This document shows positions 1 through 64,000 of a stretch of 64,000 bases of DNA, in pieces. The stretch comes from Patescibacteria group bacterium (GTDB lineage Bacteria > Patescibacteriota > Gracilibacteria > BD1-5 > UBA2023). The first letter of the stretch is position 1, and each line of letters starts with the position of its first letter. The stretch spans positions 214,040-278,039 of the forward strand of contig JBAQBR010000002.1 in assembly GCA_049293675.1 (NCBI GenBank). Reading direction: 5' to 3'. The notes under the pieces were generated by a model. The model was not told the DNA's origin. It was given only the letters and a program-made list of their open reading frames with translations, and did not search any database. Made by a program: the position numbers and the translations under genes.

Positions 1-2
1 TT

Positions 3-1964
3 GTCGGAGTTCCAAGCTGTGGAACACTTACAGGATCCAATGTAGGAAATGTAAATCCAGGTACTACAGTGAACTATACATGTTCAGCAATCAACTATAC
101 TGGTGCACTTGTAGATCTCGAATATCAGATCAATTGTGGTACGGGGACTGGTGCATGGCTATCATCCAATACGGGCTCATGTGTCGCACCGAGTACATCG
201 AGTACGACGCTTGCAGTGTCATGTGGAGTTCGTGAGAGAACCAATACTGGTGTAGTCTTCTCAGGATCTTTTGAGAATAGTTGTCGTACAACTGTAACAA
301 CAACCGGAGGTGGTGGAGGTGGACCCTCACTCATCGGAAAGACATGTATCAATGGTATTGCAACATGTGCATATTATAATTCTCTGAAAGCATGTACAGA
401 TGCTGGGGTGCCCGCAAGCCTCTGTTATTCTGCTGAGTCAGCTGGACTTAATCTCTGTCAGAATCAAGTAATGACCTGTGGATGAGGAGGTGGCGGAGGC
501 GGTGGAGGTGGCGGAGGATCTCAGTGTGGAAATGGAGTTCTCCAGCCAGGTGAGGAGTGTGATATAGCTGGTGGAGCACCTTGGTGTCAGTCATGTAAGC
601 TCATACTCAATACGAGTCCAGGAGCCAATCCTATTACAGATCTCTGGATGACTATCCCAGTACTCTCCAAAGCTTGATTCGGATATGATTGGATTGATGG
701 ACAACAAGGTAAGCTCCCATTCAGCGCCAATGGTGTAGTCATGGGTGTAGGAGGAAAGGTATTTACTCTTGCGGATACAGTTGGATTCGGAGTCAAGACA
801 CAATACGCTATCCCACTCATGCTCGAAGCAAGTAAAAAAATCTGTCTCGATGGATCAGGTGATAGTATCGACGGTACTACAATATGTACAACCTTCGGTG
901 AAGCTGCAGCTATGACTCCTGGTATTACTACTTTTGTTCGTCCAACAGATGGAAAAAGATATGTTATCATCGGTCGAGGTGACTACCAATACCAGAATAC
1001 TGTATGAGGTACTTACTACAAGAATACATCTACTAGTGCCAACAACATCGACCTCTTCAAGGGATCAAGACAGTATCAGACGTCTGCAGGCAATGCAGGA
1101 CCAACACTCAATAGTGCATTCCAAGGATCAAGAACTGGTAATGGAGAGATAGTGCTTCTCGCTTGTTCTTCTGATGGTGACTGTTCACCAACTGCTGTAG
1201 CAGACCTTGCTCGTCTTCCTGTACGTGTCTCTAGCGCTCTCGTTGGAACCACAGGAACACCAGTCAATCGTAGTATCGAACAATTCGTAAAGACAACGCC
1301 ACAGTCAATCCTCTCAGGATTCCTCGGAAATCTCAGCACAACAACGACAACGAGTACTACTACCAACTCATCATCCAATCTCGGCAATATAGCTGTCAAT
1401 GGTGCAACTGTAGGGAACGTATCTGCATCGAGACTGGATCAGATCCCAGCACTCAACGGGAATCAAAATATCCGTGCAATAAAAGGAAATCTCACTATCG
1501 AAAATTGTGTTAATAATACTTTTGTTATGACGGGTGTCCGTACAGTTATCGTCGAAGGTGATATCATCATACGATGTAATACTGTCTACGAGAATGCTCT
1601 CTCAAGTTGGGCATGGATTGCGAAGGATGGAAATATTATCATCGACAATGGAGATGGTACAGTAAACAATAAGGGAATCACCAATCTTGCAGGCGTCTAC
1701 GTAGCTATAGGTGATACACTCAATACAGGAAAATTTACTCCTATTGCTGGTATCACGACAAGTGCTATCCTCAAGATAGATTGATCTCTCTATGGTAATG
1801 CCAATCCACTTTTCAACTCTCGTCTCTATGCTCGTGGTACAAGTGCGTATGATATCCTCACAACAGGAACTATTATCACATACTCTAACCGAGCACTCGT
1901 GAACCCTCCACCTCTTCTCTCACAATACCTCAACAATTATACGGTTGAACGGGTTGTGAAGTAG
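3..1964 (+). CDS. large secreted Cys/Gly-rich surface protein (5' end outside window)
   Basis: One reading frame joins track ORFs 69..485, 741..1007 and 1152..1784 through in-frame TGA at 483, 675, 1005 and 1782, and ends at TAG 1962. It has a 13-codon Gly run and a CGNGxLxxGEECD Cys-rich repeat motif. A terminator follows. Confidence 0.7.
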
Positions 1965-1981
1965 ATAAGAGTACAATAGAA

Positions 1982-2004
1982 AAATCCCCGAAAGGGGATT
2001 TTTT
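1982..2004 (+). terminator. rho-independent terminator
   Basis: AAATCCCC-GAAA-GGGGATTT hairpin followed by a T-run, 18 nt after the stop codon. Confidence 0.8.
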
Positions 2005-2018
2005 ATGATTTCTATTGT

Positions 2019-2164
2019 ATCCGTCACCCGCGAGGCTGAAGCAATCCAGTATTCCGAGTTCCTATCATTACCGAGTGCCTTAGTCGGCGTAAGTACCCCT
2101 TGAGTATAGAATCAATGTTCTGTTTTTTCCTTCCGTACTTTTCATGATTGAAAAGTACCAAAAG
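2019..2164. repeat. structured intergenic repeat, copy A
   Basis: Module 1 is ATCCGTCACCCGCGAGGCTGAAGCAATCCAGTATT. Module 2 is TTTTCCTTCCGTACTTTT-loop-AAAAGTACCAAAAG, a 9-bp hairpin at 2135..2158. Both modules recur at 35323..35394. Confidence 0.6.
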
Positions 2165-2328
2165 CTCCCGAGGGTGACAAAAGCACCCCAAGGGTACTTC
2201 CAATCTCCGCTTCGCTTCGAAAGGGGCGCTCGTTCGCTTCGCTCATCAATACATTGTTATCGTCCGACTCAGACAGTTTGTCCCCCTCGGACTCCCCATT
2301 TTGTGTTTACATCTTTTATGTCAGAAAA

Positions 2329-2358
2329 CAAAAAACTCCAGAAAATTCTGGAGTTTTT
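2329..2358 (-). terminator. rho-independent terminator (bidirectional shape)
   Basis: ACTCCAG-AAAATT-CTGGAGT hairpin flanked by an A-run and a T-run, downstream of the minus-strand ATPase gene. Confidence 0.7.
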
Positions 2359-2451
2359 ACTATTAAATATCACTATTTACTATCTTTTTTTCTCTCAGCA
2401 TCTTTTTCTGCTTTTACTTTTGAGACATCAGGAGTCTGTGACTCAAGATAA

Positions 2452-4767
2452 TTATTCTTGAGGTTTTTGTTTTCTCTCCATCTCTTTTTTGATTTTTAAC
2501 CCCTCTTTATATGCGGCTTGTTCGGTACGGTATTTTTTCTCATCTTCGGAGATCTTCGTAGCATATTCGAATATCTTCTTCTCTACGTAGTCTCGCTTCT
2601 TGGTATACTTCTCGCGTGAGACCTTGAGTAAGACATCACGAGACTGTTGTGGTGGTACATCGATGCGAGAGTGTATCGGTGCGAGTGTCGTTGCTGAGAA
2701 TACAGGAGATGGCATGCCGTCGATGAGGAGCTTGGTATAGATATCATACTTGGCGAGGTTAGTCAGGTCAGCAGGGACGATGACATCCTCACCACCGAAT
2801 GCATCTGAGAGTACTCGGGCATCGTTGAATCCAACCTGGAATGAGACAAGTGTACCGACATTGCCGAATACTGCCCCCTGAACTGTCTCAGGCATCTGCT
2901 CGATGTATTGGTTCGCCATCGTGAGTGAGAGTTTGTATTTTCGGGCTTCTGATAGTATCGTAGCAAAAGAATCCGTTGCAAAATTCTGAAACTCATCCAC
3001 ATAGAGTCCGAAGTCCTTGCGTTCTGATTCGGGCATATCTGCACGCGTCATCGCTTCAATCTGGAACTTGGTCACCATCATCGCACCAAGGAGGGCAGAG
3101 GCATCTTCTCCGATCTTTCCCTTCGAGAGATTCACGATAAATATCTTCTCATTGTCCATAATCCATCTGAGAGAAAATGGATTCTTCGGTTGACCGAGGA
3201 TATTGCGAAGAATCGGCGATGAGAGAAATTGTCAGACCTTATTGAGTATCGGGTTGATTGCCTCACTCATCTGCGCGGGTGCCATCTTTTCAAATTCTTG
3301 TGTCCAGAACTGTATGAGTATTGGGTCTGTTATTTTACTTACAACCTTGCGTCTATAGGACTCGTGCGTGAGCATGAGCGGTATAGAGATGAGTGTTGTA
3401 TCTGGGATCAGGAGGAGTGTGAGTATCGTATTGCGGAGGATGTATTCGAGACGTGGTCACCAACTCTCGGCGAACATCTTCTTGAATATCGAAACCAGCC
3501 CAGATGCCACAATCGGACGGAGTTCTGGACGGGGATTGTCGAGCATGTTGAACGCTATCGGGAACTCTGTGTCTGACGGGTCAAATAATACGATATCGTT
3601 GGTACGAGATTTTGGGATATTGGCGAGTATCGTATCTGCGAGGTCTCCATGTGGATCGATGAGGCCCACACCACGACCACTCATGATATCTGAGTAGAGC
3701 ATGTTCTCGAGAAGTGTCGACTTACCCATACCGGTCTTACCTATGATATAGACATGACGCGCACGGTCGATCGGCTTGATACCGAATCCTTGTGTACTCT
3801 CTCGAAAATTGGAGATACCGATTGGTGTATTCGGTGAGTCTGGACTTGGGAGATTATGTGGTGGTTCGAACTTGCGTGTCGTCACCCAGTTCACCCCAGG
3901 AGTTTTGACGTATATAGTTGGGAGGTGGATGATACCTGCGAGTTCCGTTGCAGAGAGGATGGTACGATACTTGGAAAATCCACGCGGAATACTGCTATAG
4001 ATGACTCTCTTAGCTCGGGTGAGTGTGAGATGTCCACCCTTGGGACTCGAGTATATCGAGAGCGCAGCGCTCGTATCGCGTGTTGTACTTGCACCACTCG
4101 CACCAACGAGGACACGTACCGCATATCCATAGTTATCGAACTTGGTTTCAGTTTTTCATTCTTTTGATTTTTCTTCATGATGTTCGTGTTCCTCGGCGTC
4201 ACGTGGAACAAGGAGAGACAAGAACTTGGCTATGATGACAAATGGAAAGAGACCAACTCGTATCCAGCTCCAATATGAGAGAAAAAACACTTTTGCAAAA
4301 GTTGGCAATAAGTGAGTTTCGATAATCTTCTTCTGGCTTCCTATTTTCCAGTCACTATCGGGGAGTGGTGCAAAGTCCACTCGTACGAATGCAGTATCCT
4401 CACGCCGACACTTGGAAAGTGCAGAAGTGATAGATGAGAGTGGATCGATAGATTCCTTCTCTGTACGATCCTTCATACTCACATAGAGCTTCAGGGTCTC
4501 ACTATCGATATGTTCGAGTCGAGCCTCCTGTATCTGGAATTCCTGCTCGTTTTTGATAGGGAAGCTTGACTCTCGTATCTCGATATCTGCATAATGTGCA
4601 TAGAGCTGGCTCTCGAGGAACTCTCGATGCTTGGACTCTACTTGGAAAAAAAACCGAATCCGTCCCTCCTGATGTATCATGAAAAACCGAAATATCGGAG
4701 CCGTATGCCTCCAGTGAAAAAATCCTACATGTCTGTCATGGAGTGTGTCATGGAGTGTCGAGAGCAT
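2452..4767 (-). CDS. TraD/VirD4-family (type IV secretion coupling-protein-like) P-loop ATPase
   Basis: Track ORFs 4156..4767, 3457..3894 and 2452..3159 lie in one frame and join across TGA. Walker A is HVYIIGKTGMGKST and the Walker B-like motif is LYVDEFQNF. A hydrophobic segment sits in the N-terminal part. The start could instead be TTG at 4845. Confidence 0.75.
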
Positions 4768-5036
4768 CTCTCGAGCGACGAAGACTCACTTTTCATTGGC
4801 TCTATCGACGGCAACTTCGAGAGTGATGAGGGGAGAGGAAGACAAGAGGAAGAAGGCAAGGAGCTAAATTTGTTGCATTGTACATATTTCCTATGGAAAA
4901 TCCAGTTGTATATTTCACCTTTTTCTCTATACTCCAGAGCATGCAAATTGTGCCACTTACAACATCAGAACTCCATATCACGAGTGATACAACACTCCTT
5001 GATAGATGAGAGGTCTCTATTTCGGAGATATACGTA

Positions 5037-5504
5037 TTACCTGGTATACGACTTCATTATGTCTTTATCGGCGAGATAGATGGGAATTATGTGCGCGCTT
5101 TCCATCTTGCCGAGGGTGTACGTTTTGATGGCGGGGCTGTCATATATGCACAAGATATATCTTACCGGGCGACGACATACATCGAGGGAGACAATATATC
5201 ATCACACCTTCAGATACTCGGACTTGCACGTGCTCTCTCCAAGCTCGATATCCGTGGTAGCTCTATCGTCGATGCTCCATATCGTCACACGGTGACTCGA
5301 GTTGACCAGAACAATATATTCCTCGGGGAAGGTGGGAGTATCCGAGGGATGCCAGTACTCGAGATTGCAACCGATGATATTGAGTGAGGACACTCATGTC
5401 GGATACATCGCGTATCTGGAGAGGCACTTTTTTACCTCCAGTCACATGGTCTCGATGCAGTCACCGCTGAGTGACTTCTCATCGATGCAGAGCTCCGTAA
5501 GCAT
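5037..5504 (-). CDS. hypothetical protein (155 aa)
   Basis: The frame of track ORF 5202..5393 extends through TGA codons (including a TGATGA pair at 5199..5204) to TAA at 5037. ATG 5504 is the first in-frame ATG. It sits just upstream of the ATPase gene on the same strand. Confidence 0.5.
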
Positions 5505-5692
5505 ACGAGCATCATCAGTGATTGTGAAGTCTGTGATGGACTCGTAGATGAGATACGCAGAGTCATATTTGCAAAATAAAAAGTATACAAAGTATACAAA
5601 AATACATAAAAAAGTGTAGACAAGTACTTTTTGGTAACAAAAGTTGAATAAAAGGATTATACAGATATACTCACGAGTATAATCTATATCTT

Positions 5693-7849
5693 ATGGCTGA
5701 ACAAATCAACCAACTCAATGCTTGAGTCAGAATCTGACCAAAATTTGAATACTTCAATCTCGGTAATGTTACTATCAAGTCACTTGCTCAGAATAACATA
5801 ATTCCAAAAAAAGATTATGGAGATTATAATATAAAAAGACCCGATGGGCTCTTAGTAGACAGAACTGACAAGAAAAACCCTAAAGTTATTGCTGTTGTTG
5901 AATATAAAGATAAAAAGAGATTTCAGACTGAAAAAGACGTCAATGATGCGGTAAAACAATGTAACGACTATGCTCAAGTTCTTGGTGCTACATTTTGAGT
6001 TGCTACAGATACTAATGTATCAATCTGGATCAATCCAAAGGCTCAAAATTCTCAAAATCAATATATTGATGAAAAGTGAAATACAAGAAGCTATGAATTT
6101 ATCCGAGATGATGAACAACAGAAAATTAGTAGTAATTTTTATTTTCATCTCCAGAATGTTGATCAAGTTGATATAGAGAAGTTTTCAGATGAGGTAAAAG
6201 AGACCGATAATCTCATTACAAGAATTCTTGAATCAGATATATGAGAAAATAAGTCAGATCTCAAAAAAGATGATACGGTTGATCCAACCAATCTCGCAAA
6301 ATCTGTCTGGCAAGATATCTATGTCGCCACAGGAAAAGAGCCAACAAAGTGTCTCTATAATGTGGTGGAACTTTTTATATTCAAATTTCTGAGTGATCTA
6401 TGAGTTATGGAAAGGATGTATAGCTTTTCTTATCTTATTGAGATGATAGAAAATGGTGAAAGTGCAGAGGAAGTGCTTACTTATTATGCTGAAAGAATCC
6501 GATGAAAGATAAGGGAAAAGTTTCCATCAGAACAAGAAAGTAATACTTGACCTGATAAAACAACAATTATAAATGGAACTATCTTTGTTGAAAATAATAA
6601 ACCCGTTTTAGCAACAGCAGCACTCTTTAAAAAATCTATCGAAAAATACGAGAAGTTCTGACCACTCAGAAGTATTGATAAATCCTTTAAAATACGATTG
6701 TATGAAGAATTCTTAAAACGAGATAGTGGGGTAAAATGAATGTGACAATTTTTTACTCCTCGTAAAATAGTTTGAAATATCGTTGAGATGGCAAAAGTTG
6801 AAAACCTCAAAGATGGTGCAAGAGTATGTGATCCATTTTGCGGAGTTGGATGATTCCCGCTCGAAGTTATGACGGAACGACACAATAAGGATTTCCAAGT
6901 TACATGAGGAAAAATCAAACAAAATATTCACTATTTTGGATTCGATAAGTGAAATGATTCCGATGCAGAGAGAACAATTATACTTGCAAAAGCAAATATG
7001 TTGATCTATCTTTCCGACTTGGTGAAAAGTAATAAAAATAGTACGAGAGAATTCGCGAAAGTATTTAATGATACTTTTAAACTCAAAACAGGTACTCTTT
7101 GAACACTCGCAGATGTAGCAGAAAAAGAAGATGAAAAATATGATCTCATCATTACTAATCCTCCGTATGTAACTTCTGGAAGTAGTATACTCAAAGATGA
7201 GATAAAAAATGATTCTGAGAAACAAGACTTTTATAGAATTAATGCTATGTGAGTGGAGGGTCTTGCTATCGAGTGGATAGTGAGAAAACTAAAAAAATGA
7301 TGAAAGGCTTTTGTGGTTGTACCTGATGGGATATTCAATCGTCTCAATGATAATAAACTCAGAAAGTTCATTATGGATGAGTGTTATGTCAATGGCGTTA
7401 TTTCATTGCCAATCAATACATTCTTCACAACACCGAAGAAGACCTATATCCTTGCAATAACTAAGAAAGATAAAAAAGAAGATAAGCAGATAAAGCCAGT
7501 ATTTACCTATCTTGTCACGGATATTGGTGAGACACTTGATGTATATCGATTCGATACCTGAAAGAGCGATCTTGAGAAGGCAAAAAACCTCTTTCGAATG
7601 TTTGAATGAAATGAGAATTACTTTACTACAGACGATAAGAGATGTAAAATACAATCTTTTTCAAAATTTGAAGAAGAAGTAAATAATTATTGGACGGTGG
7701 ATAGATGGTGGACAAAAGAAGAGAGAATAGAATTAGGAGTTGAGGAATTAGAAGAAGTCTTAAATGCGCAGGAGTTTCTCGAAAAGCTCCAAGAAGTAAG
7801 AGGAAAAATAGATGAGATGGAAAAAGAACTTAAAGATTTTTTAAAGTAA
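5693..7849 (+). CDS. fused PD-(D/E)xK nuclease-like / gamma-class N6-adenine DNA methyltransferase (BcgI A-subunit-like RM protein)
   Basis: A 718-codon frame that is open only if about 20 TGA codons are sense. Motifs: GQFFTPR, DPFCGVGGF (motif I) and NPPY (motif IV). The N-terminal roughly 150 aa carry PDGLLVD...VVEYK (PD...ExK). Confidence 0.8.
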
Positions 7850-7851
7850 AT

Positions 7852-8955
7852 ATGGAACTTAAGAAAAGTATCTCCATTGGCGATAAATCTTATTTTAGTA
7901 CCTTTATTTGAAAAAGAGTATTGAGAAAGGATTTAGAAAAAATAAAGGATAGTCATAATGCGACCATTCCTCTTTATAGTGCGAATGTCCATAAACCTTT
8001 CTGATTCGTTGAGAGTTCAAATATTTCAGACTTTTCATCACCATTTATACTTTGGTGAATAGATGGTGATTTTGACTTCTCGATTCAAGAATCTGGAGGT
8101 ATCTTTGCTACTACAGACCACTGTGGTTGTATCAAGATACTAGATAGGAATATCTATCCATGATATCTCCTTTATGTCTTACGAATTGCAAAAACCATTT
8201 ATAATTTTGATAGAAGTCTCCGATCAAATCTTGAGAATATTAGTAAAATAGAAGTATCAATCCCAGTGAAAGAAAACTGAGAATTTGATCTCGGAAAACA
8301 AAAAGAAGTCGCAGAGAAATATGAAAAACTAGAGAAGATAAAGGATAGAATCCGAATTATGAAAGAGGATAATGAGAATTATCAGGTGGAAATTAAATTT
8401 GATTGAAAAGTTCAAGAAAAACTCTTGAAAAATATTTTTGATCTATCTATAAATACGAATGCCTCATTTTTCACAAAGGGCTTTGTGGATAAAAATAGAT
8501 GAAATATACCCGTTTTTTCTGCCTCAAAAAATCAGGATATAATATGATATTGATATATTAAAGATAATTTACAATGAATTAAATATTTTGAGAACTGTTT
8601 AACGTGGAATATTGATGGGTCAATAGGAAAGGCATTTTATAGAGATTGAAGGTTTTCACTTTCGGAAAAAGTTATACCACTTATACTATTTGATGACTTG
8701 AAATCGGACTTAGATATTAACTTTCTAAAATACTCAATTGAAATTGAGTCTAAAAAAGAATGATTCTGATTCTCAAAAAAGGCATGAAAATGAAGAATTA
8801 AGGATATTTTACTTAAAATACCAGTAAGGAAGAATTGAGAATTTGACCTCGAAAAACAAAAAGAAATTGCTCAGAAATATGAGAAAATCGAAAAGATGAA
8901 AAATGATCTTATCCAAGAACTTGAGTATCTCGAGTCTGTAAAAGTAGAAATATAA
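7852..8955 (+). CDS. HsdS-like specificity subunit with two target-recognition domains
   Basis: Starts 2 nt after the methylase stop. 367 codons with 16 in-frame TGA. The conserved spacer NGEFDL(G/E)KQKE(V/I)A(E/Q)KYEK occurs twice, the typical S-subunit architecture. Confidence 0.75.
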
Positions 8956-8959
8956 AACT

Positions 8960-9154
8960 ATGAAAATCCATCTCCCTCAGAAAATCCTCTCTGCTATCGA
9001 AAATGATAGACTCAAGCTTGAGCCATGAAAGAAGTTTTGGTACAGTTATATCCTCGATATTCAAGAGCTCGTATGGGCAAGGAATCTAAGAGATGGATAT
9101 CAGATACATGTATATGATAAGGATTCCATACATCTCATAACTATAACTATATAA
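8960..9154 (+). CDS. small hypothetical protein (64 aa)
   Basis: ATG 4 nt after the S-gene stop, one TGA, ends in TAA. A terminator follows immediately. Confidence 0.35.
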
Positions 9155-9156
9155 CA

Positions 9157-9190
9157 AAATCCCTCACTCATACGAGTAAAGGGATTTTTT
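9157..9190 (+). terminator. rho-independent terminator
   Basis: ATCCCT...AGGGAT hairpin followed by TTTTTT. Confidence 0.7.
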
Positions 9191-9198
9191 GTATCTTT

Positions 9199-9276
9199 TG
9201 GAGACACCAGTCGGATTTGAACCGACGGCTTTAGAGCTTTGCAGGCTCTTGCAATGGGCCACTCTGCCATGGTGTC
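9199..9276 (-). tRNA. tRNA-Cys (GCA)
   Basis: Cloverleaf with acceptor GACACCA/TGGTGTC, anticodon stem AGAGC/GCTCT, loop CTGCAAA, T-arm GTCGG-TTCAAAT-CCGAC, and an encoded CCA. Confidence 0.85.
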
Positions 9277-9315
9277 ATGCAATATAGATACGAGCGGGAT
9301 TGTATCAAAAACCCT

Positions 9316-9654
9316 CTAAAATGCAAAAGTTTTTGCTTGCTCCTGATCTTTTTGAATCTGGTCTTTCAGTTCTTCAAGGGAATCAAATTTTTTATTGTCG
9401 CGGATTTTGGCGACTATTGTGATAGTGAGAACCTTGTCATAGAGGTCTCAGGCATAGCTGAAGAGGTGAGCCTCAAAGAGAGTTATACCTTCCCTATAGG
9501 TTCACATACCAGCGTAGCTCATACCATCAAAGTCAATTATGAGAGCATACACTCCATCCTCTACGACTCATGGAGCGAGTTCGATATTGGCTGTCGGATA
9601 GCCTATAGTTCGACCGAGTTTTTTGCCGTGGATGACTATTCAAGAGAATTGCAT
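9316..9654 (-). CDS. riboflavin kinase domain protein (stand-alone, no FAD synthetase domain)
   Basis: GIVIHGKKLGRTIGYPTANI motif. 112 aa with several TGA = Gly codons. Track ORF 9277..9705 is the antisense strand. Confidence 0.7.
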
Positions 9655-9694
9655 GTACGCAGTATAAAAAAATCCCCTATTTTTGCAAAGGAGA

Positions 9695-10207
9695 TTAATC
9701 TTTGAGAGTTATAACCATTACCCATTTATTCAGTCCAGAGTGATGAAATAATCTTGGTGAATTAAATCGATTGTCCGTTTGTAGATTCTCTTGAACTCAG
9801 CTAAAGTTCACATTTTCTAGGTGTTTTTTTAATTTTTCTTTTTCATCAGGGTCTATTGGTAGCTCAGAAGCAGGTAATGATGTAATATCGAATTTAACTA
9901 AGTTTTCTGTATTAATTGTATGTGTTTGTTCGATGAGTACTTCTTTTATATTAGTTCCTGGTTGTGAGAGGATGGCATGGATTTTATTTATTCATTCAGT
10001 CTCTTTTAGTATATATTGTGAAGGATTTATCCGAGACTCAGGTTGGAGTTTTAGTTTTCTACTTGGTTGAGAATCAGGAATAAAATCCTTTAGTCCATCA
10101 ATTAATTTAGTATTAAATATCCCTAATAGAGTAATTGATCTATGAACAATCCTATCCATTGCTCATCTTGTATGTTCAGTATATGATAATTTGTGTTCTT
10201 TTGTCAT
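9695..10207 (-). CDS. hypothetical protein (170 aa)
   Basis: Open frame from ATG 10207 to TAA 9695 when TGA is read as sense. Confidence 0.45.
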
Positions 10208-10280
10208 ACCTAAACTATATCATATTCTTTTAATGGAGGCAAATTATCATACAATTATTCCTCTTGTCTGATAATATTAT

Positions 10281-10859
10281 TTATTTCACATTCATCCTCT
10301 GTATATACTTCCCAAGGATATCGAACTCGATATTGATAGGACTCGATACGCTGAGAGTTCAGATATTGGTCACATTCCATGTATGTGGGATGAGTGATAC
10401 TGTGAGATAATCATCCCCCGCAGTCACGATAGTGAGACTTACGCCGTTGAGTGCTACGCTTCACTTCTCGACGATGAGGTTGCGATACTTGGGGTCAAAA
10501 TCTATTCGAACAAGATAAGAGTCATCTTGATTATGAGTAATCTCCGTTACGGTTCCAACTGTATCCACGTGTCCTGTGACGAAGTGCCCGTCGATACGAG
10601 TCTCAGCCCTGATACATCGTTCGACGTTGAACATGTCTCAGACTTTTTTATCTCCAAAATTGGTACGAGAAAAACTCTCCTCCATCGCGAAAAACGTATA
10701 ACTCTCAGGTGTGATATCCGTCAGGGTCATACAGACTCCATCATGCGCGATACTCTGACCGATGGTGAGTGGCTCATCGTGGAAGTTGTTGGTTACTGTG
10801 AAGTTACCACCAGTTCGAGCGATGATGCGAGATGTGCGTTCGATAATTCAGGAGAACAA
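10281..10859 (-). CDS. ribE: riboflavin synthase alpha chain
   Basis: The N-terminus reads (M)FSGIIE from a TTG start, with the conserved G encoded by TGA at 10848..10850. Duplicated lumazine-binding repeats (GHVD..G; SVALNGVSLTI). 192 aa. Confidence 0.8.
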
Positions 10860-10891
10860 AAAGAGAAATATTAGGTATTAGACGTTGTTAC

Positions 10892-11350
10892 TTATTCTTC
10901 AGAATCTATTTTTCTTGGTTTTGGCTTTGGACTCGGGTTTGAGAACTTGAACCTTAGTACGTGTTGTCAGTTTTCAGTTGTTATTTTTCCGTCTACAAAT
11001 CCATAATATTCAAGCAAATCAATAAATTTACTACCTAGTATTCTTCCTGGATATACAATCTCCCATCTTTTAATTGTCATATCACTTCTTAGTGTGCGTA
11101 GGATTGTACCATAGAGCGCATGGATATTATCGACTTGTCAGATTGATATCCTGCCAAGTTCTCATATTTCGTCCCTCTCGATTGGAAGAGTATCCCCCTC
11201 ATTTAGATTGAGTCACTCAGCCAACTTTGCTACTCTATTCTGAATTTCAGTAAATTTATCTCATCTTCAGGTTCGATTCTGAAGAGCAACCCACAAACTC
11301 TCAGGAAGTTTTTTTTGCACGAGAGGGAGTTGTAGTACTGTTTGTAACAT
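10892..11350 (-). CDS. hypothetical protein (152 aa)
   Basis: Open frame from ATG 11350 to TAA 10892 with TGA as sense. No recognised motif. Confidence 0.45.
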
Positions 11351-11365
11351 ATTTCAAATATTAAA

Positions 11366-13552
11366 TTATATAGCTAGAGTTACAACTTCAGTTACGACAG
11401 GAGTTTCTACTATCTTTTCGAGTCCAATTCGTCCCTTTTCTCGGTCGACTGCATATACCTTTACTTTTACTATCTCACCGACCTTGGCAACATCGTTCAC
11501 ATTGGCGATGCGCTGTGGTACTCCGAACTTGGAGATATGGATCATACCTTCCTTTCACTTTGCTATCTCGACGATGGCTCCAACTGTATCGAGTATCTTT
11601 ACAATCTTTCCTTCGTAGACGTCACCAACTTCGATATCCTTGAGTATGCCCTTGATGAACTCGAGTGCTGCCTTTCCTGCTTCTTGAGTCTTGGCTGTGA
11701 TAGTACACTGACCATCGTCTTCGAGATTGACCTCGACACCATATTCTTTTTCGATACCTTGTATTGTCTCACCTCCCTTACCGATGACTTCACGCATCTT
11801 CTCTTCTGGTACGAATACTGCAAGGAGGAACGGAGCATACTGAGAGAGTTCTGCACGAGGTGCCGCGAGACACTGCTGCATCTCACCCATGATGTATCCA
11901 CATGCGTCTACTGACTTACCAAAAACTTGCTTGATCACGTCCATAGAGAGTCCTGAAATCTTACAGTCCATCTGGAGGGCAGTGATACCCTTAGTGGTTC
12001 TTGCTACCTTGAAGTCCATATCTCCGAGGAAGTCCTCCTGAGCTTGGATATCTGCGAGTATCTCGTATTTTCCTGTGTCTTCATCGTATATCATCCCCAT
12101 CGCGACACCTGCAACCATCGCCTTGATAGGTACACCTGCATCCATGAGTGACATCGTAGATCCACACACTGATGCCATAGATGACGAACCGTTACACGTC
12201 GTTGTCTCAGAGACGACACGTATCATATATGGGAAGTCTGTCTCACTTGGGAGAACTGGTTCGAGAGCCTTCTCAGCGAGACGACCATGACCAACCTCAC
12301 GACGACCGACACCACGAAGTGGCTTGACTTCACCCACTGAAAACGGAGGGAAGTTGTAGTGGTGGATATAACGCTTGGTATCCTCCTCATACATATCATC
12401 GATAAGTTGGATATCTGATGGTCCTCCGAGTGTTGTCACGGAGAGTACCTGAGTCACTCCTCGTTCAAAAAGTGCCGAACCATGAGTCCGAGAGAGTATT
12501 GGTGCAGATGCACGGACAGGGCGTACCTCGTCACATGCACGACCATCGAGACGCTTGCGAGTTTCGAGAACCGTCTTGCGCATATGTGTCTTCACAACAT
12601 CCTTCACACTATCAGCTATATCTGCCATCTTCGGTGTGTTGGTTTCTTTGTTGTATTCGAGTCTTCCCGCAATGAGTTCTACAAGATCATGGAGTGCATC
12701 GTGGAATTCGAGTTTTCCGAGTTCATAGAGTCGGCGTATTTCATTTTCAGTGACAAGAGCATGAACCTTAGTGAGGACTTCTTGGTCTATATCGACCACA
12801 GTAAGTTTTGTCTCGGGAAGTGTATGGACAGCACTATATGCAACCATGAAGTCCTGTTGAGCTCGACAGAGATCCTTGATAATTGCATGAGCATATTCAA
12901 AGGCCTTCACCATAAGTTCGTTGGATACCTCAGAACCCTGTGACTCTACCATCGTGATAGCATCGAGCGTTCCTGCAACTGTGAGGTCGAGGTGTGCTGC
13001 GGCAATCTGTTCAAAAGTTGGATCGAATATAAAGTTCCCAGCTTCATCTGAGGCTATACGTACTGCTGCAACTGGTCACTCGAACTCTGTTACTCCTGCG
13101 AGCATGACCGAGAGTGATGCACCAGTAACTCCATACCAACCGAAGTCAGAGAGTCCAGATGATGACATGATAGTCGAGATAATCTGTGTATCTGTGCGAG
13201 TTCCCTTAGGGAACATAGGTCGTATTGGTCGGTCGATCATACGAGAATTCAGTATTGACGCCTCAGATGGACGGCCTTCACGCTTCATGAATCGATTTCC
13301 CCCGATCTTTCCGTTCGCATAGTACTTTTCTTGGAATTCGACCGTGAGAGGGAAGAAGTCTCCATCCTTCGGATTACCGATACCAGTGGTTGTGAGGAGG
13401 AAGTTCCCAGACTCATCGCGGATAACGATAGAACCAGTTGCGAAGAGCGCAAGACGCCCAGATTCGAAAGTGATATTTTTGTTGCCTATGGTATAGGTCT
13501 TGGTAACAACAGCGCGATCCAGAGCATTACGGTCCTTGAGTCAGACAATCAT
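11366..13552 (-). CDS. pnp: polyribonucleotide nucleotidyltransferase (PNPase)
   Basis: Track ORFs 11555..12952 and 13076..13288 plus extensions form one 728-codon frame. It contains RNase PH repeats, a KH domain and a C-terminal S1 domain that resumes after TGA 11555. Confidence 0.95.
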
Positions 13553-13774
13553 AAAAAAGAGAGGTTAGGAATGAGAACTTAGGAGTTAGAAGGAACTCCA
13601 AAACCTCGCAAATATATAACTTCTCGGAATTCCAAACCAATCTTTTGATAAAAAACTCGTTCGGAAGTGGCGAGAGGTATATTGCACGGTGAATTATAGT
13701 GAGAGCGCGAAAAAGTGCAAAAAGAAAAATCCACCAAATTCATGATTGAATACTTGATGGATTCATGTGTTATC

Positions 13775-13848
13775 TGGTGCCCCCGACAAGAATCGAACTT
13801 GTGTCTAAGCCTTAGGAGTGCCTTGTTCTTCCACTAAACTACGGGGAC
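13775..13848 (-). tRNA. tRNA-Arg (CCT)
   Basis: Acceptor GTCCCCG/CGGGGGC, T-arm ACAAG-TTCGATT-CTTGT, anticodon loop CTCCTAA, encoded CCA. The 31-39 pair is an A-G mismatch. Confidence 0.75.
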
Positions 13849-13964
13849 AGACTGATAGACACACGGATTGTATAAAAAAGAGACAATTATGCAAAAAATT
13901 CTCTCATCGAAAAAACTTGATTTATAAAAAAAATCTATAAAATGCCTCTCGTACCAGTGTCCTC

Positions 13965-14041
13965 GCGAGCATAGCTCAATTGGCTAGAGTACCGCCTTGC
14001 CATGGCGGCTGTTGTGGGTTCGAGTCCCATTGCTCGCTCCA
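13965..14041 (+). tRNA. tRNA-Gly (GCC)
   Basis: Acceptor GCGAGCA/TGCTCGC, anticodon stem CCGCC/GGCGG, loop TTGCCAT, discriminator U73, encoded CCA. Confidence 0.9.
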
Positions 14042-14050
14042 GAAAAATCA

Positions 14051-14084
14051 AAAATCCCTTCTCAATACCGAGAAGGGATTTTTT
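14051..14084. terminator. bidirectional rho-independent terminator
   Basis: 12-bp AAATCCCTTCTC/GAGAAGGGATTT hairpin lying between tRNA-Gly (+) and the peptidase gene (-). Confidence 0.8.
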
Positions 14085-14592
14085 ATTCTTCATCAACGCA
14101 GTCATATTTTGGTCGAAGACTTTTCTTTTCCAGATTCCGCAAGAATTTGCTGATGTATTTCTCATCGTATCAGAGAATACGTGAGACCTTCCAAGCATAA
14201 GCATCCGCAGCACACTCTGCCTCGTAGATTTCTCATTGGGAACTATAGACGTTTACTTTATCGTTTTTTATATCGTTTTCCCAGTGTGCTATCTCGTGAC
14301 TCAATATGAATACAAGTGTTGCATCATTTTTTGTGAGATTCACAAGAGCATCTGGTATAAAAATCTTTCCTCATCGTGTATGCATTATCTGCATTGCATC
14401 ACTTCGAAAGACGATGAACTGATATTTTCATCAGATGACGGGATTTTTCTCTAGGATGAGTGCTGTAAGTCTATCGATTCTTTCTTGAAGTTTCTTGTTT
14501 TTCGGACTCTTTTCTATCCCTCGTTGTATCGTCTCAGAAAAAGGAAGAAACTGATATCTTGCATCATTGATGTGGTCTGTAGAGAGTTCCAT
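14083..14592 (-). CDS. M48-like zinc metallopeptidase (small, no TM segment)
   Basis: HEIAH (HExxH) preceded by GGKIFIPDALVNL...TLVFILS, the M48 pattern. 169 aa. Track ORF 14514..14819 is in a different frame and is rejected. Confidence 0.6.
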
Positions 14593-14775
14593 GGATTGAT
14601 TATATACGGTTTTTGTTTTTTATCATAATTTTCCCTTGCTTTTTTCCAAAAATTTTTATAATACGCGAGCTTCAACAAGTTTATATCACGACTTGACTTT
14701 CTCGTTTTCCCGAACAGAGAGCCAAGTTCGAACATATCTCCACGTGACAGGTGTGATATGTAATTTTCTATTATT

Positions 14776-15210
14776 ATGGCACCAAAAAAACCAACCAGAG
14801 TTGTAAAACTCCAACTCAAGGCGGGTCAAGCTAATCCAGCACCTCCAGTAGGTACTGCGCTTGGACCTACCGGTATCCAGATTGCAGAGTTCTGTAAGCA
14901 GTTCAACGACAAGACCAAGGATCAGATGGGGAAGATTCTTCCTACAGTGATCAACATCTACGAAGATCGTAGTTTTGACTTCTATACGAAGCAACCTCCT
15001 ATGACTTGGTGGATCAAGGATGCGCTCAAGCTCGCATCAGGTTCTAAGGAATCACACAAGGTCAAGGTTGGACATCTCACAACAGCACAGCTCAAGACTA
15101 TCGCTGAAGGAAAGATGCCAGATCTCAATGCGAACGATATCGATATGGCTATGTCTATCGTAGCTGGTTCAGCTCGTTCTATGGGTATCACAACTGATCT
15201 CAAGAAGTAG
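14776..15210 (+). CDS. rplK: 50S ribosomal protein L11
   Basis: Uninterrupted 144-aa ORF containing PPVGPALG-type and L11 C-terminal motifs. No TGA. Confidence 0.95.
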   Translation: MAPKKPTRVVKLQLKAGQANPAPPVGTALGPTGIQIAEFCKQFNDKTKDQMGKILPTVINIYEDRSFDFYTKQPPMTWWIKDALKLASGSKESHKVKVGHLTTAQLKTIAEGKMPDLNANDIDMAMSIVAGSARSMGITTDLKK

Positions 15211-15266
15211 TTTCACAGAATAACAGAATATATTGGCTCCTGCCTGTAGAACTGTTATTCTCTTCT

Positions 15267-15341
15267 GGCGCTATCGTCTAGTGGTTAGGACATAGGATTC
15301 TCATTCCTGTAACCGGAGTTCGATTCTCCGTAGCGCTGCCA
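15267..15341 (+). tRNA. tRNA-Glu (CTC)
   Basis: Acceptor GGCGCTA/TAGCGCT, D-arm GTCT-AGTGGTTA-GGAC, anticodon stem TAGGA/TCCTG, loop TTCTCAT, G73, encoded CCA. Confidence 0.8.
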
Positions 15342-15353
15342 ATCAAAAATCAC

Positions 15354-15385
15354 AAAAATCTCTCACAGAAATGTGGGAGATTTTT
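15354..15385 (+). terminator. terminator, copy 1 of the TCTCNCACAGAAATNNGGGAGA hairpin family
   Basis: 11-bp stem AAATCTCTCAC/GTGGGAGATTT with loop AGAAAT, followed by a T-run, after tRNA-Glu. Confidence 0.75.
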
Positions 15386-15446
15386 CGAAATGAATTTTGT
15401 TATATTTTACTTTATGCCTATTATAAAATTAATTAACCTTAATTTT

Positions 15447-15917
15447 ATGAACAAGACAATAGTATGAGTGGTTACACTATGAATATGAACCCTAGTAATG
15501 AATGCTTTTCAAGATGACTCATCTGTTGTGCAGGTACCTACCGTACCTAATCAAGTGATATCCGAATCAAATACTCCAAGTGCCCAGCCAAAAAAAGCTG
15601 TAGAACAACCAAAAGAGGAGGCTCCGTCCAAAGAGGCTGATGTAATAGTTCCTAAAAAAGTAGAAGTACAAAAAGCTGTAGAACAACCAAAAGAAACTAT
15701 AAAAATTCAAGAAGTTATCCCAGAACCAAAGAAGGTTGAAGTTAGGGCAACCTCAAATTGTGACCCCAATTATTCATGATGTGTCCCTATTGCAAGTGAT
15801 GTAGATTGCGCTGGATGAAAATGAAATTGACCAGCCTATGTTCGTTGACCTGTGCAAGTGATCTGAAGCGATATATATGACCTAGATAGAGACAATGATT
15901 GATGGGGTTGCGAGTAA
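15447..15917 (+). CDS. secreted/membrane-anchored Excalibur calcium-binding domain protein
   Basis: N-terminal hydrophobic segment, a Pro/Lys/Glu-rich linker, and the C-terminal CDPNYSGCVPIASDVDCAGGKGNGPAYV..DLDRDNDGWGCE. About 10 TGA codons fall mostly at the Gly positions of this motif. Confidence 0.8.
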
Positions 15918-15970
15918 ATTGAAGAGGATATTCTCCCAAAGAAGAGCACATTCCTGAATTCAGCTCTCAA

Positions 15971-16942
15971 CTAATTCGCTAGGACTATATCGAATCCTAC
16001 CGTATTGCTTATCTTTCCCCAAGGCATGGTATATATCTTGTATTTCCCAGGTGTGAGCGTAAGAGTCTCCGTACATGGGAGACCACTGTAGGAGGTATCT
16101 ATTTGGCAGATTGGGGACTGCAAGGAGAATACGATCTGCTTGGAGGTTGACCCACCTTCCCCATAGAGGATTCACTTTACTCCAGTATCATTCTCGATCC
16201 AGACGTGCTTGTCTCACTCGAATCCTGAGAAGTTGCAACCCTCTAGAGTCACCCGAGTTCCAAGACTTCCCGAGCGAGTGGAGATGGCAGTGATCACGGG
16301 TATGCCTTCATCTGCATCCGTACAGGTAGTAGGCAATGGAGATATCATCTCGTAGGGACTTGCGTCACAGTCATCGTTGTCCGCAGTACAACCCATCTGT
16401 ATCCACTCATAGAATATCGCAGGCTGTCCGTCGATAGCATGGATAACCTTGGTGACAGTGGGGAACTGTAGGAGGGTTGCCTCTATAGGCCGTAAGAATC
16501 CAACACTTCCACAACTTGAGCTGGCACTAGGAATCAGTTGTCTCAAGTCATCCCAGTCCAGATAGGCAACACCGTCCTCTACGAATACCCGATTGAGCGC
16601 ATCCCCCATATTGTCGGTTATCATGAAGTCTAGGAGTCCATCGGATTTTTCTTGTGCTGTTGGTCCTAGGAATAACTGCTCCAGAGCTGCGGTGGCTGGC
16701 GCATCGGTCATGGGTATAGTTCTCGTGACGCGAGAGACTTTCCCACAATCTTCGAGATTGGCATTGTCTCTGAGTGTCTGGAAATATATATCGATATCCA
16801 TGGTCTGGTTCATGTTTCCAGTATTGGTGCTTCCAGTATCTGTGCTTCCAGTTGCTGTCCCTGGTGTCTGCGTCGTGAGGATAGAGCAACTACTGAGTGC
16901 TATGATGATGCTCACTATAGGGAACAAGGATGATGGTCTCAT
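15971..16942 (-). CDS. lipoprotein with a GerMN-like domain and a C-terminal IPT/TIG-like domain
   Basis: Signal plus lipobox (IIIALSSC). GerMN pattern (TAPATAALEQLFLGPT). Track ORF 16214..16942 continues through TGA 16214 to TAG 15971. Confidence 0.7.
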
Positions 16943-17048
16943 ATGATAAAAGTAAGGATATACAAAACCGTATACACTGATCTCGATGAGAGAGTATTAT
17001 AGTCCGAAAACTCTCACGACCAAATAAAAAAACAAGACAGCTTTTCTA

Positions 17049-17078
17049 AGAATCTCTCACAGAAATAGGGGAGATTCT
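17049..17078. repeat. copy 2 of the TCTCNCACAGAAATNNGGGAGA hairpin family
   Basis: GAATCTCTCACAGAAATAGGGGAGATTC, lying in a divergent intergenic region where no gene ends. Confidence 0.6.
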
Positions 17079-17110
17079 TTATGGATGCAGGATAAAAATA
17101 GACGAATAAA

Positions 17111-17138
17111 TTGACATTATCAATAACAAGTTTATATT
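17111..17138 (+). promoter_or_regulatory. sigma70-like promoter
   Basis: TTGACA-N16-TATATT, 30 nt upstream of ATG 17168. Confidence 0.45.
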
Positions 17139-17167
17139 AACCTAATTATTATCAACTCTTTATTCTT

Positions 17168-17416
17168 ATGACCACTCGACTCGAAGAATACTCAGATGCT
17201 GCACGTGCTAGACAAGGGTTAGCTCCTGTATCACGTACACCAAAAAGTAAAATTGTATGGGCATGACCATGATTTACAGCTTTTACACGCAACGAAGAAT
17301 GAGTCCTCATTCCGATGTTCCCACAAGGTGTTGTTACTACGACAGGTACTACGTGTGCAAGTGTTGATAGGATTAGTAGTTCTCCTGGTGCTGACCATGT
17401 TGATACTGATAAGTAG
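17168..17416 (+). CDS. small hypothetical protein (82 aa)
   Basis: The ATG follows the promoter, the frame holds 3 TGA codons, and it ends in TAG before the terminator. The competing track ORF 17253..17489 runs through the terminator. Confidence 0.4.
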
Positions 17417-17436
17417 AGTTATAGTACCTAAAGATC

Positions 17437-17475
17437 AAAAAATATCTCCCACAGAAATGTGGGAGATATTTTTTA
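17437..17475. terminator. bidirectional terminator, copy 3 of the hairpin family
   Basis: AAAAATATCTCCCACAGAAATGTGGGAGATATTTTT lying between convergent genes. Confidence 0.75.
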
Positions 17476-18003
17476 TTTCATTTTCTTGAATAATTCCTGA
17501 CTTATCTTATTGTATTCTTCTTCTGTAATAGCTCATTCCTCTTTAAGAAATTCATATTTCTCTAATTCAGTTTCGTGATCATTGTTTTGATTATAAAAAT
17601 ATAATTTTTCACGTAAAATTTCTCTCTTTCTCTCTTTAATTTTTTCTAGGATTTCTTTATGTTCTTTGTTTTGTATAATATAAATTGTTCACTGGTATGC
17701 CTTTAGTTTTGAGTATCTTGTTCTCCTAAAGTAGAATACAATCAAACAAATTAATCCAATTAGCAACCAGGGGTTATTCTGGTCTGCCAAGAATTGTAGC
17801 CCAAATCATAGGAAAATCCATAATATTCACACATTCTTTAACCAATCATTTTGTTCAACAAACTCATCGATGTCTTGTATATTTATTTCCACATATGGAG
17901 TCTTAAAGGTAGCGGTTCATGTTGAATCTTTTAATTTATAAGACAATGTTGATTCTTTGAAATCAAAAGTTATTTCTGTGTCTCTTTTTTTCTGAGTGAA
18001 CAT
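17473..18003 (-). CDS. hypothetical membrane protein (176 aa)
   Basis: I checked codon by codon and found no in-frame TAA or TAG across 531 nt of AT-rich DNA. Two central TM segments and a charged C-terminal tail. Confidence 0.55.
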
Positions 18004-18035
18004 ATTTTTTAATGGGTGAAGATAAATATTTTTAA

Positions 18036-18563
18036 TTAGTATTTGTTATATTTTATATTTAGCTGTTCAGATTTCTTTGCTAATATTTCTCGGATTCCTT
18101 TTAATAAGCCATCTTCACTCATCTCTCTTTTTGGTATAATTATTCCTGATATTGTGGTATTGAATAAAAGAAAATATGTTTCGGTTTCGATGAATTCAAT
18201 AAATGATTTCCATTGAATAGTTCATTCATCAAGTTCTGCTTTTATTCTAATGGCATCTTCATTAATTGTTATTTCCTTTTTTCATATTTGTTCCGGAGAT
18301 TTTTTTAGTAAGGCCCATACTTTATACCTTATTAACAGATAGAGTAATGTATTGACAATAGCCATGAATATTACAAAGACAATGATACTTGCTATTATGT
18401 TATAAATATTAAATATTTCCATTCATTCCAATCAGTCTGATAAATTGATTACCAGAAATAAAAAAGCGAAAATCAGCGTATTTTTTAATGCACTTCTTTT
18501 CAATGTATGAAATATACTTAAGTAAGTGTAGTCTTCTTTTAGTAGGTTTATTGTGAATTGCAT
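18036..18563 (-). CDS. hypothetical membrane protein, YcxB-like (175 aa)
   Basis: I checked codon by codon and the frame is open across 528 nt of AT-rich DNA. Two TM segments followed by a soluble domain. Confidence 0.5.
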
Positions 18564-18594
18564 AATAACTTTAAGAGATAGTGGATAAATATAA

Positions 18595-18906
18595 CTATTC
18601 TTTAGGAGGATTTTTTTCTTCGTCTTTTTCTACTTTTGCCTTTTTCGGCTTTTTTTCGAGCATCTCTGTGACCGTTTCTTTTTGCTCTTCTAGCTTTTCT
18701 TCCACTGCTCCTTCAGTGAGGAGATCACGGATATCTTCGAGTGTTGAGAGGATATTTTCCTGTGTCTCTATGGCTGCGTTCATCTTCCAGAACCATGCAT
18801 TGATCTCGCGGATGACGAGAACAAAGATAATCCCAATCAGAAATGCTCCTCACACAATCCAGAATGTATCGAGCCGCTGTATCTCCAGAAGAAGTGTTTC
18901 GAACAT
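18595..18906 (-). CDS. small membrane protein with an acidic/basic tail (103 aa)
   Basis: Track ORF 18595..18783 extends upstream through a TGA to ATG 18906. It has one TM segment. Confidence 0.5.
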
Positions 18907-19086
18907 ATATTGATAGTTAGGATATATTTCCTGACACAAGAATAGTATATCTTTTTTTTATTTTTGGAAAGGGATTTTGTTGCGAAGAGTATTGTACCAT
19001 ACTTTACCAACTCTTCTAGTGCTCTTACTTTACTTTCTCATGTGATTGTATAGTATTTACTAACTTTTAGTCCCTCATACAATACT

Positions 19087-19467
19087 ATGAACACAACAGA
19101 TATCAAAAACAAACTCACAAGCGCAGGTGTTCCTGCGGCTATCGTCGACAAGCTCGAATCAGCCCTCGGAGACAAGCTCGAAGGGGAACTCATGGCAGGA
19201 GGATTCAAAGCCGCTGCAGCCAAGGTCGGTATCGATACGACAGACCTCCCAGATGTAGACTTCAAGAACCTCACTGAAGCAGCACAAGAGCTCATGGGCA
19301 CTGATGTCGATGGTGATGGCAAGACTGGAGTCGCAGAAGCAGTGGAGAATCTGAGGGAAGCAGCAGCCAATACTGATATGGCTGAGGTCAAGGAATTCGC
19401 ACAGAAAAATGGGGCAGGACTCTGGGCGAAGGTCAAGTCACTTTTCAGTGGTTCTAAGCAAGCATAA
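19087..19467 (+). CDS. hypothetical protein (126 aa, DxDGDGK loop)
   Basis: Uninterrupted ORF followed by a hairpin and T-run at 19475..19499. Confidence 0.55.
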   Translation: MNTTDIKNKLTSAGVPAAIVDKLESALGDKLEGELMAGGFKAAAAKVGIDTTDLPDVDFKNLTEAAQELMGTDVDGDGKTGVAEAVENLREAAANTDMAEVKEFAQKNGAGLWAKVKSLFSGSKQA

Positions 19468-19550
19468 TACAGGGGCCCACTAATTGGGTGGACTTTTTTG
19501 TCACCTTTTTATCTCGTATCCGTCTTAGGAGATACTTAACCATTATTTTT

Positions 19551-20723
19551 ATGCGTATTTTTCTCTTTCTCTTTTCTCTCTTCGGTCTCACACTCGTAGC
19601 ATCTGCGGCAACTGAGGAGCCAACTATGTGTACTATGCAGTACGCACCAGTCTGTGGATCAGTTCAGGTACAGTGTATCACTGCTCCATGCAATCCTGTA
19701 CGGCAGACTTTTGGTAATGCATGTATGGCGGGTGTTGCGGGGGCGACAGATATCACTGAGGGTGAGTGTGAATCTGCACCAGTTGTTGGTGGTGATGTCG
19801 ACGCATATGGATGCAAGGCATCTGCAGGGTACTCTTGGGATATGACTCTCGCTCAGTGTATCCGTGTATGGGAAAAGTCACAGACACTCGTCGAATGGGC
19901 GTATGAAAACACACTCACTCGCTACAATACAGTAGCAGAGTTCTGATATGACCGTTCACTCACTCGTCAGGAAGCAGCAGCTCTCCTTGCTCGTGCTGGG
20001 GAAGGACTCTATGGTATCCGTTATGCATCATATCCAGAGGCATGTAACGTGACTTACAGTGATGAGTCAGTATTCGACCTCACACTCAAGAATGATATCT
20101 ACTCTGCATGTGCACTTGGTCTCATGTATGGTCAAGATGGGAGATTCTCTCCACTTCGTACACTCTCTCGCGCTGAGGCTCTCGCTATCATCATGCGGGC
20201 AGTTGATGGAGGAAAAAAAGATGAATCAGGAACAGTGTGGTATAGTGTATACGCTGATCGCGCACATGAACTCAGTATCATCTCATCTGTCAGCCTCTCT
20301 GGATTCGATGCAGCCATCACTCGTGGAGAACTCATCGAGTGGATATATCTCGCCAACAAGTATCTAGAGAAAAAGAATGCAGATAGTCCGCTTATTGGAA
20401 GCTGGACACTCACCAAGTATAACGATACAGTCATAACAAGTACTGGATATACTCTCGTTATTGGGGCGAACAGCATTGCTGCGAAGTTCTGCAACAATAT
20501 GTCTGGTTCATACTCAGTATCGCTTGGTAAGTTCGTAGCTCCAACCCTCATGAGTACGATGATGTACTGTGAATGACTCCCGATGACTCTCGAAAATGCA
20601 TTCGCCCTCGATGGTGCAACATACAGTGTCGTAGCACTTCGCCTCGCAGAAGGTGCAACAGGCCCAACGATGCTCCTTACTATCACCACTGCCAAGGGAG
20701 ATGTATACGTATATGGACAGTAA
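19551..20723 (+). CDS. secreted Kazal-like / SLH-like / META-domain fusion protein
   Basis: Track ORFs 19488..19946 and 20049..20576 share one frame and join via TGA. Signal peptide. YAPVCGS...TFGNAC...GEC (Kazal). FSPLRTLSRAEALAIIMRAV (SLH-like). C-terminal META/HslJ-like pattern. Confidence 0.7.
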
Positions 20724-20739
20724 AATATAACTTTCTTCA

Positions 20740-20768
20740 AAAAACTCATCAAAATGGTGAGTTTTTTT
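20740..20768 (+). terminator. rho-independent terminator
   Basis: ACTCATC-AAAAT-GGTGAGT hairpin followed by TTTTTT. Confidence 0.65.
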
Positions 20769-20808
20769 GTGTTTTGGGAGAGGAAGTGATAAAATTGTAC
20801 AAATTATT

Positions 20809-21285
20809 ATGAATTCAAAAATCTCACTTGCATCATGAGCATGAGAAGACAATAAGGCTTCTCATCTAAAATATCCTCCTGAATGACTACAGACAGGGGA
20901 ACATATTTATTGAATAATTTACCCAGCCTATTTTCCAGAATCCAAGAGATTTCACCAAGAAGTGAAAGAAAAGAATATAATACTTCATATCAAAAGTCAG
21001 AAAAACAGATTTCGATTTGTTGTATCTATTGAAGATTCGTTGGATGATCTGGAGCATGAGTTAATTTTTGATTCCATAGAATGACAATACTTTCTCTATA
21101 AGCGTATTCATAAAGATAGTAAAAGTAAATATCTATATTGAGTTCTACAGATAGAGGCAGTAACAGGATACACCACCACTCCACTTAGAAGTCATCATAT
21201 TGATACGGTTGTCTGAAACACACGCGATGCAGCTCAAGTTGTATTCTGAGATACTGAACCTGGCAATGATTTAGAATTACTTTAA
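20809..21285 (+). CDS. hypothetical protein (158 aa)
   Basis: Open frame from ATG to TAA with about 8 TGA codons read as sense. Confidence 0.45.
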
Positions 21286-21322
21286 GGATTTACTTTCCTC
21301 TTGGTTTCGATATCATAGTCTC

Positions 21323-22219
21323 ATGACTACAGAACCTTCTACACCAAAAGATGGAGAAAACATAGCGATACTCGGTATCATCGCGAATATATCGCTTGCG
21401 ACTATCAAGTTCCTTGGAGGTATTTTTGGTAACTCATATGCTCTCATCGCAGACGCCATCGAGAGCGCGACGGATATCATCGGTTCCATGATAGTATATC
21501 TGGGTGTTCGTTACGCACAGAAGCCTGCAGATGCCAATCATCCATACGGACATGGCAAGACTGAACCTATGGCAGGACTCGCTGTATCGATGCTTCTCGT
21601 ATTTGCAGTGATCGAGATTGTACGCGGTGCACTCGAGAGGATCAAAAATCCAGATACAGGCATTCCTGAGCTCTGGACACTCTGAATATTACTCGGTGTG
21701 GTCATACTCAAGGGATGACTCTTCGTCCGAGGATATATCATCGGCAAGAGTCTCCAGAGTACAGCTGTCACTGGTGATGCGTTCCATCATCTCTCGGACG
21801 CTGTCACAACAGGTATTGCACTTATCGGGACATTGCTCGCACTTTTTGGTGGTTCTGTTTTTCAGTCTGCTGCTGATTGGGCGGCAATCGTTGCAGCACT
21901 GTTCATGTGTTACAATATCTATCATATCGGTTGGCCTGCGATGCGGGAACTCCTCGATGAGGTCGAAGATACTGAACTCGAGACAGGAATCCGTAACATA
22001 GTATCAGACAATCCTCACGTCCAGAATGTGAATGTCTGTATCGCGCGCAAGAGTGGATTCGACCGTATCGTCGAGCTCCATATCCTCATCGACTGAGAGA
22101 AGACCGTCCGCGAATGACACCTTATTGCACATCAAGTCGAGGATAGTATACAGAAACACTTCCCGAATGTGAGAAGTATTGTGGTACATGTTGAACCGAG
22201 TTATGTAGTTGTGGAGTAA
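21323..22219 (+). CDS. cation diffusion facilitator (CDF) family metal efflux transporter
   Basis: Track ORFs 21323..21685 and 21833..22096 share one frame. Motifs: SYALIADAIES..D and HPYGHGK, plus a C-terminal cytoplasmic domain. Confidence 0.8.
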
Positions 22220-22275
22220 AATTGCTTTTTTAGAGTTTTTTTATATCCTGCATCTATCTAATCTGTTCAATACTT

Positions 22276-22554
22276 ATGGCTCAACTCTCACGTCAGGAAT
22301 TCACTGACAAAGTCCAAGAATACATCAAGCGTATCAATCAGATAGCTGAAGAGCAGGGATATTCTGTGATGATGGCATACTATATCGGTGGAGACGAACA
22401 AGCACCAGATGACTTCATCATCGACTGGCGGCATATGGCCCTCAACGACAATCTCTACGCACTCTCTCGTTGGACGCAGGATGTGATGAATAACTTTGAC
22501 GAGGATAGTACAGATGAGACACTTCCTTGGGAAAAAGGGACAGGAGGGTTTTAG
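22276..22554 (+). CDS. hypothetical protein (92 aa)
   Basis: Uninterrupted ORF ending in TAG. Confidence 0.5.
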   Translation: MAQLSRQEFTDKVQEYIKRINQIAEEQGYSVMMAYYIGGDEQAPDDFIIDWRHMALNDNLYALSRWTQDVMNNFDEDSTDETLPWEKGTGGF

Positions 22555-23258
22555 AACTGTTCCCAGAATATATCTTCTTTTGCTACACCAAGTGCTTCGA
22601 GTTTTTCTCGGGCACTTTTTACCATGGCTGGAGATCCACAGAGGTAGTATTCTTCGTATTCTGCTACTCTCTCTGGAGTTATGGAGTCAGTGACATATCA
22701 AGACTCGTAGGCCATATTTCCGAGTTTGTCTTTCGCAAGAAAGTCAGATACACGAGAAAAATACTGTATATATTCAAAGTTCTCAAAACTTTTCCCAAGC
22801 TTGAGTATCTCCTCCTCGTAGAAGCTATCTTCGAGTCAACGTACTCAGAATACGAATGCAATTTTCTGGGCTTTTTCCTCCCTCAGAGAGTGTCCGAGTG
22901 CTTGGCAATATACAGGCGCGAATCCCGTACCAGTTCCAATAAAACACTTCGTTCTCGTATTGTCCTGAAGTACAAAGTGTCCGAGCGGGAGTATACCAGA
23001 AAAAGTCGTACCAACCTCTGCATCACAGATGAGTGGACTCCCGCGTCACTCTGCAATCCGCTTGATGATGAGAGTAAAAGTAGCTCATACAAAACTCGCA
23101 ATGGAGTATGCACGGTTCAGTCCTGGTGCGAGTTGGAACATCACATATTGCCCGTGTTTTGGATATTCATCTATCATACTTGGACATGAATAGGTGAGTT
23201 CGTAGACGTCATGAGTGAGTTGTTTTTTGTCTGTGAGGGTGAATTGGGTGCGGAGCAT
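22551..23258 (-). CDS. FNR-family FAD/NAD(P)-binding oxidoreductase
   Basis: Motifs RAYSIAS (RxYS), GTGTGFAP and YLCGSPAMV. 235 aa with TGA read as Gly. Track ORF 22527..23189 is the antisense strand. Confidence 0.7.
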
Positions 23259-23311
23259 GGTAGTGGATTAGGAGGGTAGGAGAGGTACTGAAACGAGTTC
23301 AGGATGACATA

Positions 23312-23349
23312 TAAAAATCTCCTCGGATTATGAGGAGATTTGGATTTTT
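23312..23349 (-). terminator. rho-independent terminator (bidirectional shape)
   Basis: AAATCTCCTC-GGATTAT-GAGGAGATTT hairpin. Confidence 0.7.
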
Positions 23350-23379
23350 TACAAGGGAATATTTTTTGAATTCAGTAGT

Positions 23380-23580
23380 TTATTTTGCTTGAGTAATACC
23401 GGAAACCTGTGCTTTTACTCAGTCTGAGACCTTACCAAATGCATAAATATGTTCAGGATCAGAATGAATCAATGATCGAATATACTCAGCAATGGCAACA
23501 GCAATCGGGGTTTTCCGTTTTGCTATCCTTTGTGCCAAGTTTGTGTATTCTTGAGATGAGGTAGATTCACTTGTTGTCAT
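23380..23580 (-). CDS. small hypothetical protein (66 aa)
   Basis: ATG 23580 to TAA 23380 with one TGA. A terminator lies downstream. Confidence 0.4.
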
Positions 23581-23673
23581 GGGTCAATTATAGCGTATTT
23601 TCTCTATAATGCAAATTCTCAGATGCATATTCGGTTATCTTGATTTTCTCTCGTATTCGGGTACACTCCCAGC

Positions 23674-24702
23674 ATGCATGTTATCGTAGATATCCGTACC
23701 ACATCACCCCAAGAGACAACACCAGTTCGCGCAGGACTCGCATGGGCTCGACTCTGGAGACAATACAAGCCAGATGACACCCTTTCGCTCTTGCTCTATG
23801 AGCATCAGGAACATTTTGAAGGATTTTCTTGTATCGTTGTTCCACAGCCTCTTGGTATCTGGTGAAAGAAAAATCTCAAACAAAAGAATACAAAACAGGT
23901 GTTTCGTTGTGTGAATTTTTCATCGTTTGCGCCGTATGATGCGAGCATCCCTACGATATCACATGTATGGAGCAATGCGATGCACCTCTATGGAGAACCT
24001 GGTCAGAGCTCTCTCATGCGTCGTTATACTGATTGGTTGAGGAAACAAATATTTCACCGTACAACCACACTCATCGTTCCAGATATTCAGATAGGCCGTG
24101 AACTGGTCGAACTCTACGATGTCTGAGAGAATCAGATAGAGATCATCCCGTATCTCCCACTCTCTCAATTGAGAGACACTGCGCCACTTCAGATGATCCT
24201 GACGCCACATCCGTATTTTATCTATGATGGTGGTTATGGGAATGAGGCCAATATCCTCACACTCCTCGCGGCGTGGGAACGATACCGACATGACTGAGGA
24301 AAATATGAACTCCTGCTTGTTGGCTCTGCAGGGGAATATCTCTCATCACTTACTCAGATGATCCGATCTCTTGATATCGCTGGAAGTGTCCGATATCTTG
24401 GCCCCATCGATGATGGGACACTCCATACACTCTACAAGAAGGCAAAAGGTTGGATATATACATGACCGTATTATAGTGCTGGTTCAATTATAGAGCTCGC
24501 GGTATCATATGAGCTCCCGATGCTCCTCTCAGATATTGTTGCGTTCCAGAACTACGATGGACTGAGAGTACATCCGAATCATACATCTGATATTGCTAAG
24601 TCTCTCTCTCAACTGGAGACAATACCATTCCAGAATACTCACCCACATCATGAACGAGCATATGTTGAAGCATATGAAAAAATCCTCGCAAAGAGAAAAT
24701 AA
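23674..24702 (+). CDS. GT1/GT4-family glycosyltransferase
   Basis: Track ORFs 23674..23865, 23899..24126 and 24520..24702 share one frame and join through TGA. It has a C-terminal GT-B pattern (LLVGSAG...LYKKAKGWIY...GSIIELAVSYELP). Confidence 0.7.
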
Positions 24703-24781
24703 AAAATCATATTGACAAAATACAAAAATCTGTATTGTATAAGTGTAAGGTATATTCTTACTCTCTTACTCCAATTGAATT

Positions 24782-25807
24782 ATGAAAAACTTTCTTGCTC
24801 TTTTTACATCTGTACTCCTGCTCTCTGGTATCATGATACAGACAGCAGAGGGGGCTACTCGTATCCGTACCAAGAACCCAGCACAATATACAACATCTCC
24901 GTACTATGCTCCTGCACCTGTTGTCCACCCAGTGTACTATGGAAATCCATATACAGTGAATAATGGTGCAACAACACAGACATACTACTTCTCTCCGACA
25001 TATATCCAGGGATATACATACTACTCAACACCAACTCCAGGATATTATTACTATCTTCCTGTGAGAACCAATGTTGTATATACTCAGCCTGTCTATAACT
25101 ATCATACCAACCAGTACTACACGCCGCAGAACTATACACAAGGAACAGCGACAGTACACGTACAGAATCAAGGACAATACTATTATCCAAGCAACTATCC
25201 ATACGTAACAGCGACATCTACATATCCAGGATGTAACAAGGCTAATATCCTCATCGGAGGACAAGAATGGGCAGGATGTAACTCAACAGATAGGAATACA
25301 AGTGCATATAATCAATCAGGATGGTTCTTCGGAGGGGATACTCAGTCAAGTTTTCTCTCATACAATGGTATGGGGAACTCACTTGCATGGCAAGGTCGTC
25401 AGACACGATCTACTTCTTGGACATATGGTCCATGTGCTGATGGATACCGTCTCCCAACTCGTGGTGAGTGGGAAACTGCTATCTATTATGCCCGTCAAAA
25501 CGGAACATCACTTGCCTCTCTCCTCTCACTCTCATACAATGGTAGCTTCTATGGTTATAGAGATACCTCAGGAAATGTTACCCTCTCAGCACGTACAGAT
25601 GTCAACGGTGCATACTGGACAAGTACATTCGAGGGATCTAATCCAACAGTACTCCACCTTGCATCAGGATATGCCGGATATCGTACAGATGGAACAGACT
25701 ATTCACGTACTGTAGACACCAATCGTTGGCAGTATACTGATACAGGACTCTATCTCACTCAGAGCAACTACAGTGAGATGGCCAATGTACGATGTATCAA
25801 GAGATAA
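24782..25807 (+). CDS. secreted Tyr-rich protein with a FISUMP (Fibrobacter succinogenes major paralogous) domain
   Basis: Signal peptide, then about 130 aa of Y/T/P/Q-rich repeats, then IGGQEWAGCN...GYRLPTRGEWE...AYWTST...VRCIK. No TGA in 341 codons. Confidence 0.75.
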   Translation: MKNFLALFTSVLLLSGIMIQTAEGATRIRTKNPAQYTTSPYYAPAPVVHPVYYGNPYTVNNGATTQTYYFSPTYIQGYTYYSTPTPGYYYYLPVRTNVVYTQPVYNYHTNQYYTPQNYTQGTATVHVQNQGQYYYPSNYPYVTATSTYPGCNKANILIGGQEWAGCNSTDRNTSAYNQSGWFFGGDTQSSFLSYNGMGNSLAWQGRQTRSTSWTYGPCADGYRLPTRGEWETAIYYARQNGTSLASLLSLSYNGSFYGYRDTSGNVTLSARTDVNGAYWTSTFEGSNPTVLHLASGYAGYRTDGTDYSRTVDTNRWQYTDTGLYLTQSNYSEMANVRCIKR

Positions 25808-25869
25808 TTCCACCTATATTTTTCTCAAAAACAACCATTAACGTATTCATATATTCGTCAATACATTTT

Positions 25870-25896
25870 CTCCCGAATTTCTCGGGAGTTTTTTTA
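25870..25896 (+). terminator. rho-independent terminator
   Basis: CTCCCGA-ATTTC-TCGGGAG hairpin followed by a T-run. Confidence 0.75.
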
Positions 25897-25947
25897 TTTT
25901 CATAGAAGTATGTGTTATCGTAAGTAAGTATTCTTATTATTATTCTT

Positions 25948-27456
25948 ATGTCAGATACCAATACTGTAGGAGAACTCACGGAAGGAGAGTCTCACGAACT
26001 CCTGAGTCCATTACCAGCATCACCCGAACTCTCAGCAGGAGAAGAGCATCTCTTGATAACTTCTGGAGAGGAAGAGTACCTTCTTGCTCCACCAGATGAT
26101 ACTCTCGCTGTTATGGCAGAGGATACAGTGGAAGCCACCCAAGATGTAGTACCAGTTTCGGAACCAATCTTAGAGGTATCTTCTGGAGAAGATTATTTTG
26201 CTGAAGCCTCTCCAGAACTTACCTCAACTCCACAGGTAGTAGAGAATCCTATTGCCCCAGAGATGGATGCTTCGATATTTGACCAATTTGTCTCAGAGAC
26301 AGATACAACGACTCCAGATATCTCGGTCCAAGAGGCTCCAGTAGTGCCTACTCTCGAGGTTGCAGCAAGCGTCATGGAAGCATGAGTAGTAGCACCAATT
26401 GTCTCTCCTCCATCACCACCAGAGCCACCACAGATGCTCTCAAGTATGCCTATTGCTCCATCAGCCTCAAGTGGACAATCATCACACAAGGGTATATTGA
26501 TTGTTGGTGCTGTCTCTGTGGCACTACTTCTAGTCGTATGAGTCTGGTTGGTATTCGGATGAGATTCTGAGAAGACATGAGGTGTACAATATACTATCAG
26601 TGCAGAAGAACCTACAACATATGAAGAGACCGTTGCAAGCCAAGCCGCACTCCATGAACAAGATATAACACAGATGAATCATGCTCTTTCACAGAGGGAT
26701 CCTCAGATATGTGAGACTATCACTGCAGAAGATATGAAGATAGAGTGTACTGAGACACTCCGGGCCCAGGAACTTGCACAGTCTGGTGCAATCGAAGATT
26801 GTCAGACACTTACACGCTCAGATATACGACTTCGTTGCCAATCGACCCTTGCGCAAGATGCAGCCCTCATTGCTATGGACAAGTTCCTCTGTGATGTTAT
26901 ATCTGATGAAGTTCAGGCACAGTATTGTCGTGAAAACATAGATGAACAGAAACTTGCGAACCTCATCGAAACCAAAACAGCTACTGATAAAAACTGTAAA
27001 TCTCTCGAACTAAAATACCAAGACTCATGTGTCGCAGCAATCGCACGTGTTGATGACAATAGTATACTCCAGTCTGCAGTAACTGATGACAATCTCGAAG
27101 CGTGTCAGAAGCTCTCAACAGATGAGCTTCAATATGTATGTTTCGATACTATCCTCCTCAAGCGAGCACTCTCGAGTGGAGACAAGAATCTCTGTGACTA
27201 TGTACGTGATGAGACCAAGAAAGCATCATGTGTGAGTTATACAAAGACACAAGATGACAATGAGGTATTCAAGACAGCTATCATCGAAAAGAATCTGGAG
27301 ATGTGTACAACTATCGTGAATACATCACTCAAGAATCGTTGTCATGACTCGGTTATCCTCCTCCAGGTTCGTGACACCAAAAATGCTTCGCTCTGTGACT
27401 CCCTTATCAATACAGGGACTATAGAGTCTTGTAAAAAATCAACGGGTGCTCAGTAG
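25948..27456 (+). CDS. single-pass membrane protein with an acidic N-terminus and C-terminal Cys-pair repeats
   Basis: Track ORFs 25948..26385 and 26674..27456 share one frame and join through 4 TGA codons. A TM segment lies between them. At least 7 units of C-x9-11-C are spaced about 30 aa apart. Confidence 0.65.
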
Positions 27457-27508
27457 TTATTGCAGTATCTTTCGGTAGATATAGCAACTATCATTCAACT
27501 ATTCGTAT

Positions 27509-29827
27509 ATGTTCCACAAAATTTTTCTCATCTTTGCCACTATCATCTCTTCCATGTGTTTCTCTATGGGTGATAGTTATGCAAATATATCAACAGTATA
27601 CACTCCAGCACCTAAGATATCTCTTACAGGAACAACGAGTGAAGTCCGTATGGATGTTGCTTCCGCACTTTTTGGGACAGACTTTTCTGGAACGTATCTT
27701 GATACAACGACGATGTATATGAGTGGAGCTTTTTATATGAATGGAATCGGATGGGCACTGATGTCAAGTGGAGCATACCAAGTAGGGTTGGACTGTGGAG
27801 CACAGATTATTGCGAACCTCACTGCTCAATGTCAATTCACTGGATCAGGATGGAGTGAGAACATCTGAGAACTCGGTTTCACAAGTGTTCGTTACAATCC
27901 AACAACAGGAACACTCTCAGGGAGTATTGATTCTTTTGCTGGGGAATTCTCAGTAGAGGGGATATTCCTCCCGCTCTTGCCAGTCACACTTAATCAATCC
28001 CTCACGAATCTCACAGCCAATCACGGAGTAGGTCTCACTGTATACAATGAGTCACTCTATGGAGATGGCTCTTGGGCAGTACAACTCTTACCAGCGAAGA
28101 ATCCACTCTTTCCACAACTGAGAGGAGGATGAACTGATGGTGTCTTCTCTGTCGATCTCTCTCTTGCGGATACATACACCATGAGACTGACTGATCCTCA
28201 GTGAAGTACTACGGAACTCACAGGTGTAGTGGTCTATCCCGGATGAATCACACAGACTCTCGATGGGACGAGTAGTCTCTATATTCAGGACTTCTGTACT
28301 GACACTCCTGCTAACTGTCCAGATGGGAGTACACGCTCCGCAACGAGGTTGGATCGTGTAGCTCTATGAGGAACTATCGTTGCTGATGGGGTATCATCAT
28401 ATGACTTCACTCTCATGCCACGAGATAGATATGGTAATCGTATCAATGCTTGAGAGATCGTCATCGCATATACAGGAACTGTATCTGCAGTTCAGATACC
28501 AAGTGGGATAATAGTCAGTCCATATGATGGATCAAAAAATCTTCATGATGCACTCGTATTCGGTGGGGATATCATGCCAGTCTGGGATATGTCAGGGAAT
28601 TGGGAGAGCGCGAGCATCCCACTTATTGGACAAGATATCTCATATAAGATATCGAGTATCGCTCCAACAGATATGACAGAGAACAGAGTTGTACTGGATG
28701 CTATCACGTATACTGCAGTTGATGGGACAATAACCACTATCACAGATACAACATATCTTGCCTTTGATAAGCCATATACGACCAATATCACTCCACCAAG
28801 TAGTATTATTATCGGAGCAGAGAACGCTTTTGCTGTGGGATTTGTATCAGATACTTCGGAGGCACTCAGTCCAGATAGCATGACACTGCTCACTATCGGG
28901 GATGGGATATTGGCAGAGTTCCGAGATATCGTATCTTCGCCAGCTGGTACTGCTCAATCACCAGATTCTGATTGGTTTATGGATTTTTCTTCACCATCCA
29001 GTATCGTGGTCCCATCAGTATCCGCAAGTTTCGGCTTCACAGGAACATATGCGCCGAAGACGGCATATCCTCAGATAGAGAACATAAAATATAATTCACT
29101 CATTCACTATGTGGTATCTGGAATCGACGTTGTCTACGAAGCAACATCTGGACAGACACAGTCAGCAGAGTACAACGCTACGCGCGTCAAGATACTCGGA
29201 CAGAACAATGCTCGATCAGAGTATGGAACTATAGGAACAGATACCAAGACTCGCACTGATTTTTTTAACACTATTCGCAAAAATATAGCCCTCATGTCTC
29301 GTTGACGTACTGACTATACTGGAGCACCATATACTATTGTCGAGAATACTCATACCAATGTCAATAACGCAAGTTTCGATAATAAAAAAACAATCATCGT
29401 TATCGGTGCGAATATCACTATAACTGAGAATATCGACAAAGATATCGATAGTCCACTCGCGATAATCGCACTTGCTGATGCACAAGGAAATGGAGGAAGG
29501 ATAGATATCGAACCTGGGGTAACTGATATACATGCGTGACTCTTCTCAGAGCGTGCCATGCGTACAACAGGGGACAATCAGCTCTATATCTATGGTTCAC
29601 TTGTATCTCCCAATACGCTTGGTGATACTGCAGCTGGCATATGTCCGTATTATGTGACACCATGTGTCAATCCTTCTCAGTACGACCTCGAAGAGATGCG
29701 ATCATATACAGGAAGCTCTTCCCCAGGTCTCCCTGCTACGAGTAATACAGCAACAAGACATCCATGAAGCTCTATCATCATCGAGTATGACCAACGACTT
29801 CAGAGCGATCCACCACCAGGACTCTAG
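27509..29827 (+). CDS. large secreted surface protein (772 aa)
   Basis: Track ORFs 27509..27868, 28574..29305 and 29558..29767 share one frame and join through TGA, ending at TAG 29825. Signal peptide. The C-terminal module resembles the C-terminus of CDS 3..1964. Confidence 0.7.
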
Positions 29828-29830
29828 ACT

Positions 29831-29858
29831 AAAAAATCCCCAACTGGGGATTTTTTTT
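29831..29858. terminator. bidirectional rho-independent terminator
   Basis: AAAAAATCCCC-AACT-GGGGATTTTTTTT between convergent genes. It overlaps the zupT stop codon. Confidence 0.8.
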
Positions 29859-30645
29859 AATGATTCACTATCTCATCTTCGTGATGTTCATCAGCATGAT
29901 GGCTGTGTTCGAGACCAAGCAGTCCTATACTCGACATACCTATAGATCCAATGAGGAACGCTATGACGGTTGCGAGTTTTCATCTGCCTTGACTATGGAT
30001 GACAGGGAGGAGATCAGCTGTTGCGACATAGAGGAGTGACCCTCCTGCGAATGCTCCAGCGATACCCGCCACCATCGCGTCAACATCATGGAGGAATATA
30101 TCTGCTATCAGATATCCAATCGGTGCTGCAAGTGCAAATCCTATAAGGAATAGTAGTTGTTTCCTCTTCTCGAACTTGCTCTCGCGAAATATCGCAGCGA
30201 GTGAGAGTGATACTGGAATCTGGTGGATTGCAACCCCGAAGAGTATAGCATATCCCGCAGTTTCCGAGAGTCACATACCAGCACGTATCCCGAGTCCATC
30301 GAGGAGTGTATGAGCAAATATCGCGATAAAACTCACAACCGCAACATGATCATAGTGTTCGTGTGGATCTTCGTGACTATGATCTCCATGTGCATGATCA
30401 TGGTGGTGTGGGGTGAGGAGCTCCTCTATGATATATATAGCGAGGAATCCAGCGATAAAAGCATATATAGCCATCTCCGTCTGTTCGAGAGACTCTGGCA
30501 GTATATGCACGAGTGCGACCGAGAGCATCGAACCAGCACCGAGACCGATGAGGAGGTTGAGATATTTGCTTGGAATAGTCCTCTTGGTGTAGAGGAGGAG
30601 TCCTGTCGCAGATATGAGTGTGAGTATGATGAGTGGGAGGAACAT
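29857..30645 (-). CDS. zupT: ZIP-family zinc transporter
   Basis: Track ORF 30271..30645 continues past TGA to TAA 29857. It has a His-rich loop HHHDHAHGDHSHEDPHEH and the ZIP signature HQIPVS. Confidence 0.8.
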
Positions 30646-30693
30646 AGAATAGAAGTTAGATATTAGTTATTAGGGATTAGAGTGGAAGGTTTT

Positions 30694-31638
30694 TTATTTC
30701 GCGAACAATACCGACCGACCAACTTCTGTACACTCATCGAGGAGTTTTCGGATGAGCTCCTCGTTCATGTCTTTTCCAATGAATACTATTCGTTTTTCTG
30801 GAGGAGTCCCGCGAGTCCAGGGATCCATAGACATACGAGCTCAAGCCTTTTGTACGAGCCACCACTCACCCGGGCGTTCCGCGAATTCGATGAATCATTT
30901 TATCCTATAGCAGTCCGTCGTCAGGTCTTCGAAGAATGCATCGAGTTCTCGTGCCTTGAACCGAGACTGTGTCTTGTAGGCAAATACCTGTAAGTCTTCG
31001 TGTCCGTGTCGTCACTCCAACTCTTCCTCCATGCCTGGCTGTATGGCGAATCTGCCAGTCGAGAGGAGGAGTGCGAGATCTACTTGTCCGTAACTCGTAT
31101 TGATGATTGGTGCAAGTGCATTGACTCGGCGTATGAGTGTGTGGAGGAGTTCGAGCTTCGTCTCTGGCACAAGATCACACTTATTGAGTACTACGAAGTC
31201 TGCATATTCGAGTTGGTCGAGCGCTATATCTGTATGACTTGTGATGAGTGACTCGTAGTTGAGTGCATCGACGAGGCATACTATAGAGTCGAGCTTGACT
31301 CGTCCGCCCATATCGTTCATGAGAAAAGACTGGGCAATCGGAAGTGGTTCACTTGCGCCTGATGCCTCGATGACTATGGCATCTATCTTCTTCCCACTAT
31401 CGAGAAGTTTCTCAATAGCGTCCATCCAGTCCTTGCGCACGACACAACACATACAACCGTTCGAGACCTCGATGAGTTCTTCGCTTGATTGTTCGATGAG
31501 GTCAGAGTCTATACTCGTCTCGCCGAATTCGTTCTCCACGACGGCTATCTTGAGTCCGTGGTCTCAGGTAAGGATATGATTGAGGAGAGTGGTTTTCCCA
31601 CTTCAGAGAAAGCCAGTGATGATGGTTATTGGGATCAT
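30694..31638 (-). CDS. COG0523/CobW-family G3E GTPase (zinc metallochaperone type)
   Basis: Walker A GFLGSGKTT, with one G encoded by TGA at 31603..31605. CxCC motif (NGCMCCV). CobW C-terminal domain. Track ORF 31012..31539 is extended at both ends. Confidence 0.85.
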
Positions 31639-31676
31639 TATATAAAAGTATTGAGTATTAAGTATAGAGGTATGAA

Positions 31677-32027
31677 TTACCCCTTGCATCTTTCACAGTG
31701 CTTCACGAGTTCGATGGTCTCAGAACTCAGTGACTCTGGAGAGAGGGAAGTATGATTGTCTTCGATATTGTGACAATTCACACAACACTTGAGTTTGATA
31801 GCTTCTTCATTTTTTTTGGTACATTGGCAGAGAGTAAAAAACCTTTCCCCTCAGAACTCTGCTCGGTGGATGAGTCACTCAGTCGTGAATCTCTCCAGAA
31901 TTCGATAGAGTGTTGTCTGGTTCATCTCTCCAGATTCGACGAATTTTTCTCTGAGAGACTTCTGTGAGATAGTCTTCTCATGACTGAGAGAGTCGAGGAT
32001 GTGTCTTCTGTGTATTGTTGAGAGCAT
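31677..32027 (-). CDS. Fur-family regulator, probably Zur (116 aa)
   Basis: wHTH motif (TLYRILERFTTEGLIHR) plus C-terminal CxC/CxxC pairs. It is the first gene of the COG0523-zupT operon. I checked the frame codon by codon. Confidence 0.65.
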
Positions 32028-32039
32028 GTCCCTATACTA

Positions 32040-32059
32040 TGCATTTTTTTGCAAATGCA
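32040..32059. promoter_or_regulatory. candidate Fur/Zur operator
   Basis: Inverted repeat TGCATTT-N6-AAATGCA, 13 nt upstream of the zur ATG. Confidence 0.3.
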
Positions 32060-32129
32060 AGTTTTTGTATCAATTATATTTTGACATGAGAGGAGTATCT
32101 ATATACTTATATTATATTACATATCACTC

Positions 32130-32900
32130 ATGCACATGAACCAGAGAGGATTCACACTCGTTGAGCTCATGATAGTTATAGCAATTATATGAGTACTCTC
32201 TGTTGCTCTCTATCCAGGATTTACCGGTTATATGGAACGGGCGAGAGTTGCTGGTATCCATGCGTTTGTTCGCGAGATGAAGCTTAAGGGTGAAACTCTT
32301 GTGCATTACGATTATGAAGCAATAGATGTCTTTGGTTGAGTTTCGAATACGGAGAACTCAATCTATAATCTCATAAGAGTTCCTCCACGTTTTGGATGAC
32401 CAGAAGTCTCGGTGAGTTGAGTATTGAGCTTACCCATGCTTGGACAGGCATGATATTACACATCTACAAGCAATACTAGAACCAATGAGAACTTACCACT
32501 TTCATGAAGAGACTTTGTAGTGATGCATTGGGTGCAATCAGAGGTAATATGAGGGCAACTCTATACAGTTCTCAATACGCTCAATTCCAATTGATTTCGT
32601 TTTGGATTGGGCGGAGGCATGATACAAGTCCTAGCCTGAAATGCGAGTACTTACTATGAGGGAACATGTGGGAGTACCAAAAAAATCAATGATGGAAGTT
32701 GGCATCATATTGCAGGGTATTTTCAGCTTCGTGAATGAAAGATAACTTGCTTCTATGATGGGAAGGAAGTATCATCGATAGTAATCTCAAATACATATGC
32801 TGATTTTACTGACCAGAGACTTATGGTATGAAATGGATTACAGGCTGTAGGATTTAGCTGATCGATAGATGATGTTATTGTTGTACGAGCATTGCAATAA
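32130..32900 (+). CDS. type IV pilin-like protein with a C-terminal LamG/concanavalin-like domain
   Basis: Prepilin signal MHMNQRG/FTLVELMIVIAIIGVLS, with one G encoded by TGA at 32190..32192. The C-terminus reads W.HIAGYF...CFYDGKE...GSIDDVIVVRAL. 256 aa. Confidence 0.75.
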
Positions 32901-32940
32901 AATCCAAACTAGGTCTTGAATATCTTGTTGGGAAAATAAA

Positions 32941-32968
32941 TTGACATAGTTATATTATGCAATAAAAT
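32941..32968 (+). promoter_or_regulatory. sigma70-like promoter
   Basis: TTGACA-N16-TAAAAT, 25 nt upstream of ATG 32993. Confidence 0.45.
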
Positions 32969-32992
32969 AACTATTCCATATATTCATACAGT

Positions 32993-33580
32993 ATGAATTC
33001 TCCATCTCTACAGCCTCAATCATCTCCAGGACTCGATGAACTCAAGAAGAATCTAGATGGTCTTCGAGGCCTCCTGGCTCTAAGATTCTTGGATATTGCA
33101 ACGCCACTTGAAAACGCAAATGGACATCTCTCAAATATGGATCTACGGTCTATATACTCGTATTTTGAGTCTCTGTATTATGAAAAAATACGAAGAGTTC
33201 ATACTGATATAGTTGGTATCCTCAATAAGCAACTTGGTTCCCAAGATGCAAAGGTGCAGATACCAGCACTCTCACAAGTATTGGATGAGATGATTACTAC
33301 TGCTGCATGACTGACAAAACAAAATCAGGGTGTTCTATCTCCTGAAGGAAATCATGTGATTCCCCCTACCCCAGAGTATCTCTCCAAGTTGGGATTAGAC
33401 TATAGGAAGCAGCTTCCAGAAACAACCATAGAGGAACTGGCATCTTTTTTACGGTATCTCTCTGTCTATATTGAGTGGAAGGAAGAGGTAATACTTGCAA
33501 AGATTGCTACATTGGCAGCCTGACTCTCTGAGCAAAAAAGACAAAAAATCCTCGCTATTATTGATAAAAAAAATCCCTAA
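32993..33580 (+). CDS. hypothetical protein (195 aa)
   Basis: Track ORF 32993..33310 continues through TGA to TAA 33578, which lies inside the terminator stem. Confidence 0.5.
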
Positions 33581-33599
33581 CGTTTTGTTAGGGATTTTT
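33565..33599. terminator. bidirectional rho-independent terminator
   Basis: AAATCCCTAAC-GTTTT-GTTAGGGATTT hairpin between convergent genes. Confidence 0.8.
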
Positions 33600-33608
33600 G
33601 ATATATAC

Positions 33609-33980
33609 TTATCTGATGACACATGCATTGCAACTCTTGACTCTCGCGAAGGTCTCCATCATCGTATATGGGGCAGTGATGCGAGTATGTTGATCATATA
33701 CTGCACCACAGTTTTCACAGAAGGTGATAGTGATAGCGTCCTGAGGCGTTGCATCACCACACTGACAAGGGAATATGAGGCGCTCTCCAGCGATAGTCAT
33801 CTCGTGGATGAGTCCTTGAGCCTTGAACGCATCGACGATACGATAGAGTGTCGCGAGATTCATACGACTGTCTCACTTTCCGACGAGTTTTTTCTTGAGG
33901 TCGGCGAAGGTGATACGCGGACTCTCACCGAGAGCTTCGACGAACCATTTTCGTTGTTCTGTAATACGAGTATCTGACAT
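33609..33980 (-). CDS. second Fur-family-like regulator (123 aa)
   Basis: Track ORF 33609..33863 extends upstream through TGA to ATG 33980. wHTH motif (LATLYRIVDAFKAQGLIHE) and three Cys pairs. Confidence 0.6.
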
Positions 33981-34003
33981 GAAAAGTAAAATGTAAAAAG
34001 TAA

Positions 34004-34033
34004 AATGTAAAAAGTTTTCATGAGTGAAAACTT
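34004..34033 (-). terminator. rho-independent terminator
   Basis: AAGTTTTC-ATGAGT-GAAAACTT hairpin followed on the minus strand by a T-rich tract. It lies downstream of the transferase gene. Confidence 0.6.
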
Positions 34034-34100
34034 CTAGAAATTATCGAGACCCGAAATATAGTCAAAAATCAGATAAATGCAAATGTTTGCGCGTTTATTT

Positions 34101-35210
34101 TTACTTCTTCTTCACATGTGTGAGTATCTCTGTGATGAAGACTGTAATAACAGATATGACGATGAGGAGGATGATCTTGCCAGCTCCTGAGAGGACTATG
34201 GCAGAGAGTCCGAATATTGCAGTCAGTGTATAGACGATGATACGTATCTCTCGTTGTGTGAGTCCGAGTTCCATGAGGCGGAAGTGGAGATGAGAGGATT
34301 GGTCTCACTTCATCGGGTTCTGTCCTGACATGAGACGTGTTGTGACGACATAGACGAAGTCGATCACATAGATTCCGAGGACTGAAAGTGCTGTTGCTAT
34401 CTTGCCTCCTCCCACGATGGCGAGTGTCGCGATGAGGAATGCAAGCATGATAGTCCCTGAGTCACCCATGATAACCTTGCGAGAGATGTCTGCTCGTGTG
34501 AGGAAGTAGGTAATCGGTATGATGATTGCGAGGAGTGCAAGGAGGAATCGACTATTTTCTTGGCTTGCGAGTGTCTCATCGGTGAGGATGAGCTTGATTG
34601 CGAGGAGGCTAAGTATGACGAAGGATATCAACGCAAAACCACCAGTAAGACCTGGAACCCCATCAGAGAAGTTGACCGAATTAAAAACCAAAACATACCA
34701 AAATATCGTCACGATGAGAGGGATGTAGTAGATGCGATAATCTCAGATAATCGTAGAGAATGCCGAGAGATCAACTATACCACCGAAGAGTCATGACATA
34801 TATGCAATCTTGATACTGGTCAGGCCTATCACAGCTCACACACCTATCTGCATCACGAGTCTGACTATCGGAGGAACTCTGACTGGACTCTTACCTATCG
34901 TGTCCATATCATCAACGAAGCTCACAAGTGATATCCCGATTCCGATGATGAGCACTATGAGGAGTCGCTTCTCAAGCAGTGGGGAAAAGTCTCCAAAGAG
35001 GAATATCAGTGGCGTGAGGATGAGGAGCATCACGAGGACAGAGATACCTGCTCCATATGGTGCTGGAGCTCTTCACTTCTCAGACTTGTAGAGGTGCGGT
35101 CGATCGAGGAATCAGAATCTTTGCAAACAAAAAGTCACACCACGAAGCACAATCGGTGCGAGAATAGCTGAGATAATGAAGAGGGCTATGAGTTGGAGGA
35201 ATAGGGACAT
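34101..35210 (-). CDS. MraY/WecA-family polyprenyl-phosphate HexNAc-1-phosphate transferase (Glycos_transf_4)
   Basis: Track ORFs 34305..34712 and 34836..35033 share one frame and join via TGA. About 10 TM segments, with motifs NSVNFSDGVPGL and VSFVDD. Confidence 0.75.
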
Positions 35211-35261
35211 AGTGTATAGTTACGAATGGTTCAATTATGAGTTATGAGTATTTTCTTTTGT

Positions 35262-35394
35262 TTCCGTCATTTTGGTATAAGCGGGAATCCAGTGTTTCTG
35301 TTGCTTTTCTGTTTCTGATTTTATCCGTCATTGCGAGGCACGAAGCAATCCAGTGTTTTCCTTCCGTACTTTTGTAACCAAAAGTAACAAAAGT
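35262..35394. repeat. structured intergenic repeat, copy B
   Basis: A degenerate module 1 at 35262..35297, a full module 1 ATCCGTCATTGCGAGGCACGAAGCAATCCAGTGTT at 35323..35357, and module 2 with hairpin TACTTTTG-TAAC-CAAAAGTA at 35367..35386. Confidence 0.6.
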
Positions 35395-35651
35395 TCTTCT
35401 TTGGTTTGCTCATTTTGTATTCTGTTCCCGACTTGTTTTCTAAAATTCCAAACTAAGGAACATTCGGAATTTTTACAAAAACTGCGTCGACAGAATATCA
35501 AAATTCACAAAAAGAAGAAGCAAAGAGGAACAAGCAGATACTCAAAATTCAACATAACGGAAGAAGCAACTGATACAGAGGAAGATAAAGTAAAATTTTT
35601 GGACAATTTGTTCTCCTCCGTCTCCCGTTTATTGCTATTTTTCTTAATTTC

Positions 35652-36422
35652 TTACTTATTCATCCGCTTTGTTACCTTTTCCTCTATCTCGCGGTTCTTG
35701 TCATTCCAGTAGTTCACGAGAGATGCTCGCTTAAAAAACCAAAAGTACCCAAACACAACAAGAAGGATCCCAAGAGATATCTTCCCAATGTTATCAAGTA
35801 TTGCTTCATAGTTGTCGATAAAAAATACTCCAATCAGGTTGATGCTCGTCGCCCAGATGATAGAGCCAATCATGTTATATGTCCAGAATTTTTTCTCGAG
35901 CATACCACCCGTTCCCGCAATAAAAGGGATAAATGCACGTGTGAAGTTGTGAAACTTCCCGAGTGTGATATACCAGAATCCGTTTTTTTCGAGTTGTCTG
36001 TGGAGTATCTTCTCTTCAGTCTTGCCCATGCCGAACCAGTCACCATACTTTTCGATGAGTTCTTTTCCTATCTTTTTACCTATCCAGTAACCGATATAGT
36101 TCCCGAGCATCGCACCGACACTTGCCGCGAGGATAGTGAGTGCGAGGTGTTCCTTACCCCAGAATCCTCCGACGAGGATCATCACGTTCATCCCTGGAAC
36201 TGCCGTCCCGATGATAGGCAGTGACTCGATACACGCCGAAGCGAATGCGATGAGATAGTTCCAGTCCCCGAGTGACTGTATGAGTTCACCTATCCAAGTG
36301 ATAGCCGTGGTTATCCACTCCTTGCGGAAGAACGATATGAGTATGATGGCAAAAGTCGCTACCGTCAAAAGGAGAGTAACTGCCTTCGCGAGAAATATGA
36401 AGAATTGTTTGATATGACGCAT
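35652..36422 (-). CDS. DedA-family membrane protein
   Basis: Uninterrupted 256-aa ORF with the DedA pattern (ESLPIIG..PG....LVGGF; F.RFIP..R-like region). Confidence 0.8.
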   Translation of the reverse strand: MRHIKQFFIFLAKAVTLLLTVATFAIILISFFRKEWITTAITWIGELIQSLGDWNYLIAFASACIESLPIIGTAVPGMNVMILVGGFWGKEHLALTILAASVGAMLGNYIGYWIGKKIGKELIEKYGDWFGMGKTEEKILHRQLEKNGFWYITLGKFHNFTRAFIPFIAGTGGMLEKKFWTYNMIGSIIWATSINLIGVFFIDNYEAILDNIGKISLGILLVVFGYFWFFKRASLVNYWNDKNREIEEKVTKRMNK

Positions 36423-36545
36423 GCTTCGATGATATGAAAAAGGGCGAGAAGAGCAAGGGAAAAGGGAAAATAAAAATCACTCGCAAATACGAATTTTTTT
36501 CTTACAATTCAGACATGTTTCTTAATTTTTAATCATATATACAAT

Positions 36546-37190
36546 ATGGAAGCCGAAATAAAGTTATGATGATATGAAAATATTTATGTTGATTGTCCTA
36601 GTTGCAAAGAAGAGAATATTTATAATAGAATGTCTGATTTTAATAGTGGTATACCTATTTCAAGAAGAGATGATATTACTTGTTATGATTGTTGAATGCT
36701 CTTCTCGATAAAATGAGATGAAGTAGTTTCGGGGAAATGGAAATGGTTTATAAATGAGTTAAGTATTTATGAAAAACAAAAAGAATATAGAATGTATATT
36801 CTTAGTCTTTGTCAGGGATGTGAAGTGTTCTTTAGACATGCAATTCAAGCTAAGTTGATGGATGAAAACTCTTTAGATCTAGTAGCTTGAAAATTATGAT
36901 TATTTCTTTTAAAAGATGCCAGTTTTGAGAATTTAAGAAAAGCCTTTTTACTTATCTATGAAAAAGAAAAGAATAATGATAATTGAAATCTTAAAAAAAT
37001 GAAAGAAGACAAGAGAGTTGAATATTTTAAGATAATTAAGGCAACAAAAGTTAATGAAATTAGAAACAAAGTGATACATAGTAATGCTTATCGTCCAAAT
37101 TCAGAGGAAATAAAAACATTTAATAGTTTAGTGTCCTCAATCACATGGCTTGCTCGTTACTTAGATATTAAAAATCACCTTGAAATATAA
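36546..37190 (+). CDS. Zn-ribbon plus HEPN-like (RNxxxH) protein
   Basis: 214 codons that are open only with 7 TGA codons as sense, inside a very AT-rich islet. The N-terminus has CPSC...CYDC and the C-terminus has EIRNKVIHSNAY (Rx4H). Confidence 0.5.
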
Positions 37191-37213
37191 TAAAAAATAA
37201 ATTATTTTAAAAT

Positions 37214-37248
37214 AAAACGTCCCCCACCATTACGGTAGGGGATTTTTT
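37214..37248. terminator. bidirectional terminator
   Basis: TCCCC.ACC-ATTAC-GGT.GGGGA hairpin flanked by an A-run and a T-run, between the HEPN gene (+) and recA (-). Confidence 0.65.
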
Positions 37249-37250
37249 GA

Positions 37251-38291
37251 TTACTCTTCATCAGATTCTACAACTTTTCCTTTTTTTGTATCCTTTGGGA
37301 TTTTCTTCCCTCCGCGGACAGCTGCCTCCATCTCATCGAGGAGAGTAGGGTTGGCCTTGAGGAACTCTTTGGAGTTTTCACGTCATTGTCCGAGCTTGGT
37401 CTCACCATACGAGTAGAACGCTCATGACTTCTTCACGATGCCACGATCCACACCGAGGTCGATGACTTCACCAGAACGAGAGATACCCTCGTTGAACATG
37501 ACGTCTATCTCGACTTCACGGAAAGGCGGAGCAATCTTGTTCTTCACGACCTTGACCTTTACACGGTTACCCATAGCTTCCTTGTCATCACCAGTTCCTG
37601 TTTCGAGCTTTTCCTTCTTGCGGATCTCGAGACGCTGAGAGGCGTAGAATTTGAGGGCGTTACCACCCGTAGTGGTCTCAGGATTACCGAACATCACTCA
37701 GATCTTCATACGTATCTGGTTGATGAATATGACGGTTGAGTTCGACTTGTTGATGACACCCGTCACCTTACGAAGTGCCTGTGACATCAGACGAGCCTGG
37801 AGACCCATGAAGCTATCTCCCATGTTTCATTCGATTTCGGCTTTTGGCGTGAGGGCAGCAACTGAGTCGACGACGATGAGGTCGACAGCACCTGAACGCA
37901 CGAGTGCATCGACGATCTCGAGAGCTTGTTCACCATAGTCTGGCTGAGAGATGATGAGCTCATCGATATTGACGCCAATTGATTTGGCATATGCAGGATC
38001 GAGTGCGTGCTCGGCATCGACAAATGCTGCTGTACCACCTGCCTTCTGTACCTCGGCGATAGCATGGAGTGTGAGAGTGGTCTTACCAGATGATTCTGGT
38101 CCATATATCTCGATGATACGTCACTTGGCATATCCACCACCGAGAGCGTCATCGAGGGCAATTGAGCCAGATGAGCTGGTTTCGATATTGAGGTGAGTCT
38201 TCTCACCGAGTGTCATCACAGATCCGGCACCGAATTGTTTCTCTATCATAGAGAGGGCTTGAGCAAGGGCTTCTTTTTTGTTGTCGTTCAT
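37251..38291 (-). CDS. recA: recombinase RecA
   Basis: 346 codons with [19 protein letters not shown] and [18 protein letters not shown] falls at invariant Gly positions (EIEG at 37827..37829, AKGR, KIGV). Confidence 0.95.
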
Positions 38292-38481
38292 ATAGGGTAG
38301 GAATTAGTTATTAGGGATTGGGTATTAGATAGGAAGATTTTTTGCTACACGAAGAGTGAGAGTATCATAAAACCGAAGAGGATAAATATCCCTTGGTTTA
38401 CATGCCGGAGTATACGCATCATGAGTTGTGTGTAAAGTGGTTTGTTCATATAAGTATAAGAGTGAAGAAGTAAGGCTTGTG

Positions 38482-39108
38482 TTATGCAAAGAGACTGCCT
38501 GGAAACGCTCGGATGAATACTCACTGTATCGAGAAGCTATCTGTATCACCATCGAGGATGATAGGCTTATGTCTGGGATTGGTTGAGTGCGGTATGAGGA
38601 ATACACTCTCATCTCGTGACTGGAACTCCTTGAGTGTTGCTTCGTCGTTGATGAGGGCGACCACTATCTGTCAGTTCGTTGCGATGTTCGTCTGCTCGAT
38701 GAGGACGAGGTCTCCGTTCTCGACTCACTTCTTGTCCATGGAGTCACCATCCGCTCGGAGGAAGAAGTACTTCTTGTTGCCTGTGACTATCTTGGTGGAT
38801 ACTGGTATCTCGGTTTCGATATTTTCTTCGGCGAATATCGGCATCCCGCAGGCGATAGCACCGATGAGTGGTATATTGCGTACTGCGATAGAGTCAGTCT
38901 GGAGGGAAGGAGAGATCTGTATGTGATCGTGAGAGTCTCGGTATATCCATCACTTATTGGTGAGTTGTTCGAGCATGACAGATATAGAGCGAGGAGACGC
39001 ATATCCGAGTGCAGACTGAAGTGCGCGTACTGTGAGCTTCTCACCCTGTGCGATGAATTCCTTCACCTTCTGGAGGACGACTTGTTCTTTGTTTGAGAGT
39101 TTTTCCAC
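38482..39108 (-). CDS. lexA: LexA repressor (S24 peptidase)
   Basis: GTG start. wHTH domain, an A-C-G cleavage region, GDSM and ATLKEF catalytic motifs. I checked codon by codon and found no TAA or TAG. Four TGA codons. Confidence 0.8.
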
Positions 39109-39130
39109 GTGTATGTTGGTTAAGTTCTAA

Positions 39131-39180
39131 ATACATACAATGTATACATACATATATATTAATATTTTTTTTGAATGCAA
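39131..39180 (-). promoter_or_regulatory. putative lexA promoter with overlapping palindromes
   Basis: Minus-strand TTGCAT-N16-TATATA (plus-strand coordinates 39153..39180). Just downstream of it, on the plus strand, are ATACAT-N3-ATGTAT (39131..39145) and the 10-bp palindrome ATGTATACAT (39140..39149). Confidence 0.35.
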
Positions 39181-39182
39181 AT

Positions 39183-39210
39183 AAAAAATACTCGACAGTG
39201 CGAGTATTTT
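39183..39210 (-). terminator. rho-independent terminator
   Basis: AAATACTCG-ACAGTG-CGAGTATTT hairpin flanked by A and T runs, downstream of the four-helix-bundle gene. Confidence 0.7.
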
Positions 39211-39234
39211 AGTGTTTTAATATAGATATATCAA

Positions 39235-39257
39235 AGTATAGAGTATTGAGTATAGAG
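39235..39257. repeat. inverted repeat, 3' arm flanking the four-helix-bundle gene
   Basis: AGTATAGAGTATTGAGTATAGAG is complementary at 21 of 23 positions to 39648..39670. Confidence 0.7.
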
Positions 39258-39280
39258 TATTGAGGTTCGAATATTTTTTA

Positions 39281-39634
39281 TTATTCGAGATTTCTAATGA
39301 GTCATGATATGAGCTTGAGGACTTCATCGATATTTTTTTGTATACTTTTACTTTCATCTGCTCAGATATATCCCAGGTCTTCTGCGAGGATAATCTGTGT
39401 TTCTAGTTCGCAAGCAGATCATTTTGCTATATGGAGAAATCTTTTGTATTCAGTATTTCATCCTCGTCCACTTCATTCTGCTATGTTTGATGGAATCGAT
39501 ATACTTGCTCTCTGTATCTGATCTCTCAGTGCATACGTTTCTTCTTTTGGGAACGTTTGTACGAGTATATAGACTTCCTTTACGAGAAGTCTTGCCTTTT
39601 GCCATGCTATGAGTTTTTTGTAGTATGACTCCAT
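39281..39634 (-). CDS. four-helix-bundle protein (23S rRNA intervening-sequence protein family)
   Basis: MESYYKKLIAWQKA...[32 protein letters not shown]...FLHIAKGSACELETQ matches the family signature. Track ORF 39450..39638 is in the wrong frame. Confidence 0.75.
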
Positions 39635-39647
39635 ACATTTTTCAAAT

Positions 39648-39670
39648 CTCTATACTAAATACGCTATACT
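39648..39670. repeat. inverted repeat, 5' arm flanking the four-helix-bundle gene
   Basis: CTCTATACTAAATACGCTATACT is the partner of 39235..39257. It ends 14 nt upstream of the ATG. Confidence 0.7.
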
Positions 39671-39680
39671 CTAAACTCTA

Positions 39681-39938
39681 CTAGTGCTTCCTATCATAGT
39701 GTTCCTTGAGTCACTCGACTGTACCGAGAGCTATACGCTTGCCGTGGCATGTAGGGCATTCGTATATATATTCTTTCATCTTTTTACCAACTTTCTGTGG
39801 TTCGAGGTGGATTGCTTCAACGATCTTGTGACAGTCACGACAATAAAACGCAATATCTCCACGTTCAGGATTGAAGGTACTTTCGCGTTTTTTACCGAAT
39901 GAAGGAACATTCACGAGGTCGAGGTAGGCTGTAGACAT
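39681..39938 (-). CDS. small zinc-ribbon protein (85 aa)
   Basis: Track ORF 39711..39938 continues past TGA to TAG 39681. It has CRDC...CPTC. Confidence 0.5.
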
Positions 39939-40220
39939 GGAGGGAAGTGAAAAATAAGAAGTAAAATGTAAAAAGTTTCCGAAGGAAAACTGCTACTTTT
40001 TATATGAAATCAAGTATATCAAAACCCAGAGAAAAGCAAGGGAAACAAAAAAGCCGAACCGTCCTAATTATCCAGGAGCGTCTCAGCTTTTTTAGTATAA
40101 CAGACAATAGTGACAAAAGAGTGACAAAAAATGTGTTTTTTCGGAAAATGCGTAGCCCTATCTCAGACTTGAGTACTCTCCCTCTAAAAATATGAGAGAG
40201 CCAAAAATTCCAAAAGAAAA

Positions 40221-41321
40221 TTATGAGAAAAAGTCTTCGAGCCATCACTTCTTGGTCTTACCTCACTCAGATTGGAGAATTGCCTCATAGAGTTTTTTCT
40301 GGTCACTTGAGAGCTTTTTCGGTATTGCGACTTCGATGTGGAGTATGAGACTTCACTTGCCACTGCGACCGTCGAGACGCGGAAGTCCCTCATTGTGGAA
40401 TGTTATCTCTGTGCCATGTTGCGTGCCTGATGCGATATCGAGAGGTTTTTTTCCGATGATTGGTATCTCGACCATCTTGGATACTCCGAGGACTGCCTCT
40501 GCAGGGGAGACCTCCACGGTGTAGTGGAGATGCATACCCTCACGCGTGAGTCCACCTTCACGACTTGGTACATCGAATGTGATATAGAGGTCTCCGTTGC
40601 CATCACCACCACGATGACCCTCTTCACGTATCTTGATACTCATGCCACTCTCGATACCAGCAGGCACGTCGATAGTTTTTTCTATCTTTTCCTTGAGCTT
40701 GCCACTTCCATGACAGTGCTTACACTTCTCTATGATCTTCTTACCTGTACCATGACATGTGCTACATGGGCGCTGTTGTTCCATGACACCGAATATCGTC
40801 TGCATCCGCTCGCGTACCTGGCCACTGCCATGACACGTTGCACATGTCTCGGTAGTTCCACCAGCACCGTTGCAGTGATGACAGTGAACTTCGCGGGTGA
40901 ATTCAACTTTACGAGAGCTGCCACGGATAGCATCTTCGAGTGATACCTTCATCGCTATCTCGATGTCTCATCCGATATCCGCACGTCGTCTCTTGCTACC
41001 ACCACCTCAGGCGAATCCACCACCGAAAAACTGGGAGAATATATCTCCAAGGTCTCCAGCATCGAATCCCCCCTGAAAACCTCCACCACCAAAACCGCCC
41101 ATGCCTTCAGCAGAGCCGAATCTGTCATAGTTGGATTTTTTCTCGCTATCTCAGAGGACGGAGTATGCTTCGTTAAGTTTTTTGAATTCTGCTTCTTTAC
41201 CCTTGTCGCCACCGTGTCTGTCGGGGTGGAGTTCCATGGCGCGTTTTTTGTAGGCTTTTTTGATCTCATCTGCACTTGCAGTTTCACTGACTCAGAGGAT
41301 ATTGTAGTATTCTTTTGACAT
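40221..41321 (-). CDS. dnaJ: molecular chaperone DnaJ
   Basis: J domain (YYNILGV, HPD), G/F region, and four CxxCxGxG zinc-finger repeats. Track ORF 40353..40952 is extended at both ends through TGA. 366 aa. Confidence 0.9.
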
Positions 41322-41410
41322 AGTTAAAATAGAAAAAGACATAGGCATAGTACATAGAGCGGAAAAGAAAGCCCTTTCTATGACCTATGTCTATGCCTAG
41401 GCGTTAAGTA

Positions 41411-41725
41411 TTATGCGTGTTTTGCAATCGCTGCTTCGAGAGTTGCAACATCCTGTACTCCCACGAACTTCTCAACAGGTTGACCGTCCTTGAATACGAT
41501 AATTGTTGGGATAGACATGATACGGAACTGAGTTGGGATCTGTGGATCGTTGTCTACATTGTGCTTCATGATTGTAGCCTTGCCTTCAGTTTTGCTTGCG
41601 AGCTCCTCGAGACGAGGAAGCATCATCTGGCATGGACCACACCACTCAGCCCAGAAGTCTACGAGAGAAACTCCAGAAGCGATATTGGCTACGAATTCAG
41701 CATCAGTTGATATCTTGATTGACAT
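41411..41725 (-). CDS. trxA: thioredoxin
   Basis: Uninterrupted 104-aa ORF with the WCGPC active site. Confidence 0.9.
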   Translation of the reverse strand: MSIKISTDAEFVANIASGVSLVDFWAEWCGPCQMMLPRLEELASKTEGKATIMKHNVDNDPQIPTQFRIMSIPTIIVFKDGQPVEKFVGVQDVATLEAAIAKHA

Positions 41726-41831
41726 ATGATATATAGAGAATGAAAAATTAAAATTCAGGAGTTCGGAAACTTCTTGAAGAGCATTCTAAGAAAATCACTC
41801 AAAAAAGCAAGATTAATTATGAGAATTATTC

Positions 41832-42398
41832 TCATAATAAGATATCCTTTCTCTCAATAATCATAATAGAGTCATCAACATCAGTCTTCTCGAGTCGGTA
41901 GGGAATATGATTTTCCTCGAGCCAAGTATAGAGATCCTCCATCTTGTCTCGGAACTTCTCTACATCATCGATGACGATGAGGGCGTCACTCGTCATCTTG
42001 GGCAGTGTGAGGAGGAGATAGTTCAGGTATTCCTTCTTCATTGCGTCGATATATACGAAGTCAAAAAATCAGTCCGCAAGAATCGGTATTGCTTGGTTGG
42101 CATCGCACCAGATGGCGTGGATGTTTTTTATCTTGCAAGCCTTGAAGTTCTCTATTGCGAAGTTATGCATGTTCCATGCCTTCTCGAGTGTGGTGATATC
42201 CGCAGCCTCGCTGATAGCAGTTGAGAAGTGGAGTGTTGAGTATCCATTTGCGGTACCGATTTCGAGGAGGTGTTTTGGATTCTTCTCTCGAATAAGCTGT
42301 TTTAGGAATTCAGCATTTTCCTCGGAGATATTGGGGATATGTTGTTCGATTCCAACCTGTTTGAGGTGTCGGAGTGTGAGGGTGATGATTTGGGACAT
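41832..42398 (-). CDS. class I SAM-dependent O-methyltransferase (Methyltransf_3/YrrM-like)
   Basis: Track ORFs 42069..42398 and 41832..42041 join via TGA. Motif LLEIGTANGYST followed by FDFVYIDA. Confidence 0.7.
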
Positions 42399-42399
42399 G

Positions 42400-42906
42400 C
42401 TATGCTTTAGGATTATGTATTGATCTCAGTATCTCATGAGTCAATCAGTATACTCATACCATAGTCAATATTATAGTTACTAGAGGTTTTTCTTGATACA
42501 GTTTTTGTCTATTTTTTGCTATAGCAACTATATCATCAGCACCGATTCATTGCACTCTAAATCTTTTGGATCCATTATCTTCGTTCCAACTTGTATCGCT
42601 TGTATCTATCCTCTCCCATGAGTATGATCTCCATAATCAACCATCTTCTTTTTGGATATCTTTTATAACTGCTAGTATAGATTTTTCATCCATTGTATCG
42701 AAGAATCATCTTATAGTATCGAGGTTTGCTATAATCTCCTTTGATTCTTGTGGATTTTTTGATCCTATGTAGCTGGCAACCTTTGTCTGTATATCTCGTA
42801 AAAGTTTATGTACAGATTGAGCTGTATTGGCACTTTCTTTTCACTTCGATGAAACTGTTGTAAAACGTGCGGATAGTTCGTATATTCTTGCAGGAGTTGC
42901 AGCCAT
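42400..42906 (-). CDS. hypothetical protein (168 aa)
   Basis: I checked the frame codon by codon. ATG 42906 to TAG 42400, with TGA as sense. Confidence 0.45.
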
Positions 42907-42919
42907 AGATGGATAACTA

Positions 42920-43351
42920 TTAAGAATGAAATGGTAAAGAGAGCTGTTCTTCAGGGATTCTTGCCACAATCTTCATATATGCTTGAAGAAAGTGTACTTT
43001 TGTACTTGTTTTATCTAATTCGTATTCATCGAATAATTCTCTGAGTTTTTTCTGAAATTCTTCAGAATCACGGTGTTTGTAGACTCTACTGAGTGTATTC
43101 TTCAGGATTCATTTCCATTCTGTATCATTTTTCTGTAGTTCTTCTTGCATCTGAGCTACACTTCATAGTTTTGCAAGAATTCTTTTCCTACATTTTTCAT
43201 ACAGGTCTCATACTTTTTTATTTTCTCAGAGACGCTCTCTGTAAGTGATATACCTTCAGATATCTCGTTTGATGGATCATGCAATCTGTACTATTTTATT
43301 GGCAATGATATGTTCTTCTGCCCCTGGAAGATATCTTATGGTCTCATTCAT
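42920..43351 (-). CDS. hypothetical protein (143 aa)
   Basis: I checked the frame codon by codon. ATG 43351 to TAA 42920, with TGA as sense. Confidence 0.45.
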
Positions 43352-43451
43352 AAGTAGTACAGTAAAAAAATATAAATCTAGTATACTTAATTGCAAAATA
43401 TTGCAACACTAACTAACATAAATCTCGAACAAAATCCCATATAATCTATTA

Positions 43452-45443
43452 TTATAATACTTTCTTTCACTTCATCCACTCTTCGATATCTTGCCGTATC
43501 TCTGCTATGAGATCTGTATCTCTGAGGTCTGCGAAGTGGAAGTCTGGAACACCAGATTGGCGTACTCCGTAGACTTCACCAGGTCATCTGAGATCCAAGT
43601 CTATCTGCGCAAGCTCGAATCCATCATTGGTCTTCTCCATAGCCTTGAGACGATCACTTTTGTACTCCTTGGTCGTGAATAGGTAGCAGTATGACTGATG
43701 ATTGCCACGACCGACACGTCCACGGAACTGGTGGAGCTGAGAGAGTCCGAACCGCTCAGAAGCTTCGATACAGATAACGGTAGCATTGGGATTGTTGACT
43801 CATACCTCGACTACAGAGGTTGAGGAGAGTATATGTATCTTGTTCTCATAGAACTCTTGCATGATACGGTCTTTTTCTTTTCCTGTCATCTTGCCATGGA
43901 TGAGTCCGATAGTGAGGTGAGGAAATATACCTGAAAGTATCTCTTGCATATTGGTGGCTGAGGCGATATCAAGCGTCTCTGACTCCTCAACCAGTGGAGA
44001 TATCCAGTAGACCTGACGCCCACTCTTAACCTCTTCATCTATCCAATTGTATATTGCTCCGCGCTGTTCCTCCTTGACCACTCGTGTATGTATCGGGAGT
44101 CTTCCTGCTGGGTACTCATCAAGGACGGAGATATCTTGATCGCCATAGAGTGTGAGTGCGAGTGAGCGGGGAATCGGTGTTGCTGACATATTGAGGCGGT
44201 GTGGCTTGATAGATCAGGCACTACAATACTCTTCCAGTGCCTTGCGTTGCTCGACTCAGAATCGGTGTTGCTCATCCACCACAACAAAACCGAGCCCAGC
44301 GAATTGGACTGAATCCTGTATCAGTGCATGTGTCCCGAATATGATATCTGTCTCGCCGGACTTGAGTCTCGCTCGGGCATCTTCCTTCATCCGCGGTGTG
44401 ATAGAACCAACGAGGAGATCAGACTGGATTCACCACTGCATGAGCCAAGCCTCCTGTCCTGTGAAGTGCTGACGCGCAAGTATCTCGGTTGGTGCCATGA
44501 TGGCAACTTGGAGACGGATGTCTTTTTTCCTCCTTACCAATATTGCATGCACACTCGCGAGCATCGCGACAACAGTCTTACCAGTTCCGACGTCTCCCTG
44601 CAACATACGTGCCATCGCGTGTAGCCGTTCCATGTCTTTGAGTATCTGGAAGAGGACAATCTTTTGCTTATTCGTGAGAGGAAAAGGAAGCGACTCAATC
44701 AGTGACTTCATGAGTTCTGTATCGAGTGCTATCTGCGGTGCGAGTCCTGTTGATTCTGCTTCGAGGGCGTATTTTTTCTCTATACCTCGCTTCTGGAAGT
44801 GATAGAGTTCCTCGTATCCGAGTTCTGCTCGAGCTCTGTTCCAGTCTTCGAGGCTCGCTGGAAAGTGGATTGCCATGATATTCTCAACTCGACTGCGCAT
44901 TCACTTCTTCGTGCGTATGTCAGCAGGGATGCTGCTTTTTACCTCTGCGATGACATGACGGATGAGGGATATCTTCTCGCGTATCCATGTGCCAGGGATA
45001 TAGTTGAGATCAGAGTACACAGGTACGATCTCCCGACGTGTTGCCTTCGGATGCTCTATCTCTGCATTCGGAAAAGAGAGACGACCGTATTCGTATTTGG
45101 GTTGGCTGTATATGAGCACCGTATCACCTGATGCGAATTGTTGCAACAGGTATTTTCTATTGAACCAGACAGCTTCTGCGTATGAACCATCAGCATCGAC
45201 GAGGACTGCTTTGATAAGGAGTTTCTTGTTCCGAGTCATCTCACTTGTGAGGAGCTCTATCTTACATTGGACAACCTGCTTCTCTGTGATAGTGAGAGTC
45301 GAAAATCTCGTTGCAACATCACTCTTGTCTTCGACATCACGCGGAAAATACTCGATGAGCTGTTCGGCAGTCTCGATTCATGCTTCACGGAGTTTTTTTA
45401 TATAGACGTCCGTGGTATGGAGGAGTGACTTAGTGAGGAACAA
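43452..45443 (-). CDS. recG: ATP-dependent DNA helicase RecG
   Basis: Track ORFs 44901..45239, 44430..44900 and 43800..44189 share one frame. Wedge/OB N-terminus, GDVGTGKT, DEQHRFG and QLHQFRGRVGRG. Probable TTG start at 45443. Confidence 0.9.
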
Positions 45444-45508
45444 GTGTGAGATCTTAGGATTTAGAACTTAGGCATTAGGGTAACAAAAAATCCCAAAAAA
45501 ACAAGGCA

Positions 45509-45536
45509 AGAAAAAACCGCCCAGTGTTAGGCGGTT
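45509..45536 (-). terminator. rho-independent terminator
   Basis: AACCGCC-N8-GGCGGTT hairpin with a minus-strand T-run. The loop contains the stop codon of the upstream gene. Confidence 0.7.
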
Positions 45537-45964
45537 CGAGTAGTATCTTCTAGCTCACTCAGAGCAATTTTTGTTTTTTTGTTAATAGCTTCCTTTTTTC
45601 ATATTTCTTGCAAGATGACGTTGAAGAGTCATCGTGTTTCAGGATTCATGCTCTGGATATGTGGAGCAAGACTGGAGAATTCAGTTGGAGTAAGTGTGGA
45701 TATGCGCCTGTCATATGTTACGGGGAGTTCCATATTTTTGCCATTGTACATGAATCGTACAAGCATCTTTCATCACATATCTGACTTTGACTCATGAAAT
45801 ACTTGCATGCCAGTTATAGCTGGATAGTTTGCTTGGATAATGGTTTTCATCCATTCCGTACCGTTTTTAGCATTATCTTGATATTCTTTGTATCATTTTG
45901 GTGCCGCAGAGAGTCCATCGATATCTTGAGGGACTTCCATTCATGCTTGGAATATTTCTGACAT
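45527..45964 (-). CDS. hypothetical protein (145 aa)
   Basis: I checked the frame codon by codon. ATG 45964 to TAA 45527, with TGA as sense. Confidence 0.45.
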
Positions 45965-45987
45965 ATGTGTGTTGTTAAGTGTTGAGT

Positions 45988-46326
45988 TTATGCTGCTAAA
46001 AGTTGCTTTCGTTCTACCTTGAATCTCGTAGGATGCTGTTGTCCCTCGCGGTGGATCTCGAGATGAGAGTCACTTGTGAGGACAATCTTGCAATCAGAGA
46101 GTGACTTCGCCATGATATGGATACCAAAGTGGTGGATGCCGAAGTGTTCTGCTATCTGTTCGATAGAGGTCTCAGCCTCGACAGCGAGTTCCTGCACTGC
46201 GAAGAGTGCCTCGTTCGTTGCTATTGCAAATTGTTCGATAACATTGGCCGCATGCCACTGAGGGAGTTCCTCACCATCATGATGGAGAGCAAGTGTTGAC
46301 GTACTAGGTGCTTCGTATGAGAACAT
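45988..46326 (-). CDS. hypothetical protein (112 aa)
   Basis: Uninterrupted track ORF. Confidence 0.5.
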   Translation of the reverse strand: MFSYEAPSTSTLALHHDGEELPQWHAANVIEQFAIATNEALFAVQELAVEAETSIEQIAEHFGIHHFGIHIMAKSLSDCKIVLTSDSHLEIHREGQQHPTRFKVERKQLLAA

Positions 46327-46374
46327 ATGATAAAATTAAAATTACCAAATCATCTTCTCACAATTGATTTTATT

Positions 46375-46404
46375 TTGCAAATATTTGCATGAGTTTTTTA
46401 TACA
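46375..46404 (+). promoter_or_regulatory. putative glyQS promoter
   Basis: TTGCAA-N18-TATACA. The -35 element lies inside the perfect 14-bp palindrome TGCAAATATTTGCA (46376..46389). Confidence 0.3.
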
Positions 46405-46450
46405 AATTCTTTGCAATTTCTTCACACGTGTGTATACTTCGACTATATTC

Positions 46451-46600
46451 AGTTTTTCAGTGACTCGGGAGTGGCGTCCTGATGAGAAAAACTAAATACA
46501 ATGAAGTTGTCCTACAACTGTAGGAAACTTGGGTGGAACCGTTCTATGATAACTCTAGAACCCCAAGGAAACATTTTGTTTTCTCGGGGTTTTTATTTTC
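46451..46600 (+). promoter_or_regulatory. T-box riboswitch leader (glycine), transcription-attenuation type
   Basis: T-box sequence CTTGGGTGGAACCGTTC. Antiterminator: CTTGGG / bulge TGGAACC / GTTCTA-loop-TAGAAC / CCCAAG. It competes with a 14-bp terminator at 46559..46591 followed by a U-tract. A K-turn plus short Stem I sits at 46451..46493 with GGC in the loop. Confidence 0.7.
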
Positions 46601-46634
46601 CCCCTGAGGCATATTTTCTAACTTCTTTTTTATT

Positions 46635-48065
46635 ATGGCTGATATGCAAACACTCGTCACCTTTGCGAAGACAAAGGGTTTCGTCTATCCAGGATCAGAT
46701 ATCTATGGTGGACTTGCAAACTCATGGGACTATGGACCACTTGGTTCTGTGATGAAAGAAAATATCAAAAATCTCTGGATCAAAAACTTCGTCCAGAAGC
46801 GAAGAGACATGACTCTCCTCGATGCAGCTATCCTCATGAATCCTCAAGTTTGGGTTGCATCAGGACATGTTGGAGGATTCTCTGACCCACTTATTGATGA
46901 TAAAAAAACTGGAGAACGATTCCGCGCAGATAAGCTCCTCGAAGATCTCATCGAAAATATGGGTACAGATGCAGAATCACTGAAAGCAAAATATAATCTA
47001 GTAAACCTCGTTCCAGAATCTTGGTCTCTCGAAAGGCAAACTGCAGTAATGCGTGGTGAAAGTGTCAAGAATCCAAATACTGGAGAAGCAGGTGATTGGA
47101 CTGATGCAAAAAAATTCAACCTCATGTTCCGTACATTTCAGGGTGTAACAGAGGATTCAAGTGCTACTATCTACATGCGTCCTGAGACTGCACAGGGAAT
47201 ATTTGTGAACTTTGCCAATATTGCTCGAAGTTCTCGCAAGAAGGTTCCATTCGGTGTAGCTCAAGTTGGTAAAGCATTCCGCAATGAGATTACTCCAGGG
47301 AATTTTATCTTCCGAACTCGTGAATTCGAACAGATGGAGATAGAGTATTTTGTAGAGCCTGAGGCAGTTGCTCCAGGAAAACATCTTGAGATGCATGCTC
47401 AATGGAAAGCAGAGTGTAAGAGATTCCTTATCCAAGATATCGGCATCAAGGAAGAATCACTCCGTCTCCGTGACCACGAAAAAGAAGAACTCTCACATTA
47501 CTCAGCAGCGACGACAGATATCGAGTTCAAGTTTCCATTCGGTTGGGGAGAGCTCTGGGGAATTGCTGATCGTACGGATTTTGACCTCAAGGCTCACATG
47601 GCAGAGTCAAAACAAGATCTCTCGTACTTTGATCCATACACCAATACAAAATATATCCCATACGTTATCGAACCGTCTGTTGGACTTACTCGACTCTTTC
47701 TCGCAACTCTTGCGAATGCCTACGATGAGGTAATAACTGAGGAGGGAAGTCGTGTGGTCATGAGATTCACTCCTGCAGTTGCACCAATCAAGGTTGGTAT
47801 CTATCCACTCGTGAAGAAGTTCGCAGCTCAAGCAGAGGAACTCTTTGCACGACTATCTCCTGAGTTCATGTGTGACTACGATGAGTCAGGAACTATTGGT
47901 AAGCGCTATGCTCGTGCAGATGAGACAGGTATACCATACTCAATCTGTGTCGAGCCTGAGAACTATGAACAAGGACAGGTCACAGTACGCGATAGAGATA
48001 GCGGAGAACAAGAAGTGGTGAAGCTCGGTGATCTCGTAACTTGGCTCAAAAATAAAGGTTGCTAA
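46635..48065 (+). CDS. glyQS: glycine--tRNA ligase (alpha2 type)
   Basis: Uninterrupted 476-aa ORF with class II aaRS motifs and a GlyRS N-terminus (GFVYPGSDIYGGLANSWDYGPLG). No TGA. Confidence 0.95.
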   Translation: MADMQTLVTFAKTKGFVYPGSDIYGGLANSWDYGPLGSVMKENIKNLWIKNFVQKRRDMTLLDAAILMNPQVWVASGHVGGFSDPLIDDKKTGERFRADKLLEDLIENMGTDAESLKAKYNLVNLVPESWSLERQTAVMRGESVKNPNTGEAGDWTDAKKFNLMFRTFQGVTEDSSATIYMRPETAQGIFVNFANIARSSRKKVPFGVAQVGKAFRNEITPGNFIFRTREFEQMEIEYFVEPEAVAPGKHLEMHAQWKAECKRFLIQDIGIKEESLRLRDHEKEELSHYSAATTDIEFKFPFGWGELWGIADRTDFDLKAHMAESKQDLSYFDPYTNTKYIPYVIEPSVGLTRLFLATLANAYDEVITEEGSRVVMRFTPAVAPIKVGIYPLVKKFAAQAEELFARLSPEFMCDYDESGTIGKRYARADETGIPYSICVEPENYEQGQVTVRDRDSGEQEVVKLGDLVTWLKNKGC

Positions 48066-48102
48066 GATTAAATATTTATATAATATATAGAAATATTTAA
48101 TC
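48066..48102 (+). terminator. AT-only 12-bp hairpin (possible terminator)
   Basis: GATTAAATATTT-N13-AAATATTTAATC directly after the glyQS stop codon. There is no clean U-tract. Confidence 0.4.
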
Positions 48103-48118
48103 TCTAAGTTTTATCTAT

Positions 48119-48430
48119 ATGGCATACAGGGACGCTTTTGATGCAATAGTTACCTCAACAAGAGAATGATTTGATCTTTCTTCTAATCAACTTCCTAGGT
48201 TTTCTTTATTTAGATGAAAGAAACGAAACTGACTTGATGATGTTTATGCTGCTGTTTTTTGAGCACAGACAGGCATGGCAGTTACCCTTGCTCATGGTAT
48301 GCTTTCGGGCTCAATAGCTGACGTTGGTTCACAGATAGCAAATGTTACGCTTGTTACATCTGCTGCAGGGATTGTTTTAAATAGGGTAGTAGCATGATAT
48401 AGAAAGGCTATGTCTGAAAATCTCGCTTAG
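48119..48430 (+). CDS. hypothetical protein (103 aa)
   Basis: ATG to TAG with TGA as sense. A terminator follows. Confidence 0.4.
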
Positions 48431-48436
48431 ACAACT

Positions 48437-48464
48437 AATCCCTTGTAATACAGGGGATTTTTTA
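48437..48464 (+). terminator. rho-independent terminator
   Basis: AATCCCTTG-TAATA-CAGGGGATT hairpin followed by a T-run. It is nearly identical to the terminator at 48801. Confidence 0.75.
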
Positions 48465-48553
48465 TGGATTGATATTTGTCTTAACTTATAGAAAAAAAGT
48501 TTGCTAAAGATCATACTTTATATACTATTATCACATAAATAATCTTTCAAAAT

Positions 48554-48796
48554 ATGATAGATAGACTCAAGGAACTACATGCCCAATGAGCAGATGTCGC
48601 ATGAACAGGTACAAATGCTGTCATTATAACTGTATGATTTGGTGTATGATGTCTATTGGGTAATGAATTATCCCAGAAGCTTGGAATTGATAATTGATCA
48701 ATAATGGTATTAGGTGCTTCAGTATGAGGTATGATGTCAATGGTATCTCATCGTATACTCGCATGAATCAAAAAAGAGAAATCAATGAATTCGTAA
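48554..48796 (+). CDS. small Gly-rich membrane protein (80 aa)
   Basis: ATG to TAA with 9 TGA codons. Two hydrophobic segments. A terminator follows. Confidence 0.4.
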
Positions 48797-48800
48797 GAAC

Positions 48801-48828
48801 AAATCCCTTGTATTACAAGGGATTTTTT
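48801..48828 (+). terminator. rho-independent terminator
   Basis: AAATCCCTTG-TATTA-CAAGGGATTT hairpin followed by a T-run. Confidence 0.8.
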
Positions 48829-48864
48829 ATACAATCGATTCACTTATTTTCCCTCACTTTTCTT

Positions 48865-49476
48865 ATGTTTTCTCAGATTACAGATACAGTTCTTGGATTC
48901 TTTGCTGACCTCGGATACGTTGGGATATTTGCGATGATGACGATTGAATCGAGCTTTATCCCTTTTCCATCCGAGGTTGCGATGATACCCGCAGGTGCAC
49001 TCGTGCAGAGGGGAGAGATGAGTTTCCTCTTAGTCCTCCTCGCTGGTACGGCAGGTGCATATCTTGGTTCTGTTATCAACTATATACTCGGCCGCTATCT
49101 TGGTTGACCAGTTGTGAAGACCCTCATTCACAAATACGGAAAGTATATTTTTCTCAATGAGTCCCACTATCTGCAGGCAGAGAAGTTCTTCCAGGAAAAA
49201 GGTGCCATCACGACATTCTTCGGACGATTCATCCCAGCAGTCAGACAACTCATCTCGATACCTGCATGAGTATTTCGGATGAACTTTGCAGTATTCTCTC
49301 TCTGGACGATACTTGGTGCAGGTATCTGGAATCTCATCCTCATCGCGATAGGATACTATGCATCAGACAAGCAAGATGTAATACTCCACTATATCAAGGA
49401 GATTGTTATCTGATTACTTCTCATTGTAATACTCTATCTCGGATATAAGTGGTACAAGAAATCTCATAAAAAATAA
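48865..49476 (+). CDS. DedA-family membrane protein (second copy)
   Basis: The frame of track ORF 48694..49107 starting from ATG 48865, continued through TGA. Motifs ESSFIPFPSEV and FGRFIPAVRQLISIPAG. Confidence 0.75.
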
Positions 49477-49478
49477 TC

Positions 49479-50354
49479 ATGGAACTCTGGATAATATATG
49501 CAATTATTGCATCAGTATCGATTGGCATTAATTGATTTCTCACAAAAGTAATTTCAGATAGAAATATCGATGGAGCAATGTTAACTTTTATGCAAGGACT
49601 TGTTTATTTCTTAGTAGGACTAGGACAGAGCCTGATTTTTTGATTGAAGTTATTTTCGTCGGAGGATTTGTTTATTATTGGTTTATCAATCTTAATTGCC
49701 ATAATAATTTTTCTCAATCTAAGATTTCGTATTAAGGCATTAAAATACCTTTCAACTTCAGAATACTTTATATGATATCGTATATTTACCACAATTACAC
49801 TTTTGATTGTTGGTATTATTTTTCTTTCAGAAACTATTACTGGTTATCAAATATTCTGACTCATTTTATGAAGTTTTGCAATCATATTTCTATTTGAAGA
49901 GGATAAAAAGCTCAGGACTTCACGTAATTGGAATAGGGCAATGCTGTATCTTCTCTTAAGCATCACTGCTGGCTGATCAATACAGATAATTGCCAAAGTA
50001 CAATGAATTGATGATTTCCCATACTCGAGTATGTTATTTTATCAAGGTATGGTGATGTTATCGATATCTGCAATATTTGATAGAAAGATTGTAATGGAGA
50101 ATGTTGTGTCTCTCGGTAAGAATAGAAAAACTTTATTGATAACCCTTATTGCGTGTTTGTTTGTATATGTTGCAGCGTCATTTAATATCCTTGCGTACAA
50201 GTTCTGATGAAGTGTGAGTATAGTCACAAAGATTATGGCATATTCACTATTTGTATCTATAGGACTCTCTATCTTACTCTGAAGGGAAAGAATGAGTTAT
50301 AAAAAATGAATTGCCTTCATCCTCACTATCGTCAGTATCTATTATCTTAACTAA
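49479..50354 (+). CDS. multi-pass membrane protein (EamA/DMT-like)
   Basis: 291 codons with about 10 hydrophobic segments and TGA as sense. It starts 3 nt after the DedA stop codon. Confidence 0.5.
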
Positions 50355-50355
50355 T

Positions 50356-50601
50356 ATGCAACTCTCAGAACTCAGACAACACATCACATCTGTAGACTCC
50401 GAACTCCTTCGTCTCCTCGATGAGCGCATGCAACTTGCGGAGTGAGTCGCAGCATACAAGAGGGAACATGGACTTCCAGTATTTGATGCTGTTCGTGAGG
50501 CAGAGATCCTCGCAAAAATCCCTGAAGGTTACAGGGATATATGGAAGGAGATTATGGGTGCATCCAAGAAGGTACAAGAAGATTATCTTAAAGAAGTTTA
50601 A
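50356..50601 (+). CDS. AroQ-class chorismate mutase (81 aa)
   Basis: LRQHITSVDSELLRLLDERMQLAEGVAAYK...DAVREAEIL matches the CM_2 pattern. One TGA. Confidence 0.65.
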
Positions 50602-52676
50602 TTTGCCTGTTTTATCGAGAGTTGTATCTTTCCTGTTTCCTTATCTATGCTCGTGACTTTGACACGGACTTTTTGTCCGACTTCGAGGACTTCCTTGGGG
50701 TCGCGGATATAGCGGTCGACGATCTCTGAGATATGGACGAGTCCGTCGTTCTTGAGGCCAACATCGACAAAAGCTCCGAATGCAACCACATTGCGCACAA
50801 CACCATCGAGGATATCTCCAACTCAGACTGTTTCGAGTGTGAGTTTTCGCGTGCTAACCATAGCCGTACTCTCGGTACGTGGGTCACGTCCGAGGGATTC
50901 GTATGACTTCCATATGAATTCAACTACTCATGCGCTCACATCTGGATAGAGGGTTTTGAGTTTTGACTCATGTTGCGAGTATTCGTTAGAAGTTATCTTC
51001 TCGCTTATCAGTGTATGTGCGAGTTCGTATTGGTCTGGGTGGATATCAGTATTATCGAGTAGTTCTGGACTCTCTGGTACACGGAGGAATCCTATGGCTT
51101 GTTCGTATGACTTCTCACCGAGTACTTTTTTGATACTTTTTCGTGAATGATAGGGTCTATTCTCTGAGAGTTTCTGTGCTGACTTTTTATTCAACCCTGA
51201 GATATACGTGAGGACAAAAGCAGAAGCACTATTCACATTGACTCCTACAGCATTCACAACATCTTCGATGACATATCCGAGTTTTTCGGATAATATCTTT
51301 TCGCTGACATCATGCTGATACATCCCGACTCAGATACTCTGTGGTGGGATCTTCACGAGTTCAGAGAGAGGGTCAATATACCGACGACCGATAGAGATAG
51401 TTCCACGGTCGGTGACATCGAGAGCCGGGAATTCACTACTTGCAACGTCCGACGCTGAGTAGACTGACGCTCACGCCTCGCTCACAACATAGGTTGGTAT
51501 GCTCGCAAGACATGAAGTGAGGAGCTCTATAGTCTCCCCTGATCCTGTACCATTACCGACGACGATGACTTCGACTGCGTGCTTCTCGGCTATCTTCACG
51601 AGCTTGTCTCTCGCTTCACGTTCGGTATCGAGATATATCTTATCGAACGCGACAGGATTCCCGAGAGTATCGAGTATTGCGAGCTTACATCCTGTTCGGA
51701 ATCCTGGATCGATAGCGAGTATCTTTTTTCCATATTCAGGCTTGGTCATGAGGAGACTCCTGAGATTCTGAGAAAATGTTGCTACAGCATCGAGTTCACC
51801 GAGTTCTGTGAGATTTCCACGGATTTCGTTTTCTACTGATTCATACAGTGTCTTGTATCCGAGGGTGATGGCACGGAGGTATGTCTCAATTGGCTTGGTA
51901 CGGATAATCTCACGGACGAATTCTTCGAATACTTCTTCATCTACATCGAGAGATACAGAGAGGATTCCGAGACTCTCTCCACGACCCAGGGCGAGTATCT
52001 GGTAGGGTTTGAGGATCGATACTTTGCGAGAGAACTCTGCATATGTGTCGAATTTGTAGATTTGTTTTTTTGCATTTGGTTCGAGTTTTTCGAGCATCTT
52101 TTCAGATTTTTTCTTGGAATTGACGACCCCAGTTTTCTCGATAGATACCGTGATAAGGTGACGTAAGTCTGTATCTATGACTATCTCTGCAGCGATGATC
52201 TCAACGACACCGTCGAGTATCTCTTCTTCACTGTAGTTCTTTAGGAGCTCTTCGGGGATCTGTATGGCATTATTTTTCCTCAGGTATTCAGCTACGACTC
52301 CGAATCCCTTCTCAAGTGCGATCATGGCCTTGGTCTTGCGCTTGAGTCTGTAGGGCTTGTATATCTCCTCGACAGCCTTCAGTGTCTCGCAAGCGATGAT
52401 ACTTGCCTCGAGTTCTGGAGTCAGTTTCCCTTGTTCAGATATTCCGTTAATTGCGGTGACTTTTGCCTTGTAGAGTGACTCTATCTTGCCTTGGAGTTCG
52501 ATGATGTCGCGGATTTCTTTTTCGTCGAGATTACCGGTTGCTTCCTTGCGATATCGCGCGATAAAAGGTACAGTTGATCCCTCGGCTGTGAGTGAAAGTA
52601 CAGCTTCTGTTTGGAATTTTTTGAGTTCAAGTGTGGAGGATATCTCATCTATATAGTTGGGTTCGAGGAGGGGCAT
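50598..52676 (-). CDS. tex: Tex-like transcription accessory protein (S1 domain)
   Basis: Track ORFs 51471..52736, 50928..51323 and 50598..50798 share one frame. Tex N-terminus (FIARYRKE), YqgF-like and HhH regions, and a C-terminal S1 domain. I chose ATG 52676 as the start. Confidence 0.85.
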
Positions 52677-52795
52677 GAGAGGAAAATTACGAATTATAAG
52701 ATGAAAGAAGTATAGAAGACTATGGCAAATATACAAGGAAAATATTGATTTAGGTGAGCTTTTCTCTAATATTCTTGTATCATAATCTTTGACTC

Positions 52796-53407
52796 ATGAA
52801 AACACTTATTTTTGTACATGGTTGAATGTCTTTTGCTACAAGGGAAGAGTATCTTGATTGGTTAAAAAAAGACTACGTGAACTGGATTGCGGATGAATGG
52901 AAACCCTCTGAGAAAAAATGGAAGCCGACTATTGCGGAGAGATTCGTCTCTCTATGAGGAAGGGTCTTTATGCCTCAGATGCCATCCGATCTCAATGCAA
53001 AATACAATGAGTGGCTCATAACTTTCAATGGACTTCTCTCTACACTTGAAGTTGATAGCGAGATTATTTTCGTCTGACACTCCCTTGGTGGATGTTTTCT
53101 TCTCAAGTATTTTTCTGAAGTAGAAAAGTTTGATTATAAAATCAACCAGATTCATCTCCTCGCAGCATGTATATCTGAGTGAGATTTTACCCCGCCTAAT
53201 AATTACGAATATTTGCAAAAGCTCGAAAATCGAGTCCATATATGGCATGCAGAAGATGATGCAATTGTGCCATTTTCAGTTGGAGAGCAACTCGCACAGA
53301 CTCTTCCTGCAGCGCAGACACATTTTTTCTCCAGTGAAAAATGATATGGACACTTCCATAGAGCTGAGAGTATTCCAGAAGTTGAAGAAGTGATATTTTG
53401 AAAGTAG
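52796..53407 (+). CDS. alpha/beta serine hydrolase (YdeN/RBBP9-like)
   Basis: Nucleophile elbow GHSLGG, with the first G encoded by TGA. The N-terminus reads IFVHGG. 203 aa. Confidence 0.6.
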
Positions 53408-53409
53408 TA

Positions 53410-53437
53410 TTGACTAGTATTTATTATTTAGTATATA
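53410..53437 (+). promoter_or_regulatory. sigma70-like promoter
   Basis: TTGACT-N16-TATATA, 25 nt upstream of ATG 53462. Confidence 0.4.
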
Positions 53438-53461
53438 TAAAATATACTAAATAAATTAATT

Positions 53462-53749
53462 ATGTCACTTCAAGCACAATATTTTGAAAAAACTACTATC
53501 CTTAGTCAGGAAACACAATGAGATTTTGTTCATATCTATCCTCAAGGATGACGGGTTTATCTTGACCAGATTGTACTTACAACAAAAGACTGAAGACTAA
53601 CTACGATTGTTAGAGAATCTAGTTACTCAACAATACGAGATTATTACAAAAGGATTAAAGATTTACTCGATTCAGAGTTAGAATATGAAATCACTAATGG
53701 TGTTCTTCCAGAAGAACTTTCCTCTTGCAAAAACCGAGTTTCCATATAA
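53462..53749 (+). CDS. hypothetical protein (95 aa)
   Basis: ATG to TAA with 3 TGA codons. It directly precedes the Hsp20 gene. Confidence 0.4.
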
Positions 53750-53773
53750 GATAGTGGCAACTTTTTCACCACT

Positions 53774-54268
53774 ATGTTCAAAGTCTTCTGAGTCGGAAAC
53801 GACGATAAAAATCCTCATGCAAGTCATGATGCTCATGGGCACAACTCACACCATGCAGATACTCACGGTCACGAAGAGACTCACCATGAGTCTCATGCTA
53901 TCGAGGTAGATATGCGAGATACGCATGATCATGACACGGATATCGGTCAGATTGCTGTAGATATCCTCGATACTCCGAGTGCGATCATCATCGTTGCGCC
54001 TGTTGCAGGTGTCGATCCTACTGAGGTAGATATCTGACTCTCCCGCAATATCCTCACCCTCTCTGGTCACAGACATGAGGCTCCGATATACCTAGAGGCG
54101 AAGCGTCTCCTTGTAGAAGAGTGTTTCTATGGTGCATTTTCTCGCTCTATTATCCTCCCTGAGAATCTCGGATTCGACAAGATACGCGCAACCATCGAAC
54201 ACAATGTTATCATGATTGAGATACCGAAGCTCACCCTCATCTCCAAGTCTATCAAGATATGAGAGTAG
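53774..54268 (+). CDS. Hsp20/alpha-crystallin small heat-shock protein with a His-rich N-terminal extension
   Basis: Alpha-crystallin core (AVDILDTPSAIIIVAPVAGV...FYGAFSRSIILPE...IEIPK). The N-terminus reads HASHDAHGHNSHHADTHGHEETHHESH. Confidence 0.7.
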
Positions 54269-54364
54269 GAGTGTGGTTGAATAGGAGAGTAGGAGGACAA
54301 TAACATTATAGCATCCCATGCGTCCACTACACCACTATTCATCCAATCCACTAATCCACTAATT

Positions 54365-54607
54365 ATGTTTTTCCGTAAAAAGTCCACATCAGAAGAATCT
54401 AACGTTGCAAAAAAAGGAATCAAAAAGATGGATGCTGTTGTTACTGGTGTCATCCTCTCTGGTATAGTCGCCTCTATCTACGGAGTCAAAAAACTCCGTG
54501 AGAGAGAAGAACAGAACCAACATGATGCAACGCATATGGTCTCTCATGAAGAAGAAGTTATACCAGAAAGAAAGAAAACTTTTCTTGAACGGATATTTCG
54601 TAGATAA
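54365..54607 (+). CDS. small membrane protein (80 aa)
   Basis: Uninterrupted ORF with one TM segment, preceded by a 42-nt G-free leader. Confidence 0.5.
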   Translation: MFFRKKSTSEESNVAKKGIKKMDAVVTGVILSGIVASIYGVKKLREREEQNQHDATHMVSHEEEVIPERKKTFLERIFRR

Positions 54608-54612
54608 AAAAC

Positions 54613-55374
54613 ATGAAAAGAACCCTGTTTCTCATTATCTGATTTCTCTGTTTCACACTTTTTTCGGGTGTGACTTTTGGTGCTGCGCCAGTGTGTCTCC
54701 CTCCACCAATCATGATCGATCTTGGTGCCCAACAACAGGCTCTCTCTCAGGTGGCCAAGAGTCGCTATGAACAATGCAAGACTGCACGAATTGCTCAGAA
54801 AGAAGCTTCTATTACGGATTTTGTCTGTCCGAGTGGGAACTTCAGTGAGGCAGATCGTCCGCATGCAGATGAGATTATTGCTTATCAGATAGCTGTTGCA
54901 ACGGTTTTTCAGGCAATCGATACCAACTCTATGCTCTATGCTCAGAGTCTCCATTGCAATCGTGATACGGATCCAATCAAGTGGCAACAGACTATCAAGA
55001 TATTTACTGACTCGAACTCTGGATATGCAGCAAAATATTACTCCGCGTGTAATATATCTTATATTGTGAGTCTCTTGAATACTATCTGACAAGATGGACA
55101 ACTTATCTTTGATACTATTCAGACTTCCGATACTTTTCCTCAGTATTGTGAGTATCTTGCAAGCCGCAAAGTTGATGCACTGCACAATCTCGGGATTCTC
55201 CTGGCAAGCAATGGAGTGGGTAAGTGATTCCAGAATGATAAGGATATATTCATCAACGCAGTTAAGACAAAATACAGTAATCTCCTCGATAAGGTTTCGA
55301 ATTATCTGAGAGTCGTAGGTCGTGCAGTTAAAAAACTTGATAAGTATACTACCAATCCTATTCAAGGATACTAG
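54613..55374 (+). CDS. secreted hypothetical protein (253 aa)
   Basis: Good signal peptide (MKRTLFLIIGFLCFTLFSGVTFG), TGA as sense, and the same strand as both neighbours. The 283-aa antisense track ORF 54544..55395 is rejected. Confidence 0.5.
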
Positions 55375-55377
55375 ATT

Positions 55378-56157
55378 ATGAGTGATATTGTTCACATCCG
55401 TGCCAAGAAGTCACTCGGACAGAACTTCCTTATCGATGAGGAGGCTCTTTCTGATATTGCTCATTCCGTCACAGTTGAAGGGAAGAATATTATCGAAGTA
55501 GGTCCTGGATATGGCGCACTGACAGACTATCTCATAGGACAACACCCAGAGACTCTGACACTCGTGGAACTCGATACTGACATGATACGGATTCTCGAGA
55601 AAAAATATCCTAAAGATATCAATATCCTCCATCAGGATGTACTCCAATTTACTCCTGTATTTAGAGAGTATTCTGTTATTGCGAATATTCCATATTATAT
55701 CACTTCGCCCATTCTCTTCCACTTCCTATATGCTTCTGATTTTACTCCACCTGAGTCTATGGTCATCATGATGCAGGAGGAGGTCTGAGAAAAGATCCTC
55801 GAATGACGTCATCCAAAGAAACCACATCACTCGCTTCTCTCACTCGCTATGGAGGAAGCCTGTGACGATATAGATATTGTTCGTTATGTGCCTCGTACAT
55901 CTTTTGATCCTGCACCCAAGGTAGACTCGATTGTGGTACGCTTCGTTGTGAAGAAAACTCGAGATAGAGAACAGGAGAAAACCCTAATATCTCTCTGGAA
56001 GGTTGCCTTCGCGCATCCACGCAAGACTCTCCTCTCCAACATGAAGGGGAGTACTTATGACTCGGATGCAATCCGAAGTATCATCCTCGAACTCGGATAT
56101 GACGAACGAGTACGTGCTGAGGCTATCAGACGGGAGGACTGGAAGAGATTTTTATAG
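55378..56157 (+). CDS. rsmA: 16S rRNA (adenine1518/1519-N6)-dimethyltransferase
   Basis: Motifs LGQNFL, EVGPGYGALT and NIPYYITSPI. Track ORFs 55378..55788 and 55849..56157 join via TGA. Confidence 0.9.
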
Positions 56158-57165
56158 TCTTCTCATGTATTCCTCACCCTTCATCGTGATCTGACGTCCG
56201 CGAGGTGTACGTTCTATGAAACCTATCTGGAGTAGGTATGGTTCGACGACATCCTCGATTGTTGCAACTTCTTCACCAACGACAGATGCAAGAGTCGAGA
56301 GTCCAACGGGTCGTCCGTGGAATCCCTCCATGAGGTGCATCATGAGCTTGCGGTCGAGGATATCGAGTCCGTATGCGTCAACTCCGAATCCTGTGAATAT
56401 AGCTTCACATTCATCTTTACTCTCGATGGATTTCCCAACTGTTGCATAGTCACGGAGTACTTTCACGTATCTATTGGCAATACGAGGCGTTCCGCGAGAG
56501 CGCTCTGCAACTGAGAATATTGCCTCATCTGAGAGACTCTCGAGTCAGAGAAGTGCAAAAGATCGCTTGATTATCTTCGCGAGGTCAGCTGTCTCATAGA
56601 AGTCGAGCTTCATCACATTGCCGAATCTATCTCTGAGAGGATTCGAGAGGTTGGATAGTCGAGTTGTTGCGCCAATCAGAGTGAACGGTGGTATATCCAT
56701 CTTCACACTTGTCGCACCTGTACCAGAACCAATCATGATGTCTATCTGGAAATCCTCCATCGCAGAGTAGAGTATCTCCTCTATCTGAGGACGGAGACGG
56801 TGTATCTCATCGATAAAAAGTATCTCTCACTCTGTAAGACTTGTGAGGATTGAGATGATATCTGACTGCTTCTCGATGGCAGGTCCACTGGTACTCTTGA
56901 TAGCTGAGCCCATCTCATGCGCGATAATAGTTGAGATAGTGGTCTTTCCGAGACCTGGTGGTCAGTAGAAGAGTATATGCTCAAGTGGTTTGTTGCGTAT
57001 CTTCGCACTCTGTATCGCAACACTGAGATGCTCTTTCATCTGTGCTTGTCCGACGTATTCATCGAGTTTACGTGGTCTCAGTGATATCTCAGAGATGATC
57101 TCGTCTTCTTGTTGGACAGGGGATACGGTTCGCGTGATGTCTGGTTTGGATGATTTGATAGCCAT
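56152..57165 (-). CDS. ruvB: Holliday junction branch-migration helicase RuvB
   Basis: Three track ORFs share one frame. Walker A is (G)PPGLGKTT, with the first G encoded by TGA at 56962..56964. Also FIDEIHRL and a winged-helix C-terminus. Confidence 0.95.
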
Positions 57166-57256
57166 AATATGGATGATTATATCAAAAAAAGAAAAACAGG
57201 CAAAATGAAATAATTTTATTAAAATGAATAAAAATTATAAAAAGTCAAAAATATAT

Positions 57257-57283
57257 TTGATTATTGGAAAAAAGTGGTATAAT
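57257..57283 (+). promoter_or_regulatory. sigma70-like promoter with an extended -10
   Basis: TTGATT-N15-TGgTATAAT. Confidence 0.45.
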
Positions 57284-57402
57284 TAATAAAATATACTGAA
57301 AAATTGAATAAAAGAAATCTACATTTTCATTATGATGGATTAGGCCTGGATAATTCAGGTATTTCAGACTTTCTTTCCTATCTAAAAGGAAAAATTCCAT
57401 GA

Positions 57403-58323
57403 ATGTATTCTCAAAAAACTTGGGAAATTATTTCTGGTACAGTTGAGCTCGCTGAAGATATCCATAAGGATGATTATAGGAAAAATGATTGACGGTCTTA
57501 TTTTAACCACAACATTGAGATTATATTAGATGAGTTGGGAGTATTTTTATCAGGCAACACTTTACTCAAAAATAAATATGATCTATTATGAGATTTTCTT
57601 GTATATGCCTTGCATGACGCTCCTGAGGATCATCCTGAACGTTGGAGGGATATATTGAATAAATTAAATCAGATTCTTGACGATGAGTTTTTGGTTTTGC
57701 AGTTATTTCGAGATATTCTTATTTTGGCGACAGGAGGAATTCCTCTTGCTACGAGAAGCGAGATGGTTAGATTCTTTCTCAAGGAACATGAAGAATTCAT
57801 TAACGCAAACATAGATACCAAAGAACATACTATGAAAAAAGATTTACTTCTCGATATAGTATTGATTCTCAGTCCTGCTAATCCATTATTTAAATTAGAA
57901 TATGATTCTGAGAAGTATGGAAAATCTAAATGAAGTCAGGATTATCAAAGACTCGAGAGGGCTATTCGGCTTTACAAACATCAGATAATCTTAAGAAAAG
58001 GAGAATATACAGAAAAAAATATTGACTATAATGATGAGTATATCTGACTCGGAAATTATATTTTCTTTAATGAGACGGATGCACGGAGAAAGCTAAAAGA
58101 TATGTTCAACAATATGTCAGATATGGTTGAGATGGATAAGAAAAAACCAGGCTATATAGAAACTCGACGCATAAAGGCATATATATTATCAGTAAAGCTA
58201 AAGCATTTTGGAATGCTAGATGAGCTTCATGATCTGGAGTTTGCTTTTCAAAAATATTGATATAGTGCTATGACTGATTCCGAGGTCAACAGGAAGCTAC
58301 GTGATATAAAAAATGGTAAATAG
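57403..58323 (+). CDS. HD-domain (RelA/SpoT-type hydrolase-like) protein with a long C-terminal extension
   Basis: IHKDDYRKNDGRSYFNHNIE...FLVYALHDAPED (H...HD pattern). Track ORF 57610..57933 is extended at both ends through TGA. TTG 57304 is an alternative start. Confidence 0.55.
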
Positions 58324-58632
58324 TTATTTTAGTAATAGTTTTTCTCTATCCATAACCCTGATTCCTCCAAGTCCCTGATTCACATTCTCAAGTAGTTTTT
58401 CTCTATATATCTTGAGCTCAGCATTGGCAACTGGTTTTCCTGTGGTGATGACGACATTCTTTTCTGTGAGTTTTACACTTTTTATATATCCAAAAAGCTC
58501 CTCTCGTCCTACTTCGGTGAGAGTTTTTTTGATAGCATTCCAGGCAATGGCGGTCTCCATATCTCGAGACTTGTCGTAGTAGTCAGGATTGCGTGCACGC
58601 GATGAGAGGTCGAGGAGTTCGAGTTTTGCCAT
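58324..58632 (-). CDS. DUF721/DciA-like protein
   Basis: Uninterrupted 102-aa ORF. AIAWNAIKKTLTEVG...SVKLTEKNVVITTGKPVANAELK fits the DUF721 pattern. Confidence 0.5.
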   Translation of the reverse strand: MAKLELLDLSSRARNPDYYDKSRDMETAIAWNAIKKTLTEVGREELFGYIKSVKLTEKNVVITTGKPVANAELKIYREKLLENVNQGLGGIRVMDREKLLLK

Positions 58633-58633
58633 A

Positions 58634-59893
58634 TTACTTTTGTCTCACTATCTTCACTATCTCGCGGCCAACAGTCTGACTCTCGCGACGATAGAGGAGG
58701 CTTCACTGACGAGTATTGAGCTTCATGTCTCCAGGGAGGAGTGAGTCAGTCTGGAATCAGTTTTTCTCTATGATATCGTATATCTCAGAGAAGTACGAAT
58801 ATGTACCATGGATGTTCCAAAAAGGAAAGCTCATCACGATTGTTCCAGTGTATCTTGCCTTCGCAAGCCCTGCAAAGAATGCATCATACATATTCGCAAG
58901 CTTACGACGTTCTGACTGAACTCGGTCGAGGGTGATATCGCGAGGACTCATCACTTCACCGAGATACCCCTCAGAGACGATTGTGGTATCTTTTTTGACT
59001 CAATACTTGGCGAACGACTCACTCACTTCTCGTGCATCAAGGTGGAATACCTGTGTTGTGAGCCTTGAGAAGTCCTTGGCTGGTGTACCACCAACTGCAC
59101 GGATACGCTCTTGCCAGACGATTTCTGTTTTGATGAATTCTTCGAGTCACTGTTTGCTCGCAGACACCATATCAGTTGAGAGGTCACTCCCAGAGACTTC
59201 GAGGATTCCCATATTGGCAGCCTCGATGAGCGTTGTCCCAAGTCCGCAGAATGGGTCATAGAGACTTGTGTGAGTTGTGCCAGATATATTGATCATCATC
59301 TGTACAAGCTTCGGTGGCATCATCCCAACGACCATATCGCGAGTCTTCGCAGTATCACGATTCGCATAGGCATCGATGTCCTGACAGGCGAGAGTCTTCC
59401 CAAGATAGACCATGGAATCAATAGAGATGATACTATACTCCATCCCTGACTTTCCGAGATGAGCCTTCTTGAAACTCGCTGCATTGATATTCTGATTCTC
59501 GGTATTCGCGAGACGTACTGAGTAATTTCTTTCTTGGAGAGTCTTCTTGATACGCAGGCCGATGTCAGAGAGTCGGAACTCTATACCATATGCACCAAGT
59601 GCGAAGGTAATCTTACCATCGTGTGCAGTACCCAATATATGAGCAATCACATCAGTCGGGAAAGTAGCAGGTGTTGTCTCTGCAAGTATGCGTATGATAC
59701 GAATCTGCCCACCGAGAGTGAGGAACTTCTTGGCGAGTTGTTCGTCAGAGTATCCAACAATCTGAAATATCGCCACTTCTTCTGTGTGTATCTGATATGC
59801 TTCTTCTCACCAGAGTGCAAAAAGTTCTGCAAGAGAGAGCTTCCACTCACGCCCGAGGGTGAATGCATAGAGAGATGTTCATGTATTTTTCAT
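58634..59893 (-). CDS. SAM-dependent methyltransferase (UPF0020/Trm11-like fold)
   Basis: Track ORFs 59147..59776 and 58757..58954 share one frame, extended to ATG 59893 and TAA 58634. Motif I is LYDPFCGLGTTLIEA. Confidence 0.6.
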
Positions 59894-59961
59894 GCTGTGC
59901 AGTATAGAGAAAAGTGCGAGAATGGCAAAAGAAAACCCTCATTCCAGAGGGTTTTCGGAGT

Positions 59962-60858
59962 CTATACTTCTACCCACGGTGATATACTGAATCCACTTTG
60001 AGTTTTTGCATTTTCACAATACGTATCAATTGAATCCATAAAATACGGTGGAAGCACAGTTTGGATTTTACCTATGACGTAATATCCAACCAACATCATA
60101 GCAGCATAACTCGTAGTATCAAAAATTGGTACATCTATCTGGTTTTTTCCATAGCGTATACCCTTCGAGTTTCCGAAGCATATGAAGAGTTCGTGCTCGT
60201 CTTGTACAACGGTTGTTGCATGCTTCATCTGTTCGTACGAGAAGACATCTCGTGCAACTTTTCTCCCGAAGAGTTCTATGAACTTGACCTCCAGCATCTC
60301 ACGGAGGAGGACGAACTCATCAGGAATAACGATAAAAAAATTCTTGTATTTTGAGAAGTCTACCTTCTTGAGTGTTGTCTCGATATCTCAGCGTATGAAT
60401 TCCTCAAGTCTCGATAGATCGAGTGTTGGATCCTCTGCAAGCATATATCCAAAATACGTTGATGTGTTGTAGGTATATGGTTCGCGAATCTTCGGCATGA
60501 TGATACTCTCGTCTGCAATACTTCGTGCTGAACTTTTTTTACTTGATGATATGAGAAAAGTTTTCTTATTGTATTTTTTTGCTGTACTGATGATTATTGG
60601 TGCATGTTTTTCTCATGAAGCAGAGAGGACGACAACATCGGTTATCTGTTGTATGTTTTGGAGTTTTTTCTCTACTTCTGCCTCAGTTCCAAAATACGCT
60701 CAGAGATTGCGAAAGAGAATACGTCCAGTATAAAAAGCATTCCCACTTCAGACAACCAATGGAGTCTGGAAACCTGAGAGATCCATCTGTTGGATAGTCC
60801 CTCTATTTTTGTAGAGAGCGAGCGTCTCGAGCACAATCGTATCAAGAGTTGGATACAT
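59962..60858 (-). CDS. SIS-domain protein (sugar isomerase/binding family)
   Basis: Track ORF 59962..60297 extends upstream to ATG 60858. I checked the frame codon by codon. Motifs VVGSGNAFYTG and VVVLSASGEK. Confidence 0.5.
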
Positions 60859-61040
60859 ATTTTTATAGTGAAAAAATATAAGGAATTATAAGAAATACCG
60901 AGAGAATGGCAAAAGGAAAACAATACAGGAATTTTCAGGATTTATTTTTTGCCTTTTTTGATGTTTTCCCTATAATCTGCCCGTTATTTGGACGGATTTT
61001 TTGTTTCAAATTCATATTCTATTCGTAATTTCAATCTTCT

Positions 61041-62369
61041 ATGCAGTCAACTGTAACACGTAAAAATGCCTATACGCTCACTATCAACCTGAAGGAATCA
61101 GGAGCTGAATTCCAGAAAGCACGCAAACATATTCTCGAAGAGATCCGCCAAAATGGAAAGGTAAAAGGATTCAAGCAGGGTTCAGATATCCCTGAGCATG
61201 TTATCGTTCGCGAGTACGGTGAGGAGGTCATAACTCAGCAATCACTCGATCACGTTGTGAATCACCTCTATCCGAAGGTACTCAAGAAGGAAAATATCAT
61301 CCCAGTTGCTCCAGGCAATATCACTGAGGTAAAAAGTACAGATCCAATCGAACTCACACTCGAAGTAGAGGTATTTCCTGAGATCGAGATCGACGAAAAG
61401 AAACTCGACAAGATCCGTGTAAAACGCACTCCAGTTACAGTAGAGGCATCTGAAGTTGAAGCTGAACTCGAGGCTATCAAGGCGAGATTTACTCACTTCC
61501 ATGAGGCAGGTTCTCACACTGAGGATGGTGCAGATACAAGCCACACAACAGTTGAGAAGGGAGACCGTGTAACTATTACTGCACAAGGTTATGACAAGAA
61601 GGATGGTGAAGCTATCAAGGAGACATATGTTCCAAGTTATCCACTCGTTATCGGTTCAGGAAATTTTATCCCTGGATTCGAGGAAGAGCTCATCGGAGCT
61701 AAGGTAGGTGAAGAGAAGGGATTCAACATCATATTCCCGAAGGACTACCACTCTGAAGAGTTCAAGAGTCGTAAGGTGTATTTTGTTGCGAATATTGAAA
61801 AACTCGAAAAACCACACACTCCAGAGTTCAATGAAGAATTCATCGAGAAACTCCGTGGTGAGAAGACTGATATGGCAGGACTCAAGAAAATACTTGAGAA
61901 GGAAATCACTGACCGTAAGGAGTCAGAGACTCGCAACAAGGATGAAGATACTCTCATGAAGGAGATTCTTGCGGTTTCGACTTTTGAAGTTGGTCCATCA
62001 CTCATCGCGAACGAAGTCGATCAGATATTCCGTGAGCATGCAGCGAATCTCGAACAGCAGGGACTCAATATCAAGATGTATCTCGAACACATCAAGAAGG
62101 ACGAGGCAGCATACAAGGACGAAGTTGTAAAACCAGAAGCAGAACGCCGTCTCAAAGCTGAACTCATTCTCCGAAAAATCAAAGAGATGAAGGGAACTAC
62201 AGCCACTGAAGATGAGGTAAAAGCTGAGGTAGAAAAAGTAATCGCTCAATATGGTTCTCCTGAGGTTGTCGAGCGTCTCCGCGCGAAGCTCGTTCCTGGA
62301 GATACGTATTACGAAGATATAGCGAATCGTGTAACATACCGCAAGGTAGTTGATGGATTCTGGGCATAA
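61041..62369 (+). CDS. tig: trigger factor
   Basis: Uninterrupted 442-aa ORF with an N-terminal ribosome-binding domain (GFKQG in place of GFRxGK), a central FKBP-like domain and a C-terminal arm. No TGA. Confidence 0.9.
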   Translation: MQSTVTRKNAYTLTINLKESGAEFQKARKHILEEIRQNGKVKGFKQGSDIPEHVIVREYGEEVITQQSLDHVVNHLYPKVLKKENIIPVAPGNITEVKSTDPIELTLEVEVFPEIEIDEKKLDKIRVKRTPVTVEASEVEAELEAIKARFTHFHEAGSHTEDGADTSHTTVEKGDRVTITAQGYDKKDGEAIKETYVPSYPLVIGSGNFIPGFEEELIGAKVGEEKGFNIIFPKDYHSEEFKSRKVYFVANIEKLEKPHTPEFNEEFIEKLRGEKTDMAGLKKILEKEITDRKESETRNKDEDTLMKEILAVSTFEVGPSLIANEVDQIFREHAANLEQQGLNIKMYLEHIKKDEAAYKDEVVKPEAERRLKAELILRKIKEMKGTTATEDEVKAEVEKVIAQYGSPEVVERLRAKLVPGDTYYEDIANRVTYRKVVDGFWA

Positions 62370-62381
62370 GTATTAAAAAAT

Positions 62382-62408
62382 AAAATCCCTCCGAAATGGA
62401 GGGATTTT
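62382..62408. terminator. bidirectional rho-independent terminator
   Basis: AAATCCCTCC-GAAAT-GGAGGGATTT hairpin between tig (+) and the HTH gene (-). Confidence 0.8.
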
Positions 62409-62916
62409 AAATTATCTTTTTTCTTGCTCTATCTGTTGGTTCGATAAGCTCTAGGAATTTCTGTAAGTCAGCCCTCTTAATCGCACGAGGACCGTTATTA
62501 CTCTTTCGTATAAAGAGTAAGGGATTATCCTTAATCATCGCTGTCCATATTGGTTGAGAGAGCCTGCCGTTACTTAGTGTCATTAATTCTCTAAAAAACA
62601 AAATATCTCATGAAGTATCTATTACATCAATCGAAGTATCATGTTTATGTTTTTTGGGAATATCTTTAACTCATTCAAGTATACGTATAGCTCAGGTCTG
62701 AGTGATAGTAAAAACTAATCAAACTCAAGTCCTTTCTTTTGTTACTCATTGAATTGGTTTTATCTTTTTGAGTAGTTCAGTTACTTTGCCCTGAGGTATC
62801 GAGAGAAGCTCAGCAATCTCTCTACTTGTGATTTTCGGTTTTTGTAATTTTTGAACTACAGACTCTCAGCTATTTGGAGTTGTGTCTTTACGAAATATTT
62901 CAAATGCGCTAGACAT
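62407..62916 (-). CDS. DNA-binding protein with two HTH-like regions (excisionase/MerR-like C-terminus)
   Basis: Track ORF 62407..62601 extends upstream through 6 TGA codons to ATG 62916. I checked the frame codon by codon. Contains ITSREIAELLSIPQGKVTELL. Confidence 0.45.
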
Positions 62917-62968
62917 AAAAGCATAATGTTAATGAAATACATATAACATTATTAATTATTTTGTCAAA

Positions 62969-64000
62969 TTAATTTTTCTTATACCAATATCGACACTCTT
63001 CGGCTCCATTGAGGACTTTTTTATTTGCGAGTTGATTTTTTCCGATGTCATAACTCGTGATGAATCCACCAGCCCCTCACTCGATTTCTTTTTTGAGCTT
63101 TTCGTATATCTCTCTGAGGTCAGCTCACTGGAGACGATTACCGTATGGAGGATTTGAGACGATAGTAGATTCACTAGTTTGACCATCAAGATAATCACCA
63201 ACTTCGAATCTGATATCATCTTGTACTCCTGCGCGCATGGCGTTACCAAGAGCAATACGTATCATCTCAGGATCTCGGTCACGTCAGATGATAGTGTATT
63301 TACCACTTGGATATGACTTTCACTTTGCTTCAGTTTTTACAGTATCTAGGAGTCCTCTGTCATGTGATACGAGTGACTCGATACGGAAGTGACGCATGAG
63401 TCCTGGTGCGATATTGCGGGCTATCATGGCGGCCTCGATGGGGATTGTACCACTTCAGCAGAACGGATCAAGGAGGGGACTTGCGTATTTCCAGTTCGCC
63501 CATGCCACCATAGCAGCTCAGAGATTTTCCTTGATTGGAGCTTCACCTGCTTCGATACGATATCCTCGCTTGTGGAGTGGGTCACCCGTGACATCGAGGA
63601 GTATATGTGTGATATCGTCGATGATGAGGATGAGTATATGTACTTCAACACCACTCGTGGTATTCGGAGTATTCATCGTCCCATAGATTGCCTTCTGTGC
63701 GATAGACTGTATCGTCGGTATACTCGTGAGGACAGAGCGCGTCGAAGATGCTTCGATGACGATACGTTCACGACCAGTGAGATGTTCGTTCCAGTCTATA
63801 TCACTACAGAGGTCAAAGAGTCTATCGAAGTCAACGACCCTTGCTTCGCCGAGCGAGAGGTATACTCGATTGGCAAATCGACTCCATACGAGGAGTTCGT
63901 AGAGATTCTTGTCACTTCCGCTACACTTCACGAGACGGTCTTGTGCACGGATATCTGAGAGTCTGAGCTTCTCACATTCACGCTTGACGAGGGATTCGAG
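62969..64000 (-). CDS. THUMP-domain RNA methyltransferase (RlmL/YpsC-like, UPF0020), N-terminus outside window
   Basis: Track ORF 63518..63931 continues through TGA to TAA 62969. Motifs LWSRFANRVY, DPFCGSGT (one G encoded by TGA) and NPPYG. I checked the frame codon by codon. Confidence 0.8.

Follow-up and report, generated by a model that had tools for sequence, protein, structure and literature searches.

Evidence that UGA is a glycine codon (genetic code 25) in a 64-kb chromosomal segment of Gracilibacteria

The DNA analysed here is a stretch of 64 kb (hereafter the window) with a GC content of 41.7%. Its gene set was obtained with a self-trained gene call, which gave 61 genes that together occupy 80% of the window; one further gene, encoding an EamA-family transporter, was skipped by this codon-model call and recovered by Pfam. 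In-frame TGA codons are present in 50 of the 61 genes, with 229 TGA among 17,021 codons. The features on which the analysis is based are the following:

5693..7849, forward strand: N6-adenine DNA methyltransferase of a type I-like restriction-modification module; 21 TGA, GC 33%; motif TGA in GVG[TGA]F (6851-6853, motif I) and M[TGA]QFFTPR (6743-6745)
7852..8955, forward strand: type I specificity subunit (HsdS-like); 16 TGA, GC 29%
10281..10859, reverse strand: riboflavin synthase (RibE/RibC); four TGA, one of them at codon 4 (10848-10850)
11366..13552, reverse strand: polynucleotide phosphorylase; three TGA
13965..14041, forward strand: tRNA-Gly(GCC), detected with ARAGORN and Rfam; the sole glycine tRNA in the window
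15390..15917, forward strand: small secreted protein with a weak Excalibur-like C-terminal DxDxD[G]xxCE; ten TGA
30694..31689, reverse strand: COG0523 GTPase (YjiA-like); five TGA, including the P-loop GFL[G]SGKT (31603-31605)
32130..32900, forward strand: type IV pilin-like protein carrying a Laminin_G_3 domain; 12 TGA, one of them in AII[TGA]VL (32190-32192)
37251..38291, reverse strand: recA; TGA at 38121-38123, 37827-37829 (EIE[TGA]), 37698-37700, 37422-37424 and 37383-37385
38482..39108, reverse strand: lexA; four TGA, 4/4 opposite Gly in E. coli LexA
40221..41348, reverse strand: dnaJ; seven TGA, one of which (41292-41294) is in the J-domain (YYNIL[G]V)
43452..45443, reverse strand: recG; eight TGA, 5/7 of the aligned ones opposite Gly in E. 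coli RecG
46635..48065, forward strand: glycyl-tRNA synthetase (GlyRS, alpha2 type); no TGA
49479..50354, forward strand: EamA-family transporter; eleven TGA, low GC
50598..52676, reverse strand: Tex/YhgF-like RNA-binding protein; four TGA, 3/4 opposite Gly in E. coli YhgF
52796..53407, forward strand: serine hydrolase (Pfam Ser_hydrolase); six TGA in the full-length frame from 52796
56152..57165, reverse strand: ruvB; TGA at 56962-56964 (FY[TGA]PPGLGKTT), 56827-56829 and 56545-56547

When TGA is read as a sense codon, the window contains 45 stop-to-stop open reading frames of at least 300 amino acids, against 5 under the standard code. As a control, freeing TAG gave 7 such frames and freeing TAA gave 6; the gain observed with TGA is well above chance. 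The called genes end in TAA (44) or TAG (17) and never in TGA, in agreement with the preliminary description of this DNA, according to which all genes stop at TAA or TAG once their pieces are merged. That description also held that more than half of the recognisable genes are cut by TGA, which proved an understatement: among genes recognisable by Pfam or by an E. coli orthologue, 34 of 39 carry it. The eight TGA coordinates that it had placed in named motifs all correspond to an in-frame TGA within those motifs.

The mere presence of TGA within genes would also be expected if these codons were true stops, found in pseudogenes, introduced by sequencing or assembly errors, or bypassed through selenocysteine insertion or programmed read-through, and nothing beyond this presence speaks for such an origin. 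Against it, a single frame is kept in each of the 50 genes across the 229 sites, with no TAA or TAG inside; the identical sequence was obtained in independent assemblies, the window being also contained in the 1.12-Mb contig JBAQDH010000001.1 (GCA_049286235.1); and related genomes keep the sites as TGA or GGN. Selenocysteine would be expected at few sites in specific genes, not at 229 sites in 50 genes, and none of the 54 TGA sites aligned with E. coli orthologues lies opposite Cys. True stops of any of these kinds are therefore vanishingly improbable.

The amino acid encoded by TGA was examined using 17 orthologues from E. coli K-12, which provided 54 aligned TGA sites and 372 aligned GGN sites. 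Gly is the residue facing TGA at 34 of the 54 sites (63%) and GGN at 255 of the 372 (69%; Fisher p=0.44), the background of Gly being 8.3% (binomial p=1e-23 for the enrichment opposite TGA). Tabulating the residue opposite each TGA, as the preliminary description had proposed, thus reveals an enrichment in Gly at the same rate as for GGN. A ranking of the possible meanings of TGA by log-likelihood places Gly first, 59 nats ahead of the runner-up amino acid. About one third of the TGA sites face a non-Gly residue in E. coli, as GGN codons do; the earlier statement that TGA falls on invariant glycines consequently does not hold for every TGA, the remainder being at variable positions. In other homologues from standard-code organisms, the fraction of Gly is 0.56 in TGA columns and between 0.57 and 0.64 in GGA, GGC and GGT columns; it is 0.38 for GGG, with 12 columns only.

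At the level of individual proteins, the five TGA of recA are all opposite Gly in E. coli K-12 RecA and in the solved structure of RecA (PDB 5jrj). Structures of homologues likewise have Gly at the TGA sites of the RuvB Walker A motif, the DnaJ J-domain and the YjiA P-loop, and Trp or Cys at no TGA site. The TGA at 56962-56964 in ruvB encodes the first G of the Walker A motif GPPGLGKT. Of the three sites of this gene, the first and third face G both in four RuvB chains from the PDB and in E. coli K-12, while the second faces H or G in the former and H in the latter. In dnaJ, TGA is opposite G at amino acids 19, 332 and 362, and elsewhere opposite T or S, and A, D or R, which are variable sites. 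For the COG0523 GTPase, amino acids 29 and 265 align with G both in the YjiA structure 1nij and in K-12 yjiA, the other TGA being at variable sites. The three aligned TGA of riboflavin synthase are opposite Gly in E. coli RibC, and its N-terminus LFS[TGA]II matches MFTGIV of RibC. For polynucleotide phosphorylase, E. coli Pnp and a homologue from Doudnabacteria have Gly at both aligned TGA. In the serine hydrolase, four of the TGA are located downstream of 52970, including the one at 53075-53077 (V[TGA]HSLGG), which supplies the initial G of the nucleophile elbow G-H-S-L-G.

An identical lengthening of reading frames would be expected if UGA encoded tryptophan (genetic code 4), the commoner reassignment of UGA in bacteria. 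Code 4 occurs in Mycoplasmatales, Entomoplasmatales and some insect endosymbionts, and loss of release factor 2 (RF2) is a proposed route to it; UGA is a sense codon there and here, with Trp as the amino acid there and Gly here. In the E. coli alignments, TGA is opposite Trp at none of the 54 sites whereas TGG is at 8 of 26 (p=5e-5). With TGA counted as Trp, the Trp content would rise to 2.2% instead of 0.9%. Pfam profiles were scored with Gly, Trp or X written at TGA, and Gly outscores Trp in five families, every score tested dropping with Trp: N6_Mtase in the methyltransferase (109.8 bits with Gly, against 94.1 for X and 88.2 for Trp), Methylase_S in the HsdS-like subunit (61.2 with Gly vs 45.2 with Trp), N_methyl (41.9 vs 34.6) and Laminin_G_3 (52.8 vs 31.6) in the pilin-like protein, and EamA in the transporter (39.0 vs 32.8). 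Finally, TGA is never aligned with TGG in related genomes, in either direction and including low-GC metagenome contigs. Together these observations leave UGA as tryptophan extremely improbable. The small secreted protein had been described as carrying an Excalibur CAGGKGNGP motif with TGA: a match is found if TGA is Gly and none with Trp or X, but it stays below the Pfam cut-off (17.6 bits, E=0.005) and covers only the last 11 of the 36 profile positions.

The best matches of the GlyRS in the GTDB species set are all metagenome-assembled genomes (MAGs) of Candidatus Gracilibacteria (80%, 66% and 56% identity), the nearest one, at 80%, being of human oral origin. The gene order is partly common to the window and to its closest Gracilibacteria relative. 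The placement initially proposed, in the Gracilibacteria/Absconditabacteria (SR1) type, is thus borne out and narrowed to Gracilibacteria. Among 12 window TGA sites compared in related genomes, 7 are GGN and one is TGA; reciprocally, TGA codons of relatives are opposite GGN of the window at 38 of 48 sites. In recG, the closest relative has GGA or GGT at four of the TGA sites and TGA at one. Alignments of the methyltransferase, the specificity subunit and a coupling protein with two low-GC metagenome contigs where TGA is also sense retain 47 aligned TGA pairs, and the TGA that changed are mostly opposite GGN.

UGA could in principle have a dual meaning: glycine for the most part, yet still termination in certain genes or contexts, owing to a remnant of RF2 activity or to a context-dependent signal. 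Three genes that end in TGA, one codon and then TAA or TAG speak for it. However, three cases at one distance are near chance (about 0.8 expected per position), and TGA is distributed along genes like GGN (KS p=0.22). Two TGA of dnaJ are close to the C-terminus and homology runs on past both; in addition, stopping at the TGA of catalytic glycines in recA and ruvB would destroy the protein. We therefore regard this dual meaning as very unlikely, and UGA as a glycine codon throughout remains our reading.

Concerning other codons, Absconditabacteria (SR1) combine UGA as Gly with a predicted reassignment of CGA and CGG to Trp (Shulgina and Eddy 2021, PMC8629427). UGA as Gly is common to both, whereas CGA and CGG encode Arg in the window. 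CGA is common (7.8 per 1000 codons) and is opposite R in E. coli at 23 of 46 sites; CGG is opposite R at 4 of 11, and neither is opposite W. Sites with CGG in the window are CGN or AAA in relatives. No further reassignment was detected when all 64 codons were checked, AGG and TTG having too few aligned sites to judge.

TGA represents 18% of the glycine codons of the window, and some core genes lack it. Its share among glycine codons decreases with the GC content of the gene (Spearman -0.50, p=1e-4), from 49% in 16 low-GC genes to 12% in 45 core genes (GC at least 41%), which fits a synonymous codon under AT pressure. The closed BD1-5 genome has a GC content of 28.9% (PMC6851277), and the higher GC of the window explains that UGA is only a minor glycine codon here. 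A restriction-modification pair that carries 37 TGA belongs to the low-GC set. Low-GC genes are flanked by core genes whose order the closest relative conserves, and the 21 kb of this relative that was compared contains no counterpart of them. The methyltransferase displays 68% identity to genes on the two low-GC metagenome contigs, and its nearest known relatives lie on contigs of 27-34% GC where TGA is also sense. It is conceivable, though we lean slightly against it, that the low-GC genes were transferred from lower-GC code-25 organisms; code 25 might then delimit a closed pool of gene exchange, since such genes cannot be expressed in hosts using the standard code. As for integration of the restriction-modification genes as an island, the sign looked for, a repeat of the tRNA-Cys end, was absent, and the only repeat is an internal one typical of specificity subunits.

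Taken together, the rate of Gly opposite TGA, the exchange with GGN and the Pfam scores uphold the initial claim that UGA is a sense codon for glycine, and the window is almost certainly chromosomal DNA of a member of Gracilibacteria (BD1-5/GN02, Candidate Phyla Radiation) whose genetic code is code 25, with UGA as an ordinary glycine codon and UAA and UAG as sole stops. By analogy with published work on this lineage, UGA would be read by a dedicated tRNA-Gly with the anticodon UCA, charged by GlyRS, while RF2, which stops at UGA, would have been lost, leaving UAA and UAG to RF1. The GlyRS encoded in the window would be the enzyme needed to charge this tRNA with glycine; in relatives with 24-25% GC its gene contains 16-19 TGA, mostly at Gly columns. 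The tRNA-Gly(GCC) of the window decodes GGC and GGU and not UGA. No tRNA with the anticodon UCA was found in about 81 kb (the window with 8-9 kb of flanking DNA at either end, roughly 7% of the 1.12-Mb contig), nor in a scan of all the related code-25 loci at hand, a sample too small to carry weight. The glycine identity elements expected in tRNA(UCA) are G1:C72, C2:G71, G3:C70 and U73 (PMC8629427), and prfB was undetected in every BD1-5 genome (PMC6851277). We also searched GlyRS for a change of the anticodon-binding domain specific to code 25; the two strong changes of the clade, W49I and G61L, are both N-terminal, occur as well in one standard-code Chloroflexi sequence and are inseparable from shared ancestry, so that this candidate was discarded.

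UGA as Gly is established in Gracilibacteria and Absconditabacteria (PMC8629427): code 25 was attributed to Gracilibacteria by Rinke et al. (2013, as cited in PMC8629427), glycine at UGA was validated by proteomics in another BD1-5 bacterium (Hanke et al. 2014, PMC4032931), and BD1-5 genomes have been studied by Sieber et al. (2019, PMC6851277). The window resembles the published Gracilibacteria (BD1-5/GN02) in the use of UGA as Gly, in TAA and TAG as sole stops and in the small genome of the Candidate Phyla Radiation type (1.12-Mb contig). The code was already described for this lineage in 2013 and the present case, one more Gracilibacteria genome, is nothing new in kind. The assembly, contig and run accessions of this DNA gave no hit in the papers searched. 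Its consequence is for annotation: genes cut by the standard code yield fragments with a median of 35 residues. As had been predicted for any standard-code annotation of this locus, one public gene-call set consists of short pieces ending in TGA, where RuvB is reduced to 104 residues and the methyltransferase to 82, which is the pattern that standard-code calling would produce; a second public set contains full-length genes. For this contig, four of five genes come out wrong in any gene call, protein database entry or functional prediction that relies on the standard code.

In the window TGA functions as a glycine codon, both in core and in accessory genes, and the sole stop codons are TAA and TAG. 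At a GC content of 41.7%, the window contains five stop-to-stop open reading frames of at least 300 residues under the standard code versus 45 with TGA as sense; for comparison, seven are obtained with TAG as sense and six with TAA. The preliminary description had proposed this reading and located TGA codons at eight positions in named motifs, and inspection of sequence and context found a TGA at each, in the frame and motif claimed. A gene caller using a codon-usage model trained on the window itself called 61 genes, which together occupy 80% of its length. As had been asserted, these close only with TAA (44 genes) or TAG (17 genes), and 50 contain in-frame TGA (229 TGA per 17,021 codons). 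The standard-code reading breaks them into 290 pieces with a median of 35 residues. Because the caller overlooks some low-GC genes with Pfam support (e.g. the EamA transporter, 49479-50354), the true gene total is nearer 70. Pfam or an E. coli orthologue identifies 39 genes, and TGA occurs in 34 of them, where the earlier estimate was more than half; the other five encode L11, one DedA-family protein, thioredoxin, GlyRS and trigger factor.

Proteins in which TGA was written as X were aligned to solved structures. All five X of RecA are opposite Gly. RuvB has X opposite Gly in Walker A and at residue 207, and opposite His or Gly at residue 113. The J-domain X of DnaJ is opposite Gly and its variable sites are opposite other residues; in the window homologue of YjiA, the P-loop X and the X at residue 265 are opposite Gly. 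The reading was calibrated on 17 orthologue pairs aligned from 16 E. coli K-12 regions. TGA is opposite Gly at 34 of 54 sites (63%), a rate not significantly different from that of the GGN codons (60-72% for GGA, GGT, GGC and GGG; pooled 255/372; Fisher p=0.44) and enriched over the 8.3% background of Gly (p=1e-23). Trp or Cys is opposite TGA at none of the 54 sites; TGG is opposite Trp at 8 of 26. A likelihood ranking of all amino acids for TGA places Gly first, 59 nats above the next. A further set of homologues, taken from standard-code members of other phyla, agrees with the E. coli result, with 0.56 Gly in the TGA columns. The remaining 61 sense codons have their standard meaning in the E. 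coli K-12 alignments (CGG is Arg), AGG (9 sites) and TTG (10 sites) being too rare for judgement. Codon bias over all window genes is odd for a 42% GC genome: CTC represents 941 of 1479 Leu codons (64%), its meaning unchanged by alignment check, and ATC and TTC are preferred, yet TAT, AAT, GAT and CAT are favoured over their C-ending partners.

Pfam scores were higher with TGA as Gly than as Trp in every family tested.

Pfam scores with TGA read as Gly versus Trp
N6_Mtase: 109.8 (Gly), 88.2 (Trp)
Methylase_S: 61.2 (Gly), 45.2 (Trp)
Laminin_G_3: 52.8 (Gly), 31.6 (Trp)
N_methyl: 41.9 (Gly), 34.6 (Trp)
EamA: 39.0 (Gly), 32.8 (Trp)

The alignments and these scores refute code 4 (UGA as Trp). Frames are kept, the sites are numerous and no TGA is opposite Cys, which refutes pseudogenes, sequencing errors and selenocysteine. 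A dual meaning of UGA, Gly plus occasional stop, is highly improbable: the distribution of TGA along genes resembles that of GGN (KS p=0.22), and TGA lies at the catalytic Gly of recA and ruvB, so frequent termination at UGA is implausible. Three genes (41826-42437, 53774-54268 and 52796-53407) end in TGA, one codon, then TAA or TAG; these ends could date from a time when TGA was a stop and had another stop behind it, but their count is near chance expectation.

As a glycine codon, UGA would be decoded by a tRNA-Gly(UCA), and RF2 would have been lost, both reported earlier for the lineage (PMC8629427, PMC6851277); in another BD1-5 bacterium UGA as Gly has been proven by proteomics (PMC4032931). 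Within about 81 kb of the 1,118,814-bp contig that holds the window sequence, tRNA-Cys(GCA), tRNA-Arg(CCU), tRNA-Gly(GCC) and tRNA-Glu(CUC) are present, and no tRNA(UCA) was found.

Nearest among the genomes of the GTDB species set is L001, a Candidatus Gracilibacteria MAG of human-oral origin (GlyRS identity 80%), followed by other Gracilibacteria MAGs (56-66%). L001 and the window have in common the order thioredoxin, O-methyltransferase, RecG, GlyRS and DedA protein. At 12 window TGA sites the relatives have GGN at seven and TGA at one; their own TGA is opposite window GGN at 38 of 48 sites, and TGG pairs with TGG, never with TGA. The TGA share of GlyRS Gly codons peaks in the lowest-GC relatives (16/32 and 19/32 at 24-25% GC; 2/35 at 52% GC), with none in L001 (36% GC) or the window (42% GC).

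Two Gracilibacteria relatives at 24-25% GC have their sole GlyRS CGG (codon 303 in L003, codon 287 in L012) opposite a window TGG, at a position occupied by E, Y, W or F in standard-code homologues. Some Gracilibacteria have been suggested to read CGG as Trp (PMC8629427); this site, one codon in each, hints at the same. L004 (CAZUBA010000030.1) and L021 (CALMFT010000020.1), labelled 'Candidatus Peribacteria' and 'uncultured bacterium', need TGA as sense, with GlyRS TGA mostly on Gly columns, and appear to be code-25 organisms filed under different labels. GlyRS position 49 (window gene 46635-48065) is Ile in 7/7 sequences from TGA-sense loci and position 61 is Leu in 6/7. Among 74 sequences first taken as standard-code, Trp49 is found in 88% and Gly61 in 96%, and all ten Peregrinibacteria have both; one Chloroflexi sequence (L033) has both changes. 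These may be tied to charging tRNA(UCA) or reflect shared ancestry only.

Low-GC genes (26-40% GC) are dispersed among core genes of 44-49% GC.

Low-GC regions of the window
5693-9154
14083-14592
15390-15917
17473-18563
20809-21285
36546-37190
39281-39634
42400-43351
45527-45964
49479-50354
52796-53749
57403-58323
62407-62916

TGA accounts for 100 of 205 Gly codons in the 16 called genes below 41% GC and for 129 of 1070 in the other 45. Low-GC genes lying between L001-syntenic core genes have no counterpart within the 21 kb of L001 compared. Three low-GC genes adjoin tRNA genes. The methyltransferase and specificity-subunit pair (5693-8955) contains 37 TGA and lacks a neighbouring restriction subunit; a search near the adjacent tRNA-Cys (9199-9276) found no integration repeat. 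Two metagenome contigs (27% and 34% GC), which likewise need TGA as sense, encode proteins with 68% identity to the methyltransferase (L099 5001-8262 and L100 223-3480 correspond to the pair); over all alignments of the window to these contigs, 47 TGA pairs are conserved.

The window also encodes a TrwB/TraG-domain protein (2452-4845) resembling a type IV secretion coupling protein. Loci of Peregrinibacteria, Peribacteria and one MAG labelled Nitrospirota (L017, L018, L019, L022, L032) have homologues no farther than about 10 kb from GlyRS, and another (L099 8774-10861) adjoins the methyltransferase pair. Metal-handling genes for a ZIP transporter (29857-30645), a COG0523 GTPase (30694-31689) and a Fur-family regulator (33609-33980) are clustered, 8 kb from a cation-diffusion exporter (21323-22219).

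The trigger factor gene of the window and a standard-code fragment close to its left end match GCA_049286235.1, contig JBAQDH010000001.1 (1,118,814 bp; window at about 261236-325235, reverse strand); the same sequence is present in the Logan assemblies of SRR28011844 and SRR28011855. On the NCBI contig the gene calls are fragments ending in TGA (RuvB 104 aa, methyltransferase 82 aa); Logan calls for the same DNA, including the SRR28011844 contig spanning the right flank, are full length (RuvB 337 aa, Tex 692 aa). Unlike the Absconditabacteria variant, the window reads CGA and CGG as Arg. As an example of code 25 it is ordinary, from a lineage already known to use it and a genome already in GenBank, and the value of the finding is that of an annotation flag.

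What the first reader, a model, noticed from the sequence alone, without database searches (positions are those of the whole stretch)
46451..46600. Glycine T-box with an ultrashort Stem I in a genome that has reassigned UGA to Gly
The 3' half is a textbook T-box. CTTGGG (46528..46533) pairs with CCCAAG (46562..46567), and GTTCTA pairs with TAGAAC. These enclose the 7-nt bulge UGGAACC, whose UGGA is complementary to the UCCA end of the tRNA-Gly(GCC) at 13965..14041 (discriminator U73). The 3' strand of this antiterminator is also the 5' strand of a 14-bp terminator (46559..46591) followed by a U-tract. The 5' half is not canonical. An 8-bp helix (46451..46458 with 46486..46493) leads into a K-turn with a 3-nt AGU bulge and tandem GA/GA. 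A stem of only 6 bp follows, capped by the loop GUGGCG, with GGC at 46473..46475 followed by a purine. No distal platform or long Stem I is visible. Reduced Stem I T-boxes are known mainly from actinobacterial ileS. This one controls the only enzyme that must also charge the UGA-decoding tRNA-Gly.
Basis: partly seen in the sequence, partly recalled or inferred. Interest (0 to 1): 0.7.

Follow-up and report, generated by a model that had tools for sequence, protein, structure and literature searches.

The report
Minimal glycine T-box before GlyRS
The leader of the glycyl-tRNA synthetase gene is a real but stripped-down tRNA-sensing "T-box" switch that shows its glycine codon in a small hairpin loop, and this form, conserved in many Gracilibacteria and other candidate-phyla bacteria, lacks two tRNA-gripping parts that reviews describe as generally needed.

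Summary
A covariance model built without the window or its two closest relatives hits 46447-46601 at 106.9 bits (E 1e-21). The next hit in the window scores 15 bits.

The element is a transcription-terminating glycine T-box upstream of an alpha2-type GlyRS. Stem I is cut off at the Specifier: an 8-bp helix, a K-turn, a 6-bp helix and the loop GUGGCG. There is no distal platform and no Stem II. Predicted promoters leave only about 80 nt before the T-box sequence.

In 57 related GlyRS leaders, mostly from Gracilibacteria, the helices covary. The loop keeps U-GGN-R, and N runs through all four glycine codons. This is strong evidence that the loop is the Specifier.

UGA=Gly is confirmed for the window. 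The variant also occurs in standard-code Patescibacteria, so it is not tied to the recoding. The K-turn is kept only in the window's subfamily.

Rfam's T-box model misses the window. A 2023 paper states that all "ultrashort" T-boxes regulate ileS.

Verdict: a new variant of a known kind. Function is inferred, not tested.

The parts
46411..46438 (+). Predicted sigma-70-type promoter: TTGCAA, 16 nt, TATACT. The implied start is near 46445.
   Evidence: Consensus scan, 9 of 12 matches. The same TTTGCA/TTGCAA..TATACT arrangement sits at the same distance in relatives. The -10 hexamer ends a median of 86 nt (range 74-96) before helix A1 in 38 leaders. Predicted only. A second candidate (46421-46449) would start inside P1.
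46451..46493 (+). Ultrashort Stem I. P1 is 46451-58 with 46486-93. The K-turn has bulge 46459-61 and G.A/A.G pairs 46462-63 with 46484-85. P2 is 46465-70 with 46477-82.
   Evidence: Sequence. The minimum-energy fold equals this structure at -12.2 kcal/mol. P2 is 85-86% paired, and every pair shows changes on both sides across relatives. A strict K-turn parse fits 21 of 57 leaders.
46471..46476 (+). Specifier loop GUGGCG. The GGC codon is at 46473-75, preceded by U46472 and followed by purine G46476.
   Evidence: GGC is invariant and the preceding U nearly invariant in alignment A1. 49 of 57 leaders have a hairpin loop with U-GG-N-R, against at most 25 of 57 for any other dinucleotide. Rough automatic codon counts are GGA 22, GGC 21, GGU 5 and GGG 1. 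At least two of these assignments are wrong by hand inspection.
46494..46509 (+). Single-stranded linker ending in the purine string GAAGUUG. There is no Stem II and no pseudoknot.
   Evidence: Sequence. Relatives have AAGUG or AAGAG directly before Stem III. The distance from codon to A1 is 55 nt here, with a family median of 54. It is about 49 nt in the canonical Bacilli leader L013, by hand count from the sequence.
46510..46525 (+). Stem III (UCCUAC/GUAGGA, loop AACU), followed by AA at 46526-27.
   Evidence: Folds. 93-94% paired, with all four modelled pairs covarying.
46528..46567 (+). Antiterminator. Helix A1 is 46528-33 with 46562-67. The T-box bulge UGGAACC is 46534-40. Helix A2 is 46541-46 with 46556-61, and its closing pair is G46541-C46561.
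   Evidence: Sequence. This is the minimum-energy fold of 46504-46568 at -20.5 kcal/mol, z -2.83. The core GGGUGGAACCG matches the RF00230 consensus shown.
46557..46599 (+). Intrinsic terminator hairpin that shares 46557-46567 with the antiterminator, followed by the U tract UUUUUAUUUU.
Evidence: Fold at -18.8 kcal/mol, z -5.56.
46635..48065 (+). Regulated gene: glycyl-tRNA synthetase, alpha2 type, 476 aa, stop codon TAA, no in-frame TGA.
   Evidence: ORF list. Pfam class II core plus HGTP anticodon-binding domain. PDB Glycine--tRNA ligase 8t5n at E 5e-127 and 1ati at E 2e-101.
13965..14041 (+). Presumed ligand gene: tRNA-Gly(GCC). Its anticodon loop is UUGCCAU, its discriminator is U73, and CCA is encoded.
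   Evidence: Rfam tRNA at 63.3 bits, ARAGORN, sequence.

Best explanation
This is a tRNA-Gly-sensing T-box transcription attenuator for the GlyRS gene, in a minimal form.

Inferred mechanism:
1. Transcription starts near 46445.
2. The first 43 nt fold into a short Stem I. Its K-turn bends the RNA, and its 6-nt terminal loop presents U-GGC-G.
3. The anticodon GCC of tRNA-Gly pairs with GGC. This is a loop-loop contact between two anticodon-like hairpins. The flanking U and purine are complementary to A37 and U33.
4. The same tRNA's 3' end, U73-C-C-A, pairs with UGGA in the 7-nt T-box bulge if it is uncharged.
5. [quoted passage not shown]
6. If the tRNA is charged, the more stable terminator forms and transcription stops at the U tract.

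The element differs from canonical T-boxes in what it lacks. It has no Stem I distal platform to hold the tRNA elbow. It has no Stem II or pseudoknot to brace the codon-anticodon helix.

Shown here: the sequence elements, their conservation and covariation, the glycine-only variation of the loop codon, and the link to GlyRS.

Inferred, not shown: tRNA binding, sensing of charging, and readthrough.
For: - Anatomy: all elements are present in the sequence.
- Detection: leave-out model R2 scores 106.9 bits, E 1.3e-21, against a next-best 15.4 bits in the window.
- Family: model R1 finds the element upstream of GlyRS in 56 of 57 searched sources, including the window.
- Covariation: 86.6% of cells are paired against 66.6% in shuffles. 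The covariation score is 0.456 against 0.165 (0 of 500 shuffles reach it), and slid controls give at most 0.153. P1, P2 and Stem III have changes on both sides at every pair. The unfitted MAFFT alignment gives the same picture.
- Specifier: U-GG-N-R sits in a hairpin loop in 49 of 57 leaders, and all four glycine codons are used.
- Ligand: UGGA matches U73 of tRNA-Gly(GCC), which is encoded in the same window.
- Switch energetics: terminator -16.7, antiterminator -11.5 kcal/mol.
- Leader length: the promoter -10 ends a median of 86 nt before A1 in 38 leaders, which leaves no space for a long Stem I or a Stem II.
- Geometry: the distance from codon to A1 is 55 nt, with a median of 54. This is about the same as in the canonical Bacilli glyQS leader L013, roughly 49 nt by hand count from the sequence.
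- Homology: RF00230 weakly recognises some family members, L175 at 42.5 bits and L165 at 28 bits.
- Literature: a review argues that glycine T-boxes do without Stem II because GGC:GCC pairing is strong (PMC7583486).
Against: - There is no experiment. All relatives are genome or metagenome sequences.
- The review states that truncated Stem I elements of ileS T-boxes bind tRNA barely detectably without Stem II (PMC7583486). It also says transcriptional T-boxes generally require the elbow-binding platform. A leader lacking both may therefore need an unknown helper.
- RF00230 gives no hit on the window even at E<=10. A canonical control reaches 58.1 bits.
- The A2 closing pair is G-C, not the conserved G.U that the review calls the primary sensor of the 3'-aminoacyl group. 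The same G-C also occurs in long-Stem-I Clostridia T-boxes.
- The K-turn is not conserved across the whole family.
- About 22 leaders use GGA as Specifier, which gives weaker pairing than GGC.
- GlyRS relatives L081-L084 have no T-box core within their upstream flank, about 0.6-1.2 kb depending on the locus.
Confidence: 0.8

Rival explanations
1. The minimal RNA is not sufficient by itself. A protein or another factor replaces the missing elbow and Stem II contacts. Candidates are an L7Ae-family K-turn-binding protein or GlyRS itself bound to the Stem I hairpin. This would be a helper-dependent T-box.
For: [quoted passage not shown] The window's subfamily keeps a K-turn matching the consensus.
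Against: More than half of the family lacks a recognisable K-turn but keeps the loop and the rest of the leader. The loop is complementary to the tRNA-Gly anticodon and does not mimic it, so it is not a GlyRS recognition mimic. No candidate protein was examined.
Confidence: 0.12
2. Only the 3' discriminator domain senses tRNA. It would bind any uncharged tRNA ending in UCCA. The 5' hairpin would be a folding or stability element with no anticodon contact.
For: The T-box core is the most conserved part. The review says the discriminator is necessary and sufficient for sensing aminoacylation.
Against: The loop motif U-GGN-R is conserved while the stems around it change freely. The codon position is restricted to glycine codons upstream of GlyRS. 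Sister leaders upstream of ThrRS carry ACC in the same place.
Confidence: 0.05
3. The element is a decayed T-box remnant or a constitutive attenuator that no longer responds to tRNA.
For: There is no RF00230 hit. A2 closes with G-C instead of G.U. Some close GlyRS relatives lack any leader.
Against: Relics do not keep compensatory changes in five helices across about 57 species-level genomes. They also do not keep an invariant 7-nt bulge with a competing terminator in every member.
Confidence: 0.03

Closest known systems
Canonical glycine (glyQS/glyQ) transcriptional T-box of Bacilli (B. subtilis, G. kaustophilus, O. iheyensis; PDB 4LCK, 4MGN, 6PMO, 6POM, as listed in PMC7583486)
   Same: - A K-turn (GAUGA-type GA motif) at the base of Stem I.
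- A glycine Specifier followed by a purine.
- No Stem II.
- Stem III with flanking purines.
- The bulge UGGAACC, which pairs with U73-CCA.
- A competing intrinsic terminator.
- A similar distance from codon to helix A1.
   Different: - Stem I ends at the Specifier, which sits in a 6-9-nt terminal loop instead of an internal loop with an S-turn.
- Everything distal is missing, including the interdigitated T-loop platform that stacks on the tRNA elbow.
- The A2 closing pair is G-C, not G.U.
- The whole leader is about 150 nt.
- RF00230 gives no hit on the window, against 58 bits for a Bacilli control.
Ultrashort (US) Stem I ileS T-boxes of Actinobacteria (Mycobacterium, Nocardia; Sherwood et al. 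2015, as summarised in PMC7583486 and bioRxiv 10.1101/2023.02.28.530422)
   Same: A short helix with the Specifier in the terminal loop, and no elbow-binding platform.
   Different: - The ileS elements have a Stem II S-turn and a Stem IIA/B pseudoknot that are essential for tRNA binding.
- They act on translation by sequestering the Shine-Dalgarno sequence.
- They are reported to regulate only ileS.
- The element here has no Stem II, ends in a terminator with a U tract, and regulates GlyRS.
Streptococcal glyQS T-boxes without a recognisable K-turn (PMC11404447)
   Same: [quoted passage not shown] The non-K-turn subfamilies here (for example L165, L168, L253) do the same.
   Different: The streptococcal leaders keep a long Stem I with the distal platform.
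Loop-loop complexes between tRNAs with complementary anticodons (from my own knowledge of classical tRNA biophysics; not checked in a paper here)
   Same: Two anticodon-type hairpin loops pair through three central bases flanked by U and a purine. This is offered as an analogy for how a bare hairpin loop could hold the anticodon.
   Different: This is an analogy only. Nothing here shows that the Specifier loop adopts a U-turn.

Membership tests
T-box leader (RF00230 / T-box riboswitches) | Conserved T-box sequence forming an antiterminator with a 7-nt bulge UGGNACC between helices A1 and A2 | tested here: met
   GGGUGGAACCG at 46531-41. A1 and A2 pair as described. The sequence matches the RF00230 consensus shown.
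T-box leader (RF00230 / T-box riboswitches) | Mutually exclusive, more stable terminator (or sequestrator) that shares the 3' strand of the antiterminator | tested here: met
   46557-46567 is shared. Terminator -16.7, antiterminator -11.5 kcal/mol. The U tract follows.
T-box leader (RF00230 / T-box riboswitches) | Specifier codon for the amino acid of the regulated gene, followed by a purine | tested here: met
   GGC then G at 46473-76, upstream of GlyRS. Relatives carry GGN-R with all four glycine codons.
T-box leader (RF00230 / T-box riboswitches) | N of UGGN complementary to the discriminator base of the cognate tRNA | tested here: met
   UGGA against U73 of tRNA-Gly(GCC) at 13965-14041.
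T-box leader (RF00230 / T-box riboswitches) | K-turn (GA motif) at the base of Stem I | tested here: met
   Met at sequence level in the window: AGU bulge, G.A/A.G pairs and a C-G closing pair. A strict parse fits 21 of 57 relatives. The three-dimensional fold was not tested.
T-box leader (RF00230 / T-box riboswitches) | Long Stem I with a distal interdigitated T-loop platform for the tRNA elbow | tested here: not met
   Stem I is 43 nt and ends in the Specifier loop. The predicted promoter lies 13 nt upstream of P1. Only about 80 nt lie between the start and A1 across the family.
T-box leader (RF00230 / T-box riboswitches) | Specifier in an internal loop with an S-turn | tested here: not met
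   The codon lies in a 6-nt hairpin loop. No AGAGA/AGUA S-turn strand is present.
T-box leader (RF00230 / T-box riboswitches) | Stem III flanked by 5'-RRRxG and 3'-AA purines | tested here: inconclusive
   The window has GAAGUUG-StemIII-AA, one nucleotide more than the motif. Relatives have AAGUG or AAGAG followed by AA.
T-box leader (RF00230 / T-box riboswitches) | G.U wobble closing helix A2 next to the bulge (steric sensor) | tested here: not met
   G46541-C46561. G-C is found in 6 of the 7 leaders found through GlyRS homology, with L002 carrying G.U. G-C is also seen in long-Stem-I Clostridia leaders.
T-box leader (RF00230 / T-box riboswitches) | Score against the Rfam covariance model | tested here: not met
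   No RF00230 hit at gathering or at E<=10. The gathering score in this copy is 93 bits. The canonical control L013 reaches 58.1 bits. Relatives L175 and L165 reach 42.5 and 28 bits.
T-box leader (RF00230 / T-box riboswitches) | Antitermination that depends on uncharged tRNA | not testable with these tools
   Needs in vitro transcription or reporter assays.
Glycine-class T-box (no Stem II) | Stem I joined to Stem III by a short linker, without Stem II or a IIA/B pseudoknot | tested here: met
   The linker is 16 nt (46494-46509). The codon-to-A1 distance is 55 nt, with a family median of 54.
Ultrashort (US) Stem I T-box class | Short helix with the Specifier in the terminal loop | tested here: met
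Ultrashort (US) Stem I T-box class | Stem II S-turn plus Stem IIA/B pseudoknot supporting the codon-anticodon helix | tested here: not met
   There is no sequence between Stem I and Stem III that could form them.
Ultrashort (US) Stem I T-box class | Translational control of ileS by a sequestrator | tested here: not met
   An intrinsic terminator with a U tract lies 44 nt before the start codon. The regulated gene is GlyRS.

The most novel reading that the evidence does not exclude
Gracilibacteria and other Patescibacteria, and possibly a few MAGs labelled as Firmicutes, use a natural minimal class of transcription-terminating T-boxes. These hold tRNA at only two points. One is an anticodon-loop-like hairpin that pairs with the anticodon. 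The other is the UGGN bulge that pairs with the NCCA end. There is no elbow platform and no Stem II, and no helper is needed. The class is missed by Rfam at its gathering score and falls outside the way TBDB was built. ThrRS leaders in other Patescibacteria with a CUACCAA terminal loop appear to belong to the same class. If true, this sets the lower limit of what a T-box needs and contradicts the rule that transcriptional T-boxes require a long Stem I.
Probability: 0.5. Interest if true: 0.78.

Novelty: new variant of a known kind. Interest (0 to 1): 0.7.

Why it matters
T-boxes are the textbook case of an RNA that reads another RNA.

Current structural accounts name three tRNA contacts: anticodon, elbow and 3' end. 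When the elbow contact is missing, they describe a Stem II brace as essential. The reviews read here say that transcriptional T-boxes generally need the long Stem I. They say that short Stem I elements bind tRNA barely detectably without Stem II. A 2023 paper says the ultrashort class regulates only ileS.

This leader and about 57 covarying relatives keep the switch but lack both supports, and they still end in a terminator. If they work as they appear to, three things follow:
- They define the smallest natural T-box, about 150 nt.
- They give structural biologists and RNA engineers a compact tRNA-sensing module.
- They show that reduced-genome candidate-phyla bacteria regulate aminoacyl-tRNA synthetases with riboswitches that current annotation (Rfam gathering score, TBDB pipeline) does not report.

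The work also corrects one tempting story. The variant is not a consequence of the UGA-to-glycine reassignment.

Tried and rejected
1. Rfam. There is no T-box hit on the window at the gathering score or at E<=10. I first took the negative on 18 loci as informative. The control then showed that the gathering score is 93 bits and a canonical glyQS leader scores only 58 bits. Only the E-value searches are therefore meaningful.

2. The metagenome scan with GlyRS gave few close relatives. Four of them (L081-L084) have no leader. The DNA-pattern scan of genome contigs was far more productive.

3. Minimum-energy folding of 125-nt upstream stretches was noisy because it included promoter DNA. I replaced it with an explicit hairpin-loop census and a K-turn parser.

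4. Idea: GlyRS avoids UGA codons because it has 0 in the window. Rejected. Orthologues carry up to 25 in-frame TGA codons.

5. Idea: the variant is specific to code-25 genomes. Rejected. L180, L198, L246 and L267 have no in-frame TGA and good standard-code reading frames.

6. Idea: the G-C pair at the A2 base marks this class. Rejected. Long-Stem-I Clostridia leaders have it too, and the short-Stem-I leader L068 has G.U. The pattern used also forced G-C.

7. The primary papers Li et al. 2019 and Sherwood et al. 2015 are not held. Statements about them come from the review and from a bioRxiv introduction.

8. ORF 46501-46752, which overlaps the leader, was treated as a mechanical ORF and not as a leader peptide.

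Full report
**Observation**

- P1: AGUUUUUC (46451-58) pairs with GAAAAACU (46486-93).
- A 3-nt bulge AGU follows P1.
- G46462 and A46463 face A46485 and G46484 as tandem sheared-type pairs. C46464 faces U46483.
- P2: six pairs, U46465-A46482 to A46470-U46477, close the loop GUGGCG. GGC is at 46473-75.
- Downstream come a 16-nt linker, Stem III (46510-25) and AA.
- Helix A1 is CUUGGG/CCCAAG. The bulge is UGGAACC (46534-40). Helix A2 is GUUCUA/UAGAAC.
- A terminator reuses 46557-67 and ends in UUUUUAUUUU.

In the minimum-energy fold it is 8+8 pairs. tRNA-Gly(GCC) at 13965-14041 has U73 and an encoded CCA. The gene that starts at 46635 is an alpha2-type glycyl-tRNA synthetase.

**Is it more than chance?**

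The Stem I fold of the single sequence is unremarkable (z -1.43). The exact T-box 11-mer alone is not significant in 64 kb. The comparative evidence is decisive.

I built a covariance model from 18 related leaders, leaving out the window and its two closest relatives. It hits 46447-46601 at 106.9 bits, E 1.3e-21. The next hit in the window scores 15.4 bits.

**Relatives**

GlyRS homology found leaders with the core GGGUGGAACCG upstream of the closest GlyRS genes:
- L001 at 80% identity, L003 at 66%, L002 at 64%, L004 at 58%, L012 at 56% and L086 at 52%.
- Four other close GlyRS genes (L081-L084) have no leader.

- 53 of them have GlyRS within 1.8 kb downstream.
- Most are Gracilibacteria MAGs, some labelled Peribacteria. 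They include the complete genomes HOT-871 and 28_42_T64.
- The nearest relative of the window is Ca. Gracilibacteria HHAS10, at 86% GlyRS identity.

Model R1 recovers the element in 56 of the 57 searched sources, which include the window.

**Structure support**

On the model-fitted alignment of 56 leaders:
- 86.6% of cells are paired, against 66.6% in shuffles.
- The covariation score is 0.456 against 0.165, and 0 of 500 shuffles reach it.
- Sliding the partners gives at most 0.153.
- P1, P2 and Stem III show changes on both sides at every pair.

The MAFFT alignment, which is not fitted to any structure, gives the same result for P2 (85% paired, 6 of 6 pairs covary) and for Stem III (93% paired, 4 of 4 covary).

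A strict parser required a helix of at least 3 bp, a 3-nt bulge, GA, a helix of at least 3 bp, a loop, and the matching GA. It fits 21 of 57 leaders, with many different P1 and P2 sequences. The bulge-plus-GA sequence (GAUGA, AGUGA, UAUGA) matches the RF00230 consensus for the base of Stem I. Other subfamilies, such as L165, L168 and L253, have asymmetric internal loops instead. The K-turn is therefore conserved in the window's clade but not throughout the family.

**The Specifier**

In 49 of 57 leaders, a hairpin with at least 4 contiguous pairs and a 5-10-nt loop carries U-GG-N-R in the loop. The best of the other 15 dinucleotides reaches 25 of 57.

The third codon position takes all four bases. 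The rough automatic counts are GGA 22, GGC 21, GGU 5 and GGG 1. At least two of those assignments (L193, L246) are wrong by hand inspection. Variation confined to glycine codons, upstream of GlyRS, is what a Specifier should show.

The flanking U is not conserved in three canonical Bacilli or Bacillota leaders (L013, L014, L040). It is therefore specific to the terminal-loop form. U-NNN-R is both the pattern of an anticodon loop and the complement of U33-N34-C35-C36-A37 of tRNA-Gly. Which of these two readings explains the conserved U is open.

**No room for the missing parts**

In 38 leaders with a good promoter match, the -10 hexamer ends a median of 86 nt (range 74-96) before helix A1. The window's homologous promoter, TTGCAA-16-TATACT at 46411-38, fits this spacing.

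The distance from codon to A1 is 55 nt in the window, with a family median of 54. It is about 49 nt in the canonical leader L013, by my count from the sequence. The path from Specifier through K-turn, linker and Stem III to the antiterminator is therefore preserved. What is absent is everything distal to the Specifier. As in other glycine T-boxes, Stem II is also absent.

**Genetic code**

In-frame TGA codons of RecG (43452-45467, minus strand) and PNPase (11366-13564, minus strand) align with conserved glycines of PDB homologues at 5 of 6 aligned sites. Open reading frames of at least 150 aa cover only 29.5 kb of the 64 kb window (all six frames summed) under the standard code. UGA=Gly is confirmed.

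The T-box variant is not bound to the recoding. L180, L198, L246 and L267 are Magasanikbacteria and other Patescibacteria. They have no in-frame TGA in GlyRS and good standard-code frames. GlyRS also does not avoid UGA, since orthologues carry up to 25 such codons.

**Comparison with what is known**

The review PMC7583486 makes four relevant statements:
- Transcriptional T-boxes generally require a long Stem I with the elbow-binding platform.
- Truncated Stem I elements bind tRNA barely detectably without Stem II.
- Glycine T-boxes lack Stem II, probably because GGC:GCC pairing is strong.
- A G.U pair at the A2 base is the main sensor of the 3'-aminoacyl group.

A 2023 bioRxiv paper states that all ultrashort T-boxes regulate ileS and act on translation. 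TBDB was built from RF00230 hits plus a second model that was run only on Actinobacteria and on RF00230 hits with a truncated Stem I.

Full-text searches found no paper that combines T-box with Gracilibacteria, Patescibacteria, candidate phyla radiation or Saccharibacteria. That library is incomplete, so prior description cannot be excluded.

RF00230 results, for a gathering score of 93 bits in this copy:

| Sequence | RF00230 score |
|---|---|
| Canonical control L013 | 58.1 bits |
| L047 | 52.1 bits |
| L175 | 42.5 bits |
| L212 | 36.9 bits |
| L165 | 28 bits |
| Window, L274, L182, L262, L189, L195 | no hit at E<=10 |

**Mechanism and verdict**

The best explanation is a two-contact T-box. 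The first contact is a loop-loop pairing between the anticodon and the Specifier on a short K-turn-bearing hairpin. The second is pairing of the NCCA end with UGGA in the discriminator. Uncharged tRNA then tips the balance from the terminator (-16.7 kcal/mol) to the antiterminator (-11.5 kcal/mol).

The anatomy and its conservation are shown. Binding, sensing of charging and readthrough are inferred.

The main uncertainty is whether the RNA suffices alone or needs a helper. The G-C pair at the A2 base departs from the consensus, but long-Stem-I Clostridia leaders share it. It is therefore not diagnostic.

I rate the finding as a new variant of a known kind and of clear interest to the T-box field.

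Noticed in passing
L161, L167, L173, L187, L189, L190, L195, L196, L212, L219, L220, L223, L228, L232, L234, L235, L237 (upstream of the T-box core in each): Many Patescibacteria loci carry a T-box with a short Stem I capped by the 7-nt loop CUACCAA or a near variant. ACC is a threonine codon, and the loop has the shape of an anticodon loop. In most of them the first gene downstream is threonyl-tRNA synthetase. Most have extra helices with a GACUAAG motif between Stem I and Stem III. This suggests ultrashort Stem I T-boxes with terminators are common in candidate-phyla bacteria.
   Followed up: partly
L161, L195, L219, L223, L232 (Doudnabacteria and related MAGs): In these ThrRS leaders the ACC loop lies only 33-35 nt before helix A1. 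This seems to leave no room for Stem II or Stem III, although the review calls Stem III indispensable. The terminators there are unusually long.
   Followed up: no
L228, L261 and L167, L220 (first ORF after the T-box terminator): The first gene after a threonine-type leader is a D-Tyr-tRNA deacylase (PF02580) in L228, and by sequence resemblance in L261. It is a NUDIX protein (PF00293) in L167, and by resemblance in L220. In these loci it is not the synthetase itself.
   Followed up: partly
L047:98-226, L057:1102-1256, L068:1232-1386: Glycine leaders with a short Stem I and a GGC terminal loop (GUGGCGA, AUUGGCAAC, UUUGGCU) also occur outside Gracilibacteria. L047 is labelled Christensenella, L057 Eubacteriales and L068 Parcubacteria. 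L047 and L057 have one or two extra hairpins before Stem III. L068 keeps the canonical G.U at the A2 base.
   Followed up: partly
Rfam RF00230: In this Rfam copy the T-box gathering score is 93 bits. A canonical Bacilli glyQS leader (L013) scores only 58.1 bits, so glycine T-boxes in general fall below the annotation threshold.
   Followed up: yes
window 43452-45467 (-), 11366-13564 (-), and the window as a whole: The window uses UGA as a glycine codon. RecG and PNPase read through 8 and 3 in-frame TGA codons, and five of the six aligned ones match conserved glycines in solved homologues. All the long two-stop-code frames I listed end in TAA or TAG.
   Followed up: yes
window 46635-48065 compared with L005-L011, L025: Outside the Gracilibacteria and Patescibacteria, the closest GlyRS relatives are Clostridia at about 53-55% identity. 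They are closer than most Peregrinibacteria and other candidate-phyla sequences. This hints at gene transfer, possibly together with the leader.
   Followed up: no
L081:1-1215, L082:1-1215: The GlyRS genes at 69% and 63% identity have no leader at all. They directly follow a small gene for a predicted membrane protein, so T-box control of GlyRS has been gained or lost within this clade.
   Followed up: partly
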